NCBI RefSeq assembly: GCF_003704095.1 | Contig: NW_020847248.1 | Span: 868,001 to 932,000, forward strand | Reading direction: 5' to 3' | Length of the DNA stretch: 64,000 bases | From: Pocillopora damicornis | Lineage: Eukaryota | Shown: in pieces, positions 1 to 64,000 of the stretch | Position numbering within the stretch: the first letter of the stretch is position 1 | Layout of the letters: the number at the start of each line of letters is the position of its first letter | Made by a program: the position numbers and the translations under genes | The notes under the pieces: model-generated | What the model was told of the DNA's origin: nothing | What the model saw: the letters and a program-made list of their open reading frames with translations, nothing else | Databases searched by the model: none

Positions 1-14029: not shown

Positions 14030-14268
14030 AGTTCCGTCGAGAAGCAAAACAAATAGCCTCTTTCTAAATGTACTCTGCAAATTCTCCCGCCATTTTAAAA
14101 GTCACTTGAAAGGCGTGGTAACTAAGCAATGACTGGTTACAAAGCTTGTATTTGTTTTGGAGTTATCGTTTTTTGGCTTGTACAGAATGGTACAGAACAC
14201 AGAGTGTTAAAACAATTCATGAATTCGGAAACTCTGATTTTTTAACCCTTAGCAGTTATTTTCTTAGA
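14030..14268. promoter_or_regulatory. Probable bidirectional promoter between RAD50 (-) and the CDGSH gene (+)
   Basis: Genes are divergent; both ATGs sit just after AG acceptors, implying 5'UTR introns; YY1-like AAAATGGCG on - at about 14088-14096. Confidence 0.45.
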
Positions 14269-15340
14269 ATGGACCAGCTATCTGTTGACGGTGCTTCTTC
14301 CATGACGGAGAAGAAGAAGAAAAACTATGAAAACCTCTGTCCAGCAGTTGCAATGGTATTGTATTTCAGCAGTTGTAAAGAGTTGATAAAACTTCTTGGT
14401 CTTATATCTGCCCTTAAAAAGGACCTACCGCCTCATAGTTCCAACTTAACATTTTTTTGCCCTTTCTTTTTATGTATAGTATGGACCCTGTAATGTGGAA
14501 GACTTAGAACCTGGAAAAACCATGAAGTGGTGTACATGCGGACTGAGCAAGAAGCAGCCGTGGTGCGATGGTAAGTAAGTTGGTTCTAAAGAGGGAACTG
14601 ACGGATGAATGGGCTGACTAAGTCTGATTTTATGTATTTCCAGGCCTAAGGAAAACTCTTTTTTTGCATGTTATCAACTGTTTACGGGTTAGAAGGTAAT
14701 ATCCAAGATCACCGTGTTTTATCTCTCGTGGTCAGAAATTCGATAAACTTTTAACCAGCTGTTTGGCTAGGGGGACCTGATCCTAATATTTCGGTATAGT
14801 TATCTGTATTTATGTTATTCAAGTCAGAAATTCTGTAGAGAAAATTAATATTTTCATCTGAAAAAATGTAAGTTGCTAAGGTTTGGAGAAGCATGCAACA
14901 AACATTTACATAATTATATCCTCACTTAAATTTCTAAGGAAAAACTTCACCTAGAGCAACGTAATGATATCTTAGTGACTGGGTGAACCAATTATTGTAC
15001 TTTAAGACATGCAATTTAATTGATGGAATGAATCAGTATGGTGCAATCTTGTATTTTTATTATCAATCTTTTTTATTTGATATATCTAAAGTTAATAAAT
15101 TTATTTTTTTAAGGAGCTCACAAGAAAACTGGTTTCAAGTCCCTTAAATGGAAGGTTCCAGATCATCCCCAAAGAATCTATTCTATTTGTAACTGTAAAC
15201 ACACCAAGAATCCACCGCTCTGTGATGCCACTCATGTAAACCTCCCAGCTGTGGTAGAGACAAGGCAAAAGAACTGTGACAGTGCTCATGATGAAGACAT
15301 GAAGTTATGTACTGGCTGTGGATGGGTACCAAAGTGGTGA
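14269..15340 (+). CDS. CISD3/MiNT-like protein with two CDGSH 2Fe-2S motifs, about 134 aa. Exons 14269-14355, 14480-14570, 15114-15340
   Basis: WCTCGLSKKQPWCDGAH and ICNCKHTKNPPLCDATH fit C-x-C-x2-[ST]-x3-P-x-C-D-[GA]-[SAT]-H; GT-AG introns in frame; TGA at 15338-15340. Confidence 0.9.
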
Positions 15341-16358
15341 AATAAATATTATACCATATATATATCTCAAGAATAAATGCATTTATATTTCTGGATTTAA
15401 CACTTGTCAAATGGATTTGTAGTATTTTCATCCATAATTAATTAGAAGGAAAGGAGTTATATAGTTCTCTTTAAATCTTTGTTGAACATATTTTAGATAG
15501 AACTTATACAAGTAAATAATTGACTGGAACAAAAGTGCACAAAAATTGAATTTTTATCTGAGAATGATATGTCTTGTCAGAATATAATATTATTTTTGCC
15601 TCTTTTTGTCCTGGGAATTTATTTGGACAATTATTCTATCATTATATTACAAATCCAACAGTATGAAACAAGGTAGAAAAATTATGGCAAATTTCATGTG
15701 GGATTATGAGAAATGCATAACATGAGAGTCTTCTTGAAGAATAAAATATTTTGTAAAATATTTTACATATTGAAAAATTATATATTTTATATATTGGACA
15801 AATTAATTATCTGAGAAATATTTGCAGGAGAGCAGAATCTCCAATCAGAATCTCCTATATACAGAACTATTATTTGTTGTATGTAATTACAAATAAAACA
15901 AAATAATTTTTAAAATAAAATTAAGAGGAGGAAACTCATCTGAGTGAGGATTTTCAGCAATTAATGGTTTAGGGGTGTGGAAAACAAATGAGAGGGTTAT
16001 TCTGAAAGCTTTTTTGATTAAGATCTATGAACCAGGATGGGTTCATGGAGACATCTCTTCCAGCAAAGTTGTATCTTTACATCCAGGTGGGATAGTCTTC
16101 AAAGGGACTTAAGCCAGTAGTAATGACTGTCACTAATGCTAAGGCCACCTCATGTTGAGGACTATTTTCACTTGGGCAGTCACACCTTGTGGTAAACTAT
16201 TACCCTCCTGCCCAAACATTTCCTGTTCAAAAGTTTGAAGTGAATAACATTGTGACAAACTGACTTTCTTATAGAAAGAAGGGAATTTTTTTTATTCAGC
16301 AATAAACTAGTCAAATGTACATCACTGATACTGTAAAGTGGAAGAGATTACTCAGAAA

Positions 16359-18114
16359 TCACGTTTCCTCATTAAGGTTTCTTGCTTTTTTGTGTTCTGG
16401 TTCTTCACCTTCTTCAAAGAATTCTTTTAAAGCTTTAAGAGCTTTGCCTCTGTGTGATATTTCATTTTTGATTTCTGATGGCATTTCTGCATATCTGAAG
16501 AAGAAGAATCAAATGAGCACATTTACATGTTCTTTGACAAAGCATGTTCTTAGATCTGTATGATTTTGTCTGATGCATCTTTAATTGCAAAACAGTTAAA
16601 TTGAATGGCACCAGTCACAGTTTATTAAACACTTGAAGAGGTAAAATGACACACCAAACTTTAAAGGACATTCATTTGTAATTTGAACAAAAAAAAAAAC
16701 TCCCAAATCATGAAATAACAAAAAAATAAAGGTAAGCACAAGGACTATGTGATCACCTTATATAAATACAATCATGAAGTTTCATGAGAAGAACATTGGA
16801 CACAAGAAATCCCCCATCAAATAAAAAATTTACATTTATTTGTGGCAAAGTCAGGATATGAAAATGTGTGCATCTACACGGTAGCTACACATATAATTTT
16901 ATGTATAATTTCATTGATTTAAAGTGCGTCTACTTCTGTTGACATCTGACTGCTAGGCGCATTTAATTACTAAAACTTACGTCTGATTAAAGCCATCTGG
17001 TTGGAAACATGGATCCCATCCAAAATTCCTTGGACCTCTGGGTTCTACAATTTTTCCCTACATGAATAAAATAACTTGTATAATATAATTCACCAAGACA
17101 TGTAAATAGAAACTTCAAGGAGGTCATTCATCATGACATACCATTGTCTTTCCTCTAAATAGTAAAACAGGGTCCTCAAGGTTTCCTGTTGAATATGCAA
17201 AAGTACAGAGTGCATATGCAGACTTGTCCTCCCATCCTGTCAGGAGTCTGTGTAGACCTAAAATCAATTTCAAATTAACATAAAAATTAGTTTTTGGTTA
17301 ATCATACAAGAGAGTGTATTTTTAATGCATTGGCTTATATGCTTGAAAAATGAACCTGCTGTAAGATGCAGGAAAGTCAGGTCTAAATTATAGAGGGAGG
17401 TTTTTCTTTTGTATGTTTAACTCATTGTTGGCATTAATAGACCAGGACTACCCTTCCCAGCTCAGTCTCTTGTGTGGCCTCTTTTCCAGCATAATTATAA
17501 AAATTATACTCTAATCCACTCCTCTTGTGCTTCTTTAAAGGATACAGAGTGTGATAGGGTACAGCTTTATATTTGGTTCATTGGTTATCAATATAACCGC
17601 TGTTAGCTGCATTAAAACAAAACCAGTCTTACAAAAATGAAAATTAATATCTTGTTAGTGGTTACAGAAATTGGAAATCTTTCCATGTTCAATCATTACA
17701 ACAATCAAAGTCTATTAATAGTACCTTCAGGTCCTAATTTCTTTAAGAACCACTTCCTAAAAAAAGGGGAAAAAGTTTGGTTCAATTATTTTATATCATC
17801 CACTTTTGCAGCTGATTCACAATAAATCAATTAAAAAGTTGTCTTCCAAACTCCACCTTCCCTGAAACCATACACATACCAAGGCTAAATTGTAAGAAAT
17901 AAAGGCAATTAACTGACTGGTTGCTTCTTTAGGGTCTCTCCCCACCCCCAAAAGGCAATGGAAGGAAGTACAACTGTCATTACAGGTATATGGTCAGAGA
18001 GCACTATACCCTTTAAAAATAGGTGTGTCTGAGAAAACAAAAGCTTTAATAATATATAAACAACATAGTTTTAACTATATCAAAAATATATATCTAGTAT
18101 ATATACATACATAT

Positions 18115-18170
<56 letters not shown>

Positions 18171-18326
18171 TTTCACTAGTTTTTCTAGTTTGAGCACTCT
18201 GGCATGGCTTAGATGATCCCACATGTGAGATCACTTGGGGTGGCTATATAGCCTTACCTCCATCCTAGCATCAGCACTGCACTGATGAGGTCCAGAAGGC
18301 CAAAAGAGTACTTTCTGCAGCTAGTT

Positions 18327-18371
<45 letters not shown>

Positions 18372-19955
18372 AATATATATTTAATATAATTAAAAATGTC
18401 TTCCAACTGGGGTATCTTTGTCACATCTTTCTCTGATAATGATTCTATCATTCATTCAATGCATCAGTGTTTACACAAGAATTACTATATTATACTCACA
18501 CATAAGGTCCTGGGAGATCTCCTAATGCTGTAAAACATAGACACGTGTCTTCTACTATGACTGGGCCTCCAACCTAACAGAAGGGGATAAATAAGAAGAG
18601 AACACATACAACATAAAATCATTATCCCGGATTTTGTTTGATTGAAAATCTGTGACAATTCAAGATTACCATATCTCTTGAAACTATTCAGTTAAGGAAG
18701 TGATAACTAAATGTGTCTCAAACCTCTTTGGCGGCAACTTTGCATTTCTCTTTAGATATCTCGTCTGGTTCACCTTGAAATTCAGGCACTACAGGAATAG
18801 GGATATGGGTTGTGTATTTAAAATCATCTTCATTAATCCTTTACTGCCTAGAATCAGTGTGAATATTCTCTATACTGTTCTCTATACATTTCCTATGGGT
18901 GCTGACAAGGAGAATTTGTTTAACAGTCAAGAACTTCTTTAGTTGGTGATCATTTCCTTTTTTCTCATGACCTTGCACAATTTAGGAATGATATTGTGAG
19001 GAGAAATTAGATGCCCGTAACTCTTACCAGTTAAAGGGTTAACTGTAAGTACATATAGGCAATAGATTGAACAGCTGGTTGTCAACAGTGGGTTGCCAGA
19101 AAGTACAACTCTCCCTCCCACTTATAGAAGAGAAACTAGGAGAAATTGTTTATTCCTACAATACCCCTCTTGTGGTATTCTGATTGTTAGAAAATACACT
19201 AGGAACAAAAAATACTGCAGTTGTAATAACAAGAATAAGCCCATGAAAGTGTCACGCACGCAGTCAACCACACAATTGGCATTAACTTACATACTAAACA
19301 ATCTTTTTAATAGGTAGCTTAAAAAGGTATGTAACTGCACATACTTACAATCTATATTTCTAGACTCCACTTTCCATGGAAATGAGTCCCCTAAGATGGC
19401 AACCACCTTAGGAAATGAACGAAACAGAAATCGAGCCAGAATCAGATCAACGAAAACTAATATTATTCATAACTCAAAGTAAAAACACCTTCTCTCTTGA
19501 ATTGATGGGGAAATCTACTTTTCTAAGCGTCGATTCTCATCCTAACTCTAACCGCAAAGCAATTACTGATAGCGTTACCGAAGTGTCACGCTATTCAGGA
19601 TAGCGATAGTGGTTCGATCAAAACGCATTGATCAAAGTATTGAACGCGCGTACATTCATAGACGATTGTTCTCACGATAGAATTCGAGACATACTATGAA
19701 AGGTTGTTCTTCAAATTAATTTCTAATTAGATCGAGTTTATCAACTGTGAACGAGAAGATGAGGCCAGAATAAAGAAATCTACAACATAATTTATTTCAC
19801 TCTACCAGAAACCCCGCTATTTAAAGGTGATTGATCAAAATTAACAGCAATTTAATAAATACTGCTTATCTGTAAAAAATGATAATAGTAACAATTCTCA
19901 CCTCTTTTAGTTTGTTTTGATTTCCTGTGACAAATGCTAGCGTTTTCCTCGACAT
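16359..19955 (-). CDS. ITPA: Inosine triphosphate pyrophosphatase (Ham1 family), 203 aa. Exons 19902-19955, 19349-19406, 18724-18788, 18500-18573, 17725-17756, 17142-17257, 16981-17057, 16359-16494
   Basis: [54 protein letters not shown] motifs; all junctions GT-AG and in frame. Confidence 0.97.
18095..18167. repeat. Compound (CA)n(TA)n microsatellite
   Basis: Read directly from the sequence. Confidence 0.95.
18277..18320 (+). ncRNA. Degenerate type I hammerhead ribozyme (retrozyme/Penelope type)
   Basis: ctgca-CTGATGA-ggtc cagaa ggcc-AAAA-gagtactt-tc-tgcag: stems I and II pair; GAAA has become AAAA. Confidence 0.6.
18331..18367. repeat. (TA)n microsatellite
   Basis: Read directly from the sequence. 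Confidence 0.95.
18833..19042 (+). mobile_element. piggyBac-like MITE of about 200 bp with TTAA at both ends, in an ITPA intron
   Basis: TTAA-tccttta...taaaggg-TTAA termini; two further copies in the window. Confidence 0.8.
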
Positions 19956-22900
19956 CTTCTCGATGACTACTAGATATCGCTGGCGAGGCGGGAAGGATTA
20001 ATTGGTTCCTAGTGCCTCTCGTACATTAGCTCATGGCATCTTCCAATCAGCGTGTTTTCATCGGTAATTCTCGTTTGCCGATCTTCAGTTTCGCTACGGT
20101 TCCCCCATCTGCTCACAGTTACTTAGCAACTTCATTTTAATTGTTAGAAATAAGCGCTCTTGAGGCTAATGCAAGGATTTATAAACACTTTCATCGTACT
20201 CTACATGGCTGGTGGTTTAGTATGCACCAAAACGACTAGCGAGGAAGCCATGAGAGGTTTTTGACAGAATTCAGGAGCCCATCACGTAATGGGCTCCTGC
20301 AGAATTCGAAGACACCTGATGGAAAATTCTGTTCGAGTATTATCCACTCTCGGCTTTGCCGTAAGTTCCTCGCTTGACGCACACAGAACCGTAGGGCACA
20401 CACAACCGTAAGGCACACAATAACACCAGCCAACAAGGCCGCTTGATGCCTTGGGAAATGTTATGGGGTTGTTAGTTCATTAATAAGGCGAGCTTTTACC
20501 AACCGCCTAAAAATTTTCATAGCTTTTACAATATTTTTATTTCTCATAATATATTTTTAAACGATAAATGAGGAGATGACAGCATGGAGGAGTCACCCCG
20601 CGCGTTCATTTGAGAAAAAGAATTTGTTACAAATCAGAAATTAAACCAGCTAATTTTGGACTGTAGAGAACCCTCAGAGAGAATTCTTATAGTTTAGCAA
20701 GAGCTTATAAACTTGGGTATATGTTATCGTTGGATTTTCGTGGCGAAAAAAAAATCAGAGAACCTCGCGGTATACTGCATATTTTTTCGCATCAATCAAA
20801 GTTCACCTTAAGCCGTGAAGATACAAAACCAACGTGCAAGGTCATAAACAATCGCAGTGAGTATTTCCTAGAAAACTAGAAGGCAACTTGCGTGACTTAT
20901 TGTTAATTTAACTTTGATGGGTTTTGTATCATAACTCAGCCTATAATTATATTTCTCCTATAGGACATATAACGTGATGGCATAATAAGCTTCCTAACTG
21001 AGCACAAAAGGAGCATTAGCATGGAGATGACCAGAAAGAGATGATTTCGTCGAATGCAATCAATTCGAAAACAAACGTGACTTATCTCTTTCGACCATCT
21101 AAATCTTGCGTGACCGTTCATTCAGGGTTTCTGTACGGAAATTTCGGTATCTTTAGGCATACAATTATAAACGACAGTAAATCAGCCACACACAACATCT
21201 GAGTTTAAAATTAAATTAAAGAGGGGAACTTTTGTTTTCCCTTTTTGATCCTGGTAACAGTCTAGGAGTTCTGGTAAGTATGGGAGTCCAATATAAGCGG
21301 CTATGTGTTTTAATTCGAGTTGGTTAATCGACTACGCGTATAATGAAGTCTCCCATCTTTCTAAGGAAATTTAACCAACAGTTTTCCCTTGGAATGAGAA
21401 GTGAAGGCTAAATCTTTTTAGGATAACTGCCTTCCGTATATCCGGGTATTCTCTGAAAGGAAGGTGCTTTTTTTGTTGTTGACAGGTTCACATGTTCGTC
21501 TTGACATAAAACAAACAGGAACACGATGAGAAACTTTGAACGTGACAAAGGTTTTGCCACCCGCCAACTGATGGTCACGAACCAAAATATGCCAAGAAAG
21601 ATTTTAGCTTTGTTAAGAACTAGTGAAAAAGAACTTTAAAATTGTAAAGCAATGAGATCAGTCCTGTGGGTAAATTTCGAAATTTCGAAATTTCTAAACA
21701 ATGCTCGATTGCCAATCGCCGAAAATCAGACTCGACAGAGTAGCGGAAATAAAATCCAGTGTATGTTCGGCATAAACTTTGATTTTTTTTTTTCCATATC
21801 TGCAATTTTTTTTTCACCAAGCTCAGTTTACGGGAACTGCATCGGATTTTACGCGAGCCATCACGTTGGCTGATAGATTAAGGATAAAGAAAATAACTGA
21901 GTCGAATCGCGTGGAGTACTGGGCATGAAGTAAAATGCAATTATCATCAAAACAAAAAACCGCAAACAAACAAATATGTAAAGCACGGACCAAAACTTTT
22001 ACAGTGCCAAGGATTTTTATGGAAAAGAGCCAACTTAATGTTGATGCACTTTATATTTTCCGTATAGAGCCGAGCAAAGCTCGAAATCGTGCTTCTTCAT
22101 AATTCCCTGAATAAACACGGAAGTATTTTACCACGTCCTGGACAGACACGTCCCACAGACATAGTTTTCTGCGGCCCCATTAGCTGCTTTAAGTTTATCA
22201 ACATCCGGATCTCAAACGCGTGCTTTGATTCGAACCGCTCAAAATGTTGTAGAACTCGATCTGAGTTTCACACTGGCTAAGCTCGCATTGTCAACTGAAA
22301 AAACGTGTAGGCACATATAGAAGAAAATTAAAAACTTTAAGCCGGAATATGAAAAAGATAAAAGTCGCGCTTCAGTAAGCGACGTGACTTCTTTACATAG
22401 TGTCGTTTAAAATATGTACTTCCTTTATTACTGATTCCCATTTGACCGAATGAGTACTTTGCTATCGCGAGGTCACGTGTGGTGTTTATTTCATCTACAA
22501 AAAAACCTCGATGAATATTGATACTCTCAGTTGTAAGCAGAACTTCATGAAAATTTATTAGCTCGCAGGTCGATAGCCGCCGGGTTTGAAACCTATCTCA
22601 ATCTGTTCAAGTCGTGACATGCAATAGTTGAAATTGCTACCTTCACTCTGAAGACTGTTTTTGTCGCGTAATTCAGCTTTATTGATAACAAGTTTGCTGT
22701 TTGCCTCTGAACACTCGATCACAGGGAACTATAACACTTCGTTCGAGTAGCCGACCTTCTACTGCTTTTTGTCATCGTCTCGTTAACATACCAACTTCGG
22801 TAGCAAACAAAGGCGACGCACGTAGAATCCTGAGAGGTAATCAAATTTTCTTACTATTATTTTTATCATTTTATAAAAGAATACACAATTTAAGTCTGAA

Positions 22901-23251
22901 CTTCTTAATTCGTATCTATTTGAAGAATTGAGCGATTTTAGGCTGGCTAACTCTGCGAGTGAGGCAAGGTGAGCAAACCAGTTCAAAGTTGCTGTTCTCT
23001 ATAGAGGAGTGTTCGCTTACCTTTCGTCCATGACGACATAAATTTCATAGCAGAATATTTTAAAATTCAATGCATAACAAACCTTGATACTCAGAGAGTA
23101 TGTAATGGTGCTGTTTATGATTTCAAACCGAAAATCAGTATTCGTATGAGTTTGACAGTTTTCTTACATATAATTTTAACATGACTTTTTCTCTGTATCT
23201 ATGTGTAATTACAGGGGTATTCCTTTAAAGTTAGCGTGACCGAATCTCAAC

Positions 23252-26200
23252 ATGATCACGCAGAAGAATTTATTTGCCTCATCTCTTCGAGGAATTCTTC
23301 TGTTCCTGACTTGGCAAACTATCAATTATAAAGGTAATTATTTTTTGTTTCTGTCAGAAGTATATTGAATAGAACTGAACCAATTATTTTCGCTGAGGTA
23401 GACAAGAAGGTGAAAATATTCTTTCATAACGGGATCATTGTATGACCAAACTTTAACATTGTCTCAATTCCGTCTCATCGATCATTCAGCGCATAATTAN
23501 NNNNNNNNNNNNNNNNNNNNNNNNNNNNNNNNNNNNNNNNNNNNNNNNNNNNNNNNNNNNNNNNNNNNNNNNNNNNNNNNNNNNNNNNNNNNNNNNNNNA
23601 CGCATTCAATGTAATATCAACGATTATCAATGAGAAGTCACCGAGTATGCATTCCACCGAGACTGAAATAGGAAACAGCAAGAGGATTTAAGGAAACCTA
23701 GTGAGACAGCTCTAATATAAAAATGAAGTAAATAGATTTCCTGTTGAGAATGAAGCTATTCCATGATGTCACGCAAATATTCAACTCTTGGCCTTATCTC
23801 ATTAGCGACCACTAGTCATTTCAGAGCACTTTTCCATACCAAACCTATCATTTTAAATTACACAGAGGCCGGCAGAATCTCTGGTAAGCGATCAATCTTT
23901 AGCGATAAAGGTCTTGACTGTTGGGTAGTTTCTTCTGACTTCTTTTCTCATTTTTTTCCTTACTGGTAGGCGTGACATCGACCTCATGCCAATCCCAACC
24001 ATGTCTGTACTTCAGCAACAGTCGCGCTCTCCAAGCGTTAGATATCAGCTCCTCCAACTTGTACTCAGTCGCACCAAACCTCAACTCTGTTGATGCAGTC
24101 GACGTGCACGTGAAACTGAATTTGGTGTACTGGAGCGAGCGTCAGCCAAACGTCATAAAGAGGCTGAACATTACTAGTGGAAAAGTGGAGAACGTGTCAA
24201 CAGACAGCAACATAGGTCAGATCAAAGGTATTGCGGTGGAGTGGGAGAGTGGACTAATTTATTGGACTGATAACACCAATCGTCGGATCGAAGTAGCGCA
24301 GTTGGACGGGAAAAACAGACGGGTCTTGTTTAGTAAAGATATACGAAATCCTCTTGGAATAGTTGTGGACCCAAGAAAAGGGTATGTACCAGCTTTTTAT
24401 ATGATAGAGGGCTCTCCATAGATAAATTGCTACGGATATTATCAAAAGGAGGAAATGCACGGAAGTGGAACTGCCAGCAAGCAAACTGCTTCCTAAAGCA
24501 CAGAGAAACGTAAACGACCAAGATGCGGTCGATTTTAATTTCTCATCTGATTGGTTGAGATGGCGGTGCGAGTTTTCCGGCTGATTTTATTACAGAGTTC
24601 GGTTAAGCAAAACCAGTGCCATCCTGGAGTACTTTTGAAACTCAATTGAAAATTGGTTTATGATAAATTCTGCAGCAAGTTTTTTGATAGGTTCTTTGCA
24701 ATGCCCTATTTAAAAACAGACGTACAGATATCGTCAGTTGGATTTTATGTTGTTGCAGAGCGTCTAGCTTTGATGTAGAAATTCGTGTGATTCACTTGCG
24801 GTACATAGATCGATTTTGAGTTTTGACTTCATACCCTGACAACGAGTTTTCGAACGCCTGGCCAGCTCAACATAGGTTCTCCAGCCCCATCCCCAAAAGG
24901 TGAAGTAATGTTTGACTGTGACACTTCCTCTCGTAGCTCCTGAAGCGTATTCTTGATTCTGCCGGGTTCAAACCTTTAGTCCGCAAGAGTTTTTTCACTA
25001 GTTCTTCCACGCCCACTTACATTTCACGTTTTTCTTCATCACTGGTATTGTAGGTACATGTTTTGGTCAAACGGAGGATTTCAAAGTAAAATCGAGAGAG
25101 CTTCTTTGGCAGGTGAAAATCGGAAAACCTTGGTCAACCTTGGGAGCTCGTATTCTAACGTTCCGGTCGGGATGACCATCGATTTCCAAGCAAACCGTAT
25201 ATATTTTATTAGTCGAGGACTTTTTACCAAAAGGCTGGAAAGCATTGACTTTGATGGAAACACCCGACAACAGTTTACATCCCTCTCATCCATTAGTTAT
25301 CCTTATGATATTGTATTGCTGAGCGGAGTGTTTTACGTATCTGACGCGAGAGGCAACAAAATCTTCAAGATCGAGAAGTCCACAAAGAGATCTCTGGGAA
25401 ACTACGCAGGTCTTGGTTTCAGTAATCTTCGAGGGCTTGAGATGTTCTCCTCCTTGCGACAACCTAAAGGTACGATCAATATTCAAGTAATTTGTCTCAA
25501 CAATTGTGTTAAAAATTTGAACTCAAGTTTGACGTGGGCAAGTTGGACACGCAGTGGCACGTAAGACTGGACTGGGACATTTTGTCTCAACTCTTACAGT
25601 GCCTTGCTCTATCTGAAAGGTACAAAGCGATGCCAGCAATCTGACAAAATGACGAATCACTTAATATCATAGTTCCTTAATGCTACAATAATCGCATAGG
25701 CTCTGATGCTCTGAGCGATCAGATTCGAGAGTAGACGTTTTTTTGGCAGGCGCTGACCTAGAAGGAGTATGGCTGGTGGAGAAATTTGGGGGAGTATTAG
25801 CGTTCAGTGTTAGTTAACACGAAGATGATTTTATCATAAAGCAGGCGGACTCATGGCCATGTTAAACTTGCAATTTCCTATATCAAAGCTGGTTATCATC
25901 ACGTGTTCTCGACCGTTGGACAAAAAATAATATTCATCCTCATGGTGTTATATTTGTTACGGGTATTTTTATGAGTATCGTTTAAAACCTTGTTGTCTCT
26001 GGTTCTTTCGTAGGTAGCTCTGCTTGCCACAACAATAGTGGATGCAGCCACCTTTGTCTGCTATCGCCAGCAGGGAGCCAATGCGCATGTCCAATAGGAA
26101 GCATTTTAAAGCCTGACGGAAAGACGCGTGATGATTCAGGTAAACAATGTAAACCGCCAAGTTGTTGTTTTAGAACAACTGTGCAAGTGTTGAAAAGAAA

Positions 26201-29200
26201 AGTGCACTGCCAAGTGGGGTGGGCAGGAGGGGGGAAGGGGATAGAAGGCTATTTCTGCATTTAGTTACATTAAAAGATCTTTTTTGGGCAGACTATATTA
26301 TTTCTAATATTAGTTTTCGAGAACTTGTGAATTTTTGAATGATTACTTATCGTTTATCGTTTCGCAAAAAAATAATGGTTTCGATGTATTTCACACACTT
26401 TTTAGCATCCAAACTTCTCCTATTGGCTGATAAGACGCAACGAGGACTCTATCAAATACCATTGGGAGCATCAATTTCAAAGAAGGCCATGGCAATCCCA
26501 TTAAACAATGTCAGGAGACCTGTGGGGGTTGAATTTGACCCCCTTAATGGCTTCGTCTACTGGTCTGACAGCTTCAGAGACGTAATTTCCCGAGTCCATT
26601 TGAATGGCAGCACACAGGAGGAAGTGGTGGATCGTTTGAGAACACCTAATGGCATTGCAATAGACTTCATTGCGAGAAATCTGTATTGGACAGACAAAGG
26701 GTCAAACAGAATCGAAGTGTCTCAGTTGGACGGCTCCTTCAGAAAGACTCTTGTGTATAATGATCTTTGGGATCCACTTGACATTGTGCTCGACGTGGAG
26801 AAGGGGTAAGGGTAAATATTACCTCTCTTAAATCAGTAAAACTGTGGCTCGTAGAGTTCTGAAATCACTGAAAGAAGACATAGTATTTGATCATTATAAG
26901 TAAAAAATCGTCCATTCTTGTAAAACTACGAGATGCACCTTAGGTTATATGGCTTATTCTATCAAGTAAGATCTTGAACTACATCTTGCCTGTAGATATC
27001 AGTGCATGACCTATGGAGAGAGAAGCTCTTCACTTACCAAGAAAGTCCTTGGCAAACATTTACAGACGTTTGCTTCTGTATTAGTGCGATTTGAGAACTT
27101 TAACCCATGAGATAAAATCTACAGCTTGCAGCACAGCTTTATTATTGTGGGTAATGAACATCTTTCGATTTATTCATTACTAAGAGCTGTCATGATTTCT
27201 TCATCACATGAGAGACAGCTCAATTAAGATGAAAATAAAATTGTCGCCTTTTCCAAGTGAAAGCTTTTGTATAGAAATACCTTTGTTGTAGAGGAAGACT
27301 TGGTTTGTTCTAGGCACCTTACGGCTTGCTTTCATCGATGTCCTCAGCACTAGAGAACATGGATAAGTTAACAAGATCAAGAGTAAGGATTGTGTTTTAA
27401 AACTGTAATTGTCGCTTTTGCAGATACATGTATTGGAGTCAGGAAGGGAGTTCATCCATCGATACCAAAATAGAACGAGCCGATATGGATGGAATGAACA
27501 GAGTTGTCGTCAAAAGCTGGAATTATTACTCTCATACCACTAGGTCTCCAAATGGCCTCGCCCTAGATAAAGAGCAAAATCGTCTGTATTATTTCGACGA
27601 TTACACAGACCGTATCTACTACGTTTCACTGAGTACTGGCGCCGAAAGCACTCTATTGATCAGACAGGGCAGTCCCAAGGGAACAGTCGTACATGGAAGT
27701 TACATTTATTGGACAGAGACACAAGGTCAAAGTGGTGCGGTCTACAGGGCTGATAAGAAATCAGGAGAAAATGTCGAGAGCGTGGTCAGCGGCCTTGTTG
27801 GGCCGGAAGATATCTGCGTTTACGACGCAAACGACTCGTTGCTCCAGACAGGTACGTTTCATGCTGGGTTATGAGAAAGCAATAGTGCTTGTATTGAAAA
27901 ATCTCATGGATACATTTTTAACTTCCCCTATCTTCCGGTCTTGCGTCTGTAGTCTCCTCTTTTACTTAGCTTATCTTATCAATCCTCTTCTCTAACTGTC
28001 TTCAAGCACTCTCTCACATGAATCTCCTTTTTATCTCCCATTACAATGGCCTTCTACCTGAAAACATTGAATTTAAGTTTCCCTTGACATGATTTTGTTT
28101 TTGTAAAATTGCAGTGAAATCAAATTGTAGCAGGAACAATGGAGGTTGCAGCCATCTTTGTTTGCTCACTCCAGGCGGGCATCGATGTGCATGTCCAAAT
28201 GAAATGAATTTGAAGCCCGACGGGAAAACTTGTAAGTCAGAAACAAGAAGAATCGTTGATAGCTACACGAGATGAAAGATATATTTAAAGTGAGATATAA
28301 GAGCGCCTCAGCCAAATATATTCTAGGTTTGCAACGCTCAACATAAAACTCGAGACATCCTGTCAGAAATACGCTCATCTTCACCGATTCCGTATCGCGT
28401 CTAATGCAAGAAAATTTGAATTGCATATAACTCGGCATCACAGGTGTAAAATTTTCACCAAGTATGGTCTCTGTAAATGGTGAAATAAAAACCCTATCTT
28501 AGCGATAATGTTTGGGCTAGATAACTGATATTCATCGTATACCATTGCAGGTCATTTTAGCGAGTTTTTACTTTTCGCCGACTCAACAAAGAAGAAGATA
28601 TACCTGATTAATATCGACAACCAGCATTCACAAGTGGTACCCCTGGAACTAGGTAACCTTCAAGAGCCCGAAGCACTGGACTTTGATCCGCAGACTCACT
28701 CCATTTATTGGTCTGACCTGCAGTTCCGTCAAATAGTACGCGCTAATCCTGACGGAAAATCAAAGACGATCATTGTTAACAGCGGTCTCCAACGACCCAG
28801 AGGCATTGCAGTTGACTATGCTGGAAGAAATTTGTATTGGACAGACTATGACGGCGAAAGGATTGAAGTCGCAAAACTTGATGGATCACAGAGGAAGGTT
28901 TTAATCTCTCGAAATATTGAGAAGCCTGTGGACATTGTGTTAGACTTGAATAACGGGTAAGAAAGATAATACTTCCCAGGATTGGCTTCGTTGTCTTTTC
29001 TACTTAAGGCACTTTGGATCAGATTGACTATAGCTACGTTTTGTTTCGAGGTCATTTTGTCGACGATGGCAGCAACCAGCCATGCAGTTGCAAGGATACT
29101 TTTAGACTTTAGAGGCTGATGAACATTAATTAAAGCTTGCCTATGCAAGCTTAGTTTCTCACTCCTTAATGCTTTGCACAAATATTTTTATGAAACATGT

Positions 29201-32200
29201 AACGACAAGGTATTCTTTTTTTCATTTTTTCCAGTCTTATGTACTGGTCGTCGTGGAGTACACAGCCAAAAATAGAGCAAGCATCCATGGACGGAAGTAA
29301 TAGGAGTACGGTTGTTTTGTTTCAAAGAAGCTGGTGGCATCGTTCCGCAAACCCTAATGGATTAGCTTTGGATCCCGAAACTAGCAGGCTCTTTTGGGTT
29401 GACACGACTAAATCTCTGATACAGTACACGGACCTTGGACTTGGCGATGGTTCCATAACCACTCTCCCTGTCCCAAGTTTCTACTTATCAAATGCTTATG
29501 GGTTGACTTTGAAAGACAATACACTGTATTGGAGCACCTCTGGATCCATTTATGCGGCAGACAAGAAGACGGGTGGTAACGTGCGTCGTTTAGTAAGGAA
29601 TATAGCGAGTCCTCGAGATGTTCACGCATATCATAACTATTCAGCAATTCCAGGTAAGAGGAAGAATTAGTTTTAGTTCATTCGAATTTCCTGTCTCAAC
29701 TTAATATGCCGAGCCAACTTAGATGACTATCAACTTAGTATTTTCAACCATTAAAACGAACGCACCATATGCCAGTAAATCTCGAAAACTATGATTATTT
29801 TGATGTTAAGAGTAATGCAATTATCATTGTTCCGCCTTCGTTTTATAGTCAGCTGATTTCTCCACTTGAGCTTCTCATTGCATCAATTCATGAACTGTTT
29901 TAGTAAGTCAGATATTGAGAAGTTTCGTTTTTTGCATCGGCCACCTTATCGACATGTATTTCCTTTATTACACCTGAGCGAATCCTTTAAAATTACCTCT
30001 CGCTTGATTCTAGCCGATCTTTCTTCCTTGAAAGCTTAATCTTTGCTCTGTTTTCTTTCAGATGACCACCCTTGCTCTCTGTTCAATGGATGGTGCACAC
30101 ATCTTTGTCTGTTAAAACCAGGAGGGTATCAGTGTGCGTGTCCAACTGACACCGGAGATATTCCCTGCAAGACTACACCTGTTATTCCACCTTCGTCCAC
30201 ACTGTCGCTCTCACCTTCGTGGTCGCCTTCGCCATCCTCGTCGCCATTGTCAATATCATCCCCACCATCAACAACGTCTTTCACATCTACGCCATCTTCC
30301 ATGTTAGCTGTTTCAACATCGTCAAAGTCACCACTGCAATCAACTCCTCCATCTCCATCACCACTATCGATGCAAACATCGTCGTTATCGCCGTCACTGT
30401 CAGTTTTCAATTTCCCAATTTCATCATCCTCTCTGCCGCTGTCATCATCATCGATGTCGTCGCTGTCCGTCTCTTCCCCGCAACAAGAACCTGCTTCATC
30501 ATATACATTATTGAAGCGGCCCTCATCTTCCATCGTACCATTATCACATTCTTCCGTGATATCAACTTTACCACCCCTAGTTGATGCGTGTATTTCAAGA
30601 CCTTGTAAAAATGGCGGTACATGTCTCGAGGGAAACGAGGGTAGCTATACCTGTCGGTGTGCCTTAGGATATACCTGGCCTCATTGTGAGCTCAATATAG
30701 GTGAGTGCCAGCTACTGAGAGATTTTAGTCAAAGTAAAGGTCTCCAAGTTTTCTTCAGAGTAAGATAACGATTCTATATTTTATAGGTCACTGGTAGAAT
30801 TATACTTAAGGATTTTATAAAGACGAGTCCAAAGTGACATTAAAGATATGCAAAATTATTGGAAATTTTTTGATATACAGCCCCCATACGGCTCGTTACG
30901 TTGTGATTTGCACTGAAATGTAAAATTAGCGAGCTGTTCCTTGAAATAAACCCAACTCCCTTCCTGCTCATCCAAAGAAAATATCTCAGCCTACCTAAGT
31001 ACCAGGTAGAAGGAGAGGACTGAAACGAGGAAATTGGTCAAAACTTCCAGATTTAGTGCCTAGGTAAAACTATGTCATCTATGAGAGTCGTGAAACCCAG
31101 GAATCTATGTAATAATTCCTTTCTTTTCAAATGTTTCTGTTTGTAGGTGACAATGTCGTGAGTATAGCATTCAAAATGACCACGGCTCAAGTAAGTGTTT
31201 TAGAAATCTTCTTTTCCTCACCATGACACCTTTGAAATCGCGAAAATTGATATCATGTCTGATATGACAATGCCTTTGCACCATTAATTTGAACCTAATA
31301 ACCCAATACACAGAGGGTCACGCAAATTGAGACTCGTGGAAAAAAACTAGCTGGGGTGGCGGATTTTATTCACATAAACAAACCAACAGACACAAAGAAA
31401 GAGTAGCAGAAATGCAAAAACGAAAAAAAACTATCTTTGCATAGAGTGGGGAATAATATCTAAGCTGTCAACAAATTTTCATTTTGATTTCATTTTCTTT
31501 ATTCAAGTGGAACCAAGACACTCTCAGGAAGAGCATTGCAAAAGCATTCACCGAGTACTGCACAAAAGACCAACGCCCTTGTAAACTTCGTAAGAGGTAT
31601 TGGAATTCATCAAAGCTACGTTTATGTAACTTTATAGACCGCATCTCTTACTCTTTAAGAGCACATCATCTTCACATTTATGGGAGTGAAATAGCATAGG
31701 TTATCAATAAGGTAAACTAAACGTTATAGTGATTTAGAATGTTTACTCTCTATAGAACGATATTGTGCAATTTGATGCTCGATGCTACTTCATTGAAACA
31801 TGGCGATGTAAGATTTTTTTTTTTTACATCAGTTGTTTTAATTCCCTAAATTGTTAGGCTGAACGATATCAGAACCCGATCAACACCGCGCATCGACGAT
31901 ATCAATGTTTTCAGAACCGAGGACGTGTTAGTGCTTGGAAGGCATTTTGAAGGACACCAACGCCTATTCAGCATCGTTCTGGCAGTGTTGGTACCTGAAG
32001 AAAAGCAGCGCCAGTCATCTCTAAGACAAACCATCTCAGCTGCTACTCTCTGCAAAATGATAGTAAAAACGTCAGAACGTATTTCAGAGTATATGGATAA
32101 CGTTGAAATAGTCTTAATCAATGGTGAAAAGGAGCCAACTTGTGCGTCTAACCCAGTGGACGATGATGAACACGAAGGCAAAAACGGACAAATCAGTGGG

Positions 32201-33756
32201 AATAAAGAAAGAAAAGTGGATAGTCAGCATGAAGAAGGGTTATCTTCTGGTGCTACAGCGGGAATTATTTTGAGTATCATTTTAGTTATCATTCTCGTGG
32301 GTGTTGGCTTCGTCTTAGTGAGGTGAGTGCTTACCTTTCGTGAGTTAGTCGTTGTTTGACTATGAAAAGAAGCCGCGAACAAGTAATTCAGAGCTTATGA
32401 TGCAATTTTTTCCTTGGCCGGGTTTAGGATAATGCCCTCCTTATTAAGAATGAAAAAATCTAAATTAATCCTATTTTCTATTTAACATATAAATGGGTCT
32501 ACAAATGAAAGGATGTGATAGTCATGATCCCTTTGTTTACTTAGTTTTTCAGTAATGATTAGGCGAAATGAGAATTATAAAAATAGTTCATTCATTTTGA
32601 TACAAACGTTTGAGCAGCTTTTTAAGGATTTTTAAAAATACAAGATCCTTGTGCACTACATTAGACCATGACAATAGAATGCTTTATAATCGTTCGATTG
32701 ACTAAGATATCTTTCATGAGACAAAACGGGACAACGTTAGTTATAGGCTCTATAAAATCATCAGTGAGATCGGATGTTTCGACTCTGAGGAACTAATTTC
32801 GTTTCAAGTGTCATTAAAAGAAAAACTGCAATAATACAGGATTTTTCTGATATTCTCTTTCATTTTTTTTATTTTTCCAAAGGTCGCGGGAAAAGGGGTT
32901 GAAAATTTTTAGAACCCCTTTCACACTTTCATTTAACAATCCTGGCTTCGAGCCTCATCATTCCAATCTTCACGACGACAATTCAGGAGGAGTTCCCTTC
33001 AGTATTCCAGAGACTTACGATCCTTACGAGGTAGTAAAACGTCCATCTTCAATAAGCGAAAGACAGTTTCAGAACCCAGAAACATCTGTTTACGAGCAAG
33101 AGTGCGAGAATCCTTTATATCTCGCAAAGAGTAAAGATGGTGATTTCCAAAGCTCAGCTGGCAATCCAATTTATGAGTCCATTAACGGGCACGGGAGTGG
33201 GAATCCAAAGGGACCAAGACCTGAATCTGATTATGGAAGCTTGGCCAAACGAAAATTTCATCCCGATGGCGACCGAAATGAAGAACCACTGTATGCTAAG
33301 CCAAATAAAATAAAACCTCGTTCGCCCTCTGGGTTTAATTCCCCTGAAGCGCAAAATGGCAACACTTATGCCCAGCTTGGCTTGGGGAGCGTTGTGCAAC
33401 CTAGCCAAGATAGTGGTTTTGAGCAGCCTGGGTACGCGTCACTCGCTCCCTTCTCTCGAAATATCCACGGAGGCAATGGCAAAGGTGTTAGTTCTCGCAA
33501 GGGTATTTCCTCGCAGGATAATTTTTGGCCTCAAAACACTGTGCACCCCCAAAATCCCGAAAGCCAGAATGAAAAACCAGTGAGTCCAAGGAAAGCTTGT
33601 TTCCTTGGTTACCCAGCGAGCCGCCTGGCAGATGAGAATTGTAGTAAAGAGCAGTTAAGTAGTAAACAGAAAGTCCGAAGTACAACTTTAAAGGACAAGG
33701 AAACGCCTGTCTTACATCTTCCTACTGAGCCTGGTCCTGAAGAGACGATTATCTGA
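23252..33756 (+). CDS. LRP-like single-pass receptor A: signal peptide, 3x(YWTD propeller+EGF), Ser/Pro/Thr stalk, EGF, SEA-like domain, TM, about 290-aa Tyr-rich tail. Exons 23252-23333, 23970-24381, 25054-25469, 26014-26139, 26406-26805, 27424-27851, 28115-28231, 28551-28956, 29235-29653, 30062-30700, 31147-31190, 31508-31596, 31858-32322, 32883-33756
   Basis: Multiple YWTD/YWSD repeats ([14 protein letters not shown]), CSHLCLL..CACP EGF repeats, [22 protein letters not shown], tail NPLY/NPIY; GT-AG with consistent phase. A 100-N gap lies in intron 1. Confidence 0.9.
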
Positions 33757-36700
33757 GTATTGTAAAAAATTTACTTCACTACTTTGAAAGACTAAGCGAC
33801 GAACGCATCAACGAGGAAGACAATGTTTTTAAGCATAGACTCAGACTAGTCTAGAGAAAGTTTATAAGTTGCAAACAATGCCACACCTCTAGTTTTGGCA
33901 GTTATTTAGAAAACTGTTTTTGGAATGGAATAAAAAAAGCTATTTTTTAAACTCGCTGAAGAAATAGAGATGTACTTCGTACCAAGAAGAATCGATCCTT
34001 AGACCTTCAGATTCCGCGTTCCGATGCTCTGCTTCTGTGGCTATCTTAGCCACATGACTTTATGGTGAGCCTGAAGCCTATCATGGAGTATTTCGTTATA
34101 AAATTTTATATTCGTTTATTAATTAATGTATCACTCAGAAATTTCAGTGCCATTATACCATAGTTTAGTGTCTCGCTTTTGAGGTCGTTCGATGAAGTAG
34201 ATAATACCAATGATATACTATTAATTATAACTTTAGATTCAGCGGTTCCTGAATCTAACATTTGCATAATTTTGATAAAAAAAATTTGAAAATGATTTTT
34301 ATTACAGATGCACAGAATAAACTTAAGATATTCCTGATAGGAAAGTAGGTAAAGATTCTTTCAATAGTGTAGCTTGGTTAATCCGCTGCTGCGTGTTACT
34401 TATTAGACATTGAATTATCAGCCTTCCAAATTCATTGTACGAACTGTTAATATTAATATTGAAGCGATCACAGGCGTCATTTAAAAGGTAATGAAAAGGT
34501 AGTTTAAAGCAATGCAGTCCTAGTTAACATGTTATGTCTAAAATATGTTAGAGGACAGTTTCATGTACATTGAAAATGATCCCAAATACATAAACCGCAT
34601 CGTATCAGAAACATGATGGTACAATGTTTCCTTCATTGTGATTCATTGACCCACAATGTTGATGTACCTCAACTCTTTGCCAATTTCAGGGTCATTTCCA
34701 TTTATGATACAACTCAACAGAACTTTTTCTGGAGATATTAAACGATTTTCATCCTGGTGGTTTTCCAGATTCAAAAATACAAAATGAAGTCTGTCTCACC
34801 AGGATATCAAATTATATGGAGCGTCATGGTATGAAAAAGCAATTCTGAAATTATTCGACAAGCGATCGAACGAACAAAACAAGACGAAATCAAGGAAAAT
34901 TCAACTACCACCATATGTCATGTATTTGCAGACTGCCGTAAAGCTGCACGGATCCCTAAGACACTTAGCGAAATTGCCTTTTTTCAGTAGTCGCACAGTA
35001 ACATAGCATTTTTTTTTACGTAAGGGAAGGGAGGGATATATGTGTTCAACCATGTATGACACAAGCTATAACAAGACAGTTTTAATGGGAGGGAAGGGGT
35101 GAGTAGGGCGGTGGAAGTACTCAAGGCATGTTGAACACAATTAAGAAAATGTAAATGCATCAATCACGATGCAGAATTAACTTTCCAAAATTTTTAGAAC
35201 TGTGCACCACATTCGATAGAACAAAGAAAGCGATTTCCTTGATATAAGCTCTACAACTGTGCTCTAAGAGACAGAAATCTCATCTTGAGCGACAACCAAC
35301 CACAAAGCGGGAAATATTCAGCTCAGTTTATAGTGATCATACAAACAATTGCTCTCCAAAACTAGATAACCAGCTGTTCGGCTTTTCTTGCGCAGTTGAG
35401 ATTGTCAGCATTGTCCAATTCCCCTTTTTATAAAGGAAGCTTTAAGAAGTTTAGCTTCCGCGGCATTTATTGCGGAAGTTTTTTGTGGATGCCCACGTTT
35501 AAAAGTACTTTCGTTTCTTAATTTAGCCAAAAAAAGCACACCTACAAAGAGAAAAGTTAGAGACGTTTGCCAAGGATAAGCTGTCAGAGTGGAGTGTCCT
35601 AAAACCCCTTTCCAGCTGACATTCTTAGCATCTTTGTCGCCATGATTATGAGAGTTTTCCTTTCTCATGTAGCCTGTAGATAGTCAAAATCTGTCATCTT
35701 TGTCAGGTTTTGTACAAGAAAGTAAACCTTCCCACGTATATTAATAGGGAGTAGTTTTCATGAAAAATTCCCATATAAGGGCCCATTAAGTTTATATTGT
35801 CAAGGAAGACTTCCCGTTGCAAGGGCCTTTGTCGACCACAATGAAACTGAACGTCCAGAGTATTTCTAACTTTTTCATACATTCTTTTCTAATCCACCCG
35901 GCTCTTCTTTACCAGCGCTGTCTGAAAACTCTTCATTTCCTTTTTCATTTTCAAACAGTGTTGCTGCTTCCAGTTCTTTTCATTACTTCTTCGTCTTCTT
36001 CTCCTTGTTCTTGTTCTTCTTTTTTTTTTTTCATTTACTCTGTGCATGCGCTGACATGTTCATGCTTCCTGATCGCGAAGCATTCGTTACGCAGACGTGA
36101 ACCATATCATGAAATACAATAAACTGGACAGGGAAACGTGTCTTGCTGTGCGCCATGCAATCTTAAAAAAAGAGAATGGCCACATTACTCAAATAACCTT
36201 CAATGTCATCTTGATCACAGTTCTACAGGTAAAGAGAAATCGATTCGTTCTTTGTTATGAAATCCGTTTGTTATGGCAAGACAGTCAGGGATCATATCTT
36301 GCCTTTAATTTTGTTATGTCTCCACAGCTTGCGTTTCCTTTGTGATTTGTAGTGTTTCAACTTTTTGGCTATGCAAATTTTGTTATTGACTTCGCGATGA
36401 ATAATTACGTTTAGCAAGACAGCGAGCCGAAGTAGAGAAATAGAGAAAAGTGTTTATTTAGGAAGTTTCTGTGGCTCGCCTTAAGGTAGGAAAACGTTTA
36501 ATTTGATGTTCGACGCGCTTAAATTTTTGACGTACCTCCTCTAAATTATCCTCCAACTGAATATCCATCAAGGCATTGAAATTATTCTGTTTTAAACGAA
36601 GTCTCAACAATCATATCTCATCCGATCGAATCGAATCGAATGCATCTAGTACAATTCTCTATTTCGACTCATCCGCGCTTAAATTTGTGATAAGATTCCG

Positions 36701-37083
36701 TTATCGATATTGCCAAATTACTAAAGTTGTTTCCACCACTTAAGACAAATTTTGAAGTCTGCATTATTTTGCATGACAAAGTGTTTTGTTCGCTTAATAA
36801 CATTCAAACACTTCCTAGCTTTGTAAACAATAGGAGGACTACAGCGAAAGTAGCCAGCGAATTCCTTCTTGACATATAAGTTTTTCCATATCAACGTCCA
36901 AGGTATTTACTACCGAATATTTAATCTATTTATCACGTATATCATATCTAGCTATCTTTGAATTGACTAGGCAATATACTAAGCTTGCACGATTATAAAA
37001 CGAATAACATCCAAATAGGTACAATATCTGTGATACAAGACTGACAAATACATGGACTCTCCATAGGATCGCTGTATTGCAGT

Positions 37084-40000
37084 ATGGTAGTCACCAAGGA
37101 AAGGGGAAACATGCAGCAACAGACTTTTTATAAGCAGTTTCATCCTTTGGTACTTTTGACGTTGGCCGTACTTGTTTCGAGAAATATGGGAGGTGAGTTA
37201 TTCCCAGTTGAGTTAAAATTTGTTAGACTTAATGTCGATGAGCCCACTGAATTGCAAATGTTTTTTTCCCAATTAAAGTTTCACGTTTCAACACCCGGGT
37301 TCTCGGATACGCGGCCGTTTAATTAACGAATTTTGTGTTGTCCTTGTGGCAAGATTTATTCCTCGTGACAAGAGGATAGCAGTAAGAGATAAGAAACACT
37401 AAATTACCACATTGGCTCTTCAGGATCAAAGAAGTTCAAAATCTGCAAGAAAGCGACAATAGTTTTATAAACATCGATTTCCTAAAGGCAGCAAATAGAC
37501 TTTCGAAAGTTCATCGAGTCAAAAAGAAATATTCGTACAGTGGATAGAAAAATTGGTAATTTAGAGTTAACAACTGAGTTGAAAACGTAAATTGACCGTG
37601 AAGAGTTTAAAGGCTGACGTTTCGAGCGTTAGCTCTTCGGCAGAGTGATTGAAAAATAGGTCGCTTTAAACTGATGAGCCTACGACTGAGGCAAGCAACA
37701 TGCACAGTCTGAAAAATTTTCATCTTCACGCCGAGATCCTTTTATTTGATGCTTGTCAAGCTTACTTTTATCCTGAGAAAACAAGGTCAGTCTTATGATA
37801 ACTTGAAATCTCGAAACCGTCTCTGTGTAAGCGATTCAGCCGAATGTTATTCAACTTATTCTACCGAATTACGAAGAAAAGAATTACGTTTAGATTTAGT
37901 TGTAAACATTGTAAACAAGAAACTTTTTAAATAGAGATGTCAAGAAATATGCTGAATCACCCCATATTACGTAGGGATCCATGTTGTGTATCGCGGAGCC
38001 GACATTGTTTACACGTAAAGCCGACGTCATAAGTTGAGTGGACGATTTTTGCAAACAATCCTCTAACAAAACATTACATAACTAGGGAAAAGTCTAATTG
38101 GTATCTAGCATTGAATGACGCTAAATTTTTATAGCCTGTCATTAGCCAAATATCGTCATTTCTTTATTTATAATTGATTTGAAAAATTCTCCTTTAACTG
38201 AGGAGTTCTCAAATAATATTGAACTGAGAAACTTGGTCGATTTTTTTCATGTCAATTGATGTCATATCATATAAGCAATCCAGGGTTTCAAACGTTTCAA
38301 ATAGGAATAACCCTGCATACAGCCGTCGGTGCAATGGAAAATTAGAATAGAATCGAACATTTATACCAAATAGTGCAATATATCGTTGTAGTCATCTTGA
38401 ATGAGGAACATGTTATGCAGTAATTTATTTTGTTTGTCATGTTAACAATTCAGATATGTAAATGAATATCGGGAAAACAAAGATTTAAAACATCATTATC
38501 GATCAAGGATAATAGTTGGCATGGGAATAACTTTCTCAAAGAAAGAAATGTAGATGCAAATGGGGACGAACGGTGCCAGGCATCTAATTTCTCGAGCTGT
38601 GACTGATGCACTGCCTTGCGTAAAAGTTATTTTTGTTTATCTTGCATTTGAGTCACAATTTTCTTAACTCTAGTTTCTATTAAGAATTACGTCAAACGTT
38701 CTTGTGCTCCTGAGGAGCTTTTCAAATCTTTATGTCCACGAGGAAATAAAACTTCAAGTTTGGTTTGTTTGAATCAGTCCGTGATAACAAAGTCTAAATA
38801 TAATAGAAGTTGAACCCACTATTTTATGTAACAATAAGGACTGTGGCTCCTGTTGGGAAGAAAAACATGTTAAAACAAGTTCCGTCACATCATAGGACAT
38901 AATAGGTCCTCGTGCTGCTATGACTATGTAGCCTGGGGCATGATTCCTCGTCAGGTTTATGTAAATTTAGGGCATACTAGCAGCACATTCTAAAGTCTTT
39001 GTTTAGTATACCTCACACACGTCTGAAATTTGTTTTAAAAATTCGTAGCACTAGCATATCACATTCGAATGGAACTTGTCTCGTATCAAGAAATGGTCCA
39101 TTGTCATTGGAGAACAACATTGCCTCTGTTATTTTAGATAAAATTTTTCCATATAGCCTGCACTTGACGAAAAATGTTTAAAAATCTTATGCTGGTAAGG
39201 GGTCAAGATATTACCAGGCCTTGAGAATTTATCGAAAAAAAGTTCCAACCATCCGAGGAGTACATTGCGTTTGTGAAAATGCCACTCTTCTTTTAAAAAA
39301 AGATTGACTGATTGACTTGATTGACACTAGTGTTTCTGCAACGCAGGTTCGCATGGCTGTCAGAGCAACCCAAGCCTCTACTTCATTGACGATCACAATA
39401 TCAAATGTGCCACTGTCAAATCTTTGCAACAACCAAACCCTTCCTTTCAAACGGTAGTCACTAAAATTGCTGAAGGAGCAGGGATTGACATTGATGTGCG
39501 AAACAGAATGATCTATTGGAGTGACACCACGGCGTGGACGATAAACCGAATGAACTTGACTTCAGGAGAAATAAAAGTCATTGTTAGGCATAATGTAGGA
39601 GAGGTTTACTCCCTGGCTGTTGAATGGGAAAGCGGCTTGATCTACTGGACGGATTATATCTACGAGAGAATAGAAGTAGCTAAACTTGATGGGAGCTCCA
39701 GGAAAACTCTTGTAACACAAAACGCGCGTTCGCCTGTTGGAATTTCAGTCGATCCAAGAAGTGGGTAGGTAATTATGGTCTCGGAGTCGTGCATTGCTTT
39801 TTCTATTCTATCTTTATCCTGAGCAAGTTTTATTGGGTAGTGCAGATGGAAAAATTTGACAAGTTTTTCCGACAAGTTCACCAGTATAAGACGTATTAGT
39901 CACGTTTTTGAATAAGGAGGCTGGTTGGGGCAAAGACATCTCTGTAAAGGCAAAAAGCCGCCGATCTCAGTGTTATGAAGAGTTTTGTAAAAGGAGAAGC

Positions 40001-43000
40001 ACTATGCTTACTGAGAACAAACTCGGTTAAAAAATCTGTTGAATTAAAGAAGAAAGAATTTTCACGAATTCGCCTTATAGAACAAGGCTGTCCTCAGGAC
40101 CTCGTCGAAGAGATCTAAGCCGAATTACAATTCTCATCACGCAACACGCAAACAAAACGAAAACATTTAGAAAGATTTTGCCGTTCGTTACGACTTTCAA
40201 CCCTGCTAACAAGAATCTTAAAAAGATTCTTATGAAACAATGGCATCTTATTTAAGGCAACAATTGTTGCTTATCGGAAGGACAGGTCTCTAAAAGATTC
40301 TCTTGTTATAGCGCAACTTCCTTCACTTTAATTACAAAACAGCATCGAGGAGTTATAATATTAATTCATAATATGTAGAGAGACTGCGTAATATATCGTA
40401 AGTATTTTTTTTTGCAGATACATGGTTTGGGTGGAGCACGATTACGCAACGAGGAAGATAATGCGTGCAGATTTGACAGGCGAAAATCCTGTAGAGTTGC
40501 AAAAACTTTTTTATGGCTTGCCTCTATATGTCATTATTAATCACAGCGATAGTCGAGTGTACTGGACCGATATTCATCGTTCATTTACTTTTATTGGGTC
40601 AATTGGAATTAACGGAAATCATTTCAGACGTGAGAAATATCTTCATCCAACTTATTTCCCATTTGATTTGGCAATCTCTCAAAATATCTTTTATTGGGCT
40701 GACCAGAATTTGCATGGAGTCTCGTGGTTCAATCAGAGTTCGTCTTCCAGTGTGGTGAATCTTCAAAATCTATCTCCTCTTGATTTAATTGGAGTGGCAA
40801 TATCTGATTCATCAACTCAACCAATAGGTATTTGATAAACATCTTTGAGATGCATGATTTCATAAAGTGTCATGCGGCAGAAACGATTTGAAGTCAGAGT
40901 ATGAAGAGAGGGTTTAGTCACTATGTGCCTACCTTTTTTAGTTAGTACTGTTAAAATGTCTCTCGAAATCACCATCTGAAGTATATATACTTTTCAAAGC
41001 TTCTTGTAGAGACCAGTGGCATAGTTAAGTCCTAATCAAATTTCATCCACGACCCGCTTTCATTGGCAAGCCCTATTGTTAAAGAAAATTCTAAGTAGCA
41101 GTTAAATGACAAAACCTTTTTTTTCATGGGGGAAAGTTTCCCATTCGACAAAGAAAAATATCAAGGGAACACTCATCAGGGAAATTAATCTCTGTAAATG
41201 AGTCCTCTTTCAGTGAAAACGGCGCAAATTTATATTCTTCTCTATTTTCAGCGATCCAGGAAAATCCGTGCGTAGTCAATGATGGAAATTGCAGCAATTT
41301 GTGCCTGTTAACCCCAGGAAGGGCAAGAAAGTGCGCCTGCCCTGAAGGAATTAAATTAAGGAATGACAGCATCACTTGTGAAAACGGTAAGTGAGTACAA
41401 CCAAGAAATGACTTAGATGAGAATGCAAATGATCATTGATTAAGCTAGGACTAGAGTAACTATTACTGCTGCTGTTTACAGTACTCTACGAAATTATTAC
41501 AGTTTTAGGGTGTAGACCATAAATCCTACGCTCTAAACTTTTCAACAAATTCATGACGCCAAAAGCGCATAACCTAGGTTATATGCTTTTGATGCCGCTG
41601 AATTCATAAAAACTCCCTAAACAGTACTCTGTAGATAAAAAATGAAAGTTTGTGGCCTTATAAAGAAAATCACTTTTACGATATCATGTCACATTTCATG
41701 AAATACGTCCAGACGTTCACTCTGAAGTGAAGATTGCGCCTCTAAGTAAAAATGAATACTAACTCAGCCAATGTCTTGGAGTCTAAAACAGCGTATAATG
41801 AGAGACAAAGCAGTAGTGAAAAACTGAGAATGGCGACGATAGTTTTTAGGCGAAACGTGAATCATTTCATCATGGCTCTAATGCAAGAATATGTTTGGTT
41901 CTGTAGAAACTGCGGCTGCAACACTACCACCGCCCCTTCCAGGTATGTTCTCAATCCTTAGCATATTAAGCACTTTAAATTAAGGTCGTGAATACAATGG
42001 TCAAAATATCGCTAGCTTTGCACGAAGTTGCTATCACAGGTGCAGTCCAGGGAGCATTTTGTTATCAAAACAGTAAGCGATTCACATCATTACCGACTGC
42101 CATTAATGACTGTATATTCTATCAGTGCAAATCAGAATTGACGGAATTCATTGATGACAAGTGTTCTTCATCACACTTAAAGGAAAATGGTCTTTTTCGT
42201 TCAGTTAAGTTTTGATTAAAATATGGTGGAACGGACAGCTCTAAAAAGTTCCATATATACAGGAAGCCAACATAATTAAAAGTTGCTATGAACACTAGGA
42301 AGTTAAACACCACTACTTACAGACTTATGTTGCTTGAACCTCTAGCCATACAAGTTCGCCTCAGGCCCCGGAGCGCCTCCAAGGAAGGTAAAGGCCGTGT
42401 CGAGGTTTTCTATAACGAAGTTTGGGGAACAATTTGTGATGACTACTGGGGTCTCGACGAGGCGCACGTTATCTGTCGCATGTTGAACTATTCGGGAGCA
42501 CAATTTGCACCCCGGAATGCATTCTTTGGCCGTGGATCAATTTTTATGCCAATTCACTTAGACAATATTAAGTGTCGAGGCGACGAGTCGACAATTGCTG
42601 CGTGTCGCCATAATGGTTGGGGCCAAAATGACTGCTTACATTCAGAAGATGCCAGTGTGGTATGTTGGACCGACTCGGCTCCTCCTATTCAAGGTATGGA
42701 GCCTCTTGTAGTACAGCGTTCTCGCGATGAACAATTCCTCTTTATTGTTTGTTCGTCGTTTAAACGATAGTTGTTATATTTCTGATTTGTATTTGTAACA
42801 ATAGAATATTTTGATTCACTAGAATTGCAAGAGTGCACCAGGAGTCTCTAACTTCTGTGTTTAGAAATGGCTCAGTTCCTCTTTCATTCACTCCTTTCTT
42901 ATTGAAACTATGAGAGTTACCAACGCCAAGAGGTCTTAATTTCGTAATCCCTCTGTTAAAGTTGTACATTCTGCCTTCCAGTGTGGATAAGGATGCTCAT

Positions 43001-46000
43001 TGCTGAGCTCTGTTCCACAAGTACGATCAAAATGTTCAAGTTCAGCGATCGTATGATAAAAAGCCAAATATTTTATTCCACTTTGCAGAGCCAACTTTGG
43101 CCCCTGGACCCTATCCAGGTACTTGTCTCTTTTGAATTTTGAAGTTAGTTGATCACTGTATCTTGTTCCACGTATAACAATGTATGTAAAGTTACGCTGT
43201 GTACTATTGAATGGCCTCGTGCCGGCGCCTTCTAGTGAAGGTGATGAAGATGGTGGTAACAACATTGAAGATGGCGGCATTGACCACTTCATTCTGCAAT
43301 GATACCTTGAAGAAATGAGGAATCAAAAGCGGTCCTTCACTGCGCATAATTTGCTGAAATTAGACCATTGAGTATGATTTTCAAGACTGTATACTTTCGA
43401 GATTGATTATTTCGATCAGTTCCTTGCTAAATTCGATCAATCGCTCGAGAGCTAAGGAGAATTCACAATAGGTGATACAGACATGGATTGGTTAAAGCTA
43501 ACACTCTCAGTGTAACCCGAATCTTCCCGTAGGGAAGTCCAAAATATCTACTGCGATATAAATGTAGTATGATGAGTCTTTAGAAATGTATAATTTAATA
43601 GTTTTATGATTCCTTGTCTCACTTCAGAACTAAAAGTGCGATTACAAGGTGGAGACAATTATTATAAGGGTAGAGTTGAAATTTACCTGAATGGAACCTG
43701 GGGAACAGTATGTGACGACTCTTGGGGAATTGAAGAAGCCAACGTCATTTGCCGAATGCTGAACCACACAGAAGGAGCCGTCAGCACGCAGTGCTGTGGA
43801 TTCTATAATGGATATGGCGTTTCCGAAAAGATTTGGCTGGATGATGTTCACTGCGTTGGAGATGAAAATAGCATCGCGGAGTGTCGCCATGGCGGCTGGG
43901 GAAAACACAACTGCCGTCACTCAGAAGATATAGGGGTCGTTTGCAAGCATGCTCCATTATCAACACCAGGTATACCTCGTTTTTCTTTCTTTCTCTTTTT
44001 TTCAATTCCCCAGCCACCGTTGCCTGTCTCCCTTCCTTCCCATTTCAAATATTTCTTTAATTACACTTAAGTCCAATATCGGCTCTGTTATACCGAAATT
44101 ATCGGAAGGACAATTTTAAATCCTGAAATCGCTTGTTTATTTACCGTTTAGCTTCAACTCATGTAATCTGTGCCATGACATTCAGTTAAATTTCTAAAAT
44201 TAAATTAAGGATATTTCTTGTCGAGGAATAAGTGGTTGTGCTGTTGACTCTCCTCTCCGGGTAATAGGTGAACGCACAGATGCAAAGAAAATTGAATGGG
44301 ATAGAAAGAGAGGCAGGGATAACCATGCCCTTAGACGAGTAACACCACCTAGGCACACTTAGCCACTTTGATAACAGAGGCGCTTCTATTCTTTCCCCCT
44401 TCGTTTTTGTAATATAAGTCTACAGTGTTCATTATTGTTTTCTATCAAGATCAAATTGTGCGACTAGCAGACGGAGCTCGAGAGAGCGAGGGACGTGTGG
44501 AAATATTCCATAATGGAGAGTGGGGAACGGTTTGTGATGATCACTGGGATATCAACGATGGAGATGTTGTATGCAAAATGCTAAATTACTCGAGAGCACT
44601 GCGAACCCCCAAACAGGCTTTCTTCGGTCCAGGAAATGGTAAAATTTGGCTTGGCAATGTGAAATGTAGCGGGAATGAAACAAGTCTTTTGCAGTGTGGA
44701 AACCCGGGTCGGAATGTTGACATTTGTGACCACCACGAAGATGCATCTGTTATATGCGAAACTGAGGCACCACATTTAGGTAAATTAAAAACCCTTTGAG
44801 GGTCACATGGTATATGTTGTATAAACCTAATTTACTTAACTTTACAGTTCACCACCCTTTTACACTCTCAGAGTTTTGATTTATTTAACATTTAGCTCTA
44901 TAGCCTCAACTACTTGCTAGGAACTCGAGCAACGAACTTCGGATCGCAAAGAAATTGAACAAAAGGATTAATGAAAGAGTGTTAGTGCAGGTAATCCCAC
45001 GACACTGAGAGAATTTTTCTACCTTTAAACAAGGTTGTGCAACCAGGTCATTTTTTTTAAGGTCAATTTTAGAGGTTTTTTAACCAGGTCACTTTTCGAA
45101 GGTCAATTAGATAAAGTAGATTTCGTTCGGAATTAAGAAAATTTCGGAATGAAAAGTAGTCTTGAGAACAGATATGTTTGTAAAATACTACAAGCCCCCC
45201 AAAACCAGAAGATATTCGATGAAGAAGGTTAAAAGCGACTGTTTTTTTTTCTTCAGAATCCAAAAGTTTTATTCTAGCATGTGGACTCGGACGAGAACTT
45301 CTTTATCATGTCCCTCTTGATACGAATCTGCCTGAAAAAGGTATGCCCCTGGCAATAGAGACTAACACTCCACTGGCAGTAACCTTTAACATTGAAGACA
45401 ACTTGATGTACTGGACAGAACAATCTGGATCTATTCATCGTGCTTATTTGAATGGCAGCTTCAGGGAAGTCTTATTAACAGACCTCATCCGGCCCACGGC
45501 TATTGAAATAGACCACGTGGGTAATAACCTATACGTGGCAGATCAAAATGGTGTCACAGTATCGAAGCTTGATGGTTCATATCAGACTCTCCTGATCAAC
45601 ATGACATCTTGTCATGGAATTGCTTTAGACAGCGTAGCAGGGTAAGATTTCTTTTTCTTTTTTTTATAATCTTCATTGCTTGCACACATATGCATCATAA
45701 CATTTCCTGCACTCTGACTAAAAAAGTTTTCCATTTGAATTTATTTTCCACAGGTATATATATTTCACTGTGACTGGTATTAGTCCAAGAATATTACGCG
45801 CAGACATGGATGGTAAAAATCCGCTTGTTTTGGCCAATGTGTCCTCCATAAGAGGAACCATATTGGACATAGCATTGGACAAGGTCAACAATCGACTTTT
45901 TTACTCGGACGAAGGCAACAACATGGTGAAGTATATCAATTTAACCAGTGGAGTGCATCACGCTGTGCTGTACGGTAATCCTCGCAGACCAGTTGGTCTT

Positions 46001-49000
46001 GCCTTATTCAATGGAACCCTTTACTGGACCGGTGAAGGGACTGTGGAGTTGTTTAGTGGTGGCATCTATAAGGTTAAAGCTGACACTTTAAATGGGGGCA
46101 TCGTTCGTGAGGTGGTGGACCTTCTTTCGTATCCTAAAGGAATATATGCTCATGACGCCCGAATGAAGATACCAGCAGGTGGGATCTTTATTAAAAAAAG
46201 TCTCGCCATAATCATTTTTTGCAACAACAAAAAAACGGTTTTAACCTTATTTTCTTTTTTTGCTTTCGTCTCTTATTTTTGTTTTCGATCATTATCTGCT
46301 AAAGTGGGTTTCTTGGCATATGAGAGGAAAACTGATCGATAAAGAAGGAGAGAGAGCAGAGAGGACCAAGAAATAAGCTCACAAGTTACTCCAAAACCAG
46401 TCGTGCAGCATGAGAGAATTTGTGTCAGTTGTCTTCTGTAAACATTTTTTTAGAAAATGATTTCAAATGAATGGTATCAATCGTAGAAATCGGAATATAA
46501 TTAAAAAAGAGACTTACACTATCCTTTACGAACCCAGGTTTTACTAAATGCTTTCGACTGTGCGCAAATAAAGCATTTCGTTGTGACGCGAAATTTTGTG
46601 CACGGTACGCATGCAATGCTTGATTTTTTTTTATTTGATCGAGGTAAAAGTTGTAACAGCTCAGTGCATTAGCATTCGAGTCAAGGTAATACAAAATATT
46701 CTGCTTTTGAATTACTTTCTACTTTTTTTTTTGCCTTTAGTCGATGATAGTCATCCTTGCGCTAGAAACAATGGCAGTTGTTCCCACCTCTGTTTAATAA
46801 ACCCAACAGGCCACAGCTGCATCTGTGTCGGAGCAGGTTCATGCCAGACATCTGTCAGCTCATCAGCCTCTATTACAAGCGCCATGTCCTACTCATCAAC
46901 AACTCATGCTACTGCAACATCAACAGAAATTCATGCTTCAGCCTCAGTTTCTTTATCAATCTCATCTCCGATGTCCTCATCATCACCTTCCATGACCTAC
47001 CATATGGTGACTGAACACGCACACACAACAACAGTCAACTTTTCCCCTTCACCGGTGGCTCCGACGGCAACACGTGTAAGCCTTACACCTTCCCAAACCC
47101 CGTCTGATATCTGTGCATCGCAAAATCCTTGTGAGGATCGAGGTAGCTGCCAAGCTGATGTTATCGAAGGCTACAAATGCGTGTGCTTGGAATATTTTAT
47201 TGGCCAAGACTGTTCAATAGACATAAGTATGTTATTTAGTTTGGTGGTTAAATAGTTATAGTGTTTGTCTTCCTTTGTAACTGTCATAAGAGGGGGAAGT
47301 GATCACGTTGGAGTACAGGTTCGCATATAAAATATATAGGCTTGTTAGATACGAAACTATGCCTTCAAAGCGTAAAAACAACGACAACTAGTAAAATTAC
47401 ACTCTTACATGTTCTTCTTCATTGCCTTTTCATTCCAGTTAACATTTTTCTTCCTATTCTTACAACAGCTGATGAAGCAATTCAGAGTACATGGTGTGAT
47501 TAACAAACCAGAAAGCGTGGAACAGAGGGGGGAAGGGGGTTGGCGTGGGAAAGCAGATTTTGTTTGAAATTTGGCAAGTGTTTCATGAAAAGCTTAACCA
47601 CTGAGGTCCCTGGAAAAAGGAGTTCAATTCGTCTTTTTGATAAATGTTTACAAAGTTTGAATACAAAGTCGCGTATATCTAAAGCCCTGTCTACATGGTA
47701 ATTACCTGCAAGAATGCTCTTGTCTGTTATAGAGCGAGAAGAGGAGGTAAAACTTATCGCTTGATATTTTGATTTTCTCCACAGGTGAAGGAGTGGTGGT
47801 CCTTGTCATAAAAATTCAAGGAAATGAGGTAAGGGGGAGAGGTTACTGCCTAATATAGAGGAATCAGTCTCTAGGATTTTACAATAAGAACTAAAAATGC
47901 ACCCTCTCTCGACATTATTATTATCAGGGAATTAAGAGGAAAGAGGTTACCGCGGTATCTAATTTATTTCTAAAATTTGCTGATTACAATTGCATGTGCT
48001 CAAATTATCCAGACAACATAATAACCGATTAAAAACACCTTTCCTTTCGAAATCCTCAAAATGAAAAATTGTATTGCAAGAATAAGCTTACAGAGTAATA
48101 AATTTAAATTTTCATGAAATTTACTGTAAACGTTTTAACTCCATTCCACAGTTCAACAAAACCGACCTGAAGCAAGTCATCCTTCAAATCTTGAATCGCC
48201 TCTGTGAAGATCCCGAAAGCGAACAGTGTCCAATAACAACATCAGGGTAAGCAAATGCTGATAAAGGTAAACCTATTTCCCCCGAGCAGGCCTGTTCTTT
48301 GTTCTGGAATTTCTTGTAGAGTTAACAGTTCAATGTGAACAAGGCCAAACTCATCGACTTTTCAAACTGTGGGCTGTGCTCGTCCATATCCTTTGTTTAA
48401 CATTCACAAATGCCTCAAAGTTGGAAAACCACTAGTAAACACCACGAAATGATGAGGATATTTAGTATTATCAACTGAGTTGATAACGTAAACTAACCAT
48501 CATAAAGAGTTTCAAAGCTGATGTTTCAAGTGTTAACCTTTCGTTAGCCCTTCGTCATTCGCTCTGACGAGGAGCGAACGCCCGAAACGTCAGCTCTGAA
48601 ACTCTTTAGTGACCAATTTACCTCATAAACTCAGTCGATAATACTAAACTAGCCTGACTTTAAACATATGAAAATCATAAATGTGTGCTGCGGTTGAAGA
48701 AATGAATATAGAAGCGATCCTCGCAGTTATGAACACTATTGAACNNNNNNNNNNNNNNNNNNNNNNNNNNNNNNNNNNNNNNNNNNNNNNNNNNNNGCTA
48801 ACTAGCCAGCTGGGAGCTGGTCATTATGTTGGATCCAAATAAGACCTTAAAGTGGGGAATAATGACTGTAAATATATGAAAATCATATATGTGTACCGCG
48901 ATTGAAGAAACGAATATAGAGGCCATCCTCGTAGTTATGAACACTACTTAACTACCTATTTTAAGTAATAGTTGAAACATTAGAGCCTTATTTCAACTAC

Positions 49001-50892
49001 TAGTTAAGTAGTGTTCATAACTGCAAGGATCGCTTTTATGTTCGGTACTTAATTAGCCTGTTATACTCAGCCACCGACGCAGCATCACAGTTTCTCTAGA
49101 CACTTACCCCCTTTAACGACCAAACGATCGTTTCACAGATATGTCTGTTAAGCTTAATTTGAGAATCACAACAAAGATCTCCAGTAGCTGCGAAGCTCTA
49201 ATGGCAAATTGTAAGCTTTATTGAGGTGCCGTTTCCATCTTATAGAGGTGTTAAACTGTGGAGACCTTATAATGTTTTTATTTGCCAATTTCTTAAGCGG
49301 GGCAAGAAGAAAACGAGAAGTGCCAAAGGAAACTTTCAGTCACGCAGAGGTCATAGTAAAGGAACCGAAAAAAATCAATGGTAACCTTCAAGTAGAGCTA
49401 GCTGTCATCAAACGGATGTCCAATGGTTCAATATTTGTTATATCTGGCGCAAATCTTGCCAGGATAGTAAACGCTTCGGCGGCAGAAATCGGTCATAAAC
49501 TGGGAGGGACGTTATTAAGTGTCATGTCGAAATTCCCTGGACCAACAGCTCAGGCTACACAGTCTACCATGCCGGTTGATAATTCCACGACAATAACACA
49601 AAAACAACCCCAGGATAGCACGACAGTACCTGGAACAACGACCGGTCAGGTACCAGCTGGTCCGGGTTCTGCAGCTGCCAATAAGGGAGGAGGAGACAAC
49701 GGTGGAGTTATCGGCGGTGTGGTGGTAGCCTCCCTTGTTATCATCATCTTGGTTATCGCACTGGCGGTCTGGTATTTCAGGTAATAAACTTTGATTCATG
49801 ATTTCCTTAATTCATACTAGCAAAGATTAAAAAAACCAAAACCCTCCATGGTAAGCAACCAACGGAAGATAACAGCCAGTTTTTTTTTCTCTATTCATCT
49901 CAAATGAGGGAAAAAGAGAGCAGCACAGAATACAATAAAAAATACGAAAAAAGGGAACTAAAACCATATAAAACCTAACAATAATATAATAATATTTAAT
50001 ACTTATATTGCGCTTTTTCTATAAAAATACTGAAACATGTACATGTACATGTACTCAGCTGCTAGACATGTACGACTGAAATGGAGATCAAACACCAAAC
50101 AAAAGTGTGGATAATTGAGGTTGATTCTTAATGTATTGAGAGAATTTCCACTTTTGTTTCCTTGTAAACGGAAGAAAAAACATACCCTGAAGGCGATACA
50201 TTTGCAAAAACAAAAAAAAAACTATCGAAAGCGAGCGTTTGTCCTAATACAGCAGCAAAACTCGAGTAATCTTTAAACAAGAGGGTGTGTCGTGTGGTTG
50301 CTACTAATGAATCACTCTAAAGCGAAATCCTGAGGGAAAACAATGAATTCAACGCAATTGTTCAGCTCGTTGTAAACTAAGAATGAATAACGGAGGACGT
50401 AGCTAAAAACTATCACCAGAAGCCTATTAGTAAAAAAAGCTGAAAAAATTGAAATGTAACAAAAACCAGAATCAAGTAGCACAATTCGTTTCTTTGCAAT
50501 ATTTCCTAATCCATTTCATTGGTTTTTTTCTGTCAAAAGGGTAAAAATTCCAAGTCTCGCTTTTTCTTACAAAAGGAACAGTGATGGTCCTGAGCTACGA
50601 GTGGCTTCGTTTGAGAATCCCGGATATGAAACCGGAATAGGATTTGCGACACATGGTGATGATCTATACCAAGATCTACCTCCGCCGGTTGTTCTATCCC
50701 CGTACGAGGATCTCAATGACTATGGCGCTGTTAGCAATCCTATGTACTCTGAATTTGGCGCCGACCATGAAGCTTCGGTTAGGAGGTCTAATTTCGGTAC
50801 AAGTTTGTTCAGCAGCCATGGGAAAGAAACCGAGATTGGAGCGAATGATGCTAAGAAAAGCAATGGAAGTATGGCAGTAAATAAGATCTCTT
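37084..50892 (+). CDS. LRP-like/SRCR hybrid receptor B: signal peptide, YWTD propeller, EGF, 3x SRCR, YWTD propeller, EGF, Ser/Thr stalk, EGF, SEA-like domain with RRKR, TM, tail with NPxY and ITAM; stop codon hidden in the gap. Exons 37084-37192, 39347-39764, 40418-40827, 41252-41386, 42346-42693, 43628-43969, 44450-44779, 45257-45641, 45754-46178, 46741-47226, 47785-47828, 48152-48246, 49298-49780, 50540->50892
   Basis: IYWTD repeats; three GRVE..WGT[IV]CDD..W...C..L...I[WH]L[DG]..C.G.E..C....C.H.ED..V.C SRCR domains; TM GGVVVASLVIIILVIALAVWYF; exon phases consistent and matching receptor A. Confidence 0.9.
39978..40330 (+). mobile_element. Penelope-like retroelement ORF remnant (region C-terminal to RT), frameshifted and with stops
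   Basis: Reads FVKGEALCLLRTNS...KILPFVTTFNPANKNLKKILMKQWHLI...IVAYRKDRSLKDSLV, resembling the PLE post-RT segment. Confidence 0.7.
48461..48648. mobile_element. Inverted pair of Penelope-like terminal repeats (palindrome) containing minimal hammerhead motifs
   Basis: tttagtattatcaactgagtt ... aactcagtcgataatactaaa arms; + strand gct-CTGACGA-ggagcgaacgccc-GAAA-cg-TC-agc at 48561-48594. Confidence 0.75.
48665..49045. repeat. Tandem repeat with a unit of about 210 bp spanning an N-gap, ending in an inverted partial unit
   Basis: atatgaaaatcata..gtgt..gcg.ttgaagaaa.gaatataga...atcctcg.agttatgaacacta occurs twice; its reverse complement tagtgttcataactgc.aggatcgc is at about 49008-49035. Confidence 0.75.
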
Positions 50893-51255
50893 NNNNNNNN
50901 NNNNNNNNNNNNNNNNNNNNNNNNNNNNNNNNNNNNNNNNNNNNNNNNNNNNNNNNNNNNNNNNNNNNNNNNNNNNNNNNNNNNNNNNNNNNTAGTTTCA
51001 CATTTTTAATTATATTTTTCTAAAAGATCTAGTTAGCTCTAATTGCGACACACAATAACGAAAGGGCGAGGTTTAGCTAAATTATTTTATGGTTTTGTTT
51101 GTTATTAAAAAGTCCATATTTTTGGATGGAAACCATGTTAGGAGTTTGTTCAATTTTGTGAAATTTAAATTATGGGCATTGCTACTTATTTCGCAGCATT
51201 TTTAAACCAGTGTAATTCATAGCTCAGACGCCTTGTTAATCTCTTCGCCGTCTTC

Positions 51256-51563
51256 TCAAACAAGAACGGTTTGGCCTTTGTTTTCACGCCCCTGGTTTGT
51301 ACCAGTCTCCTTGCCATCATGTTTCATTTTGACCACACTGTTATCTTCCAAAGAGATCTTATTTACTGCCATACTTCCATTGCTTTTCTTAGCATCATTC
51401 GCTCTGATCTCGATTTCTTTCCCATGGTTGCTGAACAAACTTGTACCGAAATTAGACCTCCTGACCGTAGCTTCATGGTCGGCGCCAAATTCAGAGTAAA
51501 TAGGATTACTAGCTGTGCCATAGACATCGAGATCCTTGTCCGGGGATAGGACAACCCAGGCGG
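51256..51563 (-). pseudogene. Inverted partial duplicate of the last exon of receptor B
   Basis: 51351-51563 is the reverse complement of 50682-50892 with about 16 substitutions and a 2-nt indel (counted by eye), and continues LEDNSVVKMKHDGKETG...VLV*. Confidence 0.85.
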
Positions 51564-53361
51564 TGTGCGCACTCCGATTGCGTAGCATTGTGGTAGCTTC
51601 ACTTTGAATATGGCGGTGAAAGCAGCAAAATTCGGCAGATTTTGACTGAACATTTCGTAAAAGTTAGGCCGTTCCGTTTTCCTTTCACCATAGGTAAATG
51701 TAATTTGAGTTATTCTGAATGTATAAAAGTATTTTTTGTTCGTATTTGTCGCGTATTCTTTGGTTCTCAAGGACAAACGTGATCACTGTTTTTTTGTATG
51801 TAATTTGAGACCGGATTTCAAGAAGGTCAAATTTGATGTACGTCGTAGTTTGGAGCCTTCCAAAGATTTGGATGGCTGCTTTGATCCTTCTTTAACAGCT
51901 CTGACCAAACGCTCTCAAACGTTCTCCAACGGTACATGTGTTTCCCGCATTTTAAGTGCGGGTGTTTGAGACCAATTATGGCCGAGAAAAGGCTTATTGT
52001 TACGTTACACAGCGTTACTACTATATACTCAATTGTGTTGTAAATCTACTTTCCTAAGTAAAGGGAAATTAACTTATCGCGAGTGTTGTATGGTAAATCT
52101 ACTATCTTGATCATTGAATGAAGGACAGTTAAATTTGAGCTATGAACGGAATCACTTGTCCAATGAATAACTCTACAATGCGCACGGCAACACACCTGGT
52201 AAGCCGGAAAGCAAAAGGTGTTGATAGCTTGAACGACTCCAGCCATTCGCTTGCACTTTTAAATCTTCTAACCTGAAAGCTTAGCTGTTATTAGGATATC
52301 CTTTAATGANNNNNNNNNNNNNNNNNNNNNNNNNNNNNNNNNNNNNNNNNNNNNNNNNNNNNNNNNNNNNNNNNNNNNNNNNNNNNNNNNNNNNNNNNNN
52401 NNNNNNNNNGCGAAACAAATGTTGTGTAACTGTTTACTTGCACATGTCATGCATTTGCTTATCGTTCTGCATACGTCCTTTTGCTCGCGGAAAATCCGTT
52501 CTCTTTCAGTGAGCCTTAGTCACCTTTAAGATTTACGTATTGAGAAACAGCGACGAGAATGGTTATTTTAATTTAAAAAACAAATTAACTTCGACAACAA
52601 GAANNNNNNNNNNGAAACCACAATGCTCTCCACCCTAAGCTAACGTAACTTAGGTGAAATTCACATATCACGACCAACGCCCCAATTTTCCCCTTCTGTC
52701 CCATTAATTTCTCTTGGTGCAACTTTGATGGAATGCAGGCAAAAGGTTTTCTCCACGGAAAGCTTTTTCGCTCTCAGGACCCTTCAATCGCTTGATACGC
52801 AAAAGATTTGCAAATATTTGCGAACAAACTTTAAAGCTGAAGATCTTGAGAAGGCAAATATTATATATGCTAGGGGCAAAATGAGTAATTTCGAATTTCG
52901 TGTCGTGAAACCAAAAGAAATTTAATCACAGTGGGATATCAGNNNNNNNNNNAACGACTCCAGGGGGGAGCAACGGAAACTAGCAAAGAGCCCAGTCACA
53001 GTAATCAAGTCGGTTTTAGTTCTAAAGGACTAGATTAAAAATAACATAANNNNNNNNNNNNNNNNNNNNNNNNNNNNNNNNNNNNNNNNNNNNNNNNNNN
53101 NNNNNNNNNNNNNNNNNNNNNNNNNNNNNNNNNNNNNNNNNNNNNNNNNNNNNNNNNNNNNNNNNNNNNNNNNNNNNNNNNNNNNNNNNNNNNNNNNNNN
53201 NNNNNNNNNNNNNNNNNNNNNNNNNNNNNNNNNNNNNNNNNNNNNNNNNNNNNNNNNNNNNNNNNNNNNNNNNNNNNNNNNNNNNNNNNNNNNNNNNNNN
53301 NNNNNNNNNNNNNNNNNNNNNNNNNNNNNNNNNNNNNNNNNNNNNNNNNNNNNNNNNNNNN

Positions 53362-56300
53362 ATCCATATCATCCTCTCTAAGAAACTCTATGAGCTTCTC
53401 TACAGTTGCCTCACGTTTACGAGACCACAGGTCAAGAAGATCACAGGTAGGATTTGGTGACCGTTTTAAATTTTTTATTTCATCTTGATCAAATCCCATT
53501 TTCTCTCCAAGAAAGCGATAATCTTGAAAATGATCATTATCTTCTATATTAAGTTTAAGACAGATTCTACGCTTCACTTTAATTGGAATGTCTGCGGCTT
53601 TAAAAGATCGCCCAGTGGCAGTCACTTTAGCCTGATCTGCATTTGAATCATTATCGTTTGCACTTTTTAGGTCTGCTGCGGCATTATCCATCTGATTCAT
53701 TCCACTGCCCTTTTTGATCTTCTTGTTATCCTCAACGCCTGGCCTCTCATCCTCCACTATGTTACATTCATCTATAAACAGGAAAGGAACAAAGAATAGG
53801 TTGCCCTCTTTTGGTAATGGAGAAAAAAACATTCGTAACCACCGCTAATGAACATAACCTTTTTTTTAGGCTTGCTTAGGGGGGATATATAAACTTTAAT
53901 TTAATTTATACAGGCTCACACGAATACACACACAGACAACACCCACAAATTGTGATAACGAGTTAAACCTACATAGCTAGGGATATATTATTTAAAAATC
54001 AAACAATGGCCATTGAAAAGTGATTAGTATTGATTATAAAAATTGGCACTTCGCGGAAAAAAAGCACAATTGACATCGTAATTTACAGACTCAACACCTT
54101 ACATTAAAAAGTTTAGTTTCCTTGCATCGCCGCTCGAAGACCATGTCTCATGTTACTAGCAGCAGAGGTAAGGAGGACATTACATTGAGCGGCATACCTC
54201 GGGCAATACAAGGAACAATGTTTCACTGATTCAGAGTCAACACCGTAGTCGCAAATAGGCGACGCAAAACTAAAAATTTTGAAGCCTTTTTCCCCAAGAC
54301 TAGAAAACCCAAGTCAAAGGTTGTTGTGATCAAAAGATACACGCCTTGAAAAATAACAATCGTGTAACCTACTGTAAGTATTTCTCCTGACCAAGTACAA
54401 TTCTCCTATTTTATGTTGAAAACTAGATATGATTTACAAATGTATTCAACTTAACCATTTAGGATAGTGCTGCATAAGCCATATTGCTCTTGCAGCATTA
54501 GGAGAGGTAAACTTCAATTAATCATTCCCTCTTTTCTCCAAAGCTGACATGATGTGTTTTGACACTTTCAGTAGGGAGGTATCCAAAGTTTTATGACATA
54601 AAGTCACGTAAAGAGCAGATGTTGTTAGACAGCAATTCATTGGTTGACATCCTTGAGCTAATACATCATTAGATGGTGGTGGGTGTATTTTTCAAACATT
54701 TTACCTGGTTCACTTTTACTGAATGAAGAATTGTTGCCATTTAGAGGCATATCATCTTCTGATCCTCTTGCGCTTGTGCTTGTGCTGGGGAGACCATCCT
54801 GGACAGATCTCCCAGTCATGTGGGTTGGACCACAAGCTGTCAAAACAATCATGTAAGAAAATTTTTTTTTCTACATCTAAAAAAAATCCTCCTCATATCC
54901 TTTTCTATTTGTGGGGGTCAAAAAAGTAAGCAAGGAATTGTTTAATGTGGAAACAAAAACAAGCATCAAGACATCATCAGTGAGGAAGTTAAATTTTTTT
55001 TCTGGCTACTGGGTTGATCAGTTCAAAGTTTAAGCTTATGGTGACAACACTGGGCCCAGCCGGAAAACACGGGCTGAATTTACTAGAAAACAGGGAAATC
55101 ATGATATCCCATATGCAGAAAGAAAGGGGAAGGAGTAGAAAAAAGACTTGTCTCTTGAATGAAACTGGGTATTAAATTTCAGAGTTACTTTTCATCAATT
55201 TGAGATCATTTATGTCTAAGTTTCTAACAAATGTGTTTTGATATTGAAATCTCTTAATTTGAATGTTACAGTAAGACTTAGGGTTTTCTGCATACTACTT
55301 CTTTTATATTTCATAAATGAGTCCAGTCTTCTATTGGGTTTAAAATCACCAACAAACGGTGAGTGACTTTGGACCTGACTGCAATTTTATTGGAGGTCTT
55401 TCCATTCCTAGAAAATTGTGTCAAAACAGAACTCAAAACATTGATGATTTTGGAAATTAGCCTAGAAAAAAAAATAATTCCAAATTGTAATGGACTGATT
55501 TATTATAGTAGGCCTGAAATTGAGACAAGTGAGATGGACTGTAAAGCTCCAGCCAGATTTTCTTTTTCTTCTTTTTTTCACTTCTTTTTTTTTACTGTAC
55601 CTGGGTAAAAAACAATTTCCCTACAGTCACAGGGGTTGTTGATCTTTTCAGTTTCTTAGCCCACTGAAGATAGCCATGGTCTAGCTAAATGCCTGGGATC
55701 AAAAGTCATGATTACAGTCATTATACTGACAGACTAAAAACTTTTTCTTTCCCTAGGATAAAAGAACACTTTAACTAGGCCACAGTTTTCCTTCAAATAA
55801 TATGCAACTTCCCTGACCTGAGACTGCATTAATTATTTCACTAACACTCTTTACCTGGGTAGTGGGGCAAATCAGTCTCGTCAGGTCCAGTTGTATTACC
55901 TTGATACAAACAAATTAATTTCATGAGTACACATGACCCAATACCCACATTGCTGGTTTAATGTTCAGAAAAGTAAAAAATGAAAGCATACATTCCTAGA
56001 AGAAGACAGAACACCGATTGATGCTATAACATTACCTTGAGACTTTGGGAGAGGGCCCACTAAATTGGATAATATGTCATTAAATAAAACGTTTTTATGC
56101 ATATACCCTTTTGTCTATACAATGTCAACATTTCCTGAAAACTAGCCACATGACAACTTTAACACGGACAAAGTGTGTAATTCTGCGAACCCCACTTGAG
56201 TGGGGTTCGTGCATATGTATGAGCATTGTTACCAAGTAACGCGTGACGTATTTTACGTCACGTTCCACTGTGGTAAAACCTGTTTGGATGCGGTCGGAGA

Positions 56301-58925
56301 AACTAGGATAGATCGAGAAATTCGAAGTGAACTACGTCCGGTGTTTTGGCTGTAATTTGGTAAGCTTTATTTGCTAAGTGGATAAAGATAAAGCAGATGT
56401 AGTTTAGAAAATGGTTTTGATCTTTGAAATTCGTAAAGATTTCGTCAATGAAAGATTATGCAAATTCATGGCTGAAATTGAAGCGAACCTTAATATGAGC
56501 TTTTTTGTTTACATAAGTTTGGGGGATATTTAAAAGTATAAGTCGGTCTTCTTAAAGCGAAGACATTGTTCACTGAAGGGAAAGGTTTCTTCGCTTTCTT
56601 TCCGATCAGGCAATGTTCGATCCCTGATCTCTCGTGGATCACAGACGCAGCGATTCCACTCCGAGTTCCAGCCGTCAAAGGAAACGATCACGTAATCATC
56701 GTCTAATTCTTCAACAGTGCACACCAAACTCCTTCTTCATCACCTTCCTCAGCTTTGAAGCCCACAGTTTGTGGAAGCGCCATCACGTTTTTTAGTTCAC
56801 CGTGCGTTTAGCTCATGCGGTCAAAACAAGTTTGCGATCGCTAAAGCCGGTCAACTTGTTTTGATGAATCTGCAATCGGTAGCCAGGATACTAAGTGGCG
56901 TCCAGTGTCCCTTGGTAATTTTAGCGCCCCATTACGCATGTGTCGATTAACACCGGAATTCTTAATGAATTACACACTTTGTCCTTGTTGAAGTCGCCAT
57001 AAAAACCTCTCATCATCCTCAGTGAGTAATCTCAAGCCCAGAACCATTTGGATCTTAGCTGGAAGAATTGTAGCCAAGTTAAGCCTTAATCCTCTAAGAT
57101 ATTTGCGAAGGGAAATGCAATTTGAGAGGCAAGTTAAGTTATGTTGCCAATTGGAACATACAAGTCAAAAATTAAAAACCGCCTTCTTGATCTTCTCTAA
57201 ATTCATAATACCTGAGCAGAGGAGCATTTTGTTGCGCATTTCCTGTATATTTTAGTTTGATGCGAGAAACTGCTGACATAAGCCTGCGTCGGTAATCGCG
57301 AAAGAAAAGAAGGAAAATACGTCGGAAAACAACGATGGATGGAGTATTTGAGACAACTTTTCTCTTCATTTTTCCCGCTGTAACTTAGATGGAAGCGGCA
57401 AAGTATTAAAATTGTTGTGTGGTCTGTGGAAGGAAGTTAATTTCAAAAAGCAAAAGATTGTACAAATGACTACGAGTCTTGTCTTGTGATTACTTGGGCG
57501 ATCGATTTAGACGATGTTGTTTGAGAAGGATGCAAGAGGCCTGTCGAAGAGCACAAACGAATTGGATAGTATACTTTTATCGTGTCATTGCTATCTCAAG
57601 CTATTGTTGATCATTTGAAGTACTCACTTTCCTGTGAGTGTCTTTTAGAGCTTCAACTGTACTGCTGGTGTAAAGTTTACAGAAGTTTATGTTTTGTTTC
57701 AAAAATTTTTTTTTTTTATGTGAATCAGAACCGGCGGGGCCGATTACCAACAAAAAGGGTCAATGTCGAGTAAAGAAAAGTAAGACAACGTCATTACCAG
57801 AGATACGGTCGTTACATCAAAGAGCTTGTTAGAAAAGGAGGAATAATTATGGATTTTATCGGAGTGAGGAAAAGTCTTTTCAATCATTAGTCTCGGAAAA
57901 ATCATCAGATATGATCAATGATGTGGGGAAATTGTGAATTAAAAGAGGTACTAGTTTGGGCTTCCAGTTGTAATATGAATAGTTAAATAAATCAATTATT
58001 TCCCAACAAAAATTACATTTAAATTTTAAAATTATATTTAAATTATATTCTTAGGTCTTTTGTAATTGATTCTAGCCTTAAAATCCTTTTTAACTTATAT
58101 GTATTTTAAACATTGTAGTTAGACATTGTAACCGAAAAGCCTAAGTTGGGAGTTACAATGGACGTATCTATGTATGTCTTCATTTTAAACTTTTAAAAAA
58201 TCATTTCAACTGCACAACAAAACTGTATGCAATCTTATTCTACAACCCCTTAAATTACAAGAGTTATGTGACCGCTCGATAGGCTGAAAATACTCTTATT
58301 ACATGCTAAACAACAAAGAACCAGTAGGGCTGATATTTAACAGTAAGGATAAAAAACAAAATATCTCCAAAGTCTTTTTCCCTGGGAACAAGACTACATG
58401 AGGTTAGATTAAACTAATGTGGAGAGGTTCGTAGATCTCTTCAGGAAAACATATGATTTATATCTATCAGATTTTAGAGAAATGAGACTTACCTCAAAGG
58501 GGGACTTTGACATTGCATAAACTGTAGTAATGGACATCAGCTTGGATGCCCATCTGAGGAAATTTATAGTTTTCTAGCCAGGGGTTTGGCTGTGCCAATT
58601 TTATGGCAGAAAAATCATATCTCAGACACTTAAGCAATTTTACAGCTCCCAACAGAAGCTCAAACACTGTCAGGGAACATGACAATATTTCACCTGATCA
58701 CTCTTTATATTCTTTTTCAATGAAATTTGGACAAAACTTTCAAAAAATTTATTGATAATTTTACAGTTGCGAAAAAGTATAAAAGTTGCATATAGCATAA
58801 GCTAGTCGAGGCAAGTTGCCTGGAGAGAACAAAAGATTAATAATTTATACCAGTGGTAAGTTTCTGGTACTTATGACAGTTTCTTGAATACCAGCATGCC
58901 ACAGTAAATGTCACACCAATCCATT
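53362..58925 (-). CDS. Protein with a MyD88-like death domain. Exons 58851-58925, 56036-56059, 55855-55899, 54705-54836, 53771->53362 (runs into gap). Probable disrupted 5' exons at 59611-59771 and 59980-60167
   Basis: VKRRICLKLN..DYRFLGEKMGF..EIKNL..NPTCDLLDLW....ATVEKLIEFL is a death-domain pattern; chain of phase 1-1 exons with GT-AG. Confidence 0.7.
56152..56998. mobile_element. Non-autonomous DNA transposon, about 850 bp, with 32-bp TIRs and flanking AT (ISL2EU/PIF-Harbinger-like), carrying a frameshifted Tudor/chromo-barrel ORF
   Basis: Left gacaactttaacacggacaaagtgtgtaattc vs right reverse complement ggcgacttcaacaaggacaaagtgtgtaattc (28/32 identical); AT at 56150-56151 and 56999-57000. 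Confidence 0.75.
58040..58180 (+). mobile_element. 3' end of a LINE-like element
   Basis: tgtaaccgaaaagcc..ggggag hairpin-like end followed by a (tatg)n-like tail; family from recall. Confidence 0.4.
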
Positions 58926-60703
58926 CTGTTAATGGTACCAACCATATGTAGTGGGGTCACTTCACATCTTCCTAAACAGCAGATAACATAAAGGTTAATT
59001 CCTATCATCAGTCTCAAATACGAAATAAAAATTGAAGGATCAAGACATTTCTAATAAAGTTAAATGCAAGTCAAACTGGTTCGAAGATATTTTAACCTGA
59101 TATTCGTTTTCAAATACGACAGAAATACTGTAATTAACATTCTAAAGAAACAAGGAGTTCCAGCCCCATTAGTAATTATCGATTTGTTGTATCACTCGTC
59201 TCATATTTTAAGAACCAGAGAAAGTTTGATAATTTTGCTTTGCGAGTTTCATTGTACACTTCGACTCAAAATTCACTTCGCATGGCAGAAGTATTCTTTC
59301 GTTTCGAATAACACATGAACATCAAGAAAACGGCACCAGTTTAAACTCATGAGACAAAACCCGCGCATTTTTTGTGATAAATAAACTGGTTAGACGGAAT
59401 AAATAAATAAATAAACAATGAACTAAAAGTGGTGAGGGATTTGAGGGCCGTGTGATGAATCAGTTTTCCCTAAGCTTATCCTCTAGTTAGCACTTCAAGC
59501 CCAAAAAGGCAAATAAAAAAATTCTCACCAAAACACAGCAAAAAAATAAGAAAAAACCGGAAATGACTGAGGCAAGATTATAACCGTTGTTAAGACACAT
59601 GCCTACATACCATGTGCAACAGACTTGGAGAGCAAAAAGGCCAAAAGCAGTTGTGAGCCATGACTTGGAAAATCTACCACAACCTCCCAAAGACGAATCC
59701 GCCGAAGGTTGTAGTAAGGGCAACTCAATCCTGAAGCTGGAACATTTTTTAAATCCTTGTGCTCTAACTGACTACAAAGAGAAAGAAAAGACGCACCTGT
59801 TTGAAGTGATTGGAAGCTTGGGGGCCACCTCGAACTTTAAGCAATTTTAATTTCAAAGTTCAAGTAAAATAAGATCAAATTCTAAAGTACCTTCTATTTT
59901 CTTAACGAATATCTCACGATCGTTTCCACATAAAACTTCGTGATTCATAGAAGTAAAACATCAACATCTTAAGACTAACCTTGAAGATTTTTAGTCTCAT
60001 ATGCACATCTTGATCGTCAGTAAATCAAATCTCAAACTTCAAGTTTTCGGCCTTTTTTTGCGTTTTGTTCGCACTTTGATCCTTAACATATCCTCATCCG
60101 AAGAGCCAGCAAATTCCACGAGTATCCACAGAGTTAGAAATGGTGGTAAACTTGTCATAATCTTCATCCCTCTCCAAAAAATATGACGAAAAGGTGTTGA
60201 TCGCCAGTTGAAAACCCACGGAAGCGCGCTGAAAATACCGAAATGGCGCCGAAAGCGACGAACAAATTTTATTGGCACATGCGCAGACGTAAAACCCCTC
60301 TGCTCTCCCTATGCTCTGCTTTTAGGCACAACATTGGATTTTGCTATGTAATTGGCGCCAAATTAATGCCAGCTAAGAATACTCAGGTGTGTACTCAGTA
60401 CTCAGGTGTCAGATTTAAATCATTTCCCTGGCATAACATTATTTTCGTAATTGATACTTATCTATTCTCAAACGAGAATCACGGTGAAAAAATGGAAATA
60501 CAAGATATTTGGAGTATTGAATGACTACTACTACTTCCACAATGGAAATAAAGACGTTTCGAATACACCCCCATTATATAGTGTGGTATTTAATTTGGCA
60601 GCGCAGGCAGTTTTCTTAAGAACCATTTCTTGAAAAGTTAGAAGTTAGTTATACATCTTTCGAGTTTACATCGACCTTGAATTGAACTGAACTGGTTTAT
60701 TAA

Positions 60704-60924
60704 TGTTAAGTAGTGAAATCACGTTGTATCCTAGAGGAATTGTGTTAAGTGTCAGGCGCTCGCGCGGAAAGGACTGGACATCCTGGTAGATGTCATATGA
60801 CGTAAAACAAAAACCATGTGCTAGAGAGAACCGAGCTATAAAAAAGTTGTGAGGATAATCTTATGTTCAGTTAGTGACGAATACACGTGGAAAACCTAAA
60901 ACCGTGTGGGTATTCTGTGTAACA
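60704..60924 (+). mobile_element. 5' LTR of a Gypsy-type retrotransposon
   Basis: TGTTA...TAACA termini (alternative start at 60743), internal tataaaa, followed by a PBS. Confidence 0.6.
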
Positions 60925-60928
60925 TTTC

Positions 60929-60946
60929 TGGGGGCCTGTCTGAGAG
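60929..60946 (+). promoter_or_regulatory. Primer-binding site, tRNA-Pro-like
   Basis: tgggggcctgtctgagag vs the complement of the tRNA-Pro 3' end, TGGGGGCTCGTCCGGGAT. Confidence 0.6.
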
Positions 60947-61229
60947 GATTTTTCGACGGAACTGTGTGCATTTGCCTGTATTGATGCTTGTTTGACTACT
61001 TCGTGCGAGGACTTTATGTGGACCGCCGCTATCGCATGTTCAAGCACATAGCGGATTGCGCTGGAAGACTTTTAGCGGGAAGAATGTGACGGATTGTGGT
61101 GTGAGAGGGCGTTTGTTACGGGCGGCTGGTTAAAAAGGTAGTGGAACGTAGTTGTGAGGCTAGTGAAAGGTAGGAACGCTGTTTTATTTAGTGGATTTTG
61201 TGGGTTTCTGATTGTGTTGTTTACAGTAA

Positions 61230-62754
61230 GCTTGAGCTATGAACAAAATTGCGGAGGAAAAACCCTCAAGTTGCAGATGAAGATCTCATAGAAGCCATGA
61301 GCCTAGCTATATCTGCAGAGACAGAAAGAGGTAATAAGTTTAGTCTTGCAGGCAAGGTGCTGCTAAGGTGTACACAGTAGAGAGTGGAGCTGATACAAGT
61401 ACAAAGAAGGAGCAGCACAAGGATCAGCATATTCTAGCAACCCTGAAAGCCGTGCAAGAAAATCTGGCTTCAGTGCGGTTGGAAGTTGAGAAACTCCGTG
61501 AAACAGCAATTAGCCATAAAGTAGACTCCATAAGGCCTTCTCGTCCTGGAAATGGAGTGACCATGGGAGCAAGGTCACCTGATTGCCAAGAGCGTAGGAG
61601 AAAGAGGGAAGGCGACCGCTGCCCACACTGCTATCTCTGTGGTGGCTCAAACCACATTGCACGCTATTGTCAAACCAAGTATAGAAGTCATCTGGGAAAC
61701 GCACCCTGGCTACCCTGCGGGACAGGGAGTAGCCTCGCCAGAGGAAGAGAAGTCCCACCAGTGTAGTGGTTGCCTGAAATTTGATTGCCATACACAGTTA
61801 TTGCAGTGTTCGGCGTACCAGTCTGTGCGGTAATGTTCCGTGGGTTACCAGAAGGCTCATCGACCAAAACACAAGGTGTTGTGAAAGGCAATCAAAGAAC
61901 TCTCTGAGAAAAGAGCTCGTAAAGGAAAAGGGTTAGGAGATACCCAAGATGAGAATGTTATGCTTGCCATATTACCCAAAGGCAACAAAAGTGTATAGCC
62001 AAGCTGGTGGGAAGGAAATGCTCGGTGCAGTGCTATCTAGATGAAAAGCCTTTAGAAGTTTTATGGAGCCCAGGTCTCCATTGTGTCCGAAGGTTTTCTG
62101 AAGAGCCAGCTATTATCTGTCCAAATACAAGATGTTGAACAGTTACTTGGTTCCAATGGTTCTCTTAGTTTGCAAGCAGTAAATGGAACTGATATCCCAT
62201 AATGTTGGTGGGCAGAGATTGGTGTGAGGTTATCAAACGAGAATGAGGCAGAGGTAAGAGTTCCATTCTAAGTAATGAAGGAGGAAATTGAACAGCCCAT
62301 CATTGGTTGTAATGTCATAGAGCTAATGGTCAAGAACACTGAAGGCGAGGTGGATGGGGAAAAATTACCAGGAAGGACGATGAGAAGCTTCCACCAAAGT
62401 AGAGATAGTGACACACAAGCCTTGATAAGTATCATACGTGCTACTAATTCTGATGAGCTTTGCTTTGTTAAATCCGCTAAGAAGGCACATACTATCCCTG
62501 CTGGACAGACTATTCGTTTACCTTGTCGTGCCAACACTGGACCAATTCACCGCAAGACACCGGTAATGTTTAAACCAGATGAGTTGGCTACCTGGCCTTC
62601 AGGATTAGAAGTACATAAATCCCTTACAACTATAAAGGAAGGTGATGTTACCATATTATCCATCAACGTGACCAACAACACCAATCACGACATCGCTCTA
62701 CCCAGAAGAGTGGTCCTGGGTCTCCTTCGGTTAGTTCACTCGGTGACTCCTGTT
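61230..62754 (+). mobile_element. Decayed Ty3/Gypsy gag-pol: gag C-terminus with CCHC knuckle, MYND finger, aspartic protease (DTG deleted) and post-protease region; truncated at the gap
   Basis: CYLCGGSNHIARYC; KLVGRKCSVQCYLDEKPLEVLW/AQVSIVSE; PIIGCNVIE; multiple stops and frameshifts. Confidence 0.85.
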
Positions 62755-64000
62755 NNNNNNNNNNNNNNNNNNNNNNNNNNNNNNNNNNNNNNNNNNNNNN
62801 NNNNNNNNNNNNNNNNNNNNNNNNNNNNNNNNNNNNNNNNNNNNNNNNNNNNNNATTCGCCCGACTAAGTGATTTTTATGCGCAGTACAGTATACGCAGT
62901 GCAATATTGAGGAATAACCTTCAGTGCACGTATATACATAAACCCACAACTTGTACCAAAGGCCCAAACTGTTAAGATCGATATTGAATTCAACGAAATT
63001 TCAGTCTAACCTAACCAATCATATTTTTCATTGTAAGTCTGATGAAGCGTAAATCACTTCTGAGGAAAGAAAAGTTTACAAATAGTGCACTTAAAAGCTT
63101 TCAATATGCTTTGCTTTTAAATGGTTTCAGACGTTTGTAGTTATCGACATAGTTTCTGGTCTAAAAACAGAAAAAAAAAACTGGAGTCTATCCCTGTAGA
63201 ATAGGATGCAGGGCCCTAGTATGAGCCAAAGCCTTCCTTTTTTATTTGTACATGACAACATTCCATATTTTTTTTAGACCGACTGATGCGGCCTTGTGGC
63301 ACTGGTTTAAGTTCACCTGAAGGTTGTTTCTTGAGGAGAACAGCTCAGTCCCAGCACTCCGTAATCGCCAGCATCAGCAGATACGAAAGTTTAAAGCTCA
63401 GGGTTTTAAATTGATAGCACACCTTCGGAGGCCCGTTCTTGCTTCAGATAGTTAAATAGAGCGTTTTGTCGGACGTGTATGTTTTATGATTCAAGTGGCA
63501 TACTTGGTGAGTATGTCCTCGTTTACTTTCCTCTTTTGTTCCATTTTTTTTCGAAACTCGTAGTATGGCTACACTTTCTACCCGGTAACTTCATGAGGTT
63601 CTAGAAAGTTGACGTTAGCCTGAACTTTGGAAGGTTCTTTGTGTGACCCACATATAAACCTCCTTACAAACTCAAGCCTCGAAACTGAGACCAGTGTGCT
63701 AGGTTCAGGGTTATCCCTTATTGTACGAGGCGATCCAGAAAAGCGCGTAACCTCTCGTTTTGTACTACTTTTGTATGGCCCACCACAAGGATGTCATCGA
63801 AGAGGAATTTCACATCATGCGGGCAGGCCCCTTTCGATAACCGCTTGAACATAAATCTACAAAAGGGGATGATAAATGTAGTCAGCCTCCGGGTGTCTGG
63901 ATCTAGGAGTACTTAATTGATGGAACCCAGAGTATGCAGACTTAACATCTTACTTCAAGTACACTGCGCTTACCTCTGTAATTCCAGCGTGCTTTCCATG

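Follow-up and report, generated by a model that had tools for sequence, protein, structure and literature searches.

Two adjoining LDLR-related genes without LDL-A repeats in Pocillopora damicornis: candidate endocytic or engulfment receptors

The locus analysed here raises the question of whether two neighbouring receptor genes form an opposing couple or share a role in uptake. They lie in a 64,000-nt stretch of Pocillopora damicornis contig NW_020847248.1 (positions 868,001 to 932,000, forward strand), referred to below as the window and numbered from its first letter. Genes A (23252-33756) and B (37111 to beyond 50892) adjoin each other on the + strand and are predicted to encode type I membrane proteins. 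A sequence-only reading had described A (ITIM) and B (ITAM) as an inhibitory/activating couple deciding between engulfment and tolerance of microbes or symbionts, a model that we regard as quite improbable. The answer towards which we lean is that both are endocytic or engulfment (scavenger-type) receptors, old and diverged members of a coral-expanded LDLR-related family without LDL-A repeats, with LRP1-/Draper-like tails.

Gene A (all features on the + strand) starts with an 82-nt exon holding the start codon and signal peptide (23252-23333, read directly), which ends in phase 1 before a donor GT at 23334; its counterpart in the related species sp3 (L021:4780-4848) is 70% identical over 23 aa. 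An assembly gap (23500-23599) falls inside the predicted intron 1 (23334-23969), and exons 1 and 2 are consecutive in the A orthologue. Exons 2-9 (23970-29653) encode three YWTD propellers of two exons apiece (23970-24381, 25054-25469, 26406-26805, 27424-27851, 28551-28956, and 29235-29653), recognized exon by exon as Pfam Ldl_recept_b, with GT/AG boundaries and phases read from the sequence, and between the propeller exons stand EGF exons (26014-26139 and 28115-28231, Pfam FXa_inhibition). Their identity to the orthologous sp3 exons is 63-89%. Exon 10 (30062-30700) adds an EGF, a Ser/Thr/Pro-rich stalk of ~150 aa, and a second EGF (Pfam EGF/hEGF/FXa_inhibition). In the present assembly, the sixth Cys of the first EGF of gene A is missing. 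The juxtamembrane module and TM (31147-32322) are read from three exons (31147-31190, which is 44 bp long, 31508-31596, and 31858-32322), the last having an alternative acceptor at 31915 and the TM at ~32258-32320. They are followed by the tail exon (32883-33756), read as 290 aa plus a stop.

As for gene B (likewise on the + strand), its predicted exon 1 (37111-37192, 82 nt, start codon and signal peptide, phase 1 end) is the sole candidate in the A-B interval that combines an ATG, a hydrophobic stretch, and a phase-1 donor, and it has 58% identity to sp3 L009:15147-15224. Propeller 1 (39347-39764 and 40418-40827) and an EGF exon (41252-41386) make up the Pfam-supported region 39347-41386, in which exon 2 is 84% identical to sp3 and 71% to sp2, a second relative. 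Three SRCR domains follow, as had been claimed, with one domain per exon and each exon of phase 1-1 (42346-42693, 43628-43969, and 44450-44779; Pfam SRCR, E 1e-28 to 7e-33), and RNA contigs splice the end of SRCR3 to 45257. The region 45257-47226 holds propeller 2 (45257-45641 and 45754-46178) and an exon with an EGF, Ser/Thr stalk, and EGF (46741-47226), recognized by Pfam and with splice joints present in 3-4 RNA runs. The stalk of B shows an 18-nt indel polymorphism at 46875/46879. The juxtamembrane module and TM (47785-49780) are encoded by exons 47785-47828 (44 bp), 48152-48246, and 49298-49780, whose joints 47226^47785, 47828^48152, and 48246^49298 each occur in 4 RNA runs; the last of these joints comes from 2 studies and spans the gap at 48745-48796, which is thus intronic. 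The TM lies at ~49707-49778, and the tail exon (50540-50892) is attached by joint 49780^50540, also in 4 runs. In total, RNA splice joints cover exons 8-14 (4 runs, 2 studies), so gene B is transcribed and its 3' splicing matches the model. A third gap (50893-50992), absent from the sequence-only reading, cuts off the last exon of B, and the tail as read here ends at this gap and is without its C-terminus. RNA contigs extend 521-1032 nt past 50892.

The two exon models agree in their phases, which upholds the earlier description of adjoining genes with a common scaffold. Both open with a signal-peptide exon of 82 nt that closes in phase 1 and go on with propeller halves of phases 1-2 and 2-1, EGF and SRCR exons of phase 1-1, the 44-bp exon (RNA-confirmed in B), and an Arg codon split as AG|G after the TM. 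The order of propeller/EGF units, Ser/Thr stalk, EGF, 44-bp exon, juxtamembrane module, TM, and FxNPx[YF] is also common to both, as is the CQSxPxLYF start (CQSQPCLYF in A and CQSNPSLYF in B). LDL-A repeats, correctly reported as missing, were found neither by regex in all six frames of 23000-51100 nor by PF00057, which gives zero matches on the whole contig versus 150 elsewhere in the genome. Similarity between the two products is, however, low: identity is 41% in exon 2 and 27-35% in the remaining propeller exons, and BLAST detects no similarity from the 44-bp exon through the tail. The architecture differs as well, with three SRCR domains between two propellers in B versus three propellers in A. 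Ectodomains that are 27-41% identical and differently built do not imply a common ligand, which counts against an A/B couple.

The juxtamembrane module comprises ~130 aa with a strand-helix-strand-strand-helix-strand pattern, predicted from sequence only, and a putative processing site after the first helix. The basic site is LRKR in A, closing exon 31508-31596 (its codons cover 31586-31596 and are completed by one base at the start of the following exon), and KRRNR in the sp3 orthologue; in B it is RRKR (49305-49316), with RRRR in sp3 and RRRKR in sp2. The 44-bp exon, basic cluster, and upstream acceptor of gene A are kept in sp3. The site of A has Leu at P4 and so departs from the canonical furin pattern. 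The module, described earlier as SEA-like, belongs to no Pfam family: the Pfam search gives no SEA match, no significant Notch-domain match, and a faint NODP match (E 0.11), and the module has no G/SVVV autoproteolysis motif. Its single large exon, folded alone although the module spans three exons, reaches a pLDDT of 47.

These features bear on a non-immune structural or developmental role, in which the genes would encode an epithelial sensor or protective mucin-like protein, a matrix/calcification receptor, or a pro-EGF/cueball-like growth-factor precursor. Transmembrane mucins have a similar order of mucin stalk, EGF, a module that may be cleaved, and TM, the LDL-A-less architecture is like that of pro-EGF and cueball, and a weak feature-space lead points to a mucin-16-like SEA cluster (score 0.81). 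However, the absent Pfam SEA match, the multiple conserved NPxY/YxxL motifs together with SRCR domains, which favour uptake or signalling, and the clustering of the family with a death-domain member make such a role highly improbable.

The tail of gene B carries FENPGY (50610-50627), YQDL-x8-YEDL (50667-50714), and NPMYSEF (50736-50756), all read as patterns on the + strand, and this combination of NPxY, ITAM-like pair, and NPxY agrees with the CED-1/Draper/MEGF10 tail logic proposed earlier. The ITAM pattern appears in 0.5% of B-tail shuffles (P~0.005), and the pair is unlikely, as judged from sequence, to have arisen by chance. Relatives have YDDL-x8-YEDV (sp3) and YDDI-x7-YEDL (sp2). Among the B-type tail clusters the strict pair is found in 12/19 and broken in 7/19, several having lost one of its tyrosines, and most clusters, down to an ectodomain identity of 71%, retain both tyrosines together with L/I at +3. 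The motif block has a column identity of 0.76-0.84 versus 0.3-0.45 elsewhere in the tail, and between B and sp2 it is 67% in the block versus 27% in the rest; by these alignments, the block is a conserved island of a fast-evolving tail. The block YDD[ILV]-x-P-V-x-[FL]-[SA]-P-[FY]-E-[DE] is common to B-type and C-type tails, and Phe replaces the second ITAM tyrosine in about 30 paralogous tail clusters, from which it follows that the ancestral block works without that phosphotyrosine. The conserved block of B may serve a phosphorylation-independent role. The motif that the earlier reading named a canonical ITAM is present in B as an ITAM-like pair.

Such a role is central to a possible alternative, to which we give appreciably less credit than to the favoured one, namely that A and B are constitutive endocytic cargo receptors without Syk-type signalling and that all their tyrosine motifs are trafficking signals. 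NPxY would serve PTB adaptors, YxxPhi or the acidic-aromatic block would serve AP-2 or other coat proteins, and the ITAM-like spacing of B would have arisen incidentally when F changed to Y in an older block. This fits the retention of the block across B-type and C-type tails, the Phe variants, and the loss of one tyrosine in several B-type clusters, as well as the presence of two NPxY motifs in the same tails, as in LRP1, the distal one with a hydrophobic residue at +3 (NPMYSEF, NPIYAEI). It accounts less readily for the retention of both tyrosines with L/I at +3 in most of the B lineage and for the acidic residues preceding each Tyr, which suit kinase and SH2 preferences. The genome also has candidate partners, namely loci with two SH2 and a tyrosine kinase domain, co-linear on one strand (C1902:15463-22419 and C247:186479-194370), which again speaks for signalling.

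The tail of gene A contains three NPx[YF] motifs (FNNPGF 32932-32949, NPLY 33109-33120, and NPIY 33163-33174), the tyrosine motifs SDYGSL (33226-33243), YAQL (33367-33378), and YASL (33433-33444), and a C-terminal, PDZ-ligand-like ETII (33742-33753), all read as patterns on the + strand. The membrane-proximal FNNPGF ends in Phe. According to shuffling, the number of NPx[YF] motifs (three, P~0.0008) and that of Yxx[LI] motifs (four, P~0.007) exceed chance, whereas the ITIM pattern appears in 27% of shuffles (P~0.27). All tail motifs and the C-terminal GPEETII are kept in the 34%-identical orthologue P0159.

With respect to the proposed couple, the ITIM claimed for A is present as SDYGSL, and S-x-Y-x-x-[LV] is kept in one A orthologue, but the match is a degenerate one at chance level, and the pattern is also matched by SPYEDL of B, at its second ITAM tyrosine. 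Similarly, A lacks ITAM spacing as described, its two YAxL being 18 residues apart, but in sp3 the two YAxL of the A orthologue are at ITAM spacing (x8), so A is not cleanly "inhibitory"; nor do its three NPx[YF] suit that label. The A-then-B order is kept in sp3, so that the genes adjoin in two species, whereas in sp2 no A-type tail was found within 10 kb upstream of B, and A-type tails form only 4 clusters versus 19 B-type and 39 C-type. A and B moreover belong to a cluster in which at least five units are related and other members carry other tails (an F-variant tail, a death domain). The conserved ITAM-like pair of B and a tandem-SH2 phosphatase locus beside the kinase loci (two SH2 and PTP, co-linear on one strand, C1986:479310-488609) would suit a couple, and clustered ITAM- and ITIM-bearing Hydractinia Alr genes offer a cnidarian precedent (PMC9546547). 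Homologues of Syk, Shark, SHP, and SHIP have been reported in Hydractinia and Hydra (PMC9546547). Given the divergent ectodomains, the chance-level ITIM, the dual match of SPYEDL, the larger cluster, and the Phe-bearing paralogues, the opposing-tail pair is not upheld.

Downstream of B lies an incomplete, inverted copy of the 3' portion of its tail exon (51352-51555, - strand; 206-nt arms, 92% complementary). The copy begins with the VVLSP codons, and SPYEDL is replaced in it by SPDKDL. The death-domain neighbour noted earlier does contain an ORF with a Pfam Death match (53362-53832, - strand, E 1.5e-8), but this ORF falls within a duplicated segment (52955-57275, - strand; blastn vs C3883:932248-936303) that is 94% identical to the 3' end of a death-domain receptor gene just beyond the window.

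Under the favoured reading of A and B as endocytic or engulfment receptors, FxNPx[YF] and the other NPxY motifs would, like those of LDLR and LRP1, recruit PTB adaptors of the Dab/ARH/GULP (CED-6) type that lead to clathrin-dependent uptake, and a cut at the basic site could, as happens in LRP1 and Notch, leave two chains that remain associated. The pair YxxL-x7/8-YxxL of B, acidic and placed between two NPxY, may when phosphorylated dock a Syk/Shark-type tandem-SH2 kinase and so give a Draper/MEGF10-like engulfment signal; YxxL doubles as an AP-2 sorting signal. The tail of A (three NPx[YF], four Yxx[LI], ETII) would be a multi-adaptor docking scaffold like that of LRP1/megalin rather than a dedicated inhibitory tail, and A and B would be adjacent because a larger cluster has undergone tandem duplication and phase-1 exon shuffling, not because they form a functional couple.

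Among known systems, the LDL receptor family (LDLR, VLDLR, LRP1, LRP2/megalin) shares with A and B the YWTD beta-propeller/EGF units ("EGF-precursor homology"), a single TM, and a membrane-proximal FxNPxY-type motif. LDLR also has a Ser/Thr-rich O-glycosylation stalk ahead of the TM, LRP1/megalin have several NPxY and YxxL, and LRP1 undergoes a furin-type ectodomain cut, which is likely in the coral genes too. The distal NPVYATL of LRP1 is an NPxY with a hydrophobic residue at +3. In contrast to this family, A and B have no LDL-A ligand-binding repeats, and their stalk is followed by a further EGF and a juxtamembrane module specific to their own family, while B has three SRCR between propellers and the proximal motif of A ends in Phe. 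Pro-EGF and Drosophila cueball, both type I membrane proteins, combine YWTD propellers with EGF and have no LDL-A; however, they are not known to have SRCR, a mucin stalk, a cleaved juxtamembrane module, or an NPxY/ITAM-like tail. Transmembrane mucins and Notch, whose S1 is a furin site, likewise have a mucin-like stalk, EGF, and a module of ~130 aa just outside the TM, but the coral module has no significant Pfam SEA or Notch match and no G/SVVV motif. Vertebrate paired receptors (KIR, LILR, Ly49, PIR, SIRP) are also clustered genes with ITIM-like or ITAM-like tail patterns. Classical pairs have near-identical ectodomains, and the tail of the activating member is usually short, its ITAM being supplied by an adaptor via a charged TM residue; A and B, in contrast, differ in architecture at 27-41% identity and both have long motif-bearing tails. 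CED-1/Draper/MEGF10/Jedi-1 resemble B, at the level of motif pattern only, in joining NPxY (CED-6/GULP docking) to an ITAM-type YxxL/I pair (Shark/Syk docking), the ITAM of Draper being cited in PMC9546547. Their EMI/nimrod-type EGF arrays are, however, unrelated to the YWTD propellers (and SRCR in B) of the coral ectodomains. As for Hydractinia Alr, its tail motifs, like those of the coral genes, are called by pattern only, and it is a cnidarian cluster of type I receptors whose tails evolve faster than their ectodomains and bear an ITAM or ITIM depending on the member (PMC9546547). Alr proteins have Ig/Fn3-like ectodomains and act in allorecognition (PMC9546547), whereas the coral scaffold is built of YWTD, EGF, and SRCR.

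Genes A and B, two adjacent LDLR-like receptor genes without LDL-A on the plus strand, were rebuilt by reading stop-to-stop frames together with GT/AG sites. The predicted model of A has 14 coding exons and about 1638 codons: exon 1 (23252-23333), three propellers of two exons each (23970-24381/25054-25469, 26406-26805/27424-27851, and 28551-28956/29235-29653), EGF exons between the propellers (26014-26139 and 28115-28231), an EGF-stalk-EGF exon (30062-30700), a 44-bp exon (31147-31190) and the exon after it (31508-31596), a TM exon (31858-32322, alternative acceptor 31915), and a tail exon (32883-33756). As for B, exon 1 (37111-37192, predicted) is followed by propeller 1 (39347-39764/40418-40827), an EGF exon (41252-41386), three SRCR exons (42346-42693, 43628-43969, and 44450-44779), propeller 2 (45257-45641/45754-46178), an EGF-stalk-EGF exon (46741-47226), the 44-bp exon (47785-47828) and its successor (48152-48246), a TM exon (49298-49780), and a tail exon that starts at 50540 and is cut by the gap at 50893. 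The exon phases that the sequence-only reading had described as common to the two genes are indeed the same in both models: the first coding exon has 82 nt and ends in phase 1, propeller halves have phases 1-2 and 2-1, EGF and SRCR exons 1-1, the 44-bp exon 1-0, the exon after it 0-2, and the TM exon 2-2 with a split Arg codon at its end. The slot of A's middle propeller and EGF is occupied by the three SRCR exons in B.

RNA evidence over 45200-50892 comes from contigs of 4 poly-A runs (metatranscriptomes labelled marine metagenome, 2 studies). These contigs connect the end of B's third SRCR exon to 45257 and contain the GT..AG joints 45641^45754, 46178^46741 (three runs), 47226^47785, 47828^48152, 48246^49298, and 49780^50540, the last of which places the tail acceptor at 50540 and not at 50576. 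Since the joint 48246^49298 skips the gap 48745-48796, this gap is intronic. B transcripts extend 521-1032 nt past 50892, and the gap 50893-50992 interrupts the last exon, so that the C-terminus of B lies outside the window sequence. In the Ser/Thr stalk of B (46875-46879), RNA contigs of 3 of the 4 runs carry an 18-nt in-frame insertion in two slightly shifted registers, which is a length polymorphism. Within the B intron, contig depth reaches hundreds to thousands over 48430-48620 and 48810-49190, where loose ends and non-canonical joints are numerous, and the gap 48745-48796 is flanked by a 90-nt direct repeat (48655-48744 and 48863-48952, 87%); the surroundings of this gap are probably a dispersed, highly transcribed repeat.

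Two orthologous loci came to light through ORFs of exon size in other assemblies and the contigs that carry them: one in ENA ERZ25067556 (hereafter sp3), with 84% identity in B exon 2, and one in ENA ERZ25071797 (sp2), with 71%. The order and orientation of A and B are the same in sp3 as in the genome under study, and no A-type exon was found in the 10 kb upstream of B in sp2. At the orthologous A locus of sp3, exon 2 directly follows the signal-peptide exon across an intron of ~1.15 kb; the gap 23500-23599 falls within A's predicted intron 1. When 1.84 billion representatives were searched by HMMER with the exon-2 profile of A and B, giant multi-propeller LRPs swamped the result, which contained no full-length orthologue and only three exon-sized B-like fragments.

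According to Pfam scans run, like the other searches, on one exon at a time, the extracellular parts are largely as proposed from the sequence alone. Propeller-EGF units are supported by Ldl_recept_b and FXa_inhibition/EGF matches (3 propellers in A, 2 in B), and PF00530 is matched in all three SRCR exons of B (E 1.6e-28, 1.2e-30, and 7e-33), with no SRCR domain among the exons of A. LDL-A repeats are missing from both genes: no signature appears in any frame of 23000-51100 or in the exon-wise scans, and PF00057 has 0 matches on the contig C3883, which carries the window, vs 150 elsewhere in the genome. The first EGF of A (exon 4, 26014-26139) has Arg (CGT) at the sixth-Cys position, reading GKTRDDS, vs GKTCDNS in the sp3 orthologue; a true substitution, an allelic variant, or an error in the sequence could account for this.

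The juxtamembrane module, which links the last EGF to the TM (44-bp exon, next exon, and TM exon), matches no Pfam family, and neither do the tails; SEA (PF01390) gives no match at E<=1, and NODP a faint one (E 0.11). The pattern read from its sequence, i.e., a strand (the 44-bp exon), helix, basic site, two strands, helix, and strand, is compatible with a SEA-like or Notch-HD-like fold. A feature-space lead to a mucin-16-like SEA cluster scores only 0.81, AF2 on B exon 13 alone, one of the three exons of the module, with a 4-row alignment gives pLDDT 47 and pTM 0.22, and a PDB sequence search with the B exon 13 profile yields TM-like noise only. SEA domains usually contain a G/SVVV autoproteolysis site; this motif is absent from the module, which has a basic RxKR-type site in its position. 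The basic cleavage-type site falls exactly on an exon junction and is kept across A (LRKR; KRRNR in sp3) and B (RRKR; RRRR in sp3 and RRRKR in sp2).

In both receptors a single TM is followed by an FxNPxY-type motif, FNNPGF 17 residues past the post-TM Arg in A and FENPGY 24 residues past it in B. The B tail continues with 13 residues, YQDL-x8-YEDL, 7 residues, and NPMYSEF. ITAM receptors are phosphorylated on the two tyrosines, to which a Syk, ZAP-70, or Shark kinase then binds with its tandem SH2 domains. As a sequence pattern the ITAM is defined as Yxx[LI]-x(6-8 or 6-9)-Yxx[LI] (PMC9546547). The ITAM assigned to B on first reading fits this pattern (50667-50714), which arises in 0.5% of B-tail shuffles, and the orthologous pairs are YDDL-x8-YEDV in sp3 and YDDI-x7-YEDL in sp2.

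Because a single-sequence search with the B tail found very close relatives only, the wider set of 64 exon ORFs was retrieved with a profile built from four tails. These homologues come from genomic exons rather than spliced sequences. The FxNPx[YF]-type motif is kept in all 58 homologues that cover the region. Among the 19 clusters with a B-type tail, which include P0151 (an ORF from another assembly, 96% identical), the first Tyr is kept in 16, the second in 17, and the strict ITAM pattern in 12. The remaining 39 clusters, one of them in the genome under study 51 kb downstream of the window end, have a paralogous C-type tail that reads YDD[ILV]..P.xF[AS]PFEE...SNPxYAEIG, with Phe at the position of B's second tyrosine. 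The ITAM-like pair is therefore the form that an older acidic-aromatic block takes in the B lineage. The same replacement by Phe in paralogous tails makes a pure sorting role for all tail motifs the main rival reading, which we consider rather unlikely.

Column identity is 0.76-0.84 within the block from FENPGY to NPxYS vs 0.3-0.45 for the remaining tail. Between B and sp2, identity drops from 67% in the block to 27% in the remaining tail. The dN/dS ratio against sp3 is 0.19 for both the block and the rest of the tail, with dS near saturation, and it is the deeper sp2 comparison that separates them. The motif block of B has been kept over deep divergence (dS about 0.8-1.1 vs one orthologue).

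The tail of A is less clear-cut than its initial description as an ITIM tail. ITIM receptors recruit SHP/SHIP phosphatases and damp an activating partner. Tested with the pattern [ILVS]xYxx[ILV], SDYGSL of A does fit, and the sp3 orthologue has SGYSSV; however, such a match arises in 27% of A-tail shuffles, and SPYEDL of B matches too. Likewise, the lack of ITAM spacing holds for A's own YAxL pair (x18) but not for its sp3 orthologue, where YAQL-x8-YAQL has ITAM spacing. The sp3 orthologue of the tail is 34% identical and retains FNNPGF, NPLY, NPIYE, EEPLY[AS]KP, YAQL, GYA[SQ]L, and the C-terminal GPEETII. In shuffles, the three NPx[YF] and four Yxx[LI] motifs of A are above chance (P~0.0008 and P~0.007, respectively). 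Given this excess and the ITAM spacing in sp3, the A tail appears to be a multi-motif docking scaffold and not a clean inhibitory tail.

Paired receptors have highly similar ectodomains and opposite signalling tails. Between A and B, identity amounts to 41% for exon 2 and to 27-35% for the remaining propeller exons, and BLAST detects no similarity from the 44-bp exon onward, tail included; judged by these sequences, they are old paralogues with a common plan, not near-copies. The proposed activating/inhibitory pair fails in its defining feature, the ectodomains not being similar (3 propellers vs 2 plus three SRCR, 27-41% identity), and its ITIM match is non-specific. Even as a looser functional idea, a couple formed by A (ITIM) and B (ITAM) is very improbable, and the A/B cluster provides no evidence for an NK-like activating/inhibitory pair. 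Clustered ITAM- and ITIM-bearing cnidarian receptors have already been reported for the Ig-type Alr family (PMC9546547).

The exon-2 profile detects more copies on C3883 and elsewhere in the genome, and a survey of the cluster covered 90 kb past the window. C3883:983157-1019146 (-) holds three B-like modules end to end (propeller, EGF, three SRCR, propeller(s), EGF) with a single stalk, TM, and C-type tail at the low-coordinate end, and represents a single giant gene or else three separate ones, two of them lacking a TM. A predicted minus-strand gene past the window combines family-type propeller exons and a juxtamembrane/TM exon with a death-domain last exon. The death-domain gene noted beside B is real as to its domain (ORF 53362-53832, -, PF00531, E 1.5e-8), but this ORF belongs to a 4.3-kb direct duplicate (52955-57275 vs C3883:932248-936303, 94% identity) that holds the 3' end of the death-domain gene as well as a Tudor-like ORF (56530-56727) of the region just past the window. 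Being a 94% duplicate of that gene's last exon, the in-window 'gene' is probably a 3' fragment copy.

Two partial copies of the B tail exon, both on the minus strand, were also found: the 3' part from the VVLSP codons on at 51352-51555, and the 5' part up to PPPVVL 28 kb past the window at C3883:960183-960341 (L003:1465-1740 in the contig slice read). They are 40 kb apart with the break point at the same VVL codons, and look like one copy split by rearrangement or scaffolding error. The 3' copy and B's own exon form a 206-nt inverted repeat (92%) that spans the gap 50893-50992. In sp2, a rhodopsin-type GPCR gene directly follows the B tail (L007:19199-20212, -), and in the genome under study a similar GPCR ORF (L003:2770-3159, +) adjoins the 5' tail-exon copy 28 kb past the window, which may point to an insertion or inversion of the intervening DNA. 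Upstream of A, on the opposite strand, lies an ORF (12167-12424, -) with a P-loop N-terminus resembling RAD50/SMC-type ATPases.

With respect to possible signalling partners, co-linear domain matches to two SH2 domains and a tyrosine kinase occur at C1902:15463-22419 (+) and C247:186479-194370 (+), and to two SH2 domains and a PTP at C1986:479310-488609 (+). These matches suggest candidate Syk/Shark-type kinases and a candidate SHP-type phosphatase, in agreement with the Syk/Shark and SHP homologues of Hydra and Hydractinia (PMC9546547). Overall, the sequences of A and B fit LDLR-family-like endocytic or engulfment receptors without LDL-A, which may be cleaved at the basic site, recruit adaptors through their tail motifs, and dock kinases on the tail. 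The proposed coral scaffold would consist of an N-terminal CQSxPxLYF propeller, stalk, EGF, cleaved juxtamembrane module, and TM. Phase-1 exon shuffling within one cluster would have joined it to alternative ligand modules (an extra propeller or three SRCRs), and its outputs would have been swapped between NPxY/ITAM-like/NPxY, multi-NPxY plus a PDZ ligand, the F-variant block, and a death domain. The phase-compatible exons of this cluster illustrate how one scaffold can gain varied ligand modules and outputs.

Not many candidates for phagocytic receptors of cnidarians are known to have a defined signalling tail, and the ways in which microbes and algal symbionts are taken up, sorted, and tolerated by corals are not yet settled. 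YWTD/EGF and SRCR are ligand-binding modules familiar from scavenging, and B, which combines these two module types with a Draper/MEGF10-like tail, is a concrete, testable candidate for such a receptor in corals. No account of the A/B architecture was found in the literature searched. The full reading, in which the cluster is an undescribed coral family of innate immune/engulfment receptors and B a Syk/Shark-coupled phagocytic scavenger receptor for microbe or symbiont uptake, is put forward as a speculative one; taken jointly, the shuffled-scaffold cluster, the undescribed family, and the phagocytic role of B are unlikely to hold together.

Compared with known systems, A and B share YWTD/EGF units and the FxNPxY-type motif with the LDL receptor core family, but differ from it in having no LDL-A repeats. 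The A tail is similar to the multi-NPxY, PDZ-ended tails of large LRPs, while the B tail has a double NPxY, as LRP1 does, and follows the NPxY-plus-ITAM logic of Draper/MEGF10.

What the first reader, a model, noticed from the sequence alone, without database searches (positions are those of the whole stretch)
42346..44779. Three SRCR exons swapped into the slot of the middle propeller: visible exon shuffling
Seen: each SRCR sits on its own phase 1-1 exon, between EGF1 and the last propeller, exactly where paralog A has propeller2+EGF2 (also bounded by phase-1 introns). The domains have the 6-Cys group-A pattern (SRCR2 adds a vicinal CC) but are single-exon. The symmetric exons also allow in-frame skipping, giving isoforms with 0-3 SRCRs.
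Basis: partly seen in the sequence, partly recalled or inferred. Interest (0 to 1): 0.7.

Follow-up and report, generated by a model that had tools for sequence, protein, structure and literature searches.

The report
Coral LRP-like receptor with inserted SRCRs
This is a spliced coral gene for an LDL-receptor-like surface protein carrying three scavenger (SRCR) domains, which were likely inserted as one block rather than swapped for a propeller, and which are predicted to catch cargo for uptake into the cell.

Summary
The three SRCR exons are real, phase 1-1, and spliced to the propeller exons in coral RNA from 7 runs. The 'swap' reading is not favoured. A neighbouring gene C, 51-87 kb past the window, repeats three times the module propeller-EGF-SRCR×3-propeller-EGF-propeller-EGF, so the trio coexists with all three propellers. 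Gene B's last propeller groups with C's post-SRCR (middle) propeller (100/99). Best reading: the trio was inserted as a block after EGF1, and B later lost EGF2 plus the third propeller. Which of paralog A's propellers matches is unresolved (AU p 0.41/0.43). Single-exon six-cysteine SRCRs are ordinary in this genome and in sea urchin. No skipping isoform was seen; no donor gene was resolved. The protein has a furin-type site, two NPxY motifs, no LDL-A repeat, and SRCRs keeping the calcium-site residues, so it likely works as an endocytic scavenger receptor. The scan noted part of gene C before (e1-9054350). Verdict: a real, apparently undescribed variant of LRP-like receptors made by ordinary exon shuffling.

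The parts
37111..37192 (+). Gene B coding exon 1, predicted signal peptide
   Evidence: joint to 39347 in 4 of 4 runs
39347..40827 (+). Propeller 1 (x type), two exons 39347-39764 and 40418-40827, phases 1-2 and 2-1
41252..41386 (+). EGF1, phase 1-1
41907..41942 (+). Pro-rich linker micro-exon, 36 nt, phase 1-1
   Evidence: spliced in 7 of 7 runs
42346..42693 (+). SRCR1, single exon, phase 1-1, six Cys, cation sites 2 and 3 kept
43089..43118 (+). Pro-rich linker micro-exon, 30 nt, phase 1-1
   Evidence: spliced in 7 of 7 runs
43628..43969 (+). SRCR2, single exon, phase 1-1, six Cys plus vicinal CC, cation sites 2 and 3 kept
44450..44779 (+). SRCR3, single exon, phase 1-1, six Cys, site 2 kept, site 3 degenerate
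45257..46178 (+). Post-SRCR propeller (y type), exons 45257-45641 and 45754-46178; counterpart of the middle propeller of gene C modules
46741..47226 (+). Terminal-type EGF, Ser/Thr-rich stretch, second EGF
47785..49780 (+). Membrane-proximal stalk with RRKR site and transmembrane helix; exons 47785-47828, 48152-48246, 49298-49780 (acceptor corrected by RNA)
50540..50892 (+). Cytoplasmic tail with two NPxY motifs; end hidden by an assembly gap
23252..33756 (+). Paralog A, SRCR-less: signal, P1, E1, P2, E2, P3, E3, Ser/Thr, EGF, stalk, TM, tail

Best explanation
Gene B is a spliced coral gene for a single-pass receptor (propeller, EGF, three SRCRs, propeller, EGF, stalk, membrane anchor, two NPxY motifs) whose SRCR trio was likely inserted as one block of phase 1-1 exons after EGF1, with EGF2 and the third propeller likely lost later, and which is predicted to work as an endocytic scavenger receptor. 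History (inferred): a three-propeller ancestor like paralog A (P1-E1-P2-E2-P3-E3) took up the trio in the intron behind E1, giving the module seen three times in gene C; the B lineage then dropped the symmetrical block E2+P3, which mimics a swap when only A and B are compared. Mechanism (inferred, about 50%): the SRCRs bind anionic ligands through calcium, in the place that LDL-A clusters take in LRP1-type receptors; NPxY motifs drive uptake; acid pH and low calcium in endosomes, perhaps helped by the following propeller, release the cargo. The RRKR site is likely cut by furin. Shown: exon structure, splicing, domain order, homology of B's last propeller to C's middle one. Not shown: ligand, uptake, direction of gain, donor.
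For: Gene C (G000:C3883 ~1019166-983007, minus) has three modules x-E1-S-S-S-y-E2-z-E3. B's last propeller joins C2_y and C3_y at 100/99 and scores 233 bits on a profile of C's y propellers against 101 on C's z. A's E2 and C2/C3's E2 share an intron that splits the last Cys codon; E1 exons do not. B's last EGF has the short terminal-type spacing of A_E3 and C_E3. Profiles lean y=A_P2 (211 vs 182 bits) and z=A_P3 (188 vs 173). S2 and S3 group by position across B, C2, C3 (100/99, 97/92; S1 93/80). SRCR-less relatives: A, the C3984 paralogs and an anemone protein P0165. Splicing. Full-length relatives P0121, P0122 with B's order. No LDL-A hit in P0121. Cation residues (positions from PMC7043408 passages).
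Against: Trees do not place A_P2 or A_P3: y+A_P2 p-AU 0.41, y+A_P3 0.43, z+A_P3 0.46, and the free trees lean weakly to z+A_P2 (82/82; 44/76), the opposite of my reading. B's own last EGF scores slightly higher on the E2 profile than on the E3 profile (37.8 vs 33.8 bits; P0122's scores 31.1 vs 46.8). C module 1 domains are long-branched and do not group firmly with modules 2-3. Gain versus loss in A is argued from outgroups, not from a rooted tree. Gene C was not checked with RNA; 3 of 68 exon ends in my model were non-canonical placeholders. No functional data.
Confidence: 0.62

Rival explanations
1. True swap: the trio replaced propeller2+EGF2 in an A-like gene, B keeps that state, and gene C later regained an EGF+propeller behind y.
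For: A and B line up that way by order; y+A_P3 is not rejected (p-AU 0.43); z leans weakly to A_P2 in free trees.
Against: Needs an extra regain step; C's E2 sits after y with the same split-Cys intron that A's E2 has after P2; B's last propeller is closer to A_P2 than to A_P3 (score 300 vs 238; profile 211 vs 182).
Confidence: 0.15
2. The trio is ancestral in the A/B/C cluster and paralog A lost it; there was no gain at this node.
For: Symmetrical exons are lost as easily as gained; first propellers of A, B, C and the C3984 genes form an unresolved fork.
Against: C3984 paralogs and the anemone relative P0165 also lack SRCRs, so several losses would be needed; P0165 is a possibly incomplete gene model.
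Confidence: 0.13
3. Same history, other job: the protein is an adhesion or signalling co-receptor (LRP4/5/6-like), the propellers bind the ligand and the SRCRs are spacers or matrix-binding modules.
For: Closest solved propellers are those of LRP2, LRP4 and LRP6; a mucin-like stretch and stalk suit a surface tether; a neighbour in the cluster was read as a death-domain receptor (note e1-8603309, unchecked beyond an ORF).
Against: Two NPxY motifs are kept in B, P0121 and P0122, which LRP5/6 lack (PMC8469001 passages); SRCRs are more conserved than propellers between B and P0122 (68-80% vs 63-64%) and keep cation site 2.
Confidence: 0.3
4. The SRCR exons belong to a separate gene or are an assembly artefact.
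For: The assembly has gaps nearby (50893-50993).
Against: Joints into S1 and from S3 to the propeller in 7 of 7 runs; full-length relatives P0121, P0122 and an intron-less locus L046.
Confidence: 0.01

Closest known systems
LDL-receptor family, core members (LRP1, LRP1B, LRP2) and LRP4/5/6
   Same: YWTD-type propeller-EGF units (Pfam PF00058, PF14670; best PDB matches LRP2, LRP4, LRP6), one membrane helix, O-sugar-like stretch, furin-type site, two NPxY motifs.
   Different: No LDL-A repeat found; an SRCR trio stands before a propeller instead; the stalk domain has no Pfam match.
SRCR scavenger receptors (CD163, DMBT1/SALSA, MARCO, SCARA5)
   Same: Six-Cys SRCR fold, acidic cation-site residues, tandem array on a membrane protein.
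   Different: Embedded between propellers; no CUB, ZP or collagen; not group B.
Cnidarian SRCR proteins of Neubauer et al. 2016 (PMC5119243)
   Same: Cnidarian SRCRs in shuffled combinations; the SRCR-Ig-trypsin class described there has a first SRCR with a vicinal CC like S2.
   Different: The results section read (section 12) lists no SRCR plus propeller type; 'propeller' occurs 0 times; Figure 2 and File S1 were not seen and its legend mentions an LDL domain.
Mollusc multi-SRCR proteins with a trailing propeller (P0001, P0074, P0089, P0115; database models)
   Same: SRCR and YWTD propeller in one chain.
   Different: 10-17 SRCRs first, then one propeller; the SRCRs are not nested within a propeller-EGF chain; likely a separate origin (not tested).

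Membership tests
SRCR group A domain | Six cysteines in the group-A pattern | tested here: met
   S2 has two extra adjacent Cys outside the core six
SRCR group A domain | Encoded by two exons (rule as given in PMC3100851 passages) | tested here: not met
   single exons; same in 20 of 20 other SRCRs fetched and reported for sea urchin SRCRs (PMC10855680 passages), so the rule is not general
SRCR superfamily | Cation-binding sites 2 and 3 of SALSA SRCR8 | tested here: met
   site 2 in 3 of 3, site 3 in 2 of 3 domains of B, mapped by spacing from cysteines
SRCR superfamily | Calcium-dependent ligand binding | not testable with these tools
   needs protein
LDL-receptor family, core | YWTD propeller plus EGF units | tested here: met
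   repeats are divergent (3 of 4 half-propeller exons of B fall below the Pfam cut-off)
LDL-receptor family, core | Cluster of LDL-A repeats | tested here: not met
   no PF00057 match in P0121 or in the 10 B exons scanned
LDL-receptor family, core | One membrane helix and at least one NPxY | tested here: met
   hydrophobic stretch at the end of exon 49298-49780; NPxY at residues 1376 and 1416
LDL-receptor family, core | Endocytosis with pH-dependent release | not testable with these tools
   needs cells
Exon shuffling of class 1-1 modules | Domain on a symmetrical 1-1 exon, inserted at a phase-1 intron | tested here: met
   A has a phase-1 intron between E1 and P2
Exon shuffling of class 1-1 modules | Identifiable donor gene | tested here: inconclusive
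   deep SRCR forks unresolved; CC clade neither found nor rejected, p-AU 0.26

The most novel reading that the evidence does not exclude
Corals rebuilt an LRP1/megalin-like uptake receptor from other parts: SRCR trios took over the ligand-catching role of LDL-A clusters inside propeller-EGF chains, in a short form (gene B) and a giant form (gene C, nine propellers and nine SRCRs, about 4,200 residues if one gene), making a family of calcium-dependent receptors that take up microbes, symbionts or their surface molecules.
Probability: 0.22. Interest if true: 0.68.

Novelty: new variant of a known kind. Interest (0 to 1): 0.38.

Why it matters
Scavenger receptors are candidates for microbe and symbiont recognition in cnidarians (PMC5119243, abstract and passages), but specific uptake receptors are few. 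This family joins a known ligand-catching domain to LDL-receptor-type uptake signals, is expressed, and is kept across corals, so it gives a concrete gene to test. It also shows that a two-gene comparison can mistake insertion plus loss for a domain swap. The shuffling process itself is textbook.

Tried and rejected
Skipping isoforms: none among the 8 joints listed for 4 runs; one search hid 13 of 28 joints; assembled contigs drop rare forms, so this shows presence of the full form, not absence of others. Donor search: 20 SRCRs from other genes (picked by me from the best of 107 non-family matches), then the C281 and C4130 genes and L075; no supported sister. Protein search with SRCR1 was crowded out by DMBT1-like proteins. 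Searches with B's last propeller and with P0121 716-1370 found only P0121 and P0122 as close relatives, both unnamed, so no species tree and no date. The stalk profile gave 55 hits, nearly all short pieces; 3 of 10 looked up carried names. Scan look-ups by sequence and by words found nothing. AU tests could not choose between A_P2 and A_P3. No structure or complex was predicted. Literature searches showed no listing describing this architecture; one search returned 0 papers, one that I did not open; subscription papers are not covered.
Full report
Setting. The window is G000:C3883:868001-932000. The animal is taken to be a stony coral: several RNA runs holding the stretch are labelled coral metagenome and the named relatives of the stalk are cnidarian. 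Two tandem plus-strand genes matter. Gene A (23252-33756) reads signal, propeller 1, EGF1, propeller 2, EGF2, propeller 3, EGF3, Ser/Thr stretch, EGF, stalk, membrane helix, tail. Gene B (37111 to a gap at 50893) reads signal, propeller, EGF1, linker, SRCR1, linker, SRCR2, SRCR3, propeller, EGF, Ser/Thr stretch, EGF, stalk, membrane helix, tail: 16 coding exons, 1467 residues without a stop up to the gap.

The observation. The three SRCR exons are at 42346-42693, 43628-43969 and 44450-44779, with AG/GT ends and phase 1-1. Pfam SRCR matches at 101-114 bits. Each has six core cysteines; S2 adds a vicinal CC.

One transcript. RNA contigs of 7 runs from 6 studies were laid (X6 is only guessed to be RNA). 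Joints EGF1-linker-S1-linker-S2 and S3-propeller appear in 7 of 7. The S2-S3 joint is listed in 3 of 4 runs (not X4) and is not among the 15 rows shown, where 13 rows were hidden; there, record 9 of X2 has 891 letters before S3, which equals EGF1 through S2. RNA moved one acceptor to 49298. Two unnamed full-length proteins have B's order: P0121 (84-94% identity by domain) and P0122 (63-80%).

Skipping. All six exons from EGF1 to S3 are multiples of three, so skipping would keep frame. No skip joint stands among the 8 joints. Contigs drop rare variants, so this is open, not refuted. What did appear is a contig across the S2-S3 intron in all 4 runs (depth 296 against about 900 on flanking exons in X4; 66 against about 430 in X13; 5-7 against 110-140 in X16 and X6). 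Read through, it stops at 44068. Contig depth is a poor measure and this may be unspliced pre-mRNA.

Swap or insertion. Searching the genome with B's last propeller and SRCR1 pointed to C3883:983-1019 kb. There, on the minus strand, lies gene C: three modules of x-E1-S-S-S-y-E2-z-E3, then stalk, membrane helix and tail with NPxY. The trio thus coexists with three propellers. In a tree of 42 propellers B's last propeller, those of P0121 and P0122, and C2_y and C3_y form one group at 100/99; C2_z and C3_z lie elsewhere (same in 17 rows). A profile of C's y propellers alone scores B's at 233 bits, the z profile at 101. The EGFs mark position too: A_E2, C2_E2 and C3_E2 end inside the codon of their last cysteine, E1 exons do not (C1_E2 runs into a gap); B's last EGF has the short C5-C6 spacing of A_E3 and all C_E3. 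So C's module is A's chain plus the trio, and B is that module minus E2 and z, itself a symmetrical block. Against this: AU tests reject neither y+A_P2 (0.41) nor y+A_P3 (0.43) nor z+A_P3 (0.46), the free trees lean weakly to z+A_P2, and B's own last EGF scores a little higher on the E2 than the E3 profile. Profile scores lean my way (y: A_P2 211, A_P3 182; z: A_P3 188, A_P2 173). I put insertion plus loss at about 70%, a swap at 15%, loss from A at 13%.

Is gene C one gene? The gap between module 1's last EGF and module 2's first exon is 78 nt with GT-AG ends in frame, which leaves no room for a promoter and signal exon; the same border is seen in two metagenome loci, L043 and L045. No RNA was laid on it, and L046, an intron-less C-type locus from another record, starts with its own predicted signal peptide at an x propeller, so single-module genes or inner starts exist somewhere. 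About 4,200 residues is an estimate from exon lengths.

Spread. Of 77 metagenome loci found with an S2 alignment, 16 match B's S2 at 67-84%, all with the CC; 6 are B-type and 10 C-type by best match, and 5 of the 16 carry a propeller exon on the same contig. Both gene types therefore occur in other animals, not named here. SRCR-less relatives are A, three genes on C3984 and an anemone model, P0165 from Actinostola, with partial propellers, EGFs and the same stalk. This favours gain but does not date it.

The SRCRs. S1, S2 and S3 group by position across B, C2 and C3 (93/80, 100/99, 97/92), so the trio travelled as a block. No donor was resolved. One lead: the first SRCR of the SRCR-Ig-MAM-trypsin gene (C281; L075) has a vicinal CC in the same loop after a similar GAW motif; with the CC masked, a common clade is neither found nor rejected (p-AU 0.26). 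Single-exon six-Cys SRCRs are ordinary: 20 of 20 others have six cysteines in one frame, and 15 of 20 have predicted phase-1 sites at both ends (the query favours single-exon domains and sites were picked by motif). The two-exon rule is stated in PMC3100851 (passages); sea urchin SRCRs are reported on single exons (PMC10855680, passages).

How it likely works. Core LDL receptors pair LDL-A clusters (ligand binding) with EGF-propeller units (pH-dependent release) and NPxY tails, and LRP1 has a furin site (PMC8469001, passages). B has the propellers, an RRKR site, a membrane helix and two NPxY motifs, but no LDL-A match. SALSA SRCRs bind anionic ligands through a dual cation site (PMC7043408, passages); by spacing from the cysteines, site 2 is kept in all 18 family SRCRs examined and site 3 in 11 of 18, lost in S3 of B, P0121, P0122, C2 and C3. 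Most other SRCRs keep such residues too, so this shows competence, not specificity. I infer an endocytic scavenger receptor (about 50%); an adhesion or co-receptor role is the main rival (30%).

What is known. Cnidarian SRCR proteins with novel combinations are described in PMC5119243 (passages and section 12 read); no propeller type is named there, but its figure and File S1 were not seen. Seven literature searches listed nothing on this architecture; PMC6626399 (passages) names YWTD and SRCR only as separate labels. SRCR plus propeller also occurs in four mollusc models in a different order. The scan had noted gene C's last part and a neighbouring death-domain receptor; I had found gene C before that look-up and confirmed the architecture myself.

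Verdict. Real, expressed, conserved; exon shuffling by insertion, probably not a swap; mechanism plausible but untested. A new variant of LRP-like receptors, interest 0.38.

Noticed in passing
G000:C3883:983007-1019166 (minus; loci L006-L009): Gene C: threefold repeat of propeller-EGF-SRCR×3-propeller-EGF-propeller-EGF; modules 2 and 3 have an extra intron in the first propeller exon; about 4,200 residues if one gene.
   Followed up: partly
window 43970-44449: The S2-S3 intron is covered by a contig in 4 of 4 runs, at up to a third of exon depth in X4; read-through stops at 44068 and would give a form without membrane anchor, or decay.
   Followed up: partly
window 26014-26139: Paralog A's EGF1 has arginine where the sixth cysteine should be; allele, decay or assembly error.
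   Followed up: no
window 51351-51563 (minus): Inverted copy of part of gene B's last exon (195 of 211 bases identical) just past a gap; RNA joins 50892 to this side on the opposite strand, so B's true end is probably misassembled. A further copy lies at C3883:960186-960341.
   Followed up: partly
   Followed up: no
G000:C3984:129324-164122 (L012-L016): Three or more SRCR-less paralogs, two of them close inverted duplicates; their later propellers group together (95/86), apart from those of A, B and C.
   Followed up: partly
G000:C281:32110-54392 (L120-L122) and L075: SRCR-Ig-MAM-trypsin gene whose first SRCR has a vicinal CC like S2; a second, partial copy on the other strand.
   Followed up: partly
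L062:2-5473: Intron-less metagenome locus with 11 SRCRs, a propeller and an EGF, the mollusc-type order.
   Followed up: no
window 37555-37690 and 48460-48620: A short dispersed repeat in introns of gene B draws many RNA contigs.
   Followed up: no

What the first reader, a model, noticed from the sequence alone, without database searches (positions are those of the whole stretch)
50610..50760. Canonical ITAM flanked by two NPxY motifs in receptor B
Seen: FENPGY...GDDLYQDL-PPPVVLSP-YEDL-NDYGAVSNPMYSEF, i.e. D-x-x-YxxL-x8-YxxL (50658-50714), matching the ITAM consensus. Known: NPxY plus ITAM is the Draper/CED-1/MEGF10 engulfment signature (GULP/CED-6 and Syk/Shark recruitment). Finding it on an LRP-SRCR ectodomain is unexpected.
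Basis: partly seen in the sequence, partly recalled or inferred. Interest (0 to 1): 0.75.

Follow-up and report, generated by a model that had tools for sequence, protein, structure and literature searches.

The report
ITAM-like tail of coral scavenger receptor
The inner tail of a coral-type cell-surface receptor carries a two-tyrosine signal that looks like the activation switch of vertebrate immune receptors and is kept in most, but not all, of its relatives, so it is a good candidate to test rather than a proven switch.

Summary
Window 50658-50714 encodes D-D-L-YQDL-PPPVVLSP-YEDL, with FENPGY (50610-50627) before it and NPMYSEF (50736-50756) after it.

The exon is spliced in frame to the transmembrane exon in polyA RNA contigs of 4 of 4 runs from 2 studies. 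The tail is therefore expressed and, by topology, cytoplasmic.

The gene (37111-50892, + strand) encodes, in order:
- a YWTD propeller with EGF
- three SRCR domains
- a second YWTD propeller with EGF
- a mucin stalk
- a transmembrane helix

It has no LDL class A repeat, so it is not a full LRP.

Among 28 distinct tails of this subtype, 20 meet YxxL/I-x6-8-YxxL/I. Two of those 20 belong to full-length relatives with the same architecture. The other eight depart from the pattern, in at least seven independent events. Five of the eight keep one of the two motifs intact.

Three further points argue against a classical ITAM:
- The spacer is as conserved as the tyrosines.
- In paralogs the second tyrosine is usually phenylalanine.
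- The closest full-length relative reads YEDF.

The genome does encode a Syk-like and a Shark-like kinase locus.

Verdict: this is a real, conserved tyrosine-based block in an LRP1/Draper-like tail. ITAM function is plausible (about 0.3) but unproven. Separate, redundant YxxΦ/SH2 sites fit the variation at least as well. The scan holds one other, untested note of an ITAM-like tail elsewhere in this genome.

The parts
37111..37192 (+). Exon 1 of receptor B: start codon and signal-peptide-like hydrophobic stretch, followed by a GTGAGT donor
   Evidence: Sequence read. The N-terminus resembles that of the full-length relative P0053. No RNA was laid on this exon.
39343..41385 (+). Exons of the first YWTD (LDL receptor class B) propeller and an EGF-like module
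   Evidence: Pfam Ldl_recept_b, E 2.6e-13. Collinear tblastn of P0053 residues 27-349 at 86-88% identity.
42345..44778 (+). Three exons, each encoding one SRCR domain
   Evidence: Pfam SRCR, E 1.6e-28, 1.2e-30 and 7e-33. P0053 residues 362-711 match at 87-90% identity.
45256..46178 (+). Two exons of the second YWTD propeller
   Evidence: Weak Pfam Ldl_recept_b. GT..AG RNA joints 45641/45754 in 4 of 4 runs and 46178/46741 in 3 of 4 runs. P0053 residues 712-980.
46741..47226 (+). Exon with an EGF-like module, a Ser/Thr-rich mucin-like stalk and a second EGF-like module
   Evidence: Pfam FXa_inhibition and EGF. RNA joints at both ends.
47785..48246 (+). Two small exons (47785-47828 and 48152-48246) with the intron between them
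   Evidence: GT..AG RNA joints in 4 of 4 runs.
49298..49780 (+). Juxtamembrane and transmembrane exon. Multibasic RRKR at 49305-49316; hydrophobic helix GGVIGG...AVWYF at 49701-49778; the exon ends two bases into an Arg codon.
   Evidence: RNA joints 48246/49298 and 49780/50540. Sequence. RRKR/RRRR is conserved in 5 of 5 sequences of this subtype.
49781..50539 (+). Last intron (759 nt, GT..AG)
   Evidence: Skipped in RNA contigs of 4 of 4 runs. Records X5-17 and X8-22 have 255 or more letters on each side.
50540..50892 (+). Readable part of the last coding exon: the cytoplasmic tail R-VKIPSLAFSYKRNSDGPELRVAS...NKIS
   Evidence: No Pfam family matched.
50610..50627 (+). Proximal FxNPxY motif (FENPGY)
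   Evidence: Its six positions are each kept in 27-28 of 28 tails of the subtype.
50658..50714 (+). ITAM-pattern block DDL-YQDL-PPPVVLSP-YEDL
   Evidence: Conservation.
50736..50756 (+). Distal NPxY followed by a hydrophobic residue at +3 (NPMYSEF)
   Evidence: N, P and Y are each kept in 25 of 28 tails; the +3 residue is F, I, V or M in 27 of 28.
50893..50992 (.). Run of 100 N that cuts off the end of the tail exon; not filled
51220..51555 (-). Inverted partial copy of the 3' part of the tail exon. It begins inside the spacer of the block, and the second Tyr codon reads Asp (SPDKDL).
   Evidence: (84% aa identity to residues 38-105).

Best explanation
Window 50540-50892 encodes the expressed cytoplasmic tail of a cnidarian type I receptor. 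The ectodomain, in order, is: YWTD propeller with EGF, three SRCR domains, YWTD propeller with EGF, mucin stalk, multibasic site, transmembrane helix.

The tail carries four tyrosine motifs in a fixed order: FENPGY, YQDL, YEDL and NPMYSEF. I read it as an uptake-and-docking tail of the LRP1/CED-1/Draper kind, working as follows:
- The two NPxY motifs bind PTB-domain adaptors.
- The two acidic YxxΦ motifs between them act as separate, partly redundant sites. Unphosphorylated, they would serve as adaptor-complex sorting signals. After phosphorylation by a Src-type kinase, they would bind SH2 proteins.

In this species and most relatives the two middle motifs also satisfy the ITAM pattern. A Syk-like or Shark-like kinase is therefore a possible reader, but the tail need not be an obligate two-tyrosine unit.

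Shown: the sequence, the splicing, presence in polyA-RNA assemblies, conservation of the block, and presence of Syk-like, Shark-like and PTB-domain loci in the genome.
Inferred: membrane topology, phosphorylation, which proteins bind, and any role in uptake or immunity.
For: - Motifs and frame. In-frame GT..AG joint from the TM exon to the tail exon in 4 of 4 RNA runs.
- Domain content of the window's exons and of three full-length relatives: the L016 ORF, P0052 and P0053. All have 3 SRCR, YWTD and EGF-like modules.
- Conservation across 28 distinct tails of the subtype: FENPGY 27-28 of 28; Y1 23; Y2 26; Asp at +2 of Y1 28; Ser at -2 of Y2 28; distal NPxY 25.
- By my reading of the rows, 22 of 28 tails have two YxxΦ in the block (20 of them with L/I), 5 have one, and 1 has none.
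- The single losses (P0008, P0031, P0032, L014, L015) leave the rest of the block intact. Redundant sites would tolerate this.
- The +3 residues seen in the two motifs of the block are L, I, V, M and F, which is the sorting-signal set rather than L/I only.
- LRP1 has two NPxY as adaptor docks and a YxxL as its main uptake signal (PMC11325810, passages).
- MEGF10, Draper and CED-1 combine NPxY with an ITAM or YxxL (PMC8092387, passages).
- PID/PTB domains: 9 matches in this genome.
Against: - No experiment exists; every functional step is inferred.
- Sorting signals of the YxxΦ type need Tyr, yet the second position is Phe in most paralogs and in P0032. At family level that position may serve as a plain aromatic contact.
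- The proline-rich spacer is as conserved as the tyrosines. Neither the sorting-signal reading nor the plain SH2-site reading explains this.
- Leu at -1 of Y1 (26 of 28), mostly acidic residues further upstream, and a spacer held at 7-8 residues also fit a true ITAM.
- Species labels for the relatives are missing, so orthologs and recent paralogs cannot be told apart.
Confidence: 0.45

Rival explanations
1. It is a true ITAM. A Src-type kinase phosphorylates both tyrosines after ligand-driven clustering. The two SH2 domains of the coral Syk-like or Shark-like kinase bind them as one unit and start phagocytic or immune signalling, as in Draper and MEGF10.
For: - Consensus met, including acidic residues upstream. 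Shuffle frequency 0.08-0.56%.
- 20 of 28 distinct tails of the subtype keep YxxL/I-x7-8-YxxL/I. These include full-length relatives with the same architecture and tails about 50% identical: L016 (YDDI-x7-YEDL) and P0052 (YEDI-x7-YEDI).
- Spacer length never leaves 7-8.
- 9 of 14 clusters at 90% identity hold an intact member.
- Syk-like locus at C1902: SH2-SH2-kinase, with SYK as the best solved match of the first SH2, E 1.5e-46. Shark-like locus at C247: SH2-ankyrin-SH2-kinase. All four SH2 pieces show the Arg of the FLVR-type motif (read).
- ITAMs and both kinases are reported in Hydractinia (PMC9546547, passages).
- Upstream ITAM receptors for cnidarian Syk are postulated but unnamed (PMC5978004, passages).
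Against: - 8 of 28 tails break the pattern, through at least 7 independent changes. Some occur within near-identical pairs, e.g. L013 against L014/L015 at 97.7% DNA identity.
- The closest full-length relative has YEDF.
- Y2 is Phe in 18 of 21 paralog tails, and the pattern holds in 1 of 21. A paralog with SRCR exons in the same genome reads YDDI...FQET.
- Single losses leave the rest of the block intact, which is odd for an obligate pair.
- The conserved spacer is atypical for ITAMs.
- No binding data exist.
Confidence: 0.3
2. The block is a phosphorylation-independent docking peptide. Its key contacts are the prolines, the Ser-Pro, an aromatic residue (Tyr or Phe) and acidic residues. The ITAM match in this lineage is then a by-product of Tyr occupying the aromatic position.
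For: - The second position is aromatic in 28 of 28 tails of the subtype and in 20 of 21 paralog tails, with Tyr and Phe interchanging.
- Ser30 28 of 28, Pro26 27 of 28, Pro31 26 of 28, Glu33 27 of 28: these are as conserved as the tyrosines or more so.
Against: - Within the subtype Tyr is strongly preferred over Phe at both positions: Y1 23 of 28 with no Phe, Y2 26 of 28.
- No known motif class was matched. The tail profile found 0 chains among solved structures and no Pfam family.
Confidence: 0.15
3. The second motif acts alone as an inhibitory (ITIM-type) site, S-x-Y-x-x-L/I/V, or the first acts alone as a hemITAM-like site. Either would explain why single losses are tolerated.
For: - SPYEDL fits [I/L/V/S]xYxx[I/V/L], the ITIM definition quoted in PMC9546547.
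- Ser at -2 is 28 of 28, Y2 is 26 of 28, and the +3 residue is L, I or V in 25 of 28.
- L014/L015 keep only SPYEDV.
- The acidic run before Y1 resembles hemITAM context (recalled). hemITAM-Syk signalling is named in the abstract of PMC10253181 (listing).
Against: - This is pattern matching only, and ITIM patterns are common by chance.
- I did not look for SHP- or SHIP-type phosphatases in this genome.
- Y1 is also well conserved.
Confidence: 0.1

Closest known systems
LRP1 (LDL receptor-related protein 1) cytoplasmic tail
   Same: Both have YWTD propeller-EGF modules outside, a single TM helix and a multibasic (furin-type) site in the ectodomain. Both tails carry a proximal and a distal NPxY plus YxxL. 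In both, the distal NPxY is followed by a hydrophobic residue at +3 (PMC11325810, passages; window).
   Different: No class A ligand-binding repeat in the window's exons or in three full-length relatives. Three SRCR domains sit between the propellers. A mucin stalk is present. Two extra acidic YxxL motifs 8 residues apart are present. I did not look for a dileucine motif.
Draper / MEGF10 / Jedi-1 / CED-1 engulfment receptors
   Same: Single-pass receptors whose tails combine NPxY (read by GULP/CED-6-type PTB adaptors) with an ITAM or YxxL (read by Shark or Syk) (PMC8092387, passages).
   Different: The ectodomain is unrelated: no EMI domain and no long EGF/NIM array. No tail sequence similarity was detected. 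Reader binding is untested here.
Hydractinia Alr proteins with ITAM or ITIM tails
   Same: [quoted passage not shown]
   Different: Alr ectodomains are immunoglobulin-superfamily folds, and their tails are highly divergent. The block here is conserved across relatives, and the ectodomain is YWTD plus SRCR.
Cnidarian SRCR-domain scavenger receptors (survey of six species)
   Same: Membrane proteins with SRCR domains in unusual combinations, proposed to act in microbe and symbiont recognition (PMC5119243, passages).
   Different: That paper's main text has no occurrence of 'ITAM' or 'tyrosine'. Its supplementary tables were not seen.

Membership tests
[quoted passage not shown] | Pattern YxxL/I, 6-8 (up to 9) residues, YxxL/I, often with Asp/Glu upstream | tested here: met
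   DDL-YQDL-x8-YEDL at 50658-50714. Arises in 0.56% of shuffles, or 0.08% with the acidic residue.
[quoted passage not shown] | Lies in the cytoplasmic part of a membrane receptor or its signalling chain | tested here: met
   The tail exon is joined in frame after the hydrophobic helix in RNA of 4 of 4 runs. The signal-peptide-like exon 1 and the extracellular domain types imply a type I topology. The topology itself is inferred.
[quoted passage not shown] | Both Tyr and both +3 Leu/Ile kept in orthologs | tested here: inconclusive
   20 of 28 distinct tails of the subtype; 9 of 14 clusters at 90% identity hold an intact member; at least 7 independent departures; 1 of 21 paralog tails. Species labels were not available.
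[quoted passage not shown] | Both Tyr phosphorylated; bound as a unit by the tandem SH2 domains of Syk, ZAP-70 or Shark | not testable with these tools
   Only the presence of a Syk-like (C1902) and a Shark-like (C247) locus was shown.
LDL receptor family (LRP) | Class A (complement-type) ligand-binding repeats | tested here: not met
   No Ldl_recept_a hit in the 10 ORF pieces of the window scanned or in the full-length relatives L016 ORF, P0052 and P0053.
LDL receptor family (LRP) | YWTD (class B) propellers paired with EGF-like modules | tested here: met
   Ldl_recept_b, FXa_inhibition, EGF and EGF_LRP2 hits.
LDL receptor family (LRP) | Single TM helix and an NPxY-bearing tail | tested here: met
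Draper/CED-1/MEGF10 family | EMI domain and a long array of EGF-like/NIM repeats in the ectodomain | tested here: not met
   No EMI hit and only 2-3 EGF-like modules in three full-length relatives.
Draper/CED-1/MEGF10 family | Tail with NPxY plus an ITAM or YxxL | tested here: met
   Met by pattern only. Family features as described in PMC8092387.
SRCR-superfamily receptors | One or more SRCR domains in the ectodomain | tested here: met
   Three SRCR exons, E 1.6e-28 to 7e-33.

The most novel reading that the evidence does not exclude
The block is a working ITAM. A coral-lineage receptor then uses SRCR domains and YWTD propellers to bind particles or microbes, and signals through Syk- or Shark-like kinases while PTB adaptors sit on the flanking NPxY motifs. 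That would name the first conserved upstream ITAM receptor for cnidarian Syk, outside the immunoglobulin-type Alr genes. The natural variants that lose one tyrosine (P0008, L014/L015, P0032) would be signalling-dead or inhibitory partners of the intact form.
Probability: 0.3. Interest if true: 0.75.

Novelty: new variant of a known kind. Interest (0 to 1): 0.5.

Why it matters
Cnidarians have Syk- and Shark-type kinases, but the receptors that feed them are largely unknown. One paper infers ancient ITAM-bearing upstream receptors without naming any (PMC5978004). The only cnidarian ITAM candidates I found in print are the Hydractinia Alr proteins (PMC9546547).

This receptor is a concrete candidate for testing whether ITAM-type signalling drives particle or symbiont uptake in corals:
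- It is conserved and expressed.
- Its ectodomain is of the scavenger type.
- Its tail matches the pattern.
- Natural variants that lack one tyrosine exist.

If the block proves to be only a pair of sorting signals, the gene is still worth noting. It is a lineage-specific hybrid of LRP-type propellers and SRCR domains with an LRP1-like uptake tail.

Tried and rejected
- My first splice guess (acceptor at 50575 or 50581) was wrong. RNA contigs place the acceptor at 50539/50540. The frame is unchanged.
- Pfam found nothing in the tail. A profile of ten tails found 0 chains among solved structures at E up to 10.
- The word search with the tail exon found only short ORF-type pieces (8 proteins). 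The full HMMER search found 26 proteins, all 49-224 aa. Two further word searches with full-length relatives, scored on the tail only, found just P0052 and P0053 (2 of 162 and 2 of 1091 candidates). No named or annotated protein was obtained, and no species label.
- I considered that the inverted copy next to the N gap was an assembly slip and rejected it. Both halves of the broken copy recur as ORFs on many public contigs.
- I tried to confirm the organism from assembly figures in papers. One search was badly formed and the corrected one found nothing.
- I did not try AlphaFold on the tail, since a disordered tail alone would say nothing. A model of the tail with the SH2 pair would need a joined sequence, which I left out.
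- Literature searches for a coral ITAM receptor found none of this kind. The library holds open-access papers only.

Rows dropped before the counts:
- L032 has no FxNPGY anchor.
- P0002-P0006 and P0046 are pieces of the broken copy.
- P0010 and P0012 start after the anchor. Both read YNDI-x7-YEDI, the same cluster as P0007.
- P0042, P0049 and P0050 lack the block.
The split into 28 tails of the subtype and 21 paralog tails is my own, made by eye from the alignment.
Full report
**What is in the sequence**

The window is a eukaryotic stretch, G000:C3883:868001-932000, from a genome of 234.35 Mb in 4,393 contigs. In the frame 50568+3k the + strand reads ...RVASFENPGYETGIGFATHGDDLYQDLPPPVVLSPYEDLNDYGAVSNPMYSEFG....

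- The block D-D-L-YQDL-PPPVVLSP-YEDL is 50658-50714.
- FENPGY is 50610-50627.
- NPMY is 50736-50747, followed by S-E-F.

The exon runs into 100 N at 50893-50992. The gap was not filled, so the end of the tail is not read here.

**Is it an expressed cytoplasmic tail?**

I laid contigs of four polyA RNA runs from two studies on 45300-50890. They show GT..AG joints at:
- 45641/45754
- 46178/46741 (3 of 4 runs)
- 47226/47785
- 47828/48152
- 48246/49298
- 49780/50540

All but the second are seen in 4 of 4 runs. The last joint links the exon that ends ...GGVIGGVVVASLVIIILVIALAVWYF plus two bases to the tail exon. The junction codon is Arg and the frame continues VKIPSLAFSYKRNSDGPELRVASFENPGY.

My own first guess of the acceptor, 36 bases further on, was wrong. 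These are assembled contigs, so they show the spliced form exists in RNA libraries, not how abundant it is.

The topology is inferred from three things:
- a signal-peptide-like exon 1 (37111-37192)
- extracellular domain types upstream of the helix
- basic residues after the helix

Together they suggest a type I receptor with this tail inside the cell.

**The gene**

The window's ORF pieces, scanned separately, give in order:
- YWTD class B repeats
- three SRCR domains (E 1.6e-28 to 7e-33)
- YWTD repeats again
- EGF-like modules around a Ser/Thr-rich stalk

Natural full-length sequences served instead:
- L016 is a 5,330-base metagenome record with one open frame of 1,553 residues.
- P0052 (1,516 aa) and P0053 (1,526 aa) are database proteins.

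All three show the same order of domains, and none has an LDL class A repeat. P0053 maps collinearly on window 39343-50891 at 66-90% identity per exon.

The ectodomain is therefore LRP-like in its propeller-EGF modules only, with SRCR domains where ligand-binding repeats might be expected.

**Chance**

I shuffled the 117 readable tail residues 200,000 times. The results were:
- The ITAM pattern arose in 0.56% of shuffles.
- With an acidic residue at -3 it arose in 0.08%.
- Two or more NPxY arose in 0.03%.

That is uncommon for one tail but not enough by itself across a genome.

**Relatives**

- The word search with the tail exon gave 8 short ORF-type proteins.
- Pfam and the word search left the tail open, so I ran the full HMMER search with a five-sequence profile. 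It gave 26 proteins, all 49-224 aa.
- A scan of metagenome records gave 26 loci.

From 55 tails with the FxNPGY anchor, 49 distinct 62-residue cores were aligned. By eye I split them into 28 of the window's subtype (block of the type L-Y-x-D-Φ-(P)-x-P-V-V-L-S-P-Y-E-D-Φ) and 21 others.

In the subtype, 20 of 28 meet YxxL/I-x6-8-YxxL/I, always with a 7- or 8-residue spacer. Among them:
- L016 reads YDDI-x7-YEDL.
- P0052 reads YEDI-x7-YEDI.

Both have the full SRCR-bearing architecture, and their cores are about 50% identical to the window's.

The eight that fail:

| Tail | Departure |
|---|---|
| P0008 | first Tyr to Cys |
| P0031 | first Tyr deleted |
| P0032 | second Tyr to Phe |
| P0037 | YQEM |
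| P0043 | both lost, and FENPGF |
| P0053 | YEDF; the closest full-length relative |
| L014 and L015 | first Tyr to Ser, and YEDV |

L014 and L015 are 97.7% identical in DNA to the intact L013.

Clustered at 90% identity outside the four key columns, the subtype forms 14 clusters. Nine hold an intact member, two of those nine are mixed, and five hold none. That makes at least seven independent departures.

In the other 21 tails the pattern holds once (P0036), and the second position is Phe in 18.

Within this genome the tail has only three further matches:
- Two are pieces of one broken copy.
- One is a paralog at 983 kb that reads YDDI...FQET. That paralog also has SRCR exons between YWTD exons.

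**What the conservation pattern says**

Column counts in the 28 tails:

| Position | Kept |
|---|---|
| F, N, P, G of FENPGY | 28 |
| E and Y of FENPGY | 27 each |
| Leu before Y1 | 26 |
| Y1 | 23 |
| Asp at +2 of Y1 | 28 |
| L or I at +3 of Y1 | 27 |
| Spacer P26 | 27 |
| Spacer V27 | 24 |
| Spacer V28 | 23 |
| Spacer L29 | 24 |
| Spacer S30 | 28 |
| Spacer P31 | 26 |
| Y2 | 26 |
| Glu after Y2 | 27 |
| Asp at +2 of Y2 | 26 |
| L or I at +3 of Y2 (V 2; M, F, G 1 each) | 23 |
| N, P and Y of the distal NPxY | 25 each |

The whole block is under constraint, spacer included. It is therefore a functional element, but its pattern differs from classical ITAMs, where the spacer is free (established knowledge, recalled).

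From my reading of the rows:
- 22 of 28 tails have two YxxΦ motifs in the block.
- Five have one.
- One has none.
- Each single loss leaves the rest of the block intact.

That is what two partly redundant sites would allow, and it is less expected for an obligate pair. The Tyr/Phe interchange at the second position across the family points to an aromatic contact at family level, with Tyr favoured in this subtype.

**Readers in the genome**

SH2 and tyrosine-kinase family searches of the genome place two SH2 domains and a kinase on one strand at two loci:
- At C1902 the order is SH2-SH2-kinase. The first SH2 finds SYK (E 1.5e-46) and then ZAP-70 as its best solved matches.
- At C247 ankyrin repeats lie between the two SH2 domains, which is the Shark arrangement.

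Nine PID/PTB matches exist as well. These are domain orders along DNA, not verified transcripts.

**What is known**

- LRP1's tail has two NPxY as adaptor docks and a YxxL as its main uptake signal, and LRP1 is cut by furin (PMC11325810, passages).
- MEGF10 and Draper combine NPxY with an ITAM read by Syk or Shark. CED-1 has NPxY and one YxxL (PMC8092387, passages).
- Pattern-defined ITAMs and ITIMs, and Syk- and Shark-like kinases, are reported in Hydractinia (PMC9546547, passages).
- Syk in cnidarians, and the idea of unnamed ancient ITAM receptors, come from PMC5978004 (passages).
- A survey of cnidarian scavenger receptors does not mention ITAM or tyrosine in its main text (PMC5119243). 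Its supplements were not seen.
- Four searches found no report of an ITAM on a coral YWTD or SRCR receptor in the open-access library.

**Verdict**

The label 'canonical ITAM' is a pattern match.

My estimates:
- 0.45: an LRP1/Draper-like uptake-and-docking tail in which the two acidic YxxΦ motifs act as separate, partly redundant tyrosine sites.
- 0.30: a true ITAM read by Syk- or Shark-like kinases.
- 0.15: a phosphorylation-independent docking peptide.
- about 0.10: single-site inhibitory or hemITAM-like readings.

It is a new variant of a known kind and of moderate interest, with a clear bench test.

One earlier, untested note of this scan (s1-773130) reports another tail with NPxY and ITAM-like motifs elsewhere in this genome.

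Noticed in passing
window 51220-51555 (-) and L003 1505-2135 (G000:C3883, about 960.2-960.8 kb, -): There is a broken duplicate of receptor B's 3' end. The 3' part of the tail exon lies inverted just past the N gap. The 5' part, with about 490 nt of intron, lies 40 kb away on the same strand (85% DNA identity to window 50047-50695). The break falls inside the ITAM-pattern spacer, and the two pieces share about 14-16 nt of the parent sequence. Both halves recur as ORFs on many public contigs.
   Followed up: partly
window 49305-49316: A multibasic RRKR site, a candidate furin-type cleavage site, lies about 155 residues before the end of the TM helix. RRKR or RRRR is kept in 5 of 5 sequences of the subtype.
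   Followed up: partly
window 53362-53832 (-): An open frame with a death domain (Pfam E 1.5e-8) lies on the opposite strand and runs into an N gap. It lies between the two pieces of the broken duplicate, near a noted YWTD death-receptor candidate beyond the window's end.
   Followed up: partly
window 48292-49226: The intron before the TM exon holds a very high-copy repeat. Summed RNA-contig depth reaches about 10,000, with many opposite-strand joints and loose ends.
   Followed up: no
window 46875-46879: 18-base in-frame insertions relative to the window appear in the mucin-stalk exon in RNA contigs of 3 of 4 runs, so the stalk varies in length.
   Followed up: no
L004, L033, L034 (G000:C3883:981.6-1004 kb, -): A tandem paralog, or paralogs, has SRCR exons between YWTD exons, possibly with two SRCR clusters. 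Its tail reads FENPGY...YDDI...FQET...NPIY, without the second Tyr.
   Followed up: partly
L005 (G000:C1902:14500-24499) and L006 (G000:C247:185500-195499): L005 is a Syk-like locus (SH2-SH2-kinase). L006 is a Shark-like locus (SH2-ankyrin-SH2-kinase). These are domain orders along DNA only.
   Followed up: partly
relatives L007-L017, L022, L023, P0027-P0032, P0052, P0053 (C-termini): Relatives' tails end in a conserved ...GQ(T/A)VLVLE...SE(M/L) C-terminus. The last three residues resemble a class I PDZ ligand (recalled rule). The window's own end lies in the N gap and was not read.
   Followed up: no
window 32899-33756 (+): The tail exon of the neighbouring receptor A reads FNNPGF...YDPYEVV...NPLY...NPIY. 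It has NPxY motifs but no ITAM pattern and no Pfam family.
   Followed up: partly
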